Shown: in pieces, positions 1-64,000 of the stretch
Layout of the letters: the number at the start of each line of letters is the position of its first letter
Numbering within the stretch: the first letter of the stretch is position 1
Assembly (NCBI GenBank): GCA_973895155.1
Contig: OZ316893.1
Span: 24,665,520-24,729,519, forward strand
From: Marsupella aquatica
Taxonomy: Eukaryota > Plantae > Marchantiophyta
Direction: 5' to 3'
DNA: 64,000 nt
Notes under the pieces: generated by a model
The model's database searches: none
What the model was told of the DNA's origin: nothing
The model's input: the letters and a program-made list of their open reading frames with translations, nothing else
Made by a program: the position numbers and the translations under genes

Positions 1-1072
1 CAAGGCGCAACATCTCTGCCTTGCGTGCAAGTCGCACATGTTCAGCGTTGCGGGTCCTCACCATAAGTGTTGCTTTCGTTGTGATGTCCTCTGTTCACGT
101 CCTTTGATGAGCAAGGTGAGCAGGAGGTCGACTTGCCTCGCCAACAGCAACCACCTAAACTAATCAGTTCCCACTCATTGTCTTGGTTCCAACTACAGGT
201 CATAGTATACACATAGCATGAAACGTGCATAGTACATATTTGATTCTGAGTTTATGAGTTTCCTAAGACAAAGAGCTTGGTGATAAACCCATATTCTCGA
301 CGGACATGTATATCAATCATATTAAACTCCTGTTTTTTCATCCAGAAAGACCGAAAGTCTCACCTTGCAGGTTGCAGCAGAGAGAAAATTCACTGGTTGT
401 CGTGTTGTGCAAGTGAACCTCCACTGATGCCCCGGTGTAGCCCCTCAGATGCAGGTGACACTTACCAACTCCCAAGTTGCCTGGTCTAACAGAAAATGCT
501 TATATCTTCAGAACTTTATAGAGCAAGTACATGATCACATACTTCTGGATCTATTCATATTTGGAACTCTTGCCAACTACAACTCCCATTATGCACAAGC
601 TCACATCAACAGAGAAAGATACAGAATGCATACTTACTATGGCTCTAAGCACCTTCACTACCTTGTTGAACCCAGTCCTGAAGTCTTTTCAGCGTGTTTG
701 TTGTGCTGTCTCCTTTGGCACCCAACACCTTAGTCCTTGATGTAACAGAATGCGATTTTACAAGTTAGATGCTTTGGAACCTTCTATGGTCTTAGCTGAA
801 TTGATGTCATCGTAAGTGGTGAAAGACAAGGAAGACGAAAGCTGGTTGAAGAGCTGTGGACAACACACTAGCATGAAGTGCTTCAACCAATCCACTGCCA
901 AACGGAACTCTTACACAGTCACATTCTTTTAGTAAACAAAAACTCAGTCAAACTTCAGAATCAAAGTACAGACTCTGAAGGACCAAAGGAGGATGTTGTG
1001 AGTTTCTCTGTTGTTTAATGTGTTACCCTTCTAGTTTCGAAGTTAGCAAATGCTGAATAATGTGTCTACCAG

Positions 1073-1415
1073 ATCTTCGAAAAGAAGCCCACCACAATTA
1101 AGAACTTCGGTATCTGGGTCCACGTATCAGAGTCGTACAGGTTATCACAACATGTACAAGGAATATTGTGATACCACAAGAAACGGAGCTGCAGAGCAGA
1201 TGTATGATGAGATGGCTTCTTGTCATAGAGTTCGGTTCCCTTGCATCCAGATCATGAAGACTACGACAGTCCCTGTCTCTCTGTGCAAGCGAGAAAGTAC
1301 CAAGCAGTTCCATGATTCAAAGATCAAGTTCCCCTTGACGTACTGCAAGATTCAACCTCCATTGCGAAAGCTAAAGAAGACTTACAAGGCCACCAAGCCC
1401 AACACAATTGTTTGA
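1073..1415 (+). pseudogene. RPL18a: 60S ribosomal protein L18a (eL20), isolated last exon with a frameshift
   Basis: After an AG acceptor (1071-1072) reads [15 protein letters not shown], then a +1 frameshift to [46 protein letters not shown]...[12 protein letters not shown], which closely matches the plant RPL18a C-terminal half. No upstream exons recognised. Confidence 0.9.
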
Positions 1416-2602
1416 GTAGTGCGGGTGCAGGTTCCCAATTTTGAGACAATTTGGCTCATTTTATGTCCCGAGGGAATCCTGGAGTTTATGTATTGAGTTT
1501 CTAGGTGAAGATGCTTAATATAAGGAAATTCAATTATCACTTCGTTCCCAACTTCTATTAATTGAAAATACACAAGCTGGAAGCAAGAAGACAAGCCACA
1601 ATCTAGCATCTTAGCCAAACACAATCGTCCCGACAAAGCAAAACTCAGCTGGACAGAAGTCACTCGGATCCACAAAAAATTGAAGATTCACCTCCAAGCC
1701 GGAGGCTGATCACTTCAGTACAGCAGCTTCTAGACGGAACAAACTCTGCTCAGCCCCACAGAAACACAAATGTTAAGGTTCCAAGTCAGAGCTCACAAAC
1801 AGAAACTCAGATAAATAACATTCAAAATCTGTCCAGGTTTGTGCAAAGTGTACATATTCATTCTTCTGGAATGAACACGCAATGCATACATCACCTAGAC
1901 ACAGTCATTATAAATCATTGGGCGATTGGGGACCACTAAGCAGGTGTGTTCCTATTTCGAGGCTACAGGAAAGGATAGAGTGACACCAAACTCAAGAGTA
2001 CACCAAAAGAAAAACAGCAAGAACCAAAGTCAATCATGTGTGGATAAACTGCACATGGGAAGTTCCCCTGAAGAAGCATCAGTTGCTAACATTGTCACCC
2101 GAACCACACCTAGTTTATGACCTCAATGTCTTCAGCCTCAATATCCAATCCTCAGCCCCCTGGTGCTTCCGTGTTTGTTCTGAAAATTTCTGTGATGAAA
2201 TAATTATTCAATACATTCAATAGGAGTTCAGACAATCTGAAGAGGACTTTGGACTTGAATGGGGGACAGCGTGGCCATATAGTTATCCTTGTGGCCTTCA
2301 GCTACGTGTCTCACGCTGAATTTCACTTTCCAGTTTCGAGAGTTGTGAAGGTCTAGTTTTAGTAACTTCCTCCTGACTCGACTTGGGAGCATTCTCTGTA
2401 TTTGCTAGCTTGTAGTTAGCTTTGACTCCTTTCAGCTTAGTTGACGACCCTCTTGAGATATTAACAATTAGAACAAACACAAGTTGTCAAGACAGATTCC
2501 ACCGGAGCAAAAAGTCCAAAACCAGGTGAATGAAAACCTAAGGAGAGTCCATAAGAACGAAAGTAGGAAGGCAGGCGCACGGGCCACCGAGAAAAGTAAA
2601 GG

Positions 2603-2762
2603 ATGCATGTCATTAGTGGGGAGGGATCTTAGCAAAAGCAGGGGAAAGCAAGGGAACTTGCGGCTAAAATCAGCTGAAAGATGCATGTGATTAGTGGGAG
2701 GGATCTTAGCAAAAACAGGGGAAAGCAAGGGAACTTGCGGCTAAAATCAGCTGAAAGATGCA
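2603..2762. repeat. Tandem duplication, ~78-bp unit x2
   Basis: atgcatgt(c/g)attagtggg...gggaacttgcggctaaaatcagctgaaag occurs at 2603 and 2681. Confidence 0.85.
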
Positions 2763-5700
2763 CAGTTCCTAGAAATGTAGTGAACCTTAAGGTCGTCTGT
2801 TCACCCCCCACCCCATCGCCGGGCACAAGGCATGTTCTGATACAGGGAGGAGCAAAACAATCATGTCAAGCAAGAAGTGTGGAGAGACCAATCTGTAAGC
2901 AAAAATAGGGGAGAACATACATACATCAGCAGCAACAGGAAACAAGAAAGATGAGTTTGGAAAGCATCTTAGGGTCGGGGACATCACTGCAACACCGGGA
3001 CTTAGGATATGACTTGTTCTTAATCTGTTGATAGCATCCGGTAGGCCGGCAACCCATGGCAAAAGGGCAGAGCAGCAATAACAGTTTGAATCTGACGGAT
3101 GAAGCTCTAGGCAAATGAGCTCCAGGCGATTGGGTGCATGATTGAGCAGGCGATTGTAACAGCAGGCATCAGGTAATTTAAAGGAAGCAACATTCGGCAA
3201 TGGACCTAGGCAGCTCACAAATTTTGCTTAGCAGCGATGTCACCTAGACCCTAAACACGCAATGCATACATCATCTAGACAACTATACTTGCAGTCACGA
3301 GGTGAGTCCGCGTCGATAGGGGATTGTAGCCTTACTTGTGCCGATGTAGCACCAAGCCGCCCTAACTGAAGCTGCGTAGCAATCCGCAGCAATCGCTCAA
3401 TGCAAAACAAGTCCCCGGTTGGCCTTGCAGCCCGATCATCCACCTTCAACCCTGCCACCAAGCAATGAGCTCTCCGCTGTTGCTCACCCTAAACCTTCAA
3501 CACTCCCGCAAAGTTGTGTCTGCCCGCAAGATTGGGTGCGTGATTGATTCGGCAATTGTAACAGCAGGCAGCCGCAATCGGTCGCAGGTCATGGATACAC
3601 AAGCTCCAATGTGCTCCCTTTAGCTGAAACAATACCAGTTGTCGCTCACCACCAACACTTTCAGCAACAACACATATTTGTTGTAGTCCGCACCTTAAAC
3701 CTTAGCCATGGGGTGGTCAATCAAGTTCCGCAATGCCTAAAACACCGACCACCTGACTTACATGAAATGTGCACACAGCTAAGCTCACCTGCAGCTCACG
3801 CCAACCACATTGGGACAACTGAAGTGAATACTGCCGTAGCTGAACTCGACTCCTCGCGACTCTTTCGCGCCTCCGTAGACTGCCTTACTCACAGTGCCCA
3901 ACGCAAAAAAAGTCCCGGTCAATGTTGCAGCCACGATGCTCCACTCCCGTAGTTTGCACTTGCTCAGCTCACTCTGCCACAGAAGTAGACTTCTGTCGCA
4001 CCTCCCTGCAGGTTGACGCTCAACGTTCACTACCCCAACTCACTCAAATTTGAACACTCGCAACTCCAAATTGGCAGCTTCCGCTCTCAACTCCCTAAAC
4101 TTACACTTGGTAGCTGCAGCCAAAAGCTTGCCGTTTGATGAATACCTCCCGCATCATAGCCCAATGCAGCTCAGCAAGGCAGCATTATGCAGAGAAGAAT
4201 CAACTTCTCCATAAGACCAAATCTGAACAAAAATCAGCTTCGACGCATTCTATAGACAGCTCTCACCTTCCCAATCCAAATGCACTGTAGATTCCCATCA
4301 ATAAGGCAAGGCAGAGACACAGATGTGGATCCTAATGTAGCACAAGTCTATTTTGCATCCTCCTAGGAACGTTCGGCGCCGCCCCCTTGCCCCTGGGAGG
4401 TCCCACCCGCAACCATTGTTAAGCCACCACAGCTCAAAACTCAATTCGGAACCCAGTAGAGAACAATGCAAACTCATACTCACAATCATCATCGTCCCTT
4501 TGTTCGATGATGATGTCCTGGATGACCCCCACCGCATGCACCTTATAAACCTTCAGAGCCCCCTGTCCACAGTACTGCTCCACCTCCACCTCACCAATCC
4601 GCACAAGACCACTCCTCGTGAATAGGCCACAGTGAGCAAGCGAGCACACCAAAAGTTGTCACTACACTTCTTTGAAGGTCGTAGGTCAATAGGATTCACT
4701 CGGGTAAACCTAGGATGGAATTCATAATGTGAGAGTGGCACCTTCCCGCTTGCCAAACAACAACACTTCACCTCTCTGTGTGCAAGGGATGCAACTCGAT
4801 AGCAAGTTGCGCGATAGGATTCACCCAAGCAAGCGCACACTAGACGACTGCTTTGACAAGATGTGAAAACTTTCCCGCTCATGAAACAACAAGACTCTCA
4901 CTTTGCGGGCGCACTCTCTCTTTCTCCAAGTCCCTCCACAAAAGCTTTTGGCAGTCAAAAGTTTAGGGCAAAAGCTATTGCCAGTTGTATCAACTTGCAA
5001 TTGCGCAACATGGTTCATTGGAAGAGGGCTTCCGATAGAGAAATTGATGCAACGGCATTGCATTGTGCACTTAAGGAAAAAGAGGTCCTAAATTGGGCCC
5101 TTCAATATTCCCATATGAAGGGGGTTCCATTTGATATTGGCTAATTATGGGGTATATATGCAGAGCAAATTTTTAAAATGAGTTAGTGGATGAAGTGAGT
5201 TTTAATATGTGTGTGAGCAGTATGTGACAAGTACCACTAATTGGTTGTGGTGACTTTTTTAAGGTAACTATGTATGTAGAGTATTAGGGTTTAGGGTGCA
5301 TCATTATTTTTGGGGGCATGGCACAAATTTTCACACCTTTTTGAACTCAGTTGCGGCCGTGTACATGAATGTTAACTTAAATTTGGTTGGTTCTTGTCTA
5401 GCTAGAATCACAAATTTGCCCTACTTACCTAAACTTCAATTAGGGTAAAAATGTCATGTATACTTTCTTACAGGGGAACAATAAAGAGCAACTCAATGAT
5501 GGTTAAAGCAAAGGGAGGTAACTATATATAATTGCATGACATAATGTGATTAATATGATGGATCCAAAATCATATGTATTGGGCAAGGAAATCATGTAAG
5601 TCATGGTCACTTATATAACTTCAATATACTTGCCTTAACTCAGTTACAGAAGCAACTTTCCCAATAGTTAAATACATGACTTCCCAGAACTTCACCAAAA

Positions 5701-5824
5701 GTGAGTCAAGAAGATGTAACAAAGATGACACCCTAAACCTTGGAGTCACTTATTTTCAAAGGTCTCACACAAGTCATGTAAGGCTGGGTCTCAGAATGGC
5801 TCGGTTTCTTCTAGTGATCGGAAG

Positions 5825-6030
5825 TGGGATATGCGGTATCCCACTTCAGATTCATCTCCCAGATTTCATGCTTTCTCTATGAAAGAGCCGTAATATGAGC
5901 AGTTGGATACGAAGTGGGATACGTGGTATCCCATTTCGCATTCATCTCCAAGATTTCATGCTTTCTCTCTGAAAGAGCCGGAATAGGAGCGATTGGATAC
6001 GAAGAGGGATACCGCGTATCCCATCTCGCA
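5825..6030. repeat. Cluster of palindromes GGGATA-N4/6-TATCCC in ~85-90 bp degenerate units
   Basis: gggatatgcggtatccc, gggatacgtggtatccc, gggataccgcgtatccc, upstream of the ParB-MTase coding region. Confidence 0.8.
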
Positions 6031-6111
6031 TTCACACATTGGATTATGACTTGTTGCCTAATTGGACCATATTAGGCTTGAAATTCTAACAGGTGGTTTG
6101 TTCTACGTAGG

Positions 6112-9100
6112 ATGTCAAACAAGTCAAGTGCTTCGGGTTCTTCTGGCTCTTCCCGACAAGCCATCATCGATGAGATCTGGAAAAAGGATCTCTATGTTGA
6201 GGAGAAATTCCTCAGGAACAAGTGGTATTTGCGTGATGCTCGTGAGCTTGATCTTCATCGAGCATATTCAGGCCCAGCATTATGGTTGATTGTCGTGAAG
6301 GGTAAAGAGCATTGCCACCAAGGATTGGTGATTGACATAGCCAAGGCGGACATCGTTGATACAAAAACCAAGAAAGTTAAGATGGTACCAATGTTCTTTG
6401 CATTGGTGTTGACAAGACCTTCTCTGTGTTGGTTCTGAACTATGAGAAACTTGATCGAGTCTCCATGAATACATTTCCGGAGGACTTGATCACTCAGCTT
6501 GTGGCGGAGGTGCCTGATGTGGATACATTTTCATTTTGGTGCTTGAATTATGCCTTAACGTCGTGGAAGGTGGTGCGGGACTTCACCAGAATTGCGTATC
6601 GCTCAGTGGTTGGACAAGACTTTAAGGGTCCGGAAAGAACTCCATTGAAGTTGAAGATACACAGGCCAACTAATCCGTTTGGGACAGTGGAGGATTCGAA
6701 GACAACCACAACAAAAGAGAAGGCAGTTTCCAAGCCAAAGAACAAGAAGAAAGTACAAGCAACATCTGTTGGAAAATCTAGGGAAGGATCAGGTGCCACT
6801 ATCTCAGAAGATCCTGCCAAAAAGAAGACTAAGTTGGATTGACGAGAAATCTAGAAGAGAGTAGTGTCAACAGCTCCTCCTTCGCCTCTGAGATCGGTAG
6901 GTGAGATTCCTCCAACTTCACAAGGTGGGCCATCCGTCGCATCCAAGGGGAAGGGTCCCATGATTGTTGAGAGCAAGGAAGATTCAACGAATGAACTGAC
7001 TACGGCCCTACAACATGAAGAGACGTCAGTTCTAAGGGAAGAAGTGTCTCGATTAATGGAGACAAAAAGAGTTCAGAAGACCATAGTCATTTTGAAAACA
7101 ACAAACCTCCTCCTGGTCGATGACATGAAGGATGAGAACTCCACGTTGGTTCGGACTGTTGATCATTTGCACGTCAAAAATATCAAGACTTTGATGAAGC
7201 TGAATCCAACAAATTTCACGACGCCATTTGTGCTGTTTGTTATCCCTGAAGATTGTCCGTCCATTGAAGATTGGGACCCGGCCAAGGCATCGACCTGGAG
7301 ATACCGGGTAATTGGGGGTAATCACGGAGCGCGAGCCAAGAGAGAATTGTTTGAGGCTTATGGTCAGGAATCTTCAATGAACTTCAAGCCTGGGTCTATG
7401 CAGGGCTTACAAGGGCTGACGTCCAGAAACTCAGTATTCAACACAATATTGACCAGGAGTATCGGAAAAAGATGAACAATATCGATCAAATCCGAACGAT
7501 GCATAAGGTCTTCATTGCCAAAGGTATGCAAAAAACAAAAGAGACTAGAGAGGCTTGTGCGTCGGAGGTGTGTCTTGATGGCTTCATTCCAGGGGTTGGG
7601 AAAACATTGAAGAAGCACAAACCACTTTTCCAGATATCATTTAGATCTGGAAAAGTTTGGGACCTCCAAGACCAGATCTTTGACATGTGGAACAGATTTG
7701 AGATCAAAGGGCTGAACAAACAAAAATCCCCTGTGAAAATAGTGAAAAAAGGGTCCAAGCAAAAGGCCGTGCCCATTGTGAAACCTTTGAACAAGCTAGC
7801 AAATGGGCTAGCGTTGACACCTTGGAGAGCGATCCAAGGGATTGAGCACGACCGGTTTTGGAAATCCCTTCTCCTTCAAGTTAAGGATCGAATGATCAGT
7901 CTAGAGCAGATGGCCAAAGAGGCCGAAAGTTACAAGAAGCTTGTGAAGATTAGTAAACTGTTTGTGCAATTGTTTGGCCAACCAGACTAGGTGACTTGTA
8001 AACAGATGTTTCCCAAGGAGACGCAATCTGCGGAGCTCAAAAGATGGAGTGGCAATGAAACTCTCGGATGTGGTAAGTTGATTCAGCTTGCATTGGATGT
8101 TTTCATTTTGTGTTTTCAAAGGTTGAATTCAAAACTGGATACGCGTATCCCATTTGGTATTCACAATCAATTTTGGCTCTATTCAAGTTGTTTCTCTCTT
8201 TTTCTCTGGGTGGAATATGCAATGGGATACCCCGTATCCTGTTTGGGATTTGACCTCGGGTTTTGGCTGTGTTAGCGTTGTTTCTTTGATTTTCCCTAGG
8301 TGGAATCCGAAATGGGATACCCCGTATCCCATTCGGGATTCAAGTTGGAGTTTGAGGGTTAGAAGCATGATTCACCGGATTTATTTAGTCGGATACCAAA
8401 TGGGATACTCGGTATCCCTCTTGGTATTCAATTCATAGTTTTATCATTTAACTTTGACTGGTGCCTTGATGTTTTGTAGTTGAAAGCCTTCTCGAAGAAT
8501 AAGAACAAAATGGTTCAAGTGTCAAATGATGGCGAGGAGACGGCAGAGGAGGAGCTTAGTTCGGATGTTATCCCCCTGGTTTTAAGAATATGGTTCAGAA
8601 AGCTATTGAGAATTATAATTGTCGGATTGGCATCGACACTGTTCAAGCGGAATCAAGCGACCACCGTTGGAAAAATTCTGATGGAAATTTCATCAACTAT
8701 ACTCTCCACTGTGGAGATGTCCGGGCGCTTGACAGGTTCTTGGAGAAACGGCCTTACACACTTGCAATCGCCGACATTCCTTATGGATTCAATGCCGTCG
8801 GCTCTGAGAATGATGAAGTTCCATTTTCGGAGAAAGATATTATTGACATGGTGAAATGTTTTGCTGAGGTGACTACTTCACCTATGTGGAGGTTTGTTGT
8901 TATTCATTCGTTGTAACAAAGTGTCTCCGTTTTGAATGCTTTGGGAAAGACTTGCAACACTGGAGTTGAGGCAGGAATTTGGGAGAAGCCAAATGTACAT
9001 GCACACCCCTCCGAGAATAGGCTAGCTTGGGCGTTTGAGAACTGGTCCATTGGATATTATAATGAAGGTGGTATCAGGACCAGGGAAATGTACAATTTTG

Positions 9101-9446
9101 AGCATGATGAGAAAAAGAATCAACATCATCAAGGTACCTTGTGTTACCAAAAAATGTGTAACACCCTTAGGGGACGTAGTGAATCCGTACCAGAAGCCGA
9201 TAGCCCTTGCAGATTGGTTCATCAAGCATTTTAGTGAAGAAGGAGATTGGATTGCTGATTTATGCGCCGAACGTGGGTCCACTTCGTGTGGGGCTTTGTT
9301 GGCAAAGCGACATGTTACAGCTGTGGAGTTGAGTGCTCAACAGATAGACTGTATCCAGACTCGACTAGTCACGTTGGATGAATCATGGGACTTGAATGAA
9401 GCAATTGAGGAGGGTACAGGGCCGATGAGTTTTGAGATACAACCAC
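6112..9446 (+). pseudogene. ParB/Srx-like domain fused to a beta-class N6A/N4C DNA methyltransferase (frameshifted, intron-containing), 5' part
   Basis: ParB-like RTVDHLHVKNI...YRVIGGNHGARA (ORF 6864-7475). MTase motif IV-like LAIADIPYG (ORF 8590-8916), then GIWEKPN, then NPYQKPIALADWFIKHFSEEGDWIADLCAERGST...RHVTAVELS (ORF 9035-9607), the N6_N4_Mtase C-terminal pattern. Probable intron ~8073-8479. Interrupted at 9446. Confidence 0.8.
8135..8420. repeat. Palindrome cluster (tgggatacnncgtatccc) in a probable intron
   Basis: ggatacgcgtatccc, gggataccccgtatcc (x2), gggatactcggtatccc. Confidence 0.8.
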
Positions 9447-10415
9447 CAATTGGTGGTATGACAAGCACTCTCACCACTGGACCTTGCATCATGTGGTACG
9501 TCCCCTGCCTCCCCAAACCCAAGAAACCCCCTTGCTCAAGCCGATTCCCGCAGGTTTCATCCTTGGCAAGGCCGTTTCTACGGTTTAGCGGCATGGGACG
9601 CTGCTAATCCTCCTTCAACTACTTCTATGAACTTTTTACACACATATACTGGACAGATCCTTCATCGGGTCATGAGATACTTAGCCGGCCTATTCTAGTC
9701 CCTCCCTTGTATTCCTCTCCTGGTCTTCCATTAGGTATGTTTGGATTCCGCCGTCGGAATGTTCCCCAATTGGCTTGGTTAAGCCGCTAAGACCTCTCTC
9801 AGCTCGACACATCCAACTCTCACTCCCCTGCTTACTTCTATTCCTCTATTAGTTGATGTGGGCACTCTTCACACAAGTTAATGCGACACACGAATAGCAA
9901 AATGACTCCTTTTGACTAAGTTATACCATGCACTTGCCATACAAACAGTACATCTCATACACAAGCTCTACGAACTAAGCCGTGAGGCCAACTCTATTCA
10001 GTTCTTAGGTATGAGGAAACATGAATATACACAAGAGTCACTATATAACTAACCGAGAGCTTCTCTTACTACTTGATCCCAGCCCTGCTGGTGCAACTAA
10101 AAACTTGCTAAGGAAAAGGCCATGGACTCCCCGCTGCCCAGGTATTTATCCTGGCAGTGGATCTGACCAGAACTTGCTGCGTAAGCTTAATCTATCCTAC
10201 CTGTAATCTACCTAACTGTACAGCGAGGCAGGAGCACAAGTGTTGCTCCTACCAGTGGATCCGCCATCCCACTAATCTAAGTGTCAGAGTCATCTCCTGG
10301 TCTTGATCCTAATCCTAAACTTGGAGATCTGCGCCCGCCCTGCCCACTCACGCCTCCTACCTCCACGTTTGCCCTCCCTAAAAGGGACGGCGCCCTTACA
10401 CCGTCATGACACCGG

Positions 10416-11902
10416 TGTCGTGATTTTCTCTTAAGTTTTAAAAAATTGTTTGTTTTAATATGCTATAGATTATATAAGTAATTTAGTAGTTAGATTATTA
10501 AATTTAAACTTTATTAAACTTCTTTTGCTATATTAACGGACTATAGAAGTTCCACCAATGCATGTGAGTAGTTCCACCAACTACAATAATATTCACCAAC
10601 GCATAGTGGTTCTACCAACGTACAGTAGCTCCACCAGCGCATAGTAGTTCTACCAACGCACAGTAGGTCCACCAACGCATAGTAGGTCCACCAACGCATA
10701 GTAGTTCCACCTACTAAAAGTAGTTTCACCAACTATGAATAGTACTAACACACTCTTAGGTATTAGATGTTTGACACTTGGCCTTCATCCAAGTGCTTGG
10801 GCTTGATCCATGCCCTCTTGGTGTGCACTATAAATAAAGTGGTGAGGGGCACTCTCCCCTCATTCCGCAGTGTTTATCATTCAAGGTTGTGAAGCTCTTT
10901 TGTGCCTTGAACATAGTAGTGGGGCGTCCTTTGGCCCGGATAGCAAAGGAATGAGTGGTAGATTTATAGATGGGACCTTAGGGAATAAGGTTTCTTTGGG
11001 AATATAGGGGTAGGGCGTCCTTTGGCCCGGATAGCAAAGGAATAGAAGAGCCATCATGAATCTAAGAGAGAGAGAGTTATCCCTGATCTTCCCCTTCGTA
11101 ATCCGTTTTTGATTAGAGTCCATCTTTTAGACAAACCATCTATGAAGCAACATCTAACCTATCATTTTGGAGCTCAGTTTGCAACTGCTGTTATGGTTTC
11201 TAACGAGCCAATAATATACCCAGTGGTGTCGTACCGAGAGGAGTGGGAGTGCATCATCTTTGTCCTTTATTGAAGTCATGGATCTGAATAGGAGTCCGAA
11301 TGATATTCCTGTTTCATTTTTTCTTGGAGATATTAGGATCATATGTCGTAAGAAAACTAATTTTTGTGATGTGTTGGTCTGCAAGTATGATGAAATAGGG
11401 TTTAACAGTATTTTAGTTTCACCTGAACCTTTCTTAATACCCACTACCCTTGTTACTAGAATTATCATTTTGATTTTAGTGTAGAACTTATAAGCATGCA
11501 AGGTTAACTTCAAAAGAGCCAACATGCTCTTGCCAGAAAACACGGTCACCCGGACATAAGTGGCGACCATACTGGGGATACCGCTGGATTTGGAAGTTAG
11601 CTTGTGCATGTTTGAGTTCTAATGAATGAAGAGAGATATGGTTTTGGAACTTTGAGTTCTTAACTTGTTTATATTATTAAGTCAAGAGGGAAGAATTGCA
11701 ATCATGGGAACTGAGATGAATCCAACTGACATGGAGAGGTTTTCATCCTTGATTGCTGCTTACTTACATGGAATGAAGGAGAAGAAGATGGAGGAGAACA
11801 AGAAGAAAGAGTTGCTTGGTAGGACCACGAAGTACCTACACTCGGTTCTTACCAAGCAAGGAGAATTTGATGGGCGAAATGTAACCAAGTATCTCAAGGG
11901 GT
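10416..11902 (+). mobile_element. Truncated Ty3/Gypsy copy (5' LTR, PBS, start of gag), same family as 37465-45924
   Basis: LTR tgtcgtgatt...cccggaca at 10416-11556 is near-identical to 37465-38622. PBS tggcgaccatactgggga at 11561-11578. gag MGTEMNPTDMER... breaks off at 11902. Confidence 0.95.
11278..11484 (+). CDS. LTR-encoded small protein 2 (68 aa); small protein 1 upstream is frameshifted in this copy
   Basis: MDLNRSPNDIPVSFFLGDIR...RIIILILV. ORF1 at ~11056 has a 2-bp GA expansion relative to 38124. Confidence 0.55.
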   Translation: MDLNRSPNDIPVSFFLGDIRIICRKKTNFCDVLVCKYDEIGFNSILVSPEPFLIPTTLVTRIIILILV

Positions 11903-11923
11903 TTTAGGGTTTAGGGTTTAGGG
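11903..11923 (+). repeat. Interstitial telomeric repeat (TTTAGGG)3 at a rearrangement junction
   Basis: Three perfect TTTAGGG units begin exactly where homology to the intact gag (ctcaaggggt|actgg, ~38968) stops. Confidence 0.85.
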
Positions 11924-11924
11924 T

Positions 11925-13251
11925 AGCCCTCTCCTCCTGGGTTGCTCTTAGCTCCTTGTCGAGCTCTGCGACGACCACAGACTCCATCTTATTCATCTTG
12001 GCATAAGTCTGGTCGAGCTGGTTGTCCTTTTCACGCAGGTCGGCCTTGAAGCTGGCCGTCAGGGATGCAAGCTCCTGCTGCAGCGCAATAATCCCTTGAT
12101 AGGATTTCCCTAACTCTGCTTCGTTCTGCTCAAGGGCTCCGCGGATATCTTTGAGCTCTCCTTTCAATGCCCTCTCCCTTCTCTGAGTCTCCGCCATGGC
12201 CCGATTGTTGGTTTCTAAGTGGGCTTCCTCTGCATCCCTTAGCTCCCGCTTCCATTTCTCTCTCTCCTTGACTGCGCCGGCCAACTCTCCTTGGGTCCAA
12301 GTCAGTTTATCTTTGATAATCTGATTGTCAGACTGAGCGGTATCCAACTGCCCCTGCATGATGTTTAGCTCATGCCGCTTAATCCGCAACTCATCTTGGG
12401 CTTTCTTGGCCGCTTGCAGGTCTTCCACCTTGGCTTTCTTCTCCCTAAGCCGTCGGATGACCTCGTCCTTCTTGCTTCTCTCCAAAGCCACCGCTTCTTC
12501 TAATCGGTGCATTTCCAACATCTCCCTCTGGAAAAAGGGTCCCTGCTCCAACTCCTCCCCAAAGATGCTGAGCGCCAGGTCCCCACACATCTCCCTGTAC
12601 TCCATGGCTCTATCCTTAGCATAGGTGGAGTAACTAGAAGTCATCGGCATCAACCACCGCGGCCTCTGCTCCCAAGCCGTCTTGCGGATTTCTTCTACGG
12701 TGGCAAGAGGGTTGCTTCTTTTTTTCGGCAAGCCGCCTGATGTCCTCCGGCCAATCTCCTCCTGGTAAATCCTTCTCCCTAGCCAGGGCTGCTCTCTCTT
12801 CCTCCCTAAGTTGCTCTTGAAATTCTTGTGCCATCTACTTTATGCCGTCAAAGCTCGGGGGAGCAACCTCTGGTGGGGAAGACTCGGGGTTACTCTGCTG
12901 GGTGGGGTCCCCTCGAACTACTCTTGGAAGCGTGGGGATAAATTGGCCACAGGTCCTTACTCCTGGAACATGATGATCCGACCCATAGCCGGAGTTATCA
13001 TTGCTGTAGTCCTCCACCGCCTCCTCCACTACTTGGACTCCTGGCTCCTCTGCCTCTGATTCGGGGCTTGAGGCTCCCACGTACATTTGCACTCCCGGCT
13101 TGTGTTCCGGCCTCAATCTCTCCTTGGTTCCGGTAAAGGGGTCTTCCCTTCTGAGTCGGCTTAGGTTGACTTTTGGGGCAGCGTCCTGTATCGGTGTCGT
13201 TTCCGTTGCCGTTCTCTTTTCCTTCTCCAGCAATTTCAGCAGATTTTGCAT
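11925..13251 (-). pseudogene. Unknown coiled-coil protein (one stop and one frameshift), truncated at the telomeric junction
   Basis: ORFs 12835-13251 and 12634-12834 share a frame across one stop. A frameshift in an A-run at ~12720 leads into the E/K/R/L-rich coiled-coil ORF 11904-12731. Confidence 0.55.
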
Positions 13252-13260
13252 GCCTGGTTG

Positions 13261-14244
13261 CTACATCGGCAAGTCTTCCTTCCTTGGCCTAAACACCTGC
13301 TCGATCGTCGGACTGTCGGGCTGGTTGGGCTTCTCTGGTGCCGGCCTCTGCTCCAGGACCTCCTCCGGTGCCCTTGCCGATAAGGGAAGTACTGGGGCAA
13401 AGATTTGACTTCTGGCATACCGGCACAATAGCGGCATGTGATAGCCAAGCCGGGACACGCTTCCCACGCCGATCACCTGCTGTTCCTCCTTCAAGATCTT
13501 CTTCAGTTGGTTGAGGAGGTACCCGTTGTAATCCCGACTTGGGTCTGGCCTTTCTGCCAGGTAGACCCGAGCCTTGCCGATCTCTGCCCTCGGCAAGTTA
13601 CAGTGCATGGTCACTCGCAAGAAATTGATCATCTCTCCGATGTGCGGGTTGGTGCAGGTGTTCCGGAAGAAGCCATTCTTCGTTGATGGTCCTAGGAACG
13701 ACCGGAACTCCTTGTTAGGTAAGGTCTTCCTGGTATCAACCTTGGTCTTATTACCCATCGGCAAGCCAAACACCTCAGCAATCACCCGGGGAGTGAGATA
13801 GAAATCCTTCCCATACACTCTCATGGAATTGGTCTCGGGTTCCCATGATCCCACAAATTCTAAGAAGTCTGAGTCCGGCACCTCCGGCTTCAGCCATGGT
13901 AATCTTACGAAGGCTTCCAAGCCGGATCCGGCCATGAAGCCTTGGTACTTCTTGGTCTGCATGGCCGTAAAGCATGCATCCTCCTCCCGTGCAAAGTATA
14001 ATTGCACTTCCTCCGGTAGGGTCGCCGCCCAGCCTTTCCAGGTGTCATCGTTTGTTGGAATGGCATTGATGGGATCGACCTCTTCCTCATCGGCTTCTCC
14101 CCTTGTCCTGCTCTGCTGCTCTGCTGGCTTCCTAGGTGCCGCCGACCTTGTTCTTTTTGCCGGGGTGGCCTCTTCGTTGTTGTTTCCTTTCCTCTTCATC
14201 TCGGCTGCCATGGATGTTTCTCCTAGCAAGGTTCCTTTGTCCAC
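13261..14244 (-). CDS. 327-aa hypothetical element protein, weakly plant-mobile-domain-like
   Basis: Open ORF. FLEFVGSWEPETNSMRVYGKDFYLTPRVIAEVFGLP resembles the helical domain of accessory ORFs in plant mobile elements; function not assignable. Confidence 0.5.
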   Translation of the reverse strand: MDKGTLLGETSMAAEMKRKGNNNEEATPAKRTRSAAPRKPAEQQSRTRGEADEEEVDPINAIPTNDDTWKGWAATLPEEVQLYFAREEDACFTAMQTKKYQGFMAGSGLEAFVRLPWLKPEVPDSDFLEFVGSWEPETNSMRVYGKDFYLTPRVIAEVFGLPMGNKTKVDTRKTLPNKEFRSFLGPSTKNGFFRNTCTNPHIGEMINFLRVTMHCNLPRAEIGKARVYLAERPDPSRDYNGYLLNQLKKILKEEQQVIGVGSVSRLGYHMPLLCRYARSQIFAPVLPLSARAPEEVLEQRPAPEKPNQPDSPTIEQVFRPRKEDLPM

Positions 14245-14945
14245 CCCTCCGTGTTACCCTTCAACTCCCAGTGTAGGTTGTTGCAACGATTTATGGCTTC
14301 CCGGATGCCGACGATTCTGTTTTTGCAAAACAGAAGGTCGTCGAGCTGATTGGTAGTAGGAGTCCACAAGAACTCAGCCTTGATAAGTTCTCCTCCTAAG
14401 AAATCCGTCTTCTGCAATTCCTAGAGCCGAGCAAGCTTCTGCCATTCTTGAGCTGCTCTCTCCGATTCTCCGTCCTCGTAAGTCCTGACGTACTCACCTG
14501 CCCGTTCGAACAGGCATCCCCAAAAATGTGCCTCTTGATTGACATTGCTCATACCCTCCTTGAGTCGATCGTTGGTATTTGTTCCCACCCTGAGTGCTTG
14601 TCTAAGCAACTGACAGCATTTGGCCTCCCGTAGTCGTCTGCCCAGTTTGTTCTTGCAAATGAGCCACTATTCCTCGCAAGCGGTCCTTACCCCTCTCCTC
14701 CTCTGGTCTCCCCTCCCGTTGGTCACCCCTAACCGCTGACGCTTAGCACACCCTAACCCTAATCGTGTTCTCTCCCCCGGTGTCCTTACTTCCGGCCTCG
14801 GCCCATGTTCCATAGTCACCCTTAATTGTTTATATTTTCCTTGTTTTTGGTCCTATACTAAGGTGTTTCCAGGGTACACTCTTGCTTTACCATGTAAACC
14901 GGGCTTAGTGATTCCTAGCTAGGCATCACACATCATTACAACCAC

Positions 14946-16095
14946 GGCCGAGAATGATGATGATGCAGATGAAGACGTGGAGCAAGAGGAAGAGGAAGCA
15001 GAAGCTCCGGCATTAGATCTTGGCTCATTCCTCGAGGTGTAGAGATTATTTTGAGATTAGTTTGCTGCAATTGAGATTTCCCCCAAAATGTATATGAACT
15101 TCCGGAAATATTGAAATAGATTTATATGTTCTTATGTGACAATAATGTCCTTGCAGGATCCATCAAAGGAGGTTATTGAATTGAAAAGTGTTCTTCATGG
15201 ATTTTTGTACAATCCTTTTGTTGGTCATCTCCTCAATCAAGAAACATTGGAACAACTTGAACCCGACCAATATTTGGGTGACGAAATTATGGAATTTTAC
15301 CCAGAGTCCCAAATAGAAGAACAGGGAGATCTTGCTCCAATGGTAAACATGTTATCTTCCTTTTTTTATCCTTGGATGGTTTCAAGGATTGAAAAAGAAC
15401 CAACACATGAATCCCTTAAAGAATCTTTACAGAAAATGCAAGCTTATTACAAGCCACCGTTTTCCAAGATTGAGGTTATTCTTATGCCAATTCACATGAG
15501 TGGCCATTGGAGTTTGGTTGTCATATGTTTGGATCGATCTCAATCTTTGATCCAAATGTATCATCTAGACTCACTTGCTGGTCTACATGAAACTTGTGTA
15601 ATTGAATCGGCACTGAAAAGGTGAAAGACTTAACTTTATCTTCTACTATTTGTTTTTCAAATGAGATTATTTAATTCATGTGATTATAAATGCTACTGAC
15701 TAAGGAATCGCTTTCAATGACTTGCATATATTTCACAATAGAATGGGAACTATTTTTTGGAAAAGTGTCACTGGGTGTTATGGAGATGTGGAATCCAAAG
15801 GTATGTGATTTATTTGATTTTTAATTCTTTTTGGGTTGAAAAACATATTTATGAATTATACAAAAATACACCATGTTTTTTTCAGGTGCCACAACAACCA
15901 AATACCACAGATTGTGGTTTATTTGTCTTGCACAACATGGATCAAATTAGAGTTCAATGGAATAATTCAAAATCTGTATCCGCAGAGTCTTTATTTACAA
16001 GAGATTGGTACAACCCCACACAAGCATGTCACCTGCGAAAGGTGATCAGAGATAGAGTTATTAAATTAATGCATGTATCATCATTAGTAGTCTAA
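14946..16095 (+). pseudogene. Acidic linker plus Ulp1/SENP-type (peptidase C48) SUMO protease exons; probable 3' part of the ParB-MTase gene
   Basis: LEPDQYLGDEIMEFY...ILMPIHMSGHWSLVVI...YHLDSL...VPQQPNTTDCGLFV gives the His/Asp/Gln/Cys catalytic set. GT-AG introns at ~15037-15156, ~15621-15741 and ~15801-15885. Confidence 0.85.
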
Positions 16096-16109
16096 TTAGT
16101 AAATGAAAC

Positions 16110-19100
16110 TCAATCTTCTGAAGATACAGAACCTCGCTCTAAAATAGCAACCTCTATAATCTTCTTTGTTTTTGCTGCTATTTGGTTATTTGTCAAAAGT
16201 GCAAAATTGTATGCATATATCGCTGTTGACGACAAAACAAGTTCATCTTGACGAAGTCTATTAGATACATTATCTTTTTCTGGAAAATATTTTCCATCAA
16301 TTGCAGTCTCAGCACCTGCCTCAGTTGTATACCACGTGATTTTGATTCTTTCCGGAATGTCTTCTCTTTTTGTCAAAATCTTTGACACCTTTGCCATCCA
16401 AAATAACTTGCCTTCTGGATCTTTGTGTGCTGCTACGCATATCATTGACCATTTGTTGTTCACTTCCATATCTTTGAAATCCCCAAGTTCAGGTTGCTTT
16501 CGCCGAGGACCTGAGTACATAATCCTCTGTGGTCCTGCAACTTTATCAACTAGAGTTGGGTCAACATCTTCGGACTTTGAAATCTGATTTGTTGACACAC
16601 CACCAAGTCCACGCCTTTCATTTTGTTGTGGCCAAACCCATTCAAATAACCACTCACCCTCCTCTAAGTGGTTTTTGATAACATCATTTTGCTTCTCAAA
16701 GAATTTCATCCACCATAGTTTATCTTCATTGTCAAAGTAATTGAATCCCTCTTGAATTGCTTTTTGATATTTCACCAGAATGGATAATACACCATTTGAG
16801 TCCATCAAATCATCATCCCGTTCAACACCTTTTGCTGACTTTAGTGACATCTGTGCTGCAACCCACATTCTTGAAGTGGGGATGTAGTTGACAAATGCTA
16901 CCACGTCTCCCCAATCAGAGGTTGTAGATAGATGTTTCGCTTGAATCTGATTTGCCTTTGAAAAGTTATGAGGTTGAGATCTCTCAAAACTCGACCTGAA
17001 ACTCCGTTGTCATTTGGTTGGTCGGTCTCATTCACAAATTTTCTGAAGTCTGCAACTTCATCCACAAAAATTACATCTGCTTGAGGAGAATATGCCCGTT
17101 GTAGAATATCCACAAGAGTATCTAAGCGAAATGCTTTATGCTTGTTTAATCTAGATGAGAACTTACTAAACATCTGATCTATTTGGTCATGCGTATGACC
17201 AACCAACAAAAAGCCAACTTTTATCTTGTCAAAAACCTTTAAATCTACCAACATGTGTAGATAAGCCATCAAGAACTTATTATTGTTCTCCCTAGTGGTA
17301 TTATCCAATTGAAGATATAATACCCGTGGCAGTATCCCATCCCATGTATTCAAAATATTTTGAATAACATGAATGGTGAGATTTGCATCATTGTGGATGT
17401 TGGGGTAAGTCAGAAAAACTTTTGCCGCAAACTTTCTATTAAAGATAAGACAACCCACAACATGTATAGGGATGAAATATTTCTCATCCATGTTCTTTGA
17501 ACATCGAATAAAATGTGGTAGCGCAGTTTTCTTTTGATCCATACCGTCAATACAAATACCCAAATACTTGTTGGGTTCATCATAGCATTTCTTTCGATGC
17601 TTTGCCAACTTCATCCTCTCGAGTGATTGTACTCTTCGATGCTCCATAAGAGCGTTGATATACTTTCCTGCAATAATACAATCATGCGTAATCAATAAAT
17701 TACCTATTCATCATTGTGTCTAACTTATCACTATCTTAGTTAGACACAAATGTAAGGTTACAGTGAACTTACTTTTATCTTCTTCTGTCGTTGCTTTGTC
17801 TCGAAGAGCCTTGAATTCGATACATGGACCACAAGTGGAAAAACGACTCCTTTTGGGAATTCGAACATTTGAAAACTTCTTCTTCCAAACGCGCAAGAAA
17901 TAAGAATATGTAACATATTGCTCTTCCCGCAAGATTTTTTCGGCGAGAAAGATTTCATGAATCTCTTGCTTTGTCCAAATTGTCTGGCAAGTGATGAATT
18001 TCTTTATGGGGAAGACTATCCATGTTTTTTTGAAAGAAATCTTTCAACCATTCCACCAAGTTGAGAAATGAAGGCGAGTCTTCCTTACAGAATGTATCTC
18101 GTTCAATCCTGGTGAACATGTTTGCATGGATTGTAGCCAACCTATTATTCCCTATGGAATATAGTTTCTTGAAACCTCCTCTACAAATAGTTTGTCCATT
18201 CACACTATATCCATGGGAAGTATTATAATTACTCATAATACATCCTCGCAAAAGAATGTTTTTTTGTGAGTGTGAGAGACCAAAATAATACTTACGTTGT
18301 TTCCAACATTCTTCTAGACCTAAAGACCTCAAGCAAAACTTGTCACAACAGGAATACTTAAAAATATCTTTAATTTTTTGTTTTTTCAAGTTTGTATTGA
18401 TAAGCCTATCTTTTTGAATCATCTGGTCTCTAATTTTTTTGCTTGGTCTTCTCACCTCTACTCTATCCTGTATTGTGTCGGGAGAATTCACTCCTCCACT
18501 ACTTTCCATGGGACTCATTGAACTTAAAACAAAAGTGTCTTGATCTTCTCCGGTATTACTTTCACTCTCTACATTTTCTAAGATTGGTTCGTGAGCACTC
18601 TCGCGACCAAGGATCTCTTTAACAATATTTGAGATTTCAACAGTCCCTATGGCATCCTCTACGGCATTGACTGGTACCTCCGATTCTTCTTCAGATTCTT
18701 CTGGAAAAGAAATTGGTACCCAAAGATTTCTTCTCTGAAATCTTCTACCGATATTCCTTGCTTCTACAAGAGTATTCCCCACTTGTCTCTGAGAATGTAC
18801 TCCTTGCCTTGGTGTCTCTTGACTAGACGGATCATCTTGACCATTGAATAGTCTCTAAACAACCTTCAATTTTCCTTCTAGCCTTGAATTTTCTGGGCAA
18901 GTTTGTGGCAACGCACTTCGCAACAATCTGTGAGGAATTTGATGGACACCTGCAGCATTTGTGACACTTGATCTCCTTCCTCCCTTTTGAAGTGGTCGTC
19001 CTACCAAAGATCCAGCAACCTCACACTGCATTCAAGCCAAAGGGCTTCGAAGCCCAAAGTTAACGTTTGATTGACCACTAGGCAAATCACCGATGGGAAC

Positions 19101-20155
19101 ACGGAATGGGATCCGTGGATCCCAACTCGTATTCGTCCACTTGGACTTCGAAGTGAGAGCTGCCCCACTTGTGGTTCTATGGTAGCGCTTGACAATTTTC
19201 CATTGTGTAAAACAAAGTGGGATCCACGGATCCCCTGTCTCATTCCTCCGCCCAAAGCGACTAACAAAGTTTGACTGCTTCGCAATTTGGGCTCAACATT
19301 TGGTAAAATTCCAGGAGGGGATACCAAGTGGGATCCACGGATCCCCTTCCGCATTCCTCTCCCTGAATTAGCAGGCAATGGTTGTCCGCTTCGCATTTTG
19401 GGCTCACCATTTGGTAAAATTCTAGGAGGGGATACCAAGTGGGATCCACGGATCCAATTTTGCATTCCTCCCACCAAATCAATAGGCGAAGGTTGCCCGA
19501 TTTGCAATTCTAGCTCGCCATTTAGTAAAATTCCAGGAGGGAATACCAAATGGGATCCACGGATCCCACTTGGTATTCCACTAATGGAATTTGGTAGCGA
19601 AGGAGATGAAATTGGTAATTCACGCTCTCCATTCAACAAACTTTGAGTAGGGATCCCTCTGGATATTCTTCGTGCGGCCGGCACTTCTAGCACCGTCGAA
19701 CTTCTCATTCGCTCAAACTGCGATTGCACACTAGACAAAGCTAGTTGGACTCCAGGAGGACGCGACATCGGGAAAACTAGAGGAGATCTCTTGGCGGGCC
19801 TACATGGCAACATTGTTCTTGGCATTAGAAACCGAGGCCGACGTTTGGGTGCATCTGGAGGGGTTTGCGGTGAACTAGTCTGACCTAAGGGTATGACAGT
19901 GGACTTTCTCCCAAGCAAACGTCATTTAAGTGGTTTACTTGGAGAAACATAATAAGATGTTGGAGCTCCAACAACACTTCTCCCAGACTCGGAATCAGAC
20001 CGTGAACTCTCTGAATCTGATGAAAATGACATCTCTGGCAAAACTCTTTGTGAAACTGGAAGCTCCTTCATCAAACAAGATGGAATGAATTTGCGAACAA
20101 CATCTGGCGAAGATGCATCAGAACTGTAAATAGACTCATCACCTAAAGACGCCAT
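16110..20155 (-). pseudogene. RNase H-fold DDD transposase, Sola/CMC-like (frameshifts, introns)
   Basis: Cys motifs CCDKFCL, ICRGGF, FSTCGPC. Catalytic-type motifs ICIDGMDQKK, LQLDNTTRENNN, FLLVGHTHDQIDQMFS. Colinear with the element B transposase. The 5' exon structure (19001-20155) is uncertain. Confidence 0.8.
19105..19665. repeat. 111-bp tandem repeat x5, each unit with a GGGATCC-N1/2-GGATCC(C) palindrome
   Basis: ggatcc cores start at 19109, 19220, 19331, 19442 and 19553 (exact 111-bp spacing). More copies at 20440-20620. Confidence 0.85.
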
Positions 20156-21239
20156 TGAGATAGTATCAAGGTTCTATAAGACTAAGGATTCCTATGGGGA
20201 GTGGAACGTTCTGGTGACTCCAATCTAGGAAAATAGAGACTCACTATTTGAGAACCTAAAATGAGTCGTAAAAACTGAAGACAGAATCATATGCAAGCTT
20301 GTTCTTATATAGTTTTTGGGAATGTGTCCACGTGGCTTCCATTCATTGGTCCGTACAAATCTTTAAACGAGAAGAAAATTGATCTTTGAGAGAAAAGAGT
20401 ATTCGAAAATTGTTTGTTTCTTGAGTTGGATCGGACAATGGGATCCATGGATCCCGATTGGTATTCAAACGTTGATTTAGCGACGCGGGGGTTCGACAAT
20501 GGCAAATTTGGAAGGGTGAATACCAAATGGGATCCGTGGATCCCACTTCGTATTCACCCCGACTTTTGGCTGAGTTCTTTTTGGACTTGGGAAATAAAAT
20601 GGGATCCATGGATCCCTGTTGGTATTCATATCTCTAATTTGTTAGATGGAGGTTGGCGGTTGGGAAATAAACGGTCTACAATATGTCCAACCATTTGCTT
20701 GAGTTAACTTAACTGACTGCGTTGGTCGACCGTGGTCGCTAGTAAAGTTTATGCAGTACGTCGTTTTACCTTTGGTAAACATTCAAATCTAGTTTACCCG
20801 GTATGGTAACTAAAGGCCCCAAATGATCAACTTAGCGTGTTTTTGTTTGATTTTCAACGGAGGAATCTGAAACGGGATACGGCGTATCCCATTTTGGTTT
20901 GAATGATTTGCTTGTCAAATGGAGATTTGTGTTATTCAAGTTTTTCCGGGCGAATTGATTTAGTGCGCGGAAATAGGACTTGAAAATCATTGTTTTATGG
21001 GTTTTCTGTTTGACAAATATTTTTGGGATCAATTGTTCTAAAATCCAAGATTTTAATGATTTTCCATTTTTTGTCAAAAAGTATCTCAATTTGGAATTCA
21101 ATGTTGGATCCAATTTTGCATTCATCTAAGAATTTGTGTTTTTGATATCAATTTAAGATATTTTTCACCGTTTTTTGCAAAAATCAAAACACACTTCTCG
21201 TTTGGTCATCACACTTCTCGTTTGGTCGGTCAGCGTGTT

Positions 21240-22675
21240 CCTAGTGCTATCATTGAAGACAAGCCTGAATGACCAATTTGGGGCTAAGGGCTGGAGGTCG
21301 GCGCTAGAGTGTCATGTAGCCCCACATAGAGCTCGCAACCCCTCCACTAGGTGCCAAATACTACATTTATGATTCTCCAACCACTAGTTGCGACATAAAC
21401 ACTTTGGACACATGTTTTTGCGTTTACTTGGGGCATGATGCACCTTTGGGGAAATCACTCCCAGGTCATATAACTTTGGAGTGATTTGCCAAAAGTGTCA
21501 CCATTGATGCATACCATCCTATCCAAAGGGAAATGAAGCCATTTTTTGTCTCTGCAAGAAGTAGCGCAACACCAATGGAAGACTATCATCCTTCCATGTA
21601 ATTGTGTCATGTTTGTGCCTTTGTTTGGATGGGGAATATTCTATTTTGCAAATGAATAGTGACAGGGCAATGAAGGATGTAGTGTAATCTTTATTGGGTC
21701 ATTTTTAGACAAATTTGTGTCATAATGCCAATGACTACAAGTAGAGTCATTAAAACTGTTATATGGTATGTCATATAAGTCAAGTGACTATACTTGTGGT
21801 CATTTGTGTGGTCCCCCATGCAGTCATTAAACAGAAGCAAAAATGACCAGTTTGGGGCTAGGGGCTGGAGGTGGGCCCTAGAGTGCTATGTGGCCTCACA
21901 TAGAGGTGAGAACCCTTCCACTAGGTGCGGGACACTATACTCATCATTGTCCAACCACTAGTTGCGACATAAACACTTTGGACACATGTTTTTGCGTTTA
22001 CTTAAGACACGATGCACCTTTGGGGAAATCACTCCCAAGTCGTACGACTTTGGAGTGATTTGCCAAAAGTGTCACCATGGATGCATATCATCGTTCCAAA
22101 CACAAAAGAAGCCCTTTTTTGTCTCTCCAAGAGGTAGCGCAATACCATTGGAATGGGCGTGGCAGTGGTGCTTCCCTCTATGATGTGTCTGATGTTTAAA
22201 GGTATATAAATATTCTGTTTTTGCAAGGAATGTAGAGCGGGTTCTCTCTAGCGGTACTAGGACCTTCATTGGGTCATTTTTGAACAAAGTCATGTCATAA
22301 GTGCCAATGACCACAAATAGGGTCATTGAAATGGTCGTACGGGATGTCATATAAGTCAAATGACTGGACTTGTTATCATTTGAGGGGTCTCTAGTGCAGT
22401 CATTGAAGACAAGCATGAATGACCAATTTGGAGCTAAGGGCTGGAGGTGGGCCCTAGAGTGCCATGTGGCTCCACATAGAGCTCGCAACCCCTCCACTAC
22501 GTGTCAAAATACTATATTTACTATTCTCCAGCCACTAGTTGCACCATTAGCAGTTTGGAGCCACGGTTTTGTGTTTACTTAAGGGATGATATAATCTTGG
22601 GGAAATCACTCCCAAGTCATACGACTTTGGAGTGATTTGCCAAAAGTGTCACCATTGATGCATACCATCCTATCT
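21240..22675. repeat. Degenerate satellite, ~575-bp unit, ~2.5 copies
   Basis: Units begin ~21243, ~21818 and ~22391 and share gggctggaggt...cacatagagctcgcaacccctccact and a hairpin aaatcactcc...ggagtgattt. Confidence 0.85.
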
Positions 22676-23429
22676 CACTACTACATATTGGCCCCTTTTG
22701 CGAAGGTGTTTTTTGACGTCGGGAAGGCCTTGCGATGTTAGAACCTTCAGATATTTTGTGATGCAACACGCATCACAATATCCCATGCTCTTACCATCAC
22801 ACATTCAAGTTGCGAAGCTACAGACATCGCAATTAATTTTTGATGTTATTGACTTTGCAACGCGTTTAGATACTAGTTGTCTCGCAACAACTTTGTGAGT
22901 CCGCGACCATCGCGACCGTATTCGGATACATTTTGGTTCATAATTTAGTGAGACTAATACTATCACAAATGGTTTGTGAACCTATTATGTTCGGAAAGTG
23001 TTGTGAAGAATGGTGGGTCGCAAAGTACCGAAGCCAATTTGGTCGCAAGTTTGAGAACGTATTTGTATCACAAGTACCTATGGAATTGGATTCACAAGAG
23101 GTTCAGAAATTCCTTCCTATCTGGTTCAAAAAATGTTTCGCAAAGAGAGTTGTTTGCAAAGTTTTCAAAATGGAAATTTTTGAGAGAATACTTTAGAAGA
23201 TGGAGAATGCATGTGTTTAGGTTATAAGCTAGGGATTTCAAAAAGGTGGCATGCATGAGGATAACTTTTCTAGTGGCTAGGGTTGCATGTATAGCAGTAA
23301 AATGAAATTTCAAAGTCCAAGTGTTTGTAAGACAAAAGAAGAAAATAAATAGGTAAATATAAATAAAACCATGATAGTTAATATAATCACAATTATACGC
23401 TCACAACAAGTTTTACTACTAGTGATGCA

Positions 23430-26400
23430 TCAAACTTGGTCCTCATCCTCTCCTCTGTTTGACACAATAATAACTTCAGGTTTTTCTGAGATAATGGAAC
23501 GAGATCGTGGCACATACGGTATAACAACTGACCACTCCTCTGGGTTTGGTGGGTACGGAATATAGAAACACTGCTCAAGGTGACTTGGGAATGTAAACGG
23601 TTCAGATGTTTGTCAATGAGATGGTTGAAAGCTAGTTGCTGATGTCTTCAGTCGAGTAAACCCACAATCATCAAGAAGTACTGTGCGATTCTCACCAACC
23701 AAGTGAATTTTGAACCACTTACACTTGAAGACATACTCTTCAAATTTTGTATCCGCATCATAGGATACAATCAAGATCTCCTCTATCTTCCCATAGTGAG
23801 GCACCACATCTTGGATGACATTGGTGTCATGGCGGCTACTTTGTGAATCCTGCATGAACTGCCCTTGAACTCCACAGTCAAAAGTTATACCCCTCTTCTC
23901 ATCAAGGTCAGAAATCCTGAAATGTCTCCCTTGTGTCCACATTGTTGTTCTGGTCTGAACAAGTCTCAAAGGGCCATGAACAATTGTTCGAACCTCAGGA
24001 GTCATATCTGGAAAATGTGATACACTCTCACCTTGGGCCACCATAGCATCCAACTGAAGTACTTTCTCCCTCATATACTCAAGGAACTTTGGAAAAATCC
24101 TTGGGCGACGACTCCCCCTCTTTGCATCCTCATAAAACTCTCTCCATTCTTCCATCACAGTACTATTACTCAACATGAAAGTAGTCATCTGTGTCAACTC
24201 CACTCCGGTCAGTAAGCATGTTTTTTTGGCTCCTGTTAAACGATCCTCCTCCATTTCTCTCTCTTCCATCCAACTGCGTGGACAACTAGGATCAATGGTA
24301 GCTAAGATGTTGCTGCAATAGAACATACTCTCAGCTACCAAGTATCCTGTTGCCATGCTCCCCTCCACTCGTGCACGATTTCATACATAAGCCTTTAACA
24401 TAGCCATATACCTTTCCAACCAATACATCCAACGACAATGCATTGGACCAGCAATGGCAACCTCCCTCACAAGATGAACAAGTAAATGTACTTGACAATC
24501 AAAGAAGGAAGGAGGGAGAGCCTTCTCTAACTTGCACACTACCTCTGCTGCCAATACCTCCATCCGTGGGATCTCTTCTTCATATATTTCCTTTGAGCAT
24601 ATCCATCTCAACAAAGTGCCCAATGACCATAGGGCGTCTTGCACTTCTTCACTGCCCAAGCCTATGATTGCCACAGGAAGTATATGTTGTAGTAAACGGT
24701 GATAGTCATGTGTCTTCAAATACATTGGCCACTTATGACTATCCTCCATCCCAAAAGCTTTCCGGAGATTGGCACCATAGCCTGTAGGAAACCGCATCTG
24801 ACCTATGCGTTGTCGAAACTCTCTTCTTTCACCAACACTCAAAACCCAAGGAGCTGAAGGACGGTGTTCCATCCCTGTTGATGCATCAACTGTTATCCAT
24901 ACATTTGGATGTCGTTCTAGATCCTGGCATGCCTCCCTAAAATTATGGTCCTTTTCTCCATAAAAATGCTTGATCAAAGCCTTCCCAACGTTTCCCTCTA
25001 TATGCATGGGGTCTAACAAATGATGAATCTTCAACTCTGGCCAATACGGCAATGTGGCTAGTATACTCCACCTCGTCAACCCACTTCCATCAAATGTCAT
25101 GGGGTCGTTAGGGTCTGTCACCCTATCAGCTATGGATTTCCAATGTGCAAAGGATGTACGCTTAGGTATGTCACGCTCATCACCATTGATCATGTCAAAG
25201 TCTGAAAATAGAAGGGGGTCAGACCTCATCTCATGTCCAAGTGGAAGAAACTTGGTATGCCCAAGGTAGATTATCTTGCGAAGCCATCTTGAGTACTTGG
25301 CCATATCTTCAAGGTTTGGACCACAAGTGGAGCATGCCTTATACCCTTGAGTTTGTAACCCTGAAACAAACCCAAACCCTGCAACAAACCCAAACCAAAA
25401 CAACTTTCTCAATTAGAGTCAAAAGTTCATGTACATACATAAATACGAGGGACTTCTTTTAAAACAAACTCTCTAATACATAAAAAAAACACCAATCCAT
25501 ACCCCTTACCAGGATAGTCATGCATGGTCCACATATTGATTCCCTTCAATTTGAAGACACGTGGTAATCCCCCTGTAGTTTTTCGACCATCATAGGCCCA
25601 CACATCGTCCCATAATTTTTGGAGTTCCCCAACCAATAGTGCCAAATAGGTGTCCATGTTTTTTACCTTAGATGGACCTGGGATAATCAATGATAGCAAT
25701 AAGAAGCCCTTTTTCATGGACAACCATGGTGGAAGATTGTAATTCATAACAACCACCGGCCAAACTGATGTTGGGCGTCCTTTCCCACCAAGGGAGTGTG
25801 GGCTGACCCCATCCGATGCCAACCCCAACCTCACATGACGAGGGTCATGTGCAAACTCTGGCCATTGTGCCTCCACATGCTTGTGAGTAGGGGAGTCAAC
25901 TGGCAACCGCATGACACTGGCCTCTGATCAATGTGTCTTATGCCATACCATCAATTCTACCAAGTCAGAACATCGATACATATGCAACAATCGAGGAATA
26001 ATGGGAAACCAACGGACAGCTTTCCTAGGCACCTTTTCCGTCAACATGTTGTTGTCATATCGAGGCTCATGACAAATTGGACACTCAGTTATGTTGGCAT
26101 TGGTCTCATGATATAGGATGCAGTCATTCACACAAGCATGAATGATATGATATTCCATACCAATGGATGATAGAACTCTCTTTGCCTCCTTCCAAGTTCC
26201 TGGCAATACATTGTCACTAGGTAACATGAGGTCATGGCAAATTGCAAACAAATCCGATAGAAGGGCATTGCTTGCCTTGTGTTTTGCCTGAAGATTCATC
26301 AATGCCAAGATGGCAGAGAGTCTATTCAAACGAGCACCCCCATAAATAGGTGTTCTAGCATGTGCCTCCGCTTCTTCCCATTGTTGTTGACCTTCTGGTG

Positions 26401-28048
26401 TATGTTGAGGTCGGGGGTCATGTGCAGCATTTGGTGGAGGAGCTCCTTCATTGGGTGGTCCACGTCCTTCACCATCAACGTCCACACCAAACCAATCTGT
26501 CATGAAGTCATCCATGGCTGTCTCCTGGTCCTGCATGACCTCAAAATCTGTCCTAGGTGCCCCTTCATCCAAACCCTCATTGTCACTGTCATTGGATGAA
26601 GAATCTGTTGATGATGTGACTCCGTCTTGTGGCATGCCCATTTCTTCATATGTAGCTCTCAACCTCCTTGGCAACATATCTTGACTAGGTCGCACATTCT
26701 ATGAACAATACAATAAAGCATTCACAATCAAACTCCAAATTAAATCCCTCATAAGATAAAAACAATATCGACACATATTATTAACATACAATGTGAAAGA
26801 ACATCATAGGTTTAGGGTGTAAACCCTAACTTACAAAATATATGTTCACAAAGCATGAAGGAACATATAAATAATACATGTCCCTAAAATAAGCCTAATC
26901 CCACTCATAATGTGTAAACAACTCCTCTCCGACCTTGATGGTCCTAGTAGCTACAACTAGACAATGGTCATGATGATATCTTTGCCCAGATGGTGCTGGA
27001 GGGGGACCATCAACAAAAACCCATTCACAGTTTTTCCTACGCTTAGGCCGGGTCCCCACATTACTGTTAATGAAACCGGCTATATTTCCACTACGGATGG
27101 GATCACCATCAATTATACGTTGTTCACTATACTTCCTAGTGCAACCATCAAAAGTATCCATGTCCAATGCATAAGTCTTCCACTCAGGGTGTTGTACAAG
27201 GAGCATGTTCCAATGTCTCCGCTTGTAAATGGGTCCACCATATGGGAACAACGTTGGTCCATCTTGAGAGCGCCCTTTTCCACCCATATAATCCACAATG
27301 ATGTCCTGGCAAGAAAAAATTCCATACCCATGTCTCTCCCCTAGTGTAGAACTTTTGACAATCCAATGTCTTCCCCAAACCTCTATTTCCTCACCATAGG
27401 TTATATCACATGGCAAACCAAGGCAATCAGGATTCCAATCCTTTATGATAGGAACACATTTCCCTGTGAATGTACAAGGTCCCCACCTACCATCAACCCT
27501 ACAGGTGTACTGATCAACTTCCCCTCTAGGTTGCCTTTTAGACCATTTTTTTCCCTCGTGTAACAATACCATCACCCTGAACTGTCCCAACACCACTTCG
27601 CTCTGCTGCAACTAAACGGAAAGCTTGTGAAAGGGCCGAGCCTATAGCATCTAGAACTCCTTGTGAGGGAACATAGGGTGCTGGTGCCGTGGGTGTAGGC
27701 CTATTAGATACCTATAGGGAACAAATCCAACAAAGTGATTGTAAACTTCCCCAACTTATCATGCTAGCAATATTTATTGAATAAAAAATAAACCATAGTA
27801 AGTTTACAAATCACCGTATGGGATGAAGAGGCTCCGGGTGTAAGACCTCGATGTTGTCCATATCGAGAAATATGGTCTGCACATACATATGACTTCTGGA
27901 CAACCATCCCCACACATTTTTTACAACTGCAAAGTTGGCGTGGTGGACCACTAGGTCGACGAGCGGCTGTTTCAGGCTGAGGAGGAGGATCTATGTCCTC
28001 ATCAGAGGAGGAGTCTGATGTGGTGGAAGTTGTAGAGGATGAAGACAT
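23430..28048 (-). pseudogene. CACTA TnpD/Tnp2 transposase (multi-exon, with stops)
   Basis: N-terminal CSCKKC exon; IHACVNDC...ECPICHEPRY; RHVRLGLASDGVSP, VWPVVVMNYNLPPWL, WTMHDYPG; LDPMHIEGNV; HLLVHLVREVAIAGP..RWMYWLERYM; VEGSM...YGKIEEI...FKCKWF. Confidence 0.92.
26895..27602 (-). CDS. SET-domain lysine methyltransferase-like exon inside the CACTA transposase gene
   Basis: VKSSTLGERHGYGIFSCQDI (motif I), IAGFINS...KNCEWV (motif III-like), LVVATRTIKVGEELFTHYEWD (motif IV). Open frame starting at an acceptor-like tag/cag. Confidence 0.8.
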   Translation of the reverse strand, partial: SEVVLGQFRVMVLLHEGKKWSKRQPRGEVDQYTCRVDGRWGPCTFTGKCVPIIKDWNPDCLGLPCDITYGEEIEVWGRHWIVKSSTLGERHGYGIFSCQDIIVDYMGGKGRSQDGPTLFPYGGPIYKRRHWNMLLVQHPEWKTYALDMDTFDGCTRKYSEQRIIDGDPIRSGNIAGFINSNVGTRPKRRKNCEWVFVDGPPPAPSGQRYHHDHCLVVATRTIKVGEELFTHYEWD

Positions 28049-28785
28049 CTGGCAAGTGGAAGATTTGGAATAGCAAGTTAGTAAACAAATAGCTAAAACG
28101 ATCATTTGTAATCCCTACGTAGACATATTAAACTGAAATGAAAGGAAAAAATACCTTTATGAGACCCGGGCTCAGCAATGCCTATAGGTCTTTTGGTCCA
28201 AACTTGATGAACCCAATCTGGAAGTAGGAGGGAGAAATCTGCAAATATACAATGAATTAAGCAATGACTTATGGTAAACTATAGAAAGGGATGATAGACC
28301 CTCAAGTTACAGTAAAAATAAAAAATGCCAGGAAAACAAGCTTTACCTTTCAGATGCCCGAGCTCTCGGAATGCATATGCATTAGCCAAAACTTTCAAAA
28401 CAATGGGGAAGTGCCCTGCAACTCCTAGAGTGTTCCACCCCTTCATGTTAATGAAATAAAGAAAGCATACCCTCAATTAGAATAAAACCTACCCTAAACA
28501 TGAACATATAAAACCATTACCCAAACCCCTCAGCTAAAACCTTACTCAAACCCCTACCTTAAACCCTAACTCAAACTCCATCCTAAGTTACCTATCCATA
28601 TTCCCTGATTACCTATCAAACCCTTACCCAAAAATTCTAACCCAAACCCCTCAATTAAAAATGAAACACAACTTAGAATTAAAATGGAACCCAACCCCTA
28701 TATTTAAAACCTAACCCAAACCCCTAAACTTAAACCAAAATCAAGCCCCTACCCTAAACCCTAACCCAAACCCCTAAACTTAAAC

Positions 28786-31700
28786 TGTCATGCCGAGGGA
28801 CAGTGCCTCTTATGCACATCGGCATGTCCCTTGCCTGCCCGCTAGGTATGTAGTTAGGGCTAGTGTACTACCTGAGTTAGCGACATGTTCTTGTAGCAAG
28901 TCTGGGCCGTTCTTGAAGCAAATGTGCTTGTTAGTGTGACGCCAGGACTTTGCTTGCTTAGGGCATGTCTTTCTTTGTGGGTTTTCAGTTCTTCTTGAAT
29001 TGCTGTCGACAGAGCTCAGACAGTGCTCGTCGGTTCCGTACACGGGATTCACACAGTGATTCGTTAGATGCTCCCGGCTGATCTTGGCATCCCGCCAGTT
29101 TTCGATTCGATTTCAGTACACTTGTTTCTATCACGCCTTTTATTCAAGAAGAACTGCTGAGTTGCCAGCGAGGGGAAGAAGGTAGGAGACATTCTTGTCT
29201 CAGCTGCTTATGTCGGTCCAGACAATTCCCGTCGAAGTCGGTGCAATTTCTTTGAGCAACAATGGAGGGACGGGTTGAAATTGTGAGTTTAATGTCGCGT
29301 TATGTGTAAGTATACACATAAAGCTTCTATTGGAACCCAACTTTTCCTTCCCAGGTGTGTCCGCGATCCCTTCCGTTGAATGTTGCCTCCGTCGATTGCC
29401 GGCCGCAGCATGACCTACTTCCGACTGCCATTCGATTGCCGCGAAGTGGAGGCGACTTGCTGCTGATCAACATATGTGAGGCCATTTTTGGTGTTTCCCG
29501 GCCAATTTCTCTCCTTTTTCCATTTTGTTCAGGCAGCTCCCGTCGCGAGCTGTTTCTCGGCCGAGACCCCTTTTCTTTACTTGGCAGCTGCCGTCGTGAG
29601 CTGCCTCCTAGTCCTGCCGTTGCCCTACCTGCAGCCTGAGTATACACATGCGGGGCTCATCAATGCCCAAAGCCGCGCATAGGGCCGCGCGCCTTCCCTT
29701 CGCTCCTCCTTACTCACATAGGGGGGGTCCCGTTTTTCTTTCGCCTCCCCCTCGCCTCGTTTTAGCCTCGACCTTCCGTTGCCAGCATTAAGAGAGGGGG
29801 GGAGTACAGACTCCCTTCTCTTGGGAGTAGATTTTCGCACAAGGAGGGAGAGGGCACGAGGCCCTATGAAGCATTAAAAGCAGGGGGGAGGGGAAGTTGA
29901 GCACAACCTATCAAGCCAGGGGGAAGCGAGTGCCAATAGAGGGCTCGAGGCCCTAGGCAACATTAAAGCAAGGGGGAGGGGGAGTCGAAGCAGCAGCGCA
30001 AGGAGTGGGCACGAGGCCCTAAGCAACATTAAGGAGGGGTGGGGGAGTTAGTCGCTCCCTTCTCTTCGGGAGCACATCAGGAGCCAGGAGGGGGCGCAAA
30101 GCCCTATGCAGGGCCCGAGCCATTGATTGAATCACAGTGGTTTGTGCATAGGCTGTCTTAATTGGGGCCCCATTTCTTTTCTTTCGCTACGCCCTCGCCT
30201 CGCTTCCTCGCTTGGCCGCGCCTTTTCCTCCTTAATTAAGTGCTTCGCAGCCTGTACGTACATAGGGTCTCGTCACTTTTCCAGTGTGCTTGATACTTCC
30301 CGGGTCCACATCGGGGCGCGATGTATACACTTAACCGAGCCCCATGTTTGTACATTTGCAAGGGCCCCATGTATATACTTAAGGGGGGGCCCAGGTTTAC
30401 GTTTTTAAGGGCCCATTTTTTTCGGATTTCTTTGCTGCCGCAACATGTCATCTGCATAAAGCTGAGGGCCCGGCATATTCATCAGACAGTCAATCCAGCA
30501 AGCATAACACCAGTACAATTGGAGTTTTTAAGGGTCTTTTCTTTGCTGACGGTTTTTCTGTGTGTTTACACATTCGACACATTTCTGCCTTGCACCGTTT
30601 ATTTCCTAGCCTTGGGGCTGCCATTTCTTTTTCTTGTCAGTTTCTTTCCCATTGGCACCCAGGTGAGCATGCAACATGTCAGCCCACGAGCCAGGAGGTA
30701 GCAACACATCGCCACCGACACCCAGGTACCATTTACGGAGTGATCCACGACCATTGGTGCCAATTTCATTGGAGTCTCGGCAATTTCGACGATGTCCACA
30801 GATTGCAGCAGCACCCACACCACGCAATCCTTCTGCTCAATTTGGCGGTCGCTTCACTACTAACCCAAAGCCTGCTATCACTTCCTTGCCATTTACCCCT
30901 TCTGCATCAGTGGTTGTTCTAGCTTCACCGACATACAGCATGGATGCTAGCCACTCATCTGGCCGCATTGAGCGCTTCAGCGGGCGGCCAGGCACTATTT
31001 CTTTATGTGAGTTCAAATCCACTTTCTACACTATCGTTTATGAATTGGAGTTGAAGTACGGCAGCAATTTCACAAATGCTTTTGCATTTAAGCAGCTAGC
31101 CAGGTATGTGCACCATGAGGCTTTGGATGTGTATGAGCAGCACTCTCAACGGCTGCTTGCTGTCACACAATTGCCTAACCCTACCTATGCCAGTGCAATT
31201 GCGGCTGCCTCACAATTGGCATTACAAAATGCCATTGCAGCCCATGCTGTTGCTCCTGCCACTTCCCCTCCTACTCCAGTTCCTACCACTGTGCTAGTTA
31301 CTCCCACTATCTTGGCACAGGCTACATCAGGCATTTCTCCCACCATTGATTCCCCTGCCTTTGCTGATCCAGTGGCTGAGTTTTTCTAGGTTCTTGAATT
31401 GGGATTCCCCATCAAGAGTGCTGACAAAATCATGCAGTTGGCCACCTTTGTGAGGCAGCGCGATGAAACATTGAAGATGATTTACCGGCTTCTCAAGCTG
31501 AAGGAGGACACCCAGAGCATCACTGACCTGGAAGCTGCTCATCGCTATCTTCGCGCATTGGAGGGCACACCAGCTCTCCATTCACAAGTGTTGCAGCAAG
31601 TATTCTCAGAGTTTGGAGATAGCTACACCCTGCTCAATGTCTATGACACTGCTGAGAAACTTGAGTTGGCCCATGCACATTATGAGGCCAGTATTGCACG

Positions 31701-32979
31701 TCCACCGCGATCCAGGTACCAGGCTGCTGCCCCTACATTGGCCACCCCTTCCCGTGTGCCACAGTATGGTTCCAAGACCAAGCCAGCCCATGCTGCTTTC
31801 ATGCTGCCATCTTGAAACTACTGTGGTAACCCCAATCACAAGGCTAATGACTGTGATATTGTTGCTGAGGACCTGTCTTGTGATTTTTGTGGAAAAGTGG
31901 GTCACTTGGAGGCAGTTTGTTTTGCCAAATTCCCAGAGAGGAAGCAGCTACAACAGCAGGCCCCTGCTCCTGCTTCCACTCCCCCACCAGCTAGGAGGGC
32001 TCCTACTACATCAACTGCTCCTCCTTCCAGTGGCAAAGCATCCAGTGCCAACAAACCGCCCAAGCAGCAACAGAAGCAACCAGCTCAGAAGGAGGCTCAC
32101 AACGCACAGGCAACTCAACTCCAGTCTCTGACTCATGAGGTTGAGTCCCTACGTGCCCAACTTGCCAACATCAAAGGCAAGTCAACTGCCTCTGCTGGTC
32201 CTTCTCAACCGGCTGGTCACGTGCAACCCATCCCTGGCCCAGGCACCACTGACAGTTCAGCACCTCTACCCCGCTCTTTCTATGGCTTGCCATTTGATGC
32301 TCATATGGATGAGTGTGTGCTATCCTCTGCTCCACAGCCTGGCCTTACAGCAGAATTTTCAGATTCATTCTACCCTTCCTATTTTGCTTACCAGCAGGCC
32401 AGTGTTGCTTCCCGTACTGCTCCCACCCGCCGCATTGTATAGGCTGATGGTCTTGCTGCTGGTCCTCTGACTAGAGCCAGGGGAGCTCGGGCTGTCATGC
32501 CCCAATCCTTTCAGCCACTCACACTTGCTGAAGAGCGCACCTTGTTGGCGAGGGGGGAGGGAGCTGTAGCTATATCCATTCCACCACCAGGTGCTGCTAA
32601 CATTTCACAGGGAGTTGTTTCTCCTGAGCTGCTTGAGCATTTCACCTCCGGTATGGCACAAAGGATTCTTACAACTCCACTTTTCAGTTGCCATGATTTA
32701 CAACTGGATGCTAGAGCTGTCATCAGAGCGCTAGAGGGCTCACTGCATTCTTCATCAGCCCCTGTGACACCGGTTTTGGAGGTCCAATCTCATGTACATA
32801 CTGGATCTTCTTCTTCTCCATTACATGCTTCCACTAGTTTGGCTATCCCAGTACCAATTTCCAGTGGTAGAGATGATGGTATTGCTGCAGATTGTGTGAC
32901 CAGAGCTACACTGGATTCTGGTCATGCTGCTCCATCTTTCCTGACTATGCTGTTGAGTGGAAAGACCGTGGACACTAAT
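28786..32979 (+). mobile_element. Gypsy-like LTR retrotransposon with a DNMT in pol: left part (putative LTR plus gag)
   Basis: An abrupt compositional switch at tgtcatgccg (28786) suggests an LTR start; LTR end and PBS not resolved. The gag frame joins 61298 in frame once element B is removed. Confidence 0.7.
30676..32979 (+). pseudogene. Gag with two CCHC zinc knuckles, single frame with in-frame stops
   Basis: ORFs 30676, 31399, 31897 and 32497 are all in one frame. (C>*)NYCGNPNHKANDC and CDFCGKVGHLEAVC knuckles; FVRQRDETLK gag-like motif. Confidence 0.8.
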
Positions 32980-33003
32980 CAGCCTATTCATTAAAAGTGT
33001 ATT

Positions 33004-33340
33004 ATTATTTGATTTATGTACATTTGGGCAATGAAAAGTGTACTTTTGGGCTTGGAAAAGTGTACATTTGGCCAATGAAAAGTGTACATTTGGGGATAAA
33101 AAAGTGTACAATTGGTCTAAAGAGTGTATATTTGGGCAATGAAAAGTGTACATTTGAGCATCAAAATATGTACATTTGGCTTAAAAAGTGTACATTTTAG
33201 TACATTTGGCCTAGAAAGTGTACATTTGAGTGAAAAAAGGATACATTTGGCTTAAAAAGTGTACATTTCAGTGCATTTAGTCTAGAAAGTGTAGCTTTGA
33301 GTGCAACAAAGAGTACATTTGGCCTAAAAAGTGTACATTT
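33004..33340. repeat. Subterminal array of aagtgtacatttg(g) motifs (left end of B)
   Basis: About 14 degenerate ~21-bp units; the same motif recurs at 61165-61250 near the right TIR. Confidence 0.85.
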
Positions 33341-33564
33341 TCCTGAAATTTTTTATTGTACTAATCATTTAAAATAAAGAAATTAATAAAAAATATTTTT
33401 AATTATGCAGAAAAAATAAACATTCATATTCATAATAATCAAAAGTTTAGAAAATGAGTAGATAGTCTACTAAGTAACTAAACACTCAATGGCATGGTCT
33501 CACAATATATATAACTCTTACATAAAAACTAGTAACTATCTAATTATACCTTAGCTAGTGACAA

Positions 33565-34184
33565 CTAAGTGTACTTGTCCATCCTTTGGAGATAACTTTG
33601 GACAGTTTGTAGAACATTTCGAGGAATCTTCAAACCTCTGCCAACCATGTTTTCTTCCTTCATTCCAGATTTAAAACCATACATTGCAGAATTTGCATAC
33701 TGCCATTAATGTTGAGTGTTCTCACCAAATCCTGGATCTCGTTCCCATGTCTTGGTGGACATGAAACAATTGAGATACCTAGCACTCTCACTCACATCAA
33801 GTTTAGAGTGTTTAGGCCTCCACCATTCCACGGGGAACATTGGAGCATATTGTTGAGTCAAAGGAGGGTCTCTTGAAGATGCAATTGGGACTTCATGCTT
33901 AGGGTCCACCTGACCCAAAGCTCTCACCAACCAGAAATGACCTCCACCATTTTTCTTCTCCCAATCATCCTCGGGTCGAAGAAACACAAAGTTTCCTTCA
34001 CAAATATCCTGGAGGGGAATCCACCGTCCTTGTTCTCTCTCAGCTCGAGATCCAACAAATGGTGCTGCTTGATCTTCAATCTCTTCCAAGACTTCATTTT
34101 GAAGAGCTGTCATCTCTGCATTCTCCTCATCTTCACTTAGAGGACCACTCTGTTCGCATGCCGATTGGTTGACCTTGTAACCAG
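33565..34184 (-). pseudogene. C-terminal part of the element B transposase, displaced by the CACTA insertion
   Basis: Joining across the CAG TSD gives ...FWPKTNHGT-GYKVNQSACEQSGPLSEDEENAE-MTALQNEV..., in frame with ORF 33706-34113. Confidence 0.85.
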
Positions 34185-37100
34185 CACTAGTAGAAACCGG
34201 GGGTATTTAGACCCCATTAAACGACTATTCAGTACCGTATAGGACTTGGAAACGACTGGGAAGGACTCCAGTCCTTTTTAGGACTGCGAGTCGTATGTTT
34301 TGTTACTATAATTAACTGAGTCCTTTATAGAACTGGTTTGTAAGTCGTTTAATAGACTGGATTTTCAGTCTATTGTAGTCTTTGTGTGGGTAGCTTTGGT
34401 GAGTCGTTTTCAGTCTTTTATACACTAGTAGAAAACATTGTCTTTAAATCCAAAATGTTTTCACATGATTGATATTCAAAATGAAATCCACAATGCGTCC
34501 ACAACAAGACCCACAACAAGATTAAAAATGTAAGCATGTTACATCACAATGATTGGAAACCACTAAACAATAACAAAAACATCATATATATGACATTCAC
34601 AATAAAGAACTCAAAGAACTCCTAGATCTTATATTGAAAGGATCCAGACATTTTTATTGTTAACAATTGTACATTTTAGAAACTGTCAATAGATCTACTA
34701 TGTGGGCAATCATGACCGTCTAATCCTATCCCCCAAACTAGCTTATGCTCCTTGAACTTTGTCAAACTTGCTCAAGGAGTGATTTCATTGCTCACCAGAA
34801 ATTGATCATGGCAAGACATGTACAATTGATGCAACAACAGTCCTGTAATCACACACAAGAGTTGTGAGACATCATGTAATCTCTATTATGTGAAATAATT
34901 GTTAGGCAGTCTGGTTCCAATTGGTTAGACAAAATGAAAATTCACCTGGGCAGAGGCTCTGTTGGGACATTGTTCACCTGGGCAGAGGAATATGATGAGC
35001 TCAATCTAACAGTTAAAGGTACAGTTGGAGCATACCAGTTGCACTATCATCTCAAGGATTACTTACTCCTGCATGAAGAATTACTTTAATCTTTCAGAAA
35101 TTAATCCCAACTTTGCCATGCCAACTTGAGAATCAAAACTACTGCACCACACAAAAACTTCACTACATTTGTACTTTAATCTGTACAAGTGATATGCAGT
35201 AAGTAGCTTATTGCAAGAAACACACAAAGGTAGAATAGAAAAAAATAATCACCTTAGCATGTGAAGTCCTCAAAACCCATAGGATGGCCATAGCACTACT
35301 GTACACAACAGAGAACAAACTACAGTTATTTTAGAAGAGATTAGGCACAAATGCTCTTGTTTCACCCTCCAAGAAATAACCTTTTCAAACCAAATTGTCC
35401 TGCACCACACAAAAACTTCACTATATTTATACTTTAAGTTTTACAAGTGATATGCAGTAAGTAGCTTATTGCAAGACACACACAAAGGTAATAGAAAAAA
35501 AAATGATCACCTTATAATGTGAAGTCCTCAAAACCCATAGGATGGCCATAGCATTACTGTACACAACAGAGAACAAACTAGAGTTATGTTAAAAGAGATT
35601 AACATGCTATGCTTGTGATCACAGCGCCTCTCAGATCCCCCCTCCTTATGCTGCATCAACTTTGTGGCCCAGAGGTGGCCTAGAAGTATCAATAGGTTGT
35701 CCTATTCATGCTCTCTCGTTTTCTATTATGCAATCACCAAGGCCACAAGAGATGAGAAACTTCTTGGACCAAACTTTGATTCATTAAAAACGAGAACTCC
35801 CCAAATTAGAATTAAGGATGCTTCTAAGCTTTGAGGCGCCCAGATCCCTCCCCAACCTTATGCTGCATCCACTTCGTGCCCGCCCAGAAGTGTACATTGC
35901 CGAGAACACTTGAAACGCTGCATTGGAGATATACACATGTTCAGATTTCTCAGGCAGCAGTCTACAAAACAAAGAGGGACAGAGGGAAAACGTGATAGCA
36001 AAAAAAACAAGGGAGAGAGAAAAAGATTGCCACCTGCCAAATACCAGGTCATTTTCTACTTCAGAAAATTCCATGCAAAAATCTCTCTACAGATCTCTTA
36101 GATGTGGTACAATCCTTACACAACTCTTGAAATGAGTGCAGGACCTGAGTGTCAATGGAAGCGTAGCAAGCCAGAGGCAATTCTGCAATTCTTTAAATCC
36201 AAAATGTTTTTTGCAGAAATTCGTTTTCAAAACCTCTCTAGGCTGACATACCTGTAAAGCAACATAATTTTGAGTTAATGACATTGTCAATCCGCTACAA
36301 AAGAGAGAGTACTATGATGCATTAGGATGATCTCTTCAATCTGCTTCTAAAGACTCCAAGATCGCAAATTTTACTTAAGATTTGAAATAGTTACACTAAA
36401 TTGAATTTCTTAGATTTTTGCAGAACTTTTCTTGACAGCTATTTTCGATTTGACATTGTTGAGTCAAATCCTCGTGAAATTCTGTGTGGAATACATCGTT
36501 GGAAAGATCTTCAAGAGACTATTCTAATGAGCCCATGATTATCAACATTCATCAAGAATTGAGTGAGTAATTTGAAAAGTAGATTTTGCAGTTCATTGTA
36601 CGTATGGACAGTGAAGCTTGAAAACATCCACGTACTGTACTGAGGAGAAACTTCAAGAGTTAAATGGTTGTGGCATGGTGCATCAGAAAGATATGTTAAA
36701 TCCGCTTCTAACCACTCCAAGATCGTAGATTATACTTAAGATTTGAAAAAGTTACACTAAATTGAATTTCTCAGATTTTCGCAGAACTTTTTTTGACAGC
36801 AATTTTCAATTTGACATTCCCGAGTCAAATCCTAATGAAATTCTGTGTGGAATACATCATTGGAAAGATCTTCAAGAGACGATTCTAACTAGCCAATGAT
36901 TGTCAACATTCATCAAGAATCGAGTGAGTAATTTAAAAAATGGATTTTGCAGTTCATTGTGTGGACATTGGAACTTGAAAAAATCCACGTACCGTATTGA
37001 GAAGAAACTTGAACACTAGAACGACTTTGGCACCAGCAGGTTGATCCACGTTGGGCGCATGAGCAAGAGTATCAACATAGCTAGATCGATTTCCAACAAA

Positions 37101-38123
37101 ACAGTCTACCAACACCAAGATTTGTGGTTCAAACAAATAGAAAAAGTCTATCCAAAGCTTTTGTATTCTCCCACAAACATATGGAACAATGCAGAAAATA
37201 GGGAACACTGATTCTGTGTCGTAGTGCAATTCAGCGAGACCTTGCTCTGACTACAAAGGTGCGCATTGTTCGAATGAGCTGCTGCCTTATCCTTGAGTCC
37301 CCGATCCACTTCCTTCTCAAATATTCCACCACTGCCACTAGATACCATGAAAGCTAAGCGTAAGAAATATTAGGCAGTTTTGCTAGCGCAAGTGCTGAGC
37401 TCATGAGCAGGGCAGATTTCAGGGAGATTGAAACAAGCTCTTGCATTTTCAAATTGGGTAGCGGTGTCGTGATTTTCTCTTAAGTTATAAAAAATTGTTT
37501 GTTTTAATATGTTATAGATTATATAAGTAATTTAGTAGTTAGATTATTAAATTTAAACTTTATTAGACTTCTTTAGCTATATTAACGGACTATAGAAGTT
37601 CCACCAATGCATATGAGTAGTTCCACCAACTACAATAATATTCACCAACGCATAGTGATTCTACCAACGCACAGTAGGTCCACCAGCGCATAGTAGTTCT
37701 ACCAACGCACAGTAGGTCCACCAATGCATAGTAGGTCCACCAACGCATAATAGTTCCACCAACGCATGGTAGTTCCACCTACTAAAAGTAGTTTCACCAA
37801 CTATGAATAGTACTAGCAAACTCTTAGGTATTAGATGTTTGACACTTGGCCTTCATCCAAGTGCTTGGGCTTGATCCATGCCCTCTTGGTGTGCACTATA
37901 AATAAAGTAGTGAGGGGCACTCTCCCCTCATTCTGCAGTGTTTATCATTCAAGGTTGGGAAACTCTTTTGTGCCTTGAACATAGTAGTGGGGCGTCCTTT
38001 GGCCCGGATAGCAAAGGAATGAGTGGTAGACTTATAGATGGGACCTTAGGGAATAAGGTTTCTTTGGAAATATAGGGGTGGGGCGTCCTTTGGCCCGGAT
38101 AGCAAAGGAATAGGAGAGCCATC

Positions 38124-38339
38124 ATGAATCCAGGAGAGAGAGTTATCCCTGATCTTCCCCTTCGTAATTCGTTTTCGATTAGAGTCCATCTTTTAGACAA
38201 ACCATCTATGAGGCAACATCTAACCTATCATTTTGGAGCTCAATTTGCAACTGCTGTTATGGTTTCTAACGAGCCAATAATATACCCAGTGGTGTCATAC
38301 CGAGAGGAGTGGGAGTGCATCATCTTTGTCCTTTATTGA
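38124..38339 (+). CDS. LTR-encoded small protein 1 (71 aa), function unknown
   Basis: ATG-initiated, downstream of the TATA box. About 38/63 ungapped identities by eye to the ORF at 59588-59794 in a divergent solo LTR. Confidence 0.65.
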   Translation: MNPGERVIPDLPLRNSFSIRVHLLDKPSMRQHLTYHFGAQFATAVMVSNEPIIYPVVSYREEWECIIFVLY

Positions 38340-38343
38340 AGTC

Positions 38344-38550
38344 ATGGATCTGACTAGGAGTCCGGATGATATTCTTGTTTCATTTTCTCTTGGAGATATT
38401 AGGATCATATGTCGTAAGAAAACTAATTTTCGTGATGTGTTGGTCCGCAAGTATGGTGAAGTAGGGTTTAACAGTATTTTAGTTTCACCTGAACCTTTCT
38501 TAATACCCACTACCCTTGTTACTAGAATTATCATTTTGATTTTAGTGTAG
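38344..38550 (+). CDS. LTR-encoded small protein 2 (68 aa), function unknown
   Basis: ATG 4 nt after the ORF1 stop. About 50% identity by eye to 59377-59586, with many synonymous codon changes. Confidence 0.65.
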   Translation: MDLTRSPDDILVSFSLGDIRIICRKKTNFRDVLVRKYGEVGFNSILVSPEPFLIPTTLVTRIIILILV

Positions 38551-38768
38551 AACTTATGAGCATGCAAGGTTAACTTCAAAAGAGCCAACATGCTCTTTCC
38601 AGAAAACACGGTCACCCGGACATAAGTGGCGACCATACTGGGGAACCGCTGGATTTGGAAGTTAGCTTGTGCATGTTTGAGTTCTAATGAATGAAGAGAG
38701 ATATGGTTTTGGAACTTTGAGTTCTTAACTTGTTTATATTATTAAGTCAAGAGGGAAGAATTGCAATC

Positions 38769-41700
38769 ATGGGAACTGAGATGAATCCAACTGACATGGA
38801 GAGGTTGTCATCCTTGATTGCTGCTTACTTACATGGAATGAAGGAGAAGGAGATGGAGGAGAACAAGAAGAAGAAGTTGCTTGGTAGGACCATGAAGTAC
38901 CTACACTCGGTTCTTACCAAGCAAGGAGAATTTGATGGGCAAAATGTAACCAAGTATCTCAAGGGGTACTGGACGGAGGCTACAATTCATAAGATTGATG
39001 CAGAAGTTGCAGTCAAGGAGTTTGTATCTTTAGTAGAACCTGAACTCAAGGGAATTGTTACTACCTTGATAGATGGAGCTACTGGGGAGAAGCATGGAAG
39101 GTCTTTGAGTTGAAGATGAAAGAAGAATTTCAGCTTGAAGATCCAGATCGGGTTACTCAAGCATCTTTCCTTGATTGGGTGGCCGATAGAAGCAAGAAGT
39201 TGGGACCTCGAGAACTGATAAGGGAGTTTACGAAGAAGTTCAATCAGCTTCCTAAGATTGGTTCTGAAGTTATCAAGGTACAGAAGGCTACTTTACTTAT
39301 CCGAGCTGCTGATGAGAAGCTTCAAGACGAGTTGGAGCTTGCTCTGGAATTGATGAACCCAAGTCGTGGAGCCAGTCCACCAACTTGGGAGGAGATTGAG
39401 ATTGCTGTGCTTAGGGTCAGCCAAAAGCATAGAAGAAAAAAGCTGAGTCATGAAGGTGCTCTACATGCGGTTGCACCTGTGACTTCTATGAGGAGAATGG
39501 AGAAAATAGAGTCAACAACTGGTAGGGGTGAGAAAAGCATGGACAAAATGGATGAGTTGTCTGAACTCATGAAAAATCTTACCATTCTTGCCACCCAAGC
39601 CTTCGAGCAGATGGGAGGAGGTGCATCAAGACCAGCGTCAAGAGGTGGTCCAGGAGCCGGGAGTTCCATTGGCGGAGCAAGGAGTTGGAATTATATTTGG
39701 TGTGATAGCAAGGAGCACTCAAGGCGTGAATGTGGGGAGCTTTCTGTTGCTCTGAGAGAGAGAATAGTCAAGTTCATTGATCATGATGGCATAAGAAAAC
39801 TTGCTTATCATGATTCAGGAGAGCTTATTCCAGTAAACACAAACAAGGGCGGTATAAAGGTGTTGGTGGAGAGAAGAATGACTGAACATCATACTTCAGC
39901 CATTGCAGCAGCTTTTGGAGATCAGGATGAGCATGAAGCAGATGTTTACACCCTCTTTGGGAGTTCTTTGTCAACAGAGACAGACAAGAAGAGACTAGCA
40001 AAGTTTGTAAGGAGGAAGTCAGGTTGGAGTGATCCAATGTTGATCTCTTCTTTCACTGCAGAAGTGGGATCTCTATGGGATTCTATGGTAGAGGAGAAAC
40101 GAAAGTCGTCGGAACCTTTGGAAGAACATGCCAAAGGAAAACAAAAGGTTGAGCCTGGACCCTCTATTTTGCAGCCATCATCAAGAGTCCCAACAAGGAA
40201 GAGTGTTCGATTTGAAGATAGAGGAAGTACAACAAAGGAGCCTACTTCGACTCCTTCATCCTCAAAGGAGATGGAAGTGGTAAAAAAAGAGAAGGTGGAA
40301 AAGAAAGGACCTGATTGGGTCCTTGGAAGAGATGTTGAGCAACACATTGCGTATGATCAAGTTGCTGAGAAGTTTTGGAAAGCGGAGGTGAGCGGAGTCA
40401 CCAATGAGGAGTTTTTTGCTTGCATGAACTCCAAGGCTCAAGATGCATCACTTGCAAAGGTGAAACAAAAACGATTTTACAAGGAAGGACCTCATGCCTT
40501 GGGAATGGAGGTTTTTTCTGATGTTGATGAAGATGGAGAAGGTTCAATTGTTTCTCAAGCCAGTGTGGAGTGTGAAGTGTATCAAGTGAATGCGGAGAAG
40601 ATCCCTAGACCACAGATGCTAGGGTCTTCGACAAAGGAAGTTCCTGAACCAAAGATGTCAGGAGTTGAGGTATTGGAGATGTGGAAACCATTGGCGAAAG
40701 CAACAACAGGATTTGCAGTGACCCAGGATATGGCAAAAATTAGTCGTGAAGAGGTGCTCAAGGCCTCACAAAGTGTGTGGGTCATGTGTGCTTCAGCTAT
40801 GAAGAATTCTGATTTAGGAGACGACAAGGAGTCCATCTTGGAGCCGTTTTGGGCAAGAACTTGCTCAGTTGTGGAGGTAGAGCTTGTAGGAATGGAGGGC
40901 AAAGCTCGAGCATTGATTGACACAGGATCTGAGGTGAATCTAATGTCAAGAAGCATCTATGATCTTGGGCAATGGATGATTGATTGTGATACTCAATGGT
41001 CTGTCAACTCAATCAATCGTTCAAAGAATATACTTTGGGGAGGATGCCCTGGAGTATCAGTGAAGGTTGGCCATGTGATAGAACCAACTAACATCTTTGT
41101 GCATGATAGCTTGCCCTATGATCTCATTCTAGGGCAGCCTTACATTACTCAAGCTCGAATGGAGTACAAGGTCCTACCAGATGGCACTCATATGGCAAAG
41201 GTAAGGAGTCAGGATGAATTGCGGGTTATCCAATTTCCTGTAGTGAAACCTGGACATTGGAGGAATCGGAAGGAGTTGAGAGGACCTGAACCCAAGGAGG
41301 GAAATGAGGATTTCCGGAAGGCGTCTTGTTAAGCAATGCGGGAAGGCGGGAAGCCATCGCCAATGACCCGCTGGTGACTTGGAATGTGAATAGTTTGTTG
41401 GCAAGCTCATTTGAAGGTGAAAGCTTGCATTGTCAAATTTCTTATGTGAAAGTGTGTGAAGCTACTAAAAAATTCAAAAAAAAAATTGTAAGGATTGAGG
41501 ATACTATGCAAATACATGGATTGCTAGAGGAAAGCGAAGAGATTGAAGGCCTTCTAGATGAAGAAGGAGTAAAAGTATCTTTGAAAGAAATAATTGAAGG
41601 TCTTTCAGAGGGGAAAGCTCATATGGAAATCAATCATGAGCTGTATGGCGAGTTGTCTCAATTTGTTGAGGTCAACACCAAGTACAAAATAGTGGAGAAG

Positions 41701-44700
41701 AAAGTGAGACCAACAGCAATTCCTTTACCTTTGGATGCTAGGGAGATTTTGGAGAAGGCAGGTAAATAGACCAGTCTTAGAGATCGGACTAAGATTGGCC
41801 ACAAATTCACGAAGGAGACCCTTAATCAACTAAGGATTGGTGATGATGGGTTGCTGACAAAAGAAGAGAGAGAAGAGTTTCAGCAAATGATTGGTGAGCA
41901 TGGTAAGGCTTTTGCCTTTTGTCCTGAAGAGATGGGATGTGTGGATCCTAGTGTTGTTACTCCTATGGTAATTTTCACTGTCCCGCATGTTTCTTGGGAC
42001 TTGAAACTCATTCCAGTGCCCAAGGCTTTGTTACCTAAACTTATTGATCTATTAAAGGAGAAGCTTTCCACTAGGATTTTGGAAAGAACAGATGCACCTT
42101 ATTCTAATCGTTGGTTTACCATTCGTAAGAAAAATGGTAAACTTAGATTTATTCAGGACATGCAACCACCTAACAAGGTTACTATTCGCAATACTGGAAT
42201 AGGACCTATAGTAGATGAGTTTGCGGAAGAATTTGCTGGTAGAGCCATCTATTCATGTGGTGATCTCTATTCAGGCTATGATCAGTTTCAGTTGGCTCAG
42301 AGTAGTAGAGATATCACCACTATGAGGACACCTTTGGGGCTACTTTGCATGTGTACCTTGCCTCAAGGGGCAACCAACTCGGTGGCTCACATGCAAAATG
42401 CCATGAATAAGGTATTACACTGTTTCATTCCAGAGAAGACACAACCATTCCTTGATGATATGCCAATCAAGGGATGCTTGGAGACAAAGAAAGATGAGAC
42501 TATACGTGAAGATGGTTTGCGACAATTTGTATGGGAGCACATTCAAGATGTGAAAGCAATCTTGAAGAGGTTAATTGAGGTTGGGCTCACTCTTTCTGGT
42601 GAGAAATCTTCATTTGGGCTTCGTGAAGTCCTAATTGTAGGACAAATTTGTGGAGTTGATGGGAGAAAGCCAAATGGAGGAAAAGTAGATGCAATCAATC
42701 AGATGAAAGATTGTAGGACAACTTTGGAGGTGCGAAGGTTCCTTGGCCGGCGCTTGTTTGTTCTATAGGATCTGGATTCCTCACTTTGCACATATTGCTG
42801 ATCCTTTGTACGGATTATTGAGGAAGAATGTGCACTTTGTTTGGACAGAGGCACATAAGGAGGCTATGCAAAGGTTAAAGGAGGCCTTACTTAGCCCCCT
42901 TGTTTTACATCCCTTATGCTATGATGGAAGACCCATCATTGTCATTGTAGATTCAAGTCTTGATGCTGCTGGATGGGCGGTAGGACAGGATGATGAGGAG
43001 GGGAGAAGATTTGCAGCAAGGTTTGGAGCTAAGATCTTTTCAGCAAGGCAAAGGCATTACCCTCAAATCAAGCGAGAGTTGTGGGGAGCAAGGATAGCCT
43101 TGTGTCAAGAAAAAGTCTACTTGATTGGAGCACAAGTCATTCTTGAGACTGATTGTTTACCACTTTTAGGGATGATTGCTAACTGTGATACTCCAGACAT
43201 TGCTATGCTACGTTGGATAGCTTTTATTAGGATGATCAACCCCAAGCTTTGACACATTGTTGGAAAAGATAATCCAGTAGCAGGTATGCTTTCAAGAGCC
43301 CGCTATGATCAGAATGAAGTGGAGGCAGTTCAAGTGATGAATGGAGAGTTTGAGGTCTTAACATTTCGAGAGGAGCTCTATTCTGGAGAGTTGCTCTTGA
43401 TTGGAAGGTACCTTAGTACTCTTCACAGGCCTGTTGAAATGATAGAAGAGAAGTTTCAACAATTACGGAAGAAGGCTTACAAGTTCATGCTCAAGGATGG
43501 TGTTTTATGGAGAAGGTCTTTGAAGAAAGGACATGTTCCTTGTAGAGTTCTTGATACAGATGAAGAGAAGAAGAGAGTCTTATGGGATTCTCATGATGCT
43601 GTTGAAGCAGGACATCGAGGAGTTAGAGCTACCTATGAGCGGGTTCAAAGGTGGTACTGGTGGTCAGGCATGTATGTGGATGTAAAATCCTATGTTGGAT
43701 CTTGTGAGAGTTGTCAGTATTACTCTAAAGTTCGGTTTAGAGATGGACTTAATCCCACTAGTCCTTTTTCTTTACATTTTCAGTGGGCAGTAGATGTGGT
43801 GTACATGCCATGGGGAATTAGGGGGGCAAAGTACCTTGTCCTTGCAAGAGAAGATTTATCTTCTTATGTTGAAGGAAGGGCTTTAACCTCTAACACTACA
43901 AAAGCAGTATGCAGGTTCATACTTGAAGACGTTATAGCACGTCATGGTTGTTTTGTGCAAATGAGAGCAGATAGAGGAGAGTTGAATTCTGAAGAGGCTA
44001 CAGAATTTTTTGACCGGTTCAACATCAAGCTCAAACTCACTACTGCCTACAACCCAGAAGGAAATGGAAAGATTGAGCGAGGGCACCCATCGATAGTGAA
44101 TGCCTTGGTGAAATCTTGCCGAGGAAAACCATCGCTTTGGCCCAATCTTCTACCATTTGCTCTTTTGGCAGATCGAATGACATGCACTACCACAACAGGA
44201 ATTACGCCTGCCGAATTAGTCTCTGGACATTTGCCTTTGATGCCGATTGAGGAAAATGTTCAAAGTTGGAGGATGATTGAATGGCAAGATAGAATCTCCC
44301 AAGAAAAGTTGCTGGAGCGAAGGATTGAGCACTTTAGCCAGACCAAGGAGAAGATTGAGGAGGTGTTACTAAGGCTAAAGGAGGCTCGTGAGAAGAATAA
44401 GGAACGATTTGACAAGACCCATCGTTTGAGACCAATTCCCATCCAGAATGGAGATTGGGTCTTGATCTATGAGGGAGGGTTGGAACAGCAACATTCTACT
44501 CTGAAGAAGTTTGCACGTCGTTGGAGAGGACCATTTGTGGTGGAGGAGGTTCATCCTAATGCAACATATGTGGTAAGAGAACTTGATGGAGCAATTCATC
44601 GTAATCCCTATGCAGGGAAGCGAGTGAAATTGTTTAAACGAGGAACTCGATTTGTGATAGAGGAAGAGTTTGAACCCGACGACTATGAGGCTTTAGATGA

Positions 44701-44713
44701 AGAAGACATGTAG
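38769..44713 (+). pseudogene. Gypsy gag-pol (gag, aspartic protease, RT, RNase H, integrase) with a few stops and frameshifts
   Basis: PR LIDTGSEVN; RT GDLYSGYDQ...PQGATNS...FLDD; RH IVDSS...ETDC; IN SHD..GH...CESC, AVDVV, RADRGE, NGKIERGH, RWRGPF. Confidence 0.95.
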
Positions 44714-44766
44714 CGATTCTAGGTGTGGTGCATACCGGAAGATGCACAGGTTTGGTAGGGGTGATG

Positions 44767-45924
44767 TGTCGTGATTTTCTCTTAAGTTATAAAAAATTGT
44801 TTGTTTTAATATGTTATAGATTATATAAGTAATTTAGTAGTTAGATTATTAAATTTAAACTTTATTAGACTTCTTTAGCTATATTAACGGACTATAGAAG
44901 TTCCACCAATGCATATGAGTAGTTCCACCAACTACAATAATATTCACCAACGCATAGTGGTTCTACCAACGCACAGTAGGTCCACCAGCGCATAGTAGTT
45001 CTACCAACGCACAGTAGGTCCACCAATGCATAGTAGGTCCACCAACGCATAATAGTTCCACCAACGCATGGTAGTTCCACCTACTAAAAGTAGTTTCACC
45101 AACTATGAATAGTACTAGCAAACTCTTAGGTATTAGATGTTTGACACTTGGCCTTCATCCAAGCGCTTGGGCTTGATCCATGCCCTCTTGGTGTGCACTA
45201 TAAATAAAGTAGTGAGGGGCACTCTCCCCTCATTCTGCAGTGTTTATCATTCAAGGTTGGGAAACTCTTTTGTGCCTTGAACATAGTAGTGGGGCGTCCT
45301 TTGGCCCGGATAGCAAAGGAATGAGTGGTAGACTTATAGATGGGACCTTAGGGAATAAGGTTTCTTTGGAAATATAGGGGTGGGGCGTCCTTTGGCCCGG
45401 ATAGCAAAGGAATAGGAGAGCCATCATGAATCCAGGAGAGAGAGTTATCCCTGATCTTCCCCTTCGTAATTCGTTTTCGATTAGAGTCCATCTTTTAGAC
45501 AAACCATCTATGAGGCAACATCTAACCTATCATTTTGGAGCTCAATTTGCAACTGCTGTTATGGTTTCTAACGAGTCAATAATATACCCAGTGGTGTCAT
45601 ACCGAGAGGAGTGGGAGTGCATCATCTTTGTCCTTTATTGAAGTCATGGATCTGAATAGGAGTCCGGATGATATTCCTGTTTCATTTTCTCTTGGAGATA
45701 TTAGGATCATATGTCGTAAAAAAACTAATTTTCGTGATGTGTTGGTCCGTAAGTATGGTGAAGTAGGATTTAACAGTATTTTAGTTTCACCTGAACCTTT
45801 CTTAATACCCACTACCCTTGTTACTAGAATTATCATTTTGATTTTAGTGTAGAACTTATGAGCATGCAAGGTTAACTTCAAAAGAGCCAACATGCTCTTT
45901 CCAGAAAACACGGTCACCCGGACA
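44767..45924 (+). repeat. 3' LTR, with intact small ORFs at 45426-45641 and 45646-45852
   Basis: Direct repeat of 37465-38622. Confidence 0.97.
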
Positions 45925-47841
45925 GCGGCTGGAAGATCGCTAGGACAGGAGGAAGCCGTGAGCACGACAGGTTTCAGCGATTGAAACAAGCTCTTGCATT
46001 TTCAAATTGAGTAGCGGCGGGAAGGTGGCTAGGATAGGAGGAAGTCGTCACCCAGGTCGGGAGAAACCCTCAGAAAAGACAAAGGTAAGGTGAATGCCAG
46101 GTTGGAAGAAACCCTTACCAAAGACAAAAGGTGAGGTACAAGCGCAGGCTCAGGCCATTGGAGAGACGGTGCTCAAGCTTGGACTTAAATACCCTATAAC
46201 AGAGGTGTAAATAGTGTGTAAATCATATGTAAATAGGGTGTAAATGGGCTAGTTGATAAAAAAGCTGAAGAATTTGTTGTGATGAAGAAGTGCATCTAAA
46301 AGAGTGAACAAACTAGGGTCATTAGTGTGAAAGATAGACATTAGGTCCACAGCTCCATAGAATTTAATTAGAGTTTGAAAAGCCTAAATTAAAGCAACCC
46401 AAAGTAGTGAAGGCAACACTTTTTGGGAGTGAGATTTTGAAACTGCAAAATGAAGACGTAGTAAATGCCATTTTACACTACAAGTAGCTCCTTGTAGGCC
46501 TGTAAAAAAGATTACAAATTGGTGTTAAGCTTGGTTTTAGAACCCAAGTTGACAGCGGCCCGAGTCAATCTGGATGATCTTTTAAGTGTAAGGGTTGAGT
46601 TCCAAAGCCAAATTAGAAGTGAGAAGTTGTGAGGGAATGTACATGTGTGCAAGGCTTGACTTGTAGACCCTGTAAAGAATGTGTAAATGGGCTAGTTGAC
46701 AAGGAAAATTGCAAACTAGTGATTTTTATTGTGCCCACTCTAAACTCCCAAGCTTCACTTTAGTCCGCGTCGTGACTAAAGTTTCACTGCCTCTGTGAGC
46801 TTTGCAGTCCACCTTACAGATCGAACAAAGCAATCACCTCCCTTCACATCCGCACTAATCACCTTTCGCAAAGAGTTGCAATCACCTTCCGCAATACCAG
46901 GAAGCTTGCTCCCTCTCGTTCAATGCCTTCTGCAGCAGGAGCGATCACCTCTGCCGAAGCAACTTCAATTGAACACACAGCAACGGGGCGGGCAGCGACA
47001 ACATTGACAGTGAACGATAGACTCTACTCAAACGACCTCAAAGCTGTCACAAAAGAACGAGGAAACATTGAGGCAGAAAACAAAGTCCCTAGCACCAGGC
47101 AACCAAAGTATTGGGAAACCAAAGGATCGGGACCAAAGGAAGGGACGACATGCCATTCCAACAATGGGAAGGGGGAACGGGACGCGGGAACGGGCAATTT
47201 TTTGATGGTGGGGATGGATGCCTATGATCCAATGGTCCCTAAACCCCCATCCCCTTAACATGCAACCCCCGACCCTTCACATCAAACCCCCCCTAAACCC
47301 CCTTTAGTGAAAACCCAGCCACCCCCTAGCTAGCCTTGACATATAAACCCCCTAATGTGCTTAAGACAACTCGACTGTGGCGACACTATGTTTGCAATGC
47401 CAGGGTCATCCATTTAGAGCGCCGCTTGCAAGCTCTGGCTCTCAAGATCCTCCCAAGGCAGCAAACAAGTTAGGGTTCACGGTCCATGTTCCATCCCTCT
47501 GTAGTCCACCCTCCATGAACCTCACTTCATTAAACCCAAAATATTTTTGGTCACAAAATAAGGCCATTTAATGAGTTATGCCCCTTGCTATCACCCTCTT
47601 TATATAATTACCCCTCCTCAGCATAAGTGGTCATTACCCATGATGTGCTAGACTATTCATCCTTCACAAAGTAGGAAGGTTACTTCTCATAGTCTTTTAG
47701 TGAACCATAAAACACTAATAGTCTTTTGTAGTCTTCAACAAAACCGGTGCAATGGGTATGAGTCGTTTTAAGTATGGAAAAAGGACTTAGTGGGCTTAGT
47801 CCTATAAGGTATGGTCTAAATTGCCCCGGTTTCTACTAGTG

Positions 47842-50800
47842 CAGTGCCGTGGTTAGTCTTAGGCCAAAATCCATTTTTCAATGGAAATTGATTATTTCCC
47901 TCCCCTTCCATTGCAAGCCCATTTGACAACAGCTCCACAATTCTTTCCCAATATTTAACAAGAGGAAATCTTTCCTTGTATGCTATTGACGTCTCATCAA
48001 TGCAACTCCTTCTCAAAAAATCAAGGTACTTGTTAAGGAATGGGATTATCTCTTCTGATTTTTTGTGTATCTCTCCTATGGATTTAGCTAAGGGTTGTCC
48101 ACTGGGTAAAAGAAGAGAATTTGTTATTGGATCAGTTGCCCAAATGCACCTTCCGCCAACAGGAGCCCAAGCTTGCTTAACATGGGACTTATACTGAAAT
48201 ATTGGTACATTATCTCTCATAGAGAAAAGAAATGATACCGGTTTTGAGTGACCTTGAATATCTTTGACCTTAAAACTTTGAAGATATTCTTTGTAAGATG
48301 CAACTTCTTGTATCAATCTTGGAACTGGATGAATGCTCTCACATTCCCAAACCTCTGCCATTAGTGCAAGAAGGGTTGCAACTTCCTTGTGCTGAACTTG
48401 ATATGATACCTTGGAAAATAGTGCATCAACATCTTTGTGCGTATGACCAACCATTAGAAAGGACATTTGAACAGTTTCAAATATTCCTCTACTCACAAGC
48501 TCCGAGCAAAATGCCATGACCGTTTGGTTTTTGTTGTCCTTTGCTGAATTATCCATTTGCAATGTTAGGTGCCTTGGCAAGGGCATGAACAACGGACTGC
48601 CCTTCTCACCACCCACGTCCCCTCCATCATCCTCATCCTGTCGGGTTGGGATGGTCTCAGTCTGACTGTCGGCAGCTCCATCTTCAGAACCAATATACCT
48701 ATTTACTTGAATATTCTTTGGTTCCAAATATCCAGACAAAAATGCATCAAAGTCAAGTAGGGCTTGAAAGAAAGGTCTGTGAGGTTCCCAATGCAAGCCA
48801 TCAAGCATGTCACCTGTCTTGTCTCCATTGTACTCTTCAAGATCTCGAAGACACTTAGCCAAGGATGTCACTGTGAAATCTGCATCTCCTGGCCAAAGGC
48901 CAATGACACTAAAGTGTGCATATACTCCTGGATCTCTCCCGTGGGTCAACATCCTCGTGAGAGCGATAGGTAGCGGCATTCCATGACCCGAAAGTGATTT
49001 AGGAGTACTAACCATTTTTGGAATCCATGTCTTTGCTTGATCCATCTTGTCGTGAATAATGCAAAGATATTCTCCTGGATGTTGCTTGGCCATCACTCGA
49101 TGAGCGTAGTAAACATATCTACGTGACATTTGCTCACAAAGATGTTGAGCTCTATTTTCTTCAATTTCAGCACGTTCTTTTTTCCTTCTCTCTCGCATCA
49201 AACTGTCTTTGTATTCACAACAAAGCGTACACTTGGCAAATGCGCCATCCTTGTGAAAACTGAAGTTTGCAAATGATGTGCTCCATATCTTGTAGAGAGT
49301 GTTATCCGTAACAGGAGGAAGCCCTTCTTCCTTCATCTTTGTTCTCACATCTTCCAAAATCTCTAACTTTTTGTAACACGCTGGAAGTCGATACTCAATG
49401 TTGTCTGTCCCATGAGCCCTTCCATAAGGCATATGAGGCATTGGCTCTGCATTTTGAGTCAAAAATGCCTCTAGAAGAGCTCGCGCATGCAAGGTATTTG
49501 ACCTTGTTTTCTTCAAGCCTGTGTTCCCATGGAACCCAATAATTTGCAACCCTCCATGTATCTTCTCTTGTAATCATAATACTTGGTGTGATTAAAACCA
49601 TGGATGGTTGCAAATGCATCTTTACAGATGACCATACCTTTGAGAACATGGTGTCCCTTATCACGAACATCATCCTCTCTATAGTGGAAGAGGTTGAAAA
49701 TGTGTGATGTTTTGGACTCGCTAGACATCCCGTGAAATTCCATCCTAACATCTTCTATATCTTCCCTTGGCATAATGCGACAACATTTATGCTTGCAGCA
49801 ATTTACTCTTTTGATCTCATCAATTGCGGCTTCTGTTGTTTTTGAAACTGCCTTGGTTTGCAAGAGCCTCCTTTTCTTCTCAACAGGATCAACTTGATTC
49901 CTCTTGTTGAAGTTATATGGCCTTTGACGACATCCGGATGCGGATCCAACCACATGATCCGGATTCAGATCATCCCTATCCATTGACTCCATATTCTCTA
50001 TACCTTCTACCAGAATGTCTGACAAAATTTTTCCAGTTGCTACTAGTTTTGTGTGATCAATTCGCCATCGAACCAAACTAATTACTCCCTTGTGAATGCT
50101 TGGAAAGTATTGCGATTCCATGACATCTTTCACAACAACCCCTACATAGTCTTCTCCCAGGATTTCATCATCAACAACCGCCGTTGCTTGAGGCACAGTG
50201 ATAGTCCCAGTGGCAACCTTACTCGATCGTCCTGAACCAATGTATAATTCGACCAACTCTGACATCCAGTTGGACCGTTGGTAATAATCAGAATGAGTTT
50301 TGGTCGATTTTGTTGATGGAGAATGTGAGACAAAACTCTCCTCAATTAAAATGTCGCCATCACCTTGCTTCTTAGAGGAAGACTTTCTACCTTCATCAAC
50401 ATTCCAACCTTTTTTATGAACATCGGCCAAGTCCCAGAGAACCCGTGAGTCTTTTGCCTCTTCAATTGTTTCAGCCCCATTGTGTATGTAAGGTAGAGCC
50501 TTACTACCATGAATAACATCAGTGATTTTCACACTGATCCGAGACTCACCAAGTAATATGTTGTGACATCGGTCCTTTGGATTTACCTTGAAAATAACTC
50601 CAAGGGCTACACAACACCCATCAATGAGCATTTCAACCTCGTCCCCTTGCCTTAGAGTGTTTGATGCATCCTCCATAACAATTGTAGGAGATTTATCCAA
50701 GTTATTATCTGGTCGAGTTGAACAACTACCAGTACTGATGCGTTTTTGGGAATCTAGAGTTATAGAGAGATACGCGCACGAGATCTCCCAAATAACACAT

Positions 50801-51037
50801 GAGTCAATGGCATCGAAAAGATTTTCTACCCTTGGTAGTGGAAATGGTAGTTTTCGAGTTGGCTCGAAAACCTTCTCCACAAGCACACCAATTCAATTAT
50901 CTCCCAACAATATGTTGTGCACCCTATCCTAGGGGTTAATTTTCTAAACTGTCCCACAACCGACATCATATCCATCAATTGTCAAGGTCACATCATCACC
51001 TCTTGAAAACCTTCCAGTCATTCTCGGATTTAGTAAC
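47842..51037 (-). pseudogene. Element B transposase main body: tandem TNP1/EnSpm-like N-terminal domains, Cys clusters, DDD core
   Basis: CCKHKCC, ICKDAF, FAKCTLC, IIHDKMDQAK, LQMDNSAKDNKN, FLMVGHTHKDVDALFS. Frameshift at ~49550. Homologous to 16110-18782. Confidence 0.88.
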
Positions 51038-51119
51038 CTGCACAATTTTCAGAAAAACCATCACAAATCCGAATGACAAGAATTTGAAGAGACTCACAAT
51101 TATCCATACGGTCATTTGA

Positions 51120-52480
51120 TTGCCATTCCACGAATCCAAACGTTGGCTCAACTATCACGCTTGGATTGGGGTGGTCCAAATCAAAACCACGAAGATTGTA
51201 TTCCGAAGGTCAAATTTAAGCATCTCGCTTGAATTGGGATCATCCGAATCCAAACCAGCCTCTATCCAACACACCCTCTTGGATTTGGATGGTCCGAATC
51301 CAAACCCAGATGGGATCCCAAAGGTCCCAATTCAACAAACGTGCTTGGATTGGGATGGTCCGAATCCAAACCCAGATTTTATTTCAAAGGTCCCAATTTA
51401 AGCACCAGGCTTGGATTCGGATGGTCCGAATCCAACACTAGATTGTATTTCAAAGGTCCAAATCCAACCCACCATCTTGGATTCGGATGGTCCGAATCCA
51501 AACACAGATTCTATCCCGAAGGTTACAATTCAACAAACCCGCTTGGATTCGGATGGTCCGAATCCAAAACCAGATTGTAATTCAAAGGTCCGAATCCAAC
51601 CCACCATCTTGGATTCGGATGGTTTGAATCCAAACACAGATTATATCCCGAAGGTCCCAATTCAACAAATCGGCTTGGATTGGGATGGTGCGCGAATCCA
51701 AACCCAGATTGTATTTCAAAGGTCCCAATTTAAGCATCGGGCTTGGATTCGGATGGTCCGAATCCAAAACCAGATTGTATTTCAAAGGTCCGAATCCAAC
51801 CCATCATCTTGGATTTGGATGGTCCGAATCCAAACACAGATTCTATCCCGAAGGTCCCAATTCAACAAACCCGCTTGGATTGGGATGGTGTGCGAATCCA
51901 AACCCAGATTGTATTTCAAAGGTGCCAATTTAAGCATCGGGCTTGGATTCGGATGGTCCAAATCCAAAATCAGATTGTATTTCAAAGGTCCGAATCCAAC
52001 CCACCATCTTGGATTCGGATGGTCCAAATCCAAACACAGATTCTATCCTAAAGGTCCCAATTCAACAAACCCACTTGGATTGGGATGGTGCGCGAATCCA
52101 AACCCAGATTGTATTTCAAAGGTCCCAATTTAAGCATCGGGCTTGGATTCGGATGGTCCGAATCCAAAACCAGACTGTATTTCAAACGCCCAAATTCAAT
52201 CATCTCGCTTGGATTGGGATGGTCCAAATCCAAACCGAGATTGGATCCCAAAGGTCACAATTTAAGCATTGCACGCTTGGATTTGGATGGTCCGAATCCA
52301 ACACACCCTCTTGGATTCGGACCATCCGAATCCAAACCAAGATTGGATTCTGATCAGATGGTCCCAATCCTAGAAAATGGATTGGATTCGGATCATCCGA
52401 ATCCAAATAACAATCTAGGATTAGGACCATTATAATCCACACATCAAGTCTGGATTCAGATGGTCTAACTCCACAATGAA
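51120..52480. repeat. Array of TTGGATTCGGA-TGG-TCCGAATCCAA hairpins in ~67-bp subunits and a 200-bp higher-order repeat
   Basis: ttcaacaaa markers at 51661, 51861 and 52061. About 20 copies of the palindrome between the divergent genes of B. Confidence 0.9.
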
Positions 52481-53463
52481 GATTATGTTGAGATGGATAT
52501 ATTGAGATTGAGATCTCTTCTAAATGTCTTAATCAAATTTAGACATTCTGGGTTTTTTGGAACATTGGGTAATTCGTGAAATAATAATTGGGAAGTCACT
52601 AGAATGCAGAACAAAGTGAAAGGTAAACCCTAAACTTCCCTAAGAACTCAGAATAAGCAAAGCGACTAAGACCATAACTCACCTCAGCAGTCTTGTTTTT
52701 CCAGTATGTCTCCAAGGTTGGCTCTGCTACCTCTAAATTGATGAATAAGTTCATATCAAACTAACTAAGAAAGCTATCAAAGCCACTTCAAGTCTAAACT
52801 CCATCAGAGAGAAGAGCTCAGGAGGAGTTGCGCAGACCTGGATGCCCAAGTGAAGATATGAAACTAAAACAACAATGATGTCCGTAGAGTACCTCTTATA
52901 CTCGTGGGTTGGTATGTTCGGCCCTGAATGTGCGATCCGATAAGGTTGAGGCAACACCGAGTATCGCGGTTAGAACAATCATCCAATCCTTTTTCAATCC
53001 ATTGTGTCAGACAATACAGCTAGCGTCCCACCCAAATTGATAGGACCAGATCCCTTCTTGGTCTCTATCCGTACAGAGATCATCCATACAGAGATCATCC
53101 GTACAGAGATGATCCGTGCAGCAATCATCCGTACAGAGATGATCCGTGCAGCAATCATCCGTACGCAAACAAGCCTTTCAAGAGGGGGTAAAGGGAGAAC
53201 GAGGTCTTCCATAGACCTCATTGTTGTTTCGCTCTCTGTCGCTCCTCACTCTTGCTCTAGCTCCTCATTCTCGCTCCTCACTCTCGCTCCTCACTCTCGC
53301 TCTAGCTCCTCATTCTCGCTCCTTGCTCTCGCTCTTGGCTTGCTGCCGCCGCTATCCCTTGCCCTTGCCCTAATTGCCTTCTTGCCCTAATCTGCTGCAA
53401 CGCCCTAGATCTTGCCCATCTTGACGTGTCCTCAATATATCCTACCATGTGTCACTCCTAAAA

Positions 53464-56400
53464 ATGGAAGTTGCCAAGAAAACCGTCATCGTCCTGCTCG
53501 CCGAAGAATCTGATGACTTGGATCTCTCCTCTGTCGGTGATCTTGTGGCCCTAGCGCTTGGGGATTCCCAAGAATTTCAATCACAAGTCCAAAGTAAGTT
53601 TCCGGAGGTTTATTCATGCATCTTAAGTTGTTGGATTTGGATGGTCCGAATCCAAGAGGGTTGTTTGGATTCGGACCATCCGAATCCAAGTGGGTTGTTT
53701 GAATTCGGATGGTCCGAATCCAAGTGGCTTGATTGGATTCGGATGGTCTGAATCTAAGAGGGTTGTTTGGATTCGGACCATCCAAATCCAATCAAGCCAC
53801 TTGGATTTGGACCATCCGAATCCAAGTGGGTTGTTTGGATTCGGACCATCCGAATCCAAGTGGCTTGATTGGATTCAGATGGTCCGAATCTAAGAGGGTT
53901 GTTTGGATTCGAACCATCCAAATCCAATCAAGCCACTTGGATTCGGACCATCCGAATCCAAGTGGGCTTCTTGTATTGGATTCGGATGGTCCGAATCCAA
54001 GAGCCCTCAATCTCACATTGACAGTGATTTCTTAAAACAAATTTCATGGATTTGAAGTCTAATATGAATTTTCACTCTCCAATGCAGAGAGTGATCTGGT
54101 GAATACAACTCTCGCCATTTCAGAGGCAGACTGCGACGATGGGCTCATTTTGGAGGACCGCGATCCAGGATTTCGGTGGGGACTTGAGTTCTCGCGAGTA
54201 AACTTCCGCCTGAATTCATTTAACATTCAGGATCCAGTGTTATGTGTCAAGATCAGGACAGGCAACAACCAAACATTGGTCATCGGACCCGTGGTCTCTG
54301 TGGGAATGATAGGAAGAGGAATGAATTCTATCATTGTAGAGGTGTCGGACACGATGAGGTGGGCAAAGTTGCAGCTCCCGTCAAAGGCTTTCTCGGCCGA
54401 GTTCAATGTGGAATGGTATGCAAGTGGGGAATTAAGTGTGTTGTCGATGGGATTCTTTCCAAAATCCTACACAAAGGAGAAGATTATTGGAGGACTGAAG
54501 GGAATGCTTCCTTTGGACATTTTTATGGGTTTCTTTATTTGAAACTCAACATTGTAAACAACCCATCAAAGTTCTCACTTCCATCCACATGGACTCTTAA
54601 CAATTTGCTTCAGAAAGCAGGTCTGGTGTCACCAGACTCAAATGTTTGGATCACCAAGGCACTAGCCTTTGCACACACGCTTGACCTGGAAAAAGCAAAT
54701 CTATGGGTAGAGTCTTTGGTGAAGTTGAGGAAAAGTACACAACCATAGAACATAATTGAGTCTACGCCAGCCAAAGGAACTCCAGCAACTACGACGGAGA
54801 CAGCACAAACTACTGCAGCAACAACCATGGATAGAGCGGCAGGGAAGCGGAAGCAGAGGGAGAAGAAGCTTCCGGTTGAGAAACCTACTTCAGTTGAGAA
54901 GAAGATCACGGCTCCAGCTGAGAAGAAGAAGTTTCCAGCCGAGAAGAAGTCGAGGGAGAAGAAGAAACAAAAAACCGACACCGGAGTTGTGAATTCAACT
55001 CCTGTAGATTTTTCATTACATGCTGAAGATGAGGGTGATAGGCCACATGCTCCAGAGGAGAAAGACGTCTTAGAAGGGAATGAAGTTCTTCAACAAATGG
55101 AGCAGTACTATACTTTTGGGATAAACGAAATTTTTCTGATCCTAGTTGAAAGTATTTTTGCCGCACCAGCGAGACTATGCTATCGGATGATGAATTTTGA
55201 TCATGTGCAAGACATTGTTGATTCCATGATCAAAACACCTGGGCATGAGCCACATGTCGCTGATTTGATTCCTTTTAACGTCGAGCGAAGAAAGGTACTC
55301 CACTTTGAGAATACGGAGTCGGACCGGAAGGATTTTTTGGCCGGAGTGAAAAAGGGCAAGGTCCAATTTCTAGCCGTTAGTGGTCAGCACTCTGCGAGAG
55401 CTGCGAGATGGATTCGTGATTGGGCAACGAAGGATGCCAAGCTCACCCAGTTGGCCAAGAAGTTAGAATTCAGGAAATCCAGAATATTGTCTGATCGCAC
55501 ACCGTCTTCAATTCTTGTTGAGCACTCCATGAGATCGAACGCCATCAATAGCATGATGGTGTTTCAGTCTTGCTTTAAAGATACAGTTGTCCATGCGAGG
55601 CGGCAGTTTGTTGAATGTGGAAATCCAGACAAACCAAAACATGGCGACAACAAAACAAATGCTCAAGACAACCAAAAATTTCAGGTAAGAAATGTGATTA
55701 CTTTGTATGCATTTCTCTACCATAGAGAGTAATTCTATTTTGGATTCGGATGGTCTCAGTCCGACACGATTTGTCAAAGAGTATTGGAACTTTTGGAATG
55801 TTTAGTATGAGTTTTGTTTTTGATTGAGACCATCCGAATCCAAAACTATTATCGCACATTAGAATCCTTTTTTTCCAACCCTTGAGTTGGGGATAACTGA
55901 CTAGCTTTCCTTTTGGATTGTAGGATTGGTTGGCTCTGGCAAGAATGACTATGGGCAGGAAGGACTTGCAAAATGTATGCTGGCTACTTTTTGCGGACAA
56001 CGATCTTTTTGAGTTGTGGGGGTTAGTCTGTGAGATGTGGTTGCATGGGAAACTTCCTGATGGAGCTGGGATGGAAGGAAATAACAAGTCCGAAAAAGCA
56101 ATTACCATTGCCATGTTTTGTCCCTTTGATGGTGAGTTGATCTCACAGAAAGACATCACAAAAATCCTGACACAAGTGAAGTCAGGAAAGGCATTGCTGA
56201 AGAAAGATGCCACAAATAAATCTGACATACCCTCAATAGAGGAGCTTGCGAAGGATGTGAAAAAAGTGAGGAAGCTCAAGTCTCTCATTGAAGAGTACTA
56301 CTTCGGCAAGGATCCAAGGAATTTTCCTTCGGATACCGACTAGAAGAAAGTTGTAGAGGTTCTACCATTGTTGAGTGTTGACGCAGAATTCAATAGATGC

Positions 56401-58298
56401 AGAAGAGTGGCTGGTGAAGTTTTTTTGTCAAATCTGTTGAAGCCAAATCATACCAGGGAGAGTGAAATCTTGCCAATAGCTCTGGTGATGCGCCTTGATG
56501 ACATTTATTGCCAGAAGTTTGGCGGAGGGACACATTCTCGGAGCCAACCGTGGGTCATGTTCTTTAGTGACAATCTAATGAAAACAGTTGATCCACCAGC
56601 AATAGAAGAATCATCTCCAACGTGCTCACTTGCCATTGTTGACTTCAGTCGAGATCACCAGAAGCTGTGGACGGAAGCAGAAGTTTTGGTCTTTCTGCAA
56701 TACATTGTGGAGCTACCACAAAATCTTACAATCGTTGTAGCCATAACTGTTCATCCGGGGCCTCTTGCAATGAATGTCCTAAGCTCACTTCGAAAATTGG
56801 GACAAGAGAAATCTCTCACGATTCACATTGTGTATGGGAGTTATTCTCGAGAGGATCAACCGCACCCGCTTGATTCATGTTGGGGAGGCGGAATTGAAGA
56901 AGTTATATTCGCATGAATTTCTCGAGATGAAAATGTCAATTGGAATGATGTTTCAAACCCAATCACCCAAAGCCAAAATTCTTTTTTGGTTCAAAAGATA
57001 CTAATTTTGAGGTCACCAAGATTGACACTGGGAAGGCAAAGGTTGACACAGACGACGTGTCAAAACCCGAAGATCTAAAAATAATGCTGACCCCAGAAGA
57101 GGCGACCAAGGTTTTGCACATGGCCCCTCGATTTGAGATAGTTGGTGCTCGTGGTGGTTGGGTGAATCCACATGCCAAACCCACACGGATGATACAGAGG
57201 ATTATTGAATCCTTGTCAGAAGCTGGAGACTTGATTCTTGATTTTTTCTCGGGTGGTCAAGTGATGAAGACAGCATTCTTGGTGCAACGCGAATGCTTTG
57301 TTTATTGTGACTCTCAAGATGAGAGACACTTTGTGGAAGCGTATGCTTCATTCCTTTGCGAGAGGGTCCCCTCAATCAAGGAAAATTGGGATCCTCGTGG
57401 TGGGAGTTCTAGGCATTGGAAACCCACTATTGCGGATGTTTCTGTCGAACATGAATCAGCTGATAATTCCGAAGAAGTGGGCGCTAAGTCAGTCAAAGAT
57501 GATGGGGAATCAGAGGTGGCGTATGCAAAGAATTTGGATGACCGTGTAGGTCAAAGTGAAAGCATAGAACCCTACGATGTTGATGATAACGTTGGTCTTG
57601 CACCACGCCCTTCATCAGGTGCAGATGATGTCCCTTTGGAACCCTATGAAGTTGAGGTTGATGACAACTTGGACAAGGATGGTCTCAATCCAAATATGGT
57701 GCAACGAGAAACGGACGGAATTGGTGATCCGATTGACATTGATACATTTGAAAATTGTTCGTCAACCAATTTGGTCGCGGACGGTGGAGACAGACAGGTC
57801 AATTCGAATGAAGCTGACACCCAAAATTTGATTCCCGGGACGGCTGTCGAAGTACGTGAGATTCCCATGACCCCAGAAGCCCGTGCATCAGCGACTGTTG
57901 ACAACCAGGCGGGTGCTTCAATTTGTCCTGACACACTCTTTTCAGCTTCTGATGACAAATTGGTTTTTGTTCGTTCACACTCGGGAAGTCCAGTTATCCT
58001 TCCTCTCTCAAAGAAAAAAGGGAATAGAGTTGGATCAACCGGATGGAGGTCACTTGAACGTGATGCACGATGTTATGTGTGGAAAAGTGGGCCAAATAGA
58101 GGCCAAGAAGTTTCATTGGATGCTGCTCCATCGATTCTTAACAGGAAGGAGTATAAGAGAGGAGAATTGAGATTGATAACTCCTATTTGGACGTCACCTT
58201 ATTGGGTAGAACAAAGTACTTCAGATGTCAATTTTGAAATCCAAGAGGAGCTAGGTGTTGACATTATTGATGAATACGGATCTCTTTTTTCAGACTGA
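53464..58298 (+). pseudogene. Element B ParB/Srx-like domain plus degenerate N6A/N4C methyltransferase (introns, stops, frameshifts)
   Basis: YRMMNFDHVQDIVDSM...FLAVSGQHSARA parallels A's RTVDHLHVKNI...GGNHGARA. CSLAIVDFSRD aligns with YTLAIADIPYG. WVNPHAKPTRMIQRIIESLSEAGDLILDFFSGG is an MTase C-terminal motif. Introns ~53593-54088 and ~55685-55923. Confidence 0.75.
53630..54000. repeat. Second array of the ttggattcgga-N3-tccgaatccaa hairpin, inside an intron
   Basis: About 11 copies at ~33-bp spacing, with two further copies at 55740-55845 in the next intron. Confidence 0.9.
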
Positions 58299-59376
58299 GA
58301 TCAAACCGTCTGACTTTCCATTTTTTCATACCAATCTAAAATACTTCTCGGTCTCACAGAATGCGGTCAGCAATTAGAGCCTCGATATCCACCTACGCTC
58401 TTTGGGGCTTCTAAAAATGGTATGTAGGTTTTCTTTGTTGTTAGTCATTGTCTTGTATTTTGGACTGAGACAATCTCAGTCCAAAGTTCAAATTTGGTTT
58501 TCTTTCTAAGAGTTGTATTTGTTGCACTTGTAGAATCGAGACCTTGTCCCATCAAGCGGAAGTTGCTGATTTTGGATCTTAACAAAATACTTTGGGATTC
58601 ACTTGAATTCCAAAGCAAGGGCAAATCCAGAAACATTGTGACCCCAAATGGAGTGCATTGGGATAGATCAAATGGAACTAGTCGCATGTATACAGAGAGG
58701 CCAGGGTTCCATGAGTTTCTAAAGTTGGTTTTTGACCGGTTTGACATTGCAATTTGGACATGTGCTGGGATGCCGCGGACAGTGAAAATGTTGAACATGA
58801 TGTTCACTGTTGAGAAGCGGTTGAAACTGAAGTTTGTATTCACACAGGTGGAAGCCTTTGACACAGGCATTCAAAGGCGTGACATTACAAATGGAAAGGC
58901 ACATGTGCTATTGAAGGATTTTCGGGTGGTATGGAGTGCATTTGGAAATCTATATGATGAAACCAACACACTCCTTGTGGATGACTCCCCCTTGAAGGCA
59001 TTTGCCAACCCAGACATGACCGGACTATTTCCAGTGCCCTACACGCATGTCAATCGTGGAGACAATTTTCTTCTAACAATTCTTTGGCCATGTCTTGAGA
59101 AACTGTCACATGCAAGTGACATTCGTTGTTATCTTCTCCTAAACTCTCCAAAGTGGTCTCTATTGCACATTAAGAGAGACAAGGCAAAAAATGAGATTAC
59201 TTATGATCAACTTAGTAAGAGATGTGCAACAAAAATTTGGAAGTCACAGTATAGGCATAGTATGCTGGACCTCAATAGCAATGAGATTCCTTGGGCTATG
59301 AAGCACCGTTGTCTGGGGGGAAAATGTGGTTCTTGAGGAAGCACCGGGCCTATGGCTGCTAGTGTCAAGAGAGAAC

Positions 59377-59586
59377 TTAAGTTAAGATCATGATTACTAT
59401 TCTAGACTGGGTAGCAGACACAACAAGGAACGGTTCCGTGGATGAAAGCACAACATCATAACCCTTTTCTCCATACCTACGGACTATTGCCTCCTTGGCA
59501 GCTACCTTGGGTCGAGTTACAAAACGAATATCTCCCAACGAGAAAGAAACGGGAGGCTCATCGGAGGGAGGTTTGTTGAGATCCAT
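59377..59586 (-). CDS. LTR small protein 2 homolog
   Basis: MDLNKPPSDEPPVSFSLGDIR...EPFL...RIVIMILT; ATG 1 nt after the ORF1 stop. Confidence 0.65.
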   Translation of the reverse strand: MDLNKPPSDEPPVSFSLGDIRFVTRPKVAAKEAIVRRYGEKGYDVVLSSTEPFLVVSATQSRIVIMILT

Positions 59587-59587
59587 C

Positions 59588-59794
59588 TCAATACAAGATA
59601 AAAATTGTGCAAGCCCAATCCTGCCCGTAAACTACATAAGGGTATACAATTGGCTCTATTGAATTTAATACCGCAGTTGCAAATGCTTCTCCAAAGTGAA
59701 AAGTCATATGCTGGCGCATTATCTCTTTTTGGAGTACATGAATTCTAATAAGGAAAGGATTAGGGAGAGGAAGAATAGGTACTGGTCTGGGCAT
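59588..59794 (-). CDS. LTR small protein 1 homolog
   Basis: MPRPVPILPLPNPFLIRIHVLQKEIMRQHMTFHFGEAFATAV...WACTIFILY, colinear with 38124-38339. Confidence 0.65.
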   Translation of the reverse strand: MPRPVPILPLPNPFLIRIHVLQKEIMRQHMTFHFGEAFATAVLNSIEPIVYPYVVYGQDWACTIFILY

Positions 59795-61297
59795 TATCGT
59801 ACTATCAAATATTTCATCCAACTAATTTTTATTCTAATGACAGGAGATAGAATCATTCAACAAAAAGATCATCCATTTCAAACAAATATCATGCATTGAG
59901 TTAACTCTAAGTATATACATGCAGATGTTTATCTTAATAGGTTGATCTTCTTTTGAATGAAAATACTATCTGAAGGTCCAACTCATACAAAATACCTCTG
60001 GCCGAGCCGAAGCTCTAAGCAAGAGTGCATGAGTGGGTCTACTTCATAAGGGTTATATTCATAGAAGAGATCATCAAGTCCAATGGATTTTTAAGACTTC
60101 ACAACTTAGTTGATGAAAAATGGGGAGTCTGGGGAGAGAGCCCCTCTCCTCTTTATTTATAGTGCTCACACCTCAAGCACACGGATCAAGCATGGCACAC
60201 GGATGGAAGCCATGTGTCACACATCCAAGGCAAGTAAGTGTGCTAGTACTGTAGTTACGTGAGTGGAGCAACTGTAGACAGTACACTGTAGTATGCACAC
60301 TGTAGATCGTACACTATAGCATGCATACTGTAGATCGTACACTGTAACATGCACACTGTAGATCATACACTGTAGCATGCACACTGTAGATTGTACACTG
60401 TAGCATGCACACTGTAGATCGTATACTGTAGCATGCACACTGTAGGTCTTGCACTATAGCATGCACACTATAGATCGAACAATATAGCATGCATACTGTA
60501 GACCGTGTACTGTAGCATGCACACTGTAGGTTGTGCACTGTAGCATGCACACTATATACTGCATATGCGAGAATTTAAACTACTATCCTATACTACTAAG
60601 CTATACTTAGGAGGAACTTACTAAACAAAGAATCCCCACGACACCGTATATGTAGCTTACGTCCTGAGGTGGAACTTGACGATGCACTTGTCACCTCACT
60701 TGCTAGATCATTTGTAGGACGGGAATATTCAGGTCTGTATAGAGAAAATCCCAGACACTTTTTGCGGGAGATTATAGCAGTTAGGAACAACACCACCAAA
60801 TTTCATCTCCCTGAAGATAAAGGGAGTTGCAACCATGATATTAGGGTAGATAGTAAAGGAGACAAGGGCACGTGCTCAAATAAATATTGTAAGGAGCACT
60901 TTGTTTAGAGATCTGACTCATGTTAAGCCCATTAGACAGTAAAAATGGGTGCCAGCCCTGGATATTCATTGTAAGTTTGGACACAATTGTATATAATTAT
61001 TTCACACATTATCAATCAATGGTCCTTGCCTAGGCTTCTTTGTGCGTAAATGTTTTTACAAGTATGATCTCTATCCCATGGTTCTTTGTGAACTAATAAG
61101 TAATATAATACTATTATAATTAATATAATATAATATATTAATATAATACTAATAAGATTTGGCCTATAAAGTGTACATTTAGGTATCAAAAAGTGTACAT
61201 TTGGGCTTCTTAAAGTGTACATTTGGGGACATAAAAGTGTACATTTCAGGACTGATTTGTGAACAAAAGAAAATACACTTTTAATGAATAGGCTGAT

Positions 61298-64000
61298 ACT
61301 AACTCCCTTCACAAGGTACCTCATCATTTGCCAAAAGTGGTGCCTAGCGACAAGACTTCAGTTTCCACCACCATTGCCATTGTTGACAACAGGAATTCAG
61401 CGGTTAAGTTGGAGGGTCACACTCCTCAGGTGGTCATGTTGGACACAAGCGCTCAACCAGTGATATTGGGCATTTAGTTTGCCAAGAAGATGGGACTGCT
61501 GACTGATCATTTACAACAATCCAGGTGGCACATTTGGACTATTAGTGGCACTGTGGAGGATGTGCTGGGTGAGAGTTCTACTTTACTCACTCTCACTTTT
61601 AATGGAGGTACAGATCAGAAATTGCATTTCCCAGTCAGATATTTGGTTACCAATGCCACTACGTATGATGTGCTCATTGGCCAGGAGGCTTTGTTCCCAC
61701 CAGGTTTTACCATTGACAATTGGCATGAGCATGCATACTACAGAGTTGATTGGCATACGGATGGCTCACACTTGGGCTACATTCCACTTGATTTGCATGG
61801 TGCCCATACACCTATGGCTCACCACTGTGTGTTGCAAGCAGTGCACACAGCTACCTATGTCAACCACCCATTGCAGGATTGGATTGAGGAGGATGATGAT
61901 GAGTTGGCTACTGCACATGCTGTTGCACGTATAGCAGCACTTTCCAGCAACGTGGATCATCAACCAGAGGTGGTACAACGGCTCCAAGCAGCCCATGGAC
62001 CTTTGGTGGCTGCATTGCGCAAATTTGAGGATCTTGGGCAGCACAATGGCCAACCAATAGCCCCAATCTTGAGCGCAGCAATTCCATGGACTCCTGCTCC
62101 GGATGGCCTTACATTGCTTGAGCTTTTTGGTGGCATTTCTACAGGCCTGGAAGCTCTCCTACAGTCTGGCATGGTGGTGAAGCAGTACATCTATGTGCAT
62201 ATTGATCCAGGTGCAAAGCAAGTGGCTGAATCCCGTCTGCTGGAATTTTCAGAGCAATTTCCTTAGCAGTTTCCACACAATGCATGGAAGTCTGCATTTT
62301 CTTTCTTTCCTCCAGATATCCAGCTTGTCCAGCACCGGCACTTAACCCTTTTTGGCTCCCTTGATTTGATCATAGCTGGTTGGGAATGCCAAGGGTTTTC
62401 AGTTGTTGGTCACGGTGCTGGACTGCATGATTCTCGTTCTGGCCTTTTCACAGCATTGGTTCAGATTCTCACCTGGGCTCAATCCCTTTATCCTGCTGTT
62501 GATTATATCATTGAGAATACTCCATCTCAGTTTGACCAGCGCCCATAGGTCAAAGAGGATTTCAGTGTGGTCCAGCACTACTTGGGACCACCCCTTCTCA
62601 TTGATGCAGTGCACTGTGGTTCTTATGCACATCGTCTTCGTAACTTTTGGACTAACCTTGCACCACCTTCCTTGTTGGAGTTAGCTCTTCATCACACATC
62701 CAGGGACACTAACCTCATAGTGGACCAGATTTTGGATCCTGACAGTTCTTGCCAACCGGTTACACGGCAAGAGCCAGCACCTTGGTATCCAGCTAATACC
62801 ATTGGACAACCCCGTGCTGCTTGGCCTACATTTGTGTCCTTTCCAGGTGTACATGCTTTTCAGGGTGATGGTCCTGGCCTGGTTTATCGACATTCTACCG
62901 GTACATGGGATGAACCTAGTCCTGAGGAGAGAGAACGGGCTATGGGCTTCCAACCCGGTACTACAGGTCACACCAAAATCACCAGGCTAGCCAGGAATGC
63001 TTTACTTGGCAGGGTAATGGATCTTAATGCTCTCACTTGGCTTCTGGTCACTTGCATCCTTTTTCAGATGTACATTCATCCAGCATCAAGAGTTCCAGCC
63101 CTACCACTCCATGGTGCTGCTACATGGCATCCAGACCAGGTGCACTTACCTCTGTCCAACACTCACCACTTCAGTCCAAGTGTTGGGGGGGAGGAGGTCC
63201 CTTGTAATGTGGTTGACATTATTTCTGAGTTTCATGGTGTGGATCAGACCAGAGCAACAGATACAGCAGGCCTTGGAGAGGCCTCATCACCTTATCAGCA
63301 GCATGCTAGCAGCTTGGACAGTGGAGAGTCTGGCACTTCTGGCTCTTCAAGCACGAGTACATCAGGTCCTATTCCTAGTGTTGCCAACTACACATTCATC
63401 ATGGGCAACCACTTGAGTAAAAGACAGAAGGACCAGCTGCTGAATTTGCTCCTCAAGCATGAGAATGTGTTTGCTTTCTCTATGAAGGACTTGGGTAAGT
63501 GCAAGACTATGCAGTTCTCCATTGAGTTGGCTGATGAAACACCTATCTTCAGGCGGAGACACCGTTTGAGTAAGCATGAGTGGCAGCTGGTGGATAAGAG
63601 ATGCCAAGAGCTCTATGAAGCTGGTCTTATTCAGCCCTCTACATCAGATTTTGCAGCAGCTATAGTGATGCCAACAAAGAAGGATTCCAGTGGATTGTGG
63701 ACAGAGAAGCGCATGTGTGGGGACTACAGGCCATTGAACCTGGTCACACCCCAGGACAGGTACCCCATGCCACGGCCAGAGGAGCTATTTGACAGCATTG
63801 GAGACTCAAACATCTTCACTCTTGTGGATCTAAGGCAAGGCTTTAACCAGATGTTGCTGCTTGCAAAGGACCGCAAGAAAATAGCTTTCCATGGTAGTAA
63901 CCAACTATGGGAGTGGTTGGTGATGCCATTTGGCTTGAAGAATGCGCCCATATTCTTTCAAAGAGTCATGGACCAGGTTCTTCAAGGTGCTGAGTTCTGA
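61298..64000 (+). pseudogene. pol of the DNMT-Gypsy: aspartic protease, C5-cytosine methyltransferase, reverse transcriptase (runs off the window)
   Basis: One frame with three TAG stops. PR MLDTSA...YDVLIGQ. DNMT ELFGGISTG (I), AGWECQGFS (IV), IIENT (VI), AHRLRNFWTN (VIII), ERERAMGF/LLGRVMD (IX-X) at ~62105-63030. RT RMCGDYRPLN...VDLRQGFNQ...VMPFGLKNAP. Confidence 0.9.

Follow-up and report, generated by a model that had tools for sequence, protein, structure and literature searches.

The DNA analyzed here, a 64,000-bp stretch of contig OZ316893.1 of the liverwort Marsupella aquatica (hereafter the window), carries two large elements, A and B. Each encodes a transposase and a cargo gene that combines a ParB-like domain with a methyltransferase-like domain. 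The features of element B are as follows (window coordinates; strand in parentheses where one applies).

32974–32977 (+): left copy of the 4-bp target site duplication (TSD), ACTA, based on the window flanks and empty-site contigs; right copy at 61298–61301
32978–61297: element B as a whole, 28,320 bp in full and 14,660 bp once the nested CACTA-type insert is subtracted together with its TSD
32978–33003 (+): left terminal inverted repeat (TIR), 26 bp, perfect
33017–33345 (+): left subterminal repeats of ~22 bp, 14 core matches; four more at 61168–61250
33706–34184 (−): C-terminal part of the transposase, severed by the nested insert; contigs read through from 34184 to 47845
34185–47841: nested CACTA-type element, TIR beginning CACTAG, 3-bp TSD; outside the system
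47845–50892 (−): main part of the transposase, with DUF7869 and acidic motifs DKMD, LQMDN and GHTHKDVD; frame change at ~49.5 kb
51161–54000: palindrome TTGGATTCGGA-N3-TCCGAATCCAA, 27 matches in two arrays between the divergent genes; the intron holds a further two (55742 and 55821)
54075–55684 (+): cargo exon 1, with N-terminal domain, lysine-rich linker and predicted ParB/Srx domain (~55070–55560); start codon provisional, frameshift at ~54530, stop at 54746
55685–55923 (+): putative cargo intron, phase-0 GT-AG; the annotated Calypogeia homologue P0011 has its junction at the equivalent place
55924–58298 (+): cargo exon 2, with helical region, methyltransferase-like domain and acidic tail; interrupted by stops at 56341 and 56914 and by a frameshift at ~56950
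58428–59336 (+): NIF/FCP1-like phosphatase ORF, extra cargo (PF03031, E = 1.8e-15)
61272–61297 (−): right TIR, 26 bp; further copies also terminate at 61297

The two genes of element B lie on opposite strands, as an earlier note on this DNA had described, and this copy is broken by frame changes and stops. The nested CACTA-type insert accounts for almost half of the 28.3 kb, interrupts the transposase and itself contains a Gypsy LTR element from ~37462. The termini of B read ATCAG...CTGAT, and its subterminal repeat is a motif distinct from the internal palindromes. The earlier note had given B exact ends consisting of a 24-bp TIR and a 2-bp AT TSD, which it considered confirmed by restoration of the host reading frame. 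The inverted ends are indeed perfect, but AT and ACTA duplications are both compatible with the window and have an identical effect on the host frame, so that the frame argument cannot decide between them. The empty-site contigs contain a single ACTA and no AT, and other copies end at 61297, which together rule out the AT duplication with 24-bp TIRs and establish a 4-bp TSD flanking an element that extends from 32978 to 61297. A 5-bp duplication with one asymmetric end base is an alternative fit to the empty site. Element B is a cut-and-paste transposon.

Element A contains the same pair of genes in a convergent rather than divergent layout, in agreement with the earlier description, and its copy is also broken, by frameshifts and a stop.

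5821–6022: palindromes GGGATAC-N3-GTATCCC upstream of the cargo gene, with further copies in the intron (8224–8418) and at 20874
6082–8072 (+): 5′ part of the cargo gene, frameshifted, with an N-terminal domain followed by a ParB-like domain (GGNHGARA) and a DNA-binding-like helical region
8480–9480 (+): methyltransferase exon with DIPY and NPYQKP, interrupted by a single stop at 8914 and a frameshift at ~9116; the SAM motif of this copy is altered
15115–16095 (+): pieces of an Ulp1/C48 protease, extra cargo
16110–18854 (−): transposase (DUF7869), split over several frames
19108–19568 and 20440–20616: variant palindrome GGGATCC-N2-GGATCCC, upstream of the transposase

Both gene types are diverged between A and B, as had been noted, the transposase cores being 33% identical. 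An inverted-repeat search for the ends of A, between 3.0–6.1 kb and 20–24 kb, revealed neither TIR nor TSD and returned palindrome-derived pairs only, the best of 29 bp (5825–5853 and 20863–20891); the delimitation of A as a TIR element with defined ends was therefore not upheld. The NIF/FCP1 ORF of B, the Ulp1 protease of A and the internal palindrome arrays had previously gone unmentioned, and the extra cargo (NIF, Ulp1) differs between elements.

The transposases of A and B match DUF7869 (E = 4.1e-46 and 1.1e-41, respectively) and both contain three acidic motifs, which we take to resemble those of Sola. Sola1 transposases have a DDD triad, and CACTA/EnSpm (CMC) elements have CACTA/G termini and TSDs of 2–3 bp. 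A Sola/CMC-like transposase had been proposed. The Sola part of this proposal is likely correct, on DUF7869 and on the 4-bp TSD characteristic of Sola1, as ACTA flanks B on both sides and is single in the empty-site contigs. Membership in CMC is contradicted by the ATCAG...CTGAT termini and by the length of the TSD; the only CMC-type Pfam match, to Transposase_23 in the N-terminal ORF, is weak (E = 8.6e-4, below the cut-off). The target preference of Sola1 is AWWT/AWDT (PMC3845634); the TSD of B is ACTA, and the consensus flanks of other copies are TAAT, GAGT, GATT, GATT, AATT, ATTT and AATT, with an agreement of only 0.43–0.57. The transposase gave no match in the PDB, DUF7869 was absent from the literature searched, and Sola is unmentioned in PMC7466625. 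Elements A and B are likely large cut-and-paste transposons of the Sola1 kind.

Relatives were recovered by an alignment-based metagenome scan, which yielded six loci (L001–L006) of 2–5 kb each from one shared metagenome; a scan with a single protein query returned nothing. Three of these six loci have a convergent transposase after the methyltransferase, and TIRs were not seen in any of the six. The co-occurrence of transposase and cargo thus extends beyond the window as adjacency, not as shared enclosure by TIRs, and a B-type transposase and cargo within one TIR pair were seen in the element B copy only. The idea that a TIR transposon lineage kept this cargo for long gains support from the three loci with both genes and from purifying selection on the A-type cargo (see below), and the ParB-methyltransferase gene is almost certainly real transposon cargo.

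The cargo gene had been described as spliced, and conserved phase-0 sites and annotated homologues argue for this structure. The GT and AG sites occupy equal positions across L001–L006, in frame by inspection, and single annotated Riccia proteins carry both ParB and methyltransferase parts (4/10 by a custom profile and 3/10 by weak Pfam matches). We infer that the ParB and methyltransferase exons would be spliced into one protein. The region of B around SGQHSARA, earlier interpreted as ParB/Srx-like, is predicted with confidence to adopt this fold (pLDDT of 93.5, model built from 67 sequences), and the fold matches, individually weak, are consistent with one another. Among the Foldseek matches listed to rank 34, all are ParB, Noc, KorB, Srx or related proteins, with a best E of 4e-3 and none at or below 0.001. 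In a VIA structure comparison, the best 8 of 16 rows are ParB/Srx-fold chains, the top one with a Z of 7.5 (below 8, a level that the tool terms common), an rmsd of 4.3 and 121 aligned residues. SerK, SbnI and Atu1540, which are among the structure matches, are proteins of the ParB/Srx fold. For this domain, matches to ParB came from fold searches alone: no ParB N-terminal family was found for it in Pfam, NCBIfam or PHROG, nor did a profile search of PDB sequences yield one. The ParB domains of A and B are homologous to each other (E ~1e-6). In the helical region of A-type proteins, HTH_ParB was detected in one of seven members (E = 7.9e-4, below the cut-off), and four of five weak PDB sequence matches are to Spo0J/ParB (E = 0.2–1.2). 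Bacterial CTP-clamp ParB proteins have an arginine-rich GxxRxxA CTP motif, and bacterial ParB clamps and slides with CTP. Since the residue following G-x-H is never an arginine here (0/98 motif matches), clamping and sliding as in bacterial ParB should not be assumed for the cargo proteins.

At the C-terminus of the cargo, PF01555 matches B with an E of 4.9e-6 (above the cut-off) and A with an E of 1.5e-4 (below the cut-off), and is found on 11 of the 12 A-type homologues. The methyltransferase is better preserved in A than in B, as had been observed. All 12 A-type proteins contain D[IV]PY, and all 12 have the GxG SAM motif (xLCxGTG), in which N replaces the first D in one protein. DIPY aligns with DPPF, DPPY, DPPY and DLPY of four phage enzymes, of which DLPY alone has a hydrophobic second residue. 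A-type proteins also display the beta-class order, in which motif IV precedes the target-recognition region and motif I, and a Rossmann fold; the best Foldseek match of the methyltransferase is CcrM (E = 3.8e-6), from a poor model (pLDDT of 43). The aspartate at motif IV suggests that the mark deposited by A-type proteins would probably be 6mA rather than 4mC, and the odds that these proteins are active DNA methyltransferases seem about even. The A-type enzyme is under purifying selection: synonymous sites are saturated in nine out of ten pairs, with pN of 0.05–0.22, and dN/dS is 0.06 in the one measurable pair (L006, frameshifted and distant, was set aside). In the B-type clade, which groups element B, Calypogeia and several Riccia proteins, the beta-class match is confined to the C-terminal part and DFSR and DFFSGG replace the catalytic and SAM motifs in B itself. 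The earlier identification of the B C-terminus as a beta-class amino-methyltransferase consequently holds for the PF01555 match and fails for the catalytic motif. [DNS][PILV]P[YFW] occurs in none of 11 B-type proteins, a set that includes four Riccia models truncated or devoid of the catalytic segment, and seven of the 11 show DFSR, DFAR, DLIA, DLTS or DLAR after the matching strand; motif IV was placed there by eye, hhalign having covered only the C-terminal 64 columns and MAFFT having put the motif elsewhere.

Each subfamily has its own long palindrome, located upstream of genes and in introns, and the four palindrome motif families are mutually exclusive. All 40 copies in L001–L005 are non-coding (shuffles, 0.02 or less), with coding boundaries drawn by eye while palindrome positions were already in view; L006, where none of the motifs occurs, does not enter this count. 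Palindrome type tracks protein kinship, a pattern that falls short of proving co-evolution. On sequence grounds, the ParB protein probably binds the palindromes of its own element.

The nearest prokaryotic matches of the methyltransferase are phage beta-class enzymes (PHROG 67 and 498; Rhodococcus phage ReqiDocB7 gp036), which are ~25% identical across 62% of the query length (E = 1e-7). The four phage enzymes inspected are stand-alone genes of ~230–250 aa, in contrast to the ParB fusion of the A and B cargo. The ParB part gave no match in phages, and none of 44 candidate stretches in viral contigs was confirmed. Acquisition of the cargo from prokaryotes by this particular lineage, as had been inferred, is not supported given that similar cargo is present on several algal transposon superfamilies and that animal and fungal clusters contain ParB look-alikes. 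A tree would not resolve the donor, since the prokaryotic enzymes are about 25% identical and the B-type is degenerate.

We favor, with a probability of roughly 0.6, the interpretation that A and B are Sola1-like elements whose cargo protein binds the palindromes of its own element to regulate the element's genes, A-type proteins also methylating nearby adenines. According to this model, the cargo gene would give rise to a spliced ParB-methyltransferase protein, the predicted ParB-like helix-turn-helix region of which would bind as a dimer to the family-specific palindromes; this binding would regulate the element's own genes in one direction or the other, and in the A-type only, adenines near the palindromes would likely be methylated. 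That the effect of the cargo amounts to anti-silencing seems doubtful. A different, unlikely reading, advanced in the earlier note and by the authors of PMC12477816, makes self-marking against silencing the main job, with ParB guiding the methyltransferase and 6mA or 4mC sustaining transcription or blocking host 5mC. The intact A-type motifs under selection and the palindromes upstream of both genes are compatible with such a role, as is the link between 6mA and transcription in several eukaryotes described in PMC4738411. However, the catalytic motif is missing from the entire B-type clade, element B included (11/11, counting the four truncated or incomplete Riccia models), so that self-marking cannot be assumed for B, and the B-type ParB part nonetheless forms 124 clusters at 50% identity. 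Persistence of this clade without the catalytic motif makes predicted DNA binding look like the core function and methylation like an option.

Binding might instead serve transposition structurally, the protein coating or bridging the element or recruiting the transposase with no transcriptional role. In line with this explanation, the palindrome arrays are long, the cargo is constantly paired with a single transposase family and the A arrays lie near the presumed ends. It is nevertheless improbable because the B palindromes lie centrally, 4.5–7.4 kb inside the 14.7-kb element, and in an intron, with a different repeat at the ends, and because A-type palindromes occupy introns and the intergenic gap. 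Very improbable is the remaining scenario, which assigns the palindromes to the transposase or to small nested repeats and has the cargo either working in trans, with host DNA or RNA as its target, or travelling as a passenger. Eukaryotic amino-methyltransferases have often moved to RNA (PMC4738411) and the other cargo varies between elements, but for the A-type a neutral passenger is ruled out by the purifying selection seen on both domains, and red-algal ParB cargo also adjoins inverted-repeat arrays, on unrelated transposases (bioRxiv 2025.02.11.637652).

A bolder and less likely reading is that land plants harbor diversifying, transposon-encoded, self-addressed methyltransferases, each reading its own 16–25-bp palindrome and placing 6mA at element promoters to offset host silencing, with a sister clade of reader-only pseudo-enzymes. 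If so, locus-specific 6mA in plants would have a defined origin, and the family would offer a naturally occurring collection of methyltransferases whose target sites are long and differ from one another.

Bacterial ParB, Noc and KorB (PDB 7ol9, 6sdk and 8qa8) recognize palindromic parS or operator sites. The A and B cargo resembles these proteins in its N-terminal fold and in a weakly matching downstream helical domain, and differs by having G-x-H-S/G where they carry the arginine-rich CTP motif, by its splicing, by its fusion to a methyltransferase and by the lack of a visible ParA partner. Marchantia MpDN4MT1a/b and bdelloid N4CMT are host genes that make 4mC through (T)SPPY, the former without extra domains and the latter with a chromodomain (bioRxiv 2021.02.12.428880; PMC8885841). 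They share with the cargo a beta-class or prokaryote-type amino-methyltransferase in a eukaryote, a liverwort in one case, and differ from the A-type by (T)SPPY versus D[IV]PY; at this level of motif and domain layout, a derivation of MpDN4MT1 from the cargo is unsupported.

Closer counterparts come from seaweeds, where the design was reported in 2025, on Sola1 in Ectocarpus and as related cargo in red-algal Plavaka. The red-algal Plavaka elements are giant DNA transposons whose accessory genes, PAG2 and PAG3, encode a PF01555 methylase and a ParB-domain protein, the ParB gene lying next to tandem inverted repeats that are proposed to be its binding sites, and such accessory cargo passes between transposon superfamilies (bioRxiv 10.1101/2025.02.11.637652). 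There, the two functions reside in separate genes, one joining ParB to a 2OG-oxygenase and the other the methylase to a SET domain, and the transposase is of the EnSpm type, whereas A and B have ParB and methyltransferase in one gene. Ectocarpus Sola1-1_Ec32 is a 21.5-kb Sola1 element with a 4-bp TSD, an opposite-strand accessory gene for a 1104-aa protein with ParB-like and N4C/N6A methyltransferase domains, for which its authors propose a self-modification or self-marking role, and a transposase whose best match is Physcomitrella Sola1 (PMC12477816). By description, it has in common with element B a giant TIR structure, the 4-bp TSD and a ParB-methyltransferase gene opposite the transposase; it belongs to a brown alga and has AACCG-CGGTT termini with a 282-bp imperfect TIR, compared to ATCAG...CTGAT and 26 bp in B. 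A prior description with this cargo, which the earlier note had named as grounds for refutation, thus exists as far as the design is concerned, and the proposal of a new kind of family is not supported. The accessible part of the Ectocarpus paper contains no catalytic-motif analysis, selection test or palindromes (zero matches to "palindrom").

In the literature searched, we found no paper on ParB-methyltransferase transposon cargo in land plants, and the Physcomitrella Sola1 entry may already contain such a gene. What is new here are the named liverwort relatives of the cargo (Calypogeia, Riccia), the distinction between an A-type clade with intact motifs under purifying selection and a B-type clade without the catalytic motif, and subfamily-specific palindromes outside coding sequence. 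The function of the accessory proteins was only hypothesized in the algal papers; the window and its relatives render that hypothesis testable by providing open A-type frames with conserved catalytic motifs, subfamilies with distinct candidate binding sites and a catalytically dead sister clade as a control. The VANDAL anti-silencing proteins are the only known case of transposon proteins modifying their own DNA, as stated in bioRxiv 2025.02.11.637652. Should A-type proteins both bind and methylate the element that encodes them, they would be added to this group, with a bacterial-type mark; if the cargo proteins only bind, they would represent a KorB-like self-regulation in eukaryotic transposons.

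Element B, the flagged transposon with a transposase and a divergent ParB-methyltransferase cargo gene, has a perfect inverted repeat of 26 bp (32978-33003 versus 61272-61297). The window is compatible with two readings, a 24-bp terminal inverted repeat (TIR) with an AT target site duplication (TSD) or a 26-bp TIR with an ACTA TSD. Restoration of the host frame, offered in the earlier note as proof of AT, is unable to pick between them because both readings shift the frame equally. We tested the ends using contigs from four public sequencing runs (X1 to X4, two studies, one possibly the source of the window). Empty-site contigs depart from the window after 32978 (X1, X2), rejoin it at 61298 (X1, X3, X4) and carry a single ACTA and no AT, which rules out the 24-bp TIR with an AT TSD. 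Among the matches listed, other copies stop at 61297 in at least 6, 4, 8 and 11 contigs of X1 to X4, respectively, and copies whose flank begins with A stop at 61298 in at least 8, 4 and 8 contigs of X1 to X3. These empty sites and break-off points place element B at 32978-61297 with a 4-bp TSD and indicate further insertions at different sites; the claim of exact inverted ends thus stands, with both lengths corrected. Another contig group exits the TIR five bases early, at 61292 (at least 5, 5 and 6 contigs in X1, X3 and X4 among the matches listed), and may represent a subfamily with different termini.

The following features of the window are relevant to the anatomy of both elements and of their surroundings.
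15115-16095: Ulp1 protease, between the two genes of element A
23613-28114, minus strand: CACTA-type transposase (Transposase_21, DUF4218), adjoining the SET-domain ORF
26895-27611: SET-domain ORF (PF00856, E 1.6e-6)
34185-47841: nested CACTA-type element with a 3-bp TSD, containing a Gypsy element and interrupting the element B transposase
58428-59336: NIF/FCP1-like phosphatase ORF, inside element B after the cargo gene
62096-62842: C5 cytosine methyltransferase domain, upstream of the host retroelement's reverse transcriptase (PF00145, E 8.5e-7, above the cut-off)

The SET-domain ORF is a third chromatin- or DNA-modifying cargo within the same 64 kb. The retroelement that hosts the element B insertion occupies 30.7-33.0 kb and 61.3-64 kb. 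An ORF at 1047-1415 has a possible resemblance to a fragment of ribosomal protein L18a. Retroelements with a C5 cytosine methyltransferase are reported from dinoflagellates and the charophyte Klebsormidium in the available text of PMC5890265, which names no land-plant case.

Contigs span the site of the nested CACTA-type insert uninterrupted, and element B measures 14,660 bp without it. Its transposase is of the DUF7869 type with three acidic motifs, and its cargo gene has two exons, each with one frameshift, and several stops. A single ORF of another protein, P0141, joins the last part of a B-type ParB exon to a NIF domain, so that NIF may be a recurrent cargo, judging from these sequences. 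Element A, a diverged relative, encodes a DUF7869 transposase whose core is 33% identical to that of B, a convergent cargo gene and the Ulp1 protease, and contains an inserted retroelement. We looked for a TIR or TSD of element A between 3.0-6.1 kb and 20-24 kb and found none, and its limits of 5.8-21.2 kb are therefore putative. LTR-like copies 95-99% identical to each other lie inside A (10413-11902) and in the nested element of B (37462-38967 and 44766-45924), with a diverged inverted piece inside B at 59.6-60.25 kb.

The cargo fusion was followed in six loci with A-type-like cargo, L001 to L006, all from one metagenome. GT donors and AG acceptors lie there at matching in-frame positions, as placed by eye, and the donor of element A appears one base off. 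P0011, an annotated Calypogeia fissa homologue, is joined where the B intron sits, and 4 of 10 Riccia proteins have both domains, all of these being gene predictions rather than transcripts. In three of the loci (L001, L003 and L005) a convergent transposase of DUF7869 type comes after the methyltransferase; the other three contigs show none, and no TIRs were found on any of the six. The methyltransferase-transposase gap of L001 is only about 320 bp, which makes Ulp1 an optional cargo.

The earlier note's assignment of the cargo N-terminus to ParB was borne out by structure-model searches, while sequence libraries returned no ParB family match. A profile of the B domain gathered 124 clusters at 50% identity, a few weak matches being doubtful, and a model built from 67 sequences reached a pLDDT of 93.5. 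To rank 34, the Foldseek matches listed were solely ParB, Noc, KorB, PadC, sulfiredoxin and related proteins (best E 4e-3, none reaching 0.001), and ParB/Srx-fold chains took the top 8 of 16 places in VIA-align (best Z 7.5, rmsd 4.3, 121 aligned), where Z under 8 is common. Homology links the A and B versions of the domain (E about 1e-6). Matches of the A-type helical region that follows to the ParB DNA-binding domain are weak: HTH_ParB in one of seven members (E 7.9e-4), and Spo0J/ParB for four of five PDB matches (E 0.2-1.2). The CTP-motif arginine is missing in 98/98 matches. Atlas look-alikes, as leads only, include unnamed mollusc, sponge and cnidarian clusters, fungal DUF3723 and a ParB_N cluster, which suggests that the module is not plant-specific.

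Cargo proteins form two METHYLTRANSFERASE clades, named after elements A and B. All 12 A-type homologues (55-63% identity) carry D[IV]PY as well as a GxG motif, and 11 match PF01555. Foldseek of a poor A-type model (pLDDT 43) gave beta-class enzymes as top matches, CcrM first; comparison with PF01555 clusters in Atlas gave TM 0.69-0.74, and DIPY aligned to four phage enzymes at their DPPF, DPPY, DPPY and DLPY motifs. Its Asp suggests N6-adenine as the predicted target, following the available text of PMC8885841. Across five A-type loci, synonymous sites are saturated in 9 of 10 pairs (pN 0.05-0.22) and dN/dS is 0.06 in the tenth. The B-type comprises element B, a Logan protein, P0011 (43% identity) and Riccia sorocarpa proteins, assigned from 10/10 long matches examined of 124. 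None of 11 B-type members tested has a catalytic-type motif, motif IV being placed by eye and several Riccia models being truncated; seven have D then non-canonical residues, and the SAM motif is DFFSGG or similar. Element B thus most likely belongs to a pseudo-enzyme clade. A third and more distant cargo subtype is L006: at 42% identity to A-type, it retains DIPY and has its intron at the same position.

Every subfamily listed here has a palindrome of its own, and none of the motifs turns up in a locus of another family.
Element B: TTGGATTCGGA-N3-TCCGAATCCAA, 30 matches
Element A: GGGATAC-N3-GTATCCC (7 matches) and a variant (8 matches)
L001 to L004: GAGCGAGAC-N2-GTCTCGCTC, 6, 12, 8 and 5 matches
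L005: ACCCGAT-N6-ATCGGGT, 9 matches
L006 has none of these motifs. All 40 palindromes of L001 to L005 are non-coding, with boundaries drawn by eye, though 62-81% of this DNA is coding; they lie upstream of genes, in introns and in intergenic gaps.

We give a probability of roughly 60% to a reading in which the spliced protein would form a dimer, bind its cognate palindromes and thereby regulate the element's promoters, in either direction, the A-type additionally methylating adenine locally. Methylation as the main anti-silencing device, the self-marking put forward in the earlier note, appears unlikely: the A-type would be equipped for it, the B-type probably not. A structural role of the cargo protein in transposition is improbable; in element B the palindromes sit centrally and the two ends hold a different, subterminal repeat of about 22 bp (14 left, 4 right), which argues against palindromes as transposase end sites. 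Action of the protein elsewhere seems very improbable beside promoter regulation through cognate palindromes.

The cargo design, presented in the earlier note as part of a candidate new family, is already published: according to the available text of PMC12477816, Sola1-1_Ec32 of Ectocarpus has a 4-bp TSD, as does element B, and likewise carries, on the strand opposite to its transposase, a gene that combines ParB-like and N4C/N6A methyltransferase parts and for which self-binding and self-modification were proposed; green and red algal cases are cited there. Flank consensuses of the other B copies, AT-rich with T at position 4, come near the Sola1 hallmark AWWT/AWDT (available text of PMC3845634), at an agreement of just 0.43-0.57. 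The accessible part of a Bostrychia preprint (bioRxiv 10.1101/2025.02.11.637652) describes cargo of the ParB and PF01555 kinds together with arrays of inverted repeats. No land-plant description of ParB-methyltransferase cargo was found in the literature searched, which did not reach Repbase, Bao 2009 and Iyer 2011. The named liverwort relatives point to a land-plant origin of the window. What the analysis adds, judging from sequence, is an apparently intact, selected A-type clade alongside a degenerate B-type clade, plus candidate target sites, and this contrast, together with these sites, opens the self-modification hypothesis published for Sola1-1_Ec32 to testing.

What the first reader, a model, noticed from the sequence alone, without database searches (positions are those of the whole stretch)
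38124..38550. Two small proteins encoded inside the LTR, conserved between divergent LTR families
Seen: downstream of the LTR TATA box lie two back-to-back ORFs (71 and 68 aa, 4 nt between stop and ATG). The solo LTR at 59310-60643 has different U3 repeats and little alignable non-coding DNA, yet keeps both ORFs in the same order (1-nt gap) at roughly 60% and 50% aa identity by eye. Differences are largely synonymous, e.g. gtt tca ttt tct ctt gga gat att agg vs gtt tct ttc tcg ttg gga gat att cgt (both VSFSLGDIR). The two ORFs also resemble each other (IR...FG/YG...S.EP), suggesting an ancient duplication. Known: plant LTRs are generally non-coding; LTR-borne genes are mostly known from retroviruses (nef, MMTV sag). 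Inference: a bicistronic accessory module under purifying selection that even solo LTRs could express, perhaps a heterodimeric anti-silencing, copy-control or targeting factor.
Basis: partly seen in the sequence, partly recalled or inferred. Interest (0 to 1): 0.88.

Follow-up and report, generated by a model that had tools for sequence, protein, structure and literature searches.

The report
Transposon ends encode co-repressor hook
The terminal repeats of a plant jumping gene carry two tiny conserved protein genes of a new family, and one begins with a motif that likely grabs the host's TOPLESS gene-silencing protein, which would let the transposon borrow host repression machinery.

Summary
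Two back-to-back ORFs (71 and 68 aa) lie downstream of the TATA box inside the LTR of a Phygy-like Ty3/gypsy element (4-bp NCGN target duplication). They recur in a divergent solo LTR (59% and 49% identity) and in a third LTR family from a metagenome contig. Between families dN/dS is 0.10-0.30 for ORF1 and 0-0.70 for ORF2, while leader and trailer DNA align no better than shuffles. The two ORFs are likely paralogues of one small beta-alpha-alpha-beta-beta domain with no Pfam, PDB or fold match. New here: ORF2 and its relatives begin with DLNxxP, the plant EAR motif that binds TOPLESS. When hits were rescored without the motif, 15 of 26 carried DLNxxP and 21 of 26 an N-terminal DLN; none of 13 ORF1 sequences has it. 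Best reading: ORF2 likely recruits TOPLESS, and the pair would act as a small repressor, first guess on the element's own promoter. Rivals are a TOPLESS decoy, an integration tether or a cis-acting leader role. Transcription, translation, dimer formation and binding are untested, and DNA context was seen for only three families.

The parts
37465..38622 (+). 5' LTR (family A), 1158 bp, TG...CA
   Evidence: 8 differences from the 3' LTR
37461..37464 (+). 4-bp target site duplication GCGG (NCGN), repeated at 45925-45928
37592..37801 (+). U3 tandem array, 19-nt unit, about 11 copies
   Evidence: TRF
37897..37903 (+). TATA box within a core promoter 69-80% identical between the three families
38124..38339 (+). 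ORF1, 71 aa; predicted beta-alpha-alpha-beta-beta domain; no EAR motif
38344..38550 (+). ORF2, 68 aa; N-terminal arm plus the same domain. This copy reads DLTRSP where its sister copies read DLNRSP
38627..38644 (+). primer binding site, 4 nt after the LTR
   Evidence: the priming tRNA was not identified
38769..44713 (+). gag-pol region: RT, RNase H, integrase in Ty3/gypsy order; broken into six open stretches over three frames; no chromodomain or extra RNase H hit
44751..44766 (+). purine-rich tract before the 3' LTR
   Evidence: sequence
44767..45924 (+). 3' LTR with intact ORF1 (45426-45641) and ORF2 (45646-45852)
45649..45666 (+). codons for DLNRSP, an exact DLNxxP EAR motif
   Evidence: motif definition
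10416..11556 (+). third family-A LTR (preceded by CCGG, followed by PBS and about 345 bp of internal region); ORF1 frameshifted just after its start, ORF2 (11278-11484) open with DLNRSP
59310..60643 (-). solo LTR, family B, 1334 bp, target duplication ACGG
59588..59794 (-). family B ORF1, 68 aa
59377..59586 (-). family B ORF2, 69 aa, starts MDLNKPP
60271..60553 (-). family B U3 array, 28-nt unit, about 10 copies, unrelated to the family A unit

Best explanation
The LTR of this Phygy-like retrotransposon carries two small genes under purifying selection; the second begins with a DLNxxP motif that likely recruits the host co-repressor TOPLESS, and the two proteins would pair into a small repressor that likely damps transcription from the element's own LTR. 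Steps. Shown: two ORFs downstream of the TATA box, same order in three LTR families, selected at protein level; DLN(xx)P conserved in ORF2 and absent from ORF1. Inferred, strong (about 0.85): both ORFs are one duplicated domain. Inferred (about 0.65): DLNxxP on a variable 10-15 residue arm binds the TOPLESS WD40 domain as it does in ERF repressors and in the fungal effector Jsi1. Predicted, untested (about 0.5): the domain dimerises (ORF1 with ORF2) and uses its conserved basic residues on strand 1 and helix 1 to hold DNA or a DNA-bound host factor. Guess: the target is the family-specific U3 repeat array, so that every expressed LTR, solo LTRs included, feeds back on the family's transcription; host genes are the second candidate target. 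ORF2 would be made by reinitiation after ORF1 or from a spliced or shorter RNA.
For: Selection: between-family dN/dS 0.10-0.30 in 5 of 5 ORF1 comparisons; ORF2 0-0.30 in the 4 comparisons that involve family B and 0.56-0.70 in the 3 A-vs-C comparisons; second codon position is the best conserved in all 12. Flanking leader and trailer do not align. Third family L001 has U3 repeats, TATA, ORF1 and ORF2. P0069 holds ORF1 and ORF2 in one frame. Motif: with a profile lacking the N-terminal arm, 26 of 33 small hits still pass E<1e-3; 15 of these 26 have DLNxxP and 21 an N-terminal DLN. Among 35 representatives under 60% identity (median 32%) D, L, N, P are kept in 32, 30, 31, 22, as well as the core's best residues (K26 34, G38 32, P51 31), while the next eight arm positions reach at most 12. 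Shuffles give DLNxxP in 66 of 70000. P0018 has two DLNxxP in tandem, and in four proteins DLN follows a residue other than Met (P0017, P0024, P0029, P0031), so it is not just a start context. Leu and Asn codons of the motif vary synonymously between families. 0 of 13 ORF1 sequences have DLN or LxLxL. DLNRPP, DLNLPP, DLNEPP are validated plant repressor motifs (PMC9956375); DLNxxP binds the second WD40 domain of TOPLESS (PMC8126959); moss has TOPLESS proteins that bind repression motifs (PMC3443911). The domain was duplicated in tandem a second time (P0023), which fits work in pairs.
Against: No transcript, peptide or binding data were obtained. The very copy flagged has DLTRSP, 1 of 4 LTR copies in the window has a frameshifted ORF1, and recent copies differ mostly by non-synonymous changes (ORF2 5' LTR vs 11278 copy: 8 non-synonymous, 0 synonymous), as expected for decay after insertion but not supportive. 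In the third family the Pro is one place later (DLNSTP counted as xxP, but 9 of 85 relatives have DLN without a nearby Pro, 5 lack DLN and 7 lack the arm). In the review only 5 of 65 DLNx(x)P motifs lie outside the C-terminal region; here it is N-terminal. Binding of DLNxxP by bryophyte TOPLESS was not seen in the passages read. Nothing shows DNA binding: no known DNA-binding fold matched, ORF1 is not basic overall (K+R 4-6, D+E 3-7), and the ORF2 model is poor (pLDDT 55). A self-repressor working in trans is hard to keep by selection among replicating copies (inference), which favours the decoy rival. Leaders hold 2, 12 and 3 upstream ATGs, so plain scanning to ORF1 is doubtful.
Confidence: 0.42

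Rival explanations
1. ORF2 binds TOPLESS as a decoy, like the fungal effector Jsi1: it disturbs host repressor complexes and so lifts repression from the element or from host genes it needs. ORF1 would be the partner or stabiliser. This is an anti-silencing role.
For: Same motif evidence. Jsi1 uses DLNxxP to bind TOPLESS and the outcome is activation (PMC8126959). A function that helps replication explains strong purifying selection between families most simply (inference). Family-specific U3 arrays recall VANC targets (PMC5735166 abstract).
Against: A decoy needs only the motif, yet the folded domain is as conserved as the motif and ORF1 keeps the domain without the motif. No likeness to VANC was found in Pfam.
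Confidence: 0.2
2. The proteins ride with the integration complex and tether it to TOPLESS-bound, repressed chromatin, doing the job a chromodomain does in other gypsy elements (compare Ty5 integrase and Sir4, recalled).
For: No chromodomain hit on the integrase ORF. All three insertions in the window abut NCGG, and Phygy is the one lineage with a target preference (PMC6317226). Phygy is enriched at centromeres in a liverwort (PMC12885004). Such a role acts in cis, which suits purifying selection (inference).
Against: NCGN is a 4-base preference that integrase alone can supply (inference). Nothing links the ORFs to integrase or Gag.
Confidence: 0.1
3. The ORFs act on the element's own RNA: as conserved upstream ORFs that set how much gag-pol is translated from the genomic RNA, or as small RNA-binding proteins (Tat/Rev-like, recalled). 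DLN would then serve something other than TOPLESS.
For: Both ORFs lie between the TATA box and the gag start at 38769, so a full-length RNA must carry them in its leader. Stop-to-start gaps are short (4, 1, 18 nt). Conserved basic residues R24, K26, R30 could bind RNA. A 43-nt stretch with a 7-bp inverted repeat is duplicated in the family A leader.
Against: Conservation spans a whole folded domain over 35 lineages at a median 32% identity and ORF1 folds confidently (pLDDT 83.5), unlike a simple stalling peptide. The exact match to a known co-repressor motif, once duplicated in tandem (P0018), is left unexplained.
Confidence: 0.2
4. The ORFs are not functional genes: conserved R/U5 DNA or an antisense frame creates the pattern.
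For: Part of the non-coding LTR is conserved between families (core promoter). A 113-aa antisense ORF overlaps the region in family A. Young copies show little sign of selection.
Against: Codon-position pattern 2>1>3 in all 12 between-family comparisons but B vs C of ORF2 (0.43, 0.71, 0.40, same order by a narrow margin), with near-saturated synonymous sites; every antisense frame has 3 or more stops over the span in all three families; dozens of relatives keep length and motif; 3 of 5000 shuffles give such a pair.
Confidence: 0.05

Closest known systems
Phygy lineage of non-chromovirus Ty3/gypsy elements (Neumann et al. 2019, PMC6317226)
   Same: 4-bp NCGN target duplication, length 8460 bp (Phygy 7656-9968), polyprotein filling the internal region, no extra domain.
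   Different: That survey lists no extra ORF for Phygy, but counted only ORFs of 250 codons or more, so these would be missed. RT phylogeny not tested; priming tRNA not identified.
Additional ORFs of plant LTR retrotransposons (env-like, Grande gene23, RIRE2, Retand; Retrosat2 ORF0) (PMC7264820, PMC3485330)
   Same: Conserved accessory ORFs of unknown origin, suspected regulators, some nuclear.
   Different: Those lie in the internal region; these lie wholly inside the LTR, are under 75 aa, come as a paralogous pair, survive in solo LTRs and carry a host co-repressor motif.
DLNxxP EAR repressors and adaptors (ERF3/4, NIMIN1, NRR) and the effector Jsi1 (PMC9956375, PMC8126959)
   Same: DLNxxP motif joined to a small domain; Jsi1 is a parasite's copy of the same motif.
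   Different: Here the carrier is a transposon, the motif is N-terminal, the attached domain is new, and binding is untested.
VANC anti-silencing proteins of VANDAL transposons (PMC5735166)
   Same: Transposon-encoded regulator beside family-specific tandem repeats that change fast between related elements.
   Different: DNA transposon, large protein, removes methylation; no sequence link found; binding to the repeats is only a guess here.
Retroviral LTR-borne genes, HIV nef and MMTV sag (recalled, not from a call)
   Same: Protein-coding sequence inside an LTR.
   Different: Those lie in U3, upstream of the LTR promoter; these lie downstream of the TATA box, so each LTR could be its own transcription unit.

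Membership tests
Ty3/gypsy LTR retrotransposon | LTRs TG...CA, PBS, PPT, order RT-RNase H-integrase | tested here: met
Phygy lineage | 4-bp target duplication with NCGN | tested here: met
   GCGG and ACGG duplications, CCGG before the third LTR; definition
Phygy lineage | size 7.7-10 kb, no chromodomain or extra RNase H, polyprotein fills the interior | tested here: met
   8460 bp; Pfam shows one RNase H and no chromodomain
Phygy lineage | RT/RH/INT phylogeny inside the Phygy clade | not testable with these tools
   no reference sequences of the lineage were available to the tools
Phygy lineage | PBS mostly for tRNA-Trp (81%) | tested here: inconclusive
   PBS located but no host tRNA set to match it against
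EAR-motif repressors (DLNxxP type) | DLNxxP or DLNx(1-4)P sequence | tested here: met
   3 of 4 window copies; 56 of 85 relatives DLNxxP and 8 more with the Pro shifted; 15 of 26 in the motif-blind rescoring. The 5' LTR copy itself does not match
EAR-motif repressors (DLNxxP type) | motif-dependent binding to TOPLESS/TPR or SAP18 | not testable with these tools
   no host TOPLESS sequence in hand; needs a bench test
EAR-motif repressors (DLNxxP type) | motif-dependent repression of a target, nuclear location | not testable with these tools
   needs a reporter assay
Phd/YefM-type DNA-binding dimer (considered from strand and helix order, recalled) | structural match to the Phd/YefM N-terminal domain | tested here: inconclusive
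   not among the listed matches (best Z 3.9)
VANC anti-silencing proteins | homology to VANC, binding of tandem motifs, local demethylation | not tested
   no direct comparison with VANC sequences; Pfam gave no family for the ORFs

The most novel reading that the evidence does not exclude
A whole lineage of seed-free-plant retrotransposons has turned its LTR into a self-contained two-gene regulatory unit: a heterodimer of a new fold whose EAR-bearing subunit hijacks TOPLESS and whose EAR-less twin sets target choice or switches repression off. Solo LTRs would then be hundreds of trans-acting regulators, and this would be the first transposon-encoded mimic of a host co-repressor motif in plants.
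Probability: 0.35. Interest if true: 0.93.

Novelty: new variant of a known kind. Interest (0 to 1): 0.78.

Why it matters
LTRs are treated as non-coding and solo LTRs as inert promoters. Here the LTR itself carries selected genes of a new protein family, too short for the surveys that catalogued extra ORFs. The EAR motif turns a long-open question, what accessory ORFs of plant retrotransposons do and whether transposons regulate their own copy number, into a direct test: one binding assay and one reporter assay in moss or liverwort cells. It would also put transposons beside fungi and bacteria as parasites that converge on TOPLESS, and give a 68-residue repression module.

Tried and rejected
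Family and fold searches found nothing: Pfam, 0 families for the four window ORFs; 30 of 32 ORF2-family members had no Pfam hit at E 0.1 and 2 hit Bestrophin_2 weakly, which I treat as chance; PDB sequences, 0 hits; Foldseek against PDB and viral models, none at E<=0.001; VIA-align over 48161 chains, best Z 3.9; ESM Atlas, best 0.82 for ORF1 and no usable hit for P0023. These blanks show neither novelty nor absence. The Phd/YefM idea got no support from them. Only the ORF1 model was searched; the ORF2 model was too poor. Nine long repeat proteins among the 42 profile hits were dropped: they fell to E>=48 or vanished on core-only scoring. P0023/P0061 looked like ORF1-ORF2 fusions, but the tree makes their two halves sisters, an independent duplication (57 columns, many forks open). 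DNA context searches: metagenome scan with ORF1 found none, with ORF2 one locus; viral contigs none in five scans; prokaryote genomes none. No whole genome is held for the window, so copy number and disruption rate were not counted. Sequencing runs: no RNA holder listed; contigs of four runs cover the LTR but give no expression data or copy number. Leader RNA folds no better than shuffles (z 0.08); Rfam gave no match. Earlier findings of this scan: none returned. An antisense gene was rejected.

Full report
The element. The finding sits in the 5' LTR of an 8460-bp Ty3/gypsy element, 37465-45924. Its LTRs are 1158 bp with 8 differences, flanked by GCGG on both sides. The interior encodes RT, RNase H and integrase in gypsy order, with no chromodomain hit, in six open stretches over three frames. 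A third LTR of the same family lies at 10416-11556 after CCGG, and a solo LTR of a second family at 60643-59310 has an ACGG duplication. A 4-bp NCGN duplication is the mark of the Phygy lineage, described from the moss Physcomitrella (PMC6317226, passages and one supplement row). Phygy also occurs in a liverwort (PMC12885004, passages). A ribosomal L18a remnant in the window scores about twice as high against seven entries that I take to be plant ribosomes as against all others. So the host is a land plant, likely seed-free; this is inference.

The observation. ORF1 (38124-38339) and ORF2 (38344-38550) lie 227 bases downstream of the TATA box and end 72 bases before the LTR end. Family B has both, 59% and 49% identical. 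A metagenome contig, L001, is a third family: U3 repeats, the same core promoter, then ORF1 (74 aa) and ORF2 (69 aa) 18 nt apart; its LTR ends are not on the contig. Of 5000 shuffles of the LTR, 3 gave such a pair.

Selection. Between families, synonymous sites are near saturation (pS 0.45-0.75) and non-synonymous sites are not (pN 0.31-0.42). dN/dS is 0.10-0.30 in the 5 ORF1 comparisons, 0-0.30 in the 4 ORF2 comparisons with family B, and 0.56-0.70 in the 3 ORF2 comparisons of A with C, one of which is not significant (bootstrap 0.15). Leader and trailer align no better than shuffles, the ORFs do (z 10-16), and so does the core promoter (z 15-22). No antisense frame is open across the span. 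Against: within family A the young copies show mostly non-synonymous changes (8 to 0 in one ORF2 comparison), 6 of the 8 differences between the two LTRs fall in the ORFs (3 synonymous), and ORF1 is frameshifted in 1 of 4 LTR copies. Of the 40 best-supported variants listed from 233 in other genomes, 16 fall in the ORFs: 5 synonymous, 11 not, none a stop; none of the six listed indels falls in the ORFs, though low-depth deletions do. This fits decay after insertion on top of long-term selection.

The protein family. ORF1 has close relatives at 76-77%; it was not searched with a profile at depth, so its range is unknown. The ORF2 profile gave 42 hits, 33 of them small proteins, and a second round 48; named ones are only 'hypothetical protein'. 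ORF1 and ORF2 relatives occur on contigs of equal length (7922, 966, 921), likely the same contigs. P0069 carries ORF1 and ORF2 in one frame and P0037 joins the end of ORF1 to the start of ORF2. For the other lineages I saw no DNA, so an LTR location is assumed, not shown. The two ORFs are likely paralogues: hhalign probability 78%, ORF1 proteins score 16-30 bits on an ORF2 core profile, and six ORF1 rows form one branch (100/100). ORF1 is predicted to fold as strand-helix-helix-strand-strand (pLDDT 83.5).

The motif. ORF2 starts M-D-L-N-x-x-P. DLNxxP is one of the two EAR motifs; DLNRPP, DLNLPP and DLNEPP, all seen among the relatives, are listed in characterised repressors (PMC9956375, passages). 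It binds the second WD40 domain of TOPLESS, and the fungal effector Jsi1 copies it (PMC8126959, passages). Moss has two TOPLESS proteins that bind repression motifs (PMC3443911 and PMC10953049, passages; neither passage set tests DLNxxP in moss). Because my search profile contained the motif, I rescored the hits with a profile lacking it: 26 of 33 small hits still pass, 15 with DLNxxP, 21 with an N-terminal DLN. Over all 85 ORF2-like sequences, 56 have DLNxxP, 8 a shifted Pro, 9 DLN only, 5 none and 7 no arm (this set is not motif-blind). Among 35 representatives the motif is as conserved as the core and the linker behind it is not. One protein has two copies, four have it away from the start Met, and none of 13 ORF1 sequences has it. 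The flagged 5' LTR copy reads DLTRSP; the other two family A copies read DLNRSP, and the four runs show the Asn codon at nearly all depth.

Mechanism. Motif, linker, small conserved domain is the layout of a minimal repressor or adaptor. With an EAR-less paralogue beside it, and a second independent tandem duplication of the domain (P0023), I read the pair as a dimer that brings TOPLESS to a target. My first guess for the target is the element's own U3 array, which differs between families A and B while family C mixes motifs of both, much as VANC targets change by tandem repeat turnover (PMC5735166, abstract). Shown: genes, selection, motif. Inferred: paralogy, TOPLESS binding. Guessed: dimer, DNA binding, target, direction. 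I give the repressor reading 0.42, a TOPLESS decoy 0.2, an RNA-level role 0.2, an integration tether 0.1 and no function 0.05. How the ORFs are expressed is open: leaders hold upstream ATGs and the full-length RNA must carry both ORFs ahead of gag.

Novelty. [quoted passage not shown] The Phygy survey lists no extra ORFs but required 250 codons; its element table and sequence file were not among the supplements I could read and might bear on this. Retrosat2 ORF0 is described as upstream of gag-pol (PMC3485330, passages). A paper on moss transposon expression has no occurrence of 'ORF' (PMC7466625, passages). An atlas of Arabidopsis transposon products has none of 'TOPLESS' (PMC13547354), nor has a 2026 preprint on transposons as controlling elements. 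Ten library searches (listings only, except the papers named) showed no report of LTR-borne ORFs in Phygy or of a transposon-encoded EAR protein; most subscription journals are not covered. I file it as a new variant of a known kind: a retroelement accessory gene, but in a new place, of a new family, with a testable host target.

Noticed in passing
window 57084-58298 and 9062-9607: Two ORFs with weak N6/N4 DNA methylase hits (PF01555), one next to a NIF-type phosphatase ORF (58686-59336), in transposon-rich DNA. Possibly transposon-borne methyltransferases.
   Followed up: no
window 47816-49441 and 16898-17647: Two DUF7869 proteins that look like transposases of a DNA transposon, with Ulp1 protease (15145-15624) nearby.
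   Followed up: no
window 23613-27572: CACTA-type element on the minus strand (Transposase_21, DUF4218) with an adjacent SET-domain ORF at 26895-27572.
   Followed up: no
window 37978-38020 and 38069-38111: A 43-nt stretch duplicated in the LTR leader, each with a 7-bp inverted repeat around a 10-nt loop; the start of P0002 reads through what looks like the same stretch.
   Followed up: partly
L001 369-531: By eye the leader looks like an intron: GTGAG donor, TACTAAC, pyrimidine tract and AG six bases before the ORF1 start. In all three families an AG also lies within 2 bases of the ORF2 start, so ORF2 may have its own spliced RNA.
   Followed up: no
L001 1-296: U3 array mixes the family A motif (TAGTTCCAC) and family B motifs (CTACAGTGT, TACGATCTA), which share nothing with each other.
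   Followed up: partly
window 38622, other genomes: Loose ends behind the LTR end in runs X1-X3 begin CCGT, ACGT, ACGC, again NCGN; one contig joins the LTR end to the LTR start.
   Followed up: no
window 38130-38221: A low-depth 90-base deletion inside ORF1, replaced by 10 other bases, occurs in all four runs laid: an old defective copy shared between them.
   Followed up: no
P0079-P0096: A 66-aa ORF2-like subfamily occurs on many different contigs of 87-596 kb, so it is multi-copy in another well-assembled genome; whether ORF1 precedes it is unknown.
   Followed up: no
window 51148-52473 and 53597-54004: Arrays of 34-, 66- and 134-nt units built on a near-palindrome, in direct and inverted orientation.
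   Followed up: no
window 28511-28774: Degenerate C-rich repeats resembling plant telomere units.
   Followed up: no
window 1050-1415 and 62942-64000: A ribosomal protein L18a remnant and the RT of an unrelated retroelement.
   Followed up: partly
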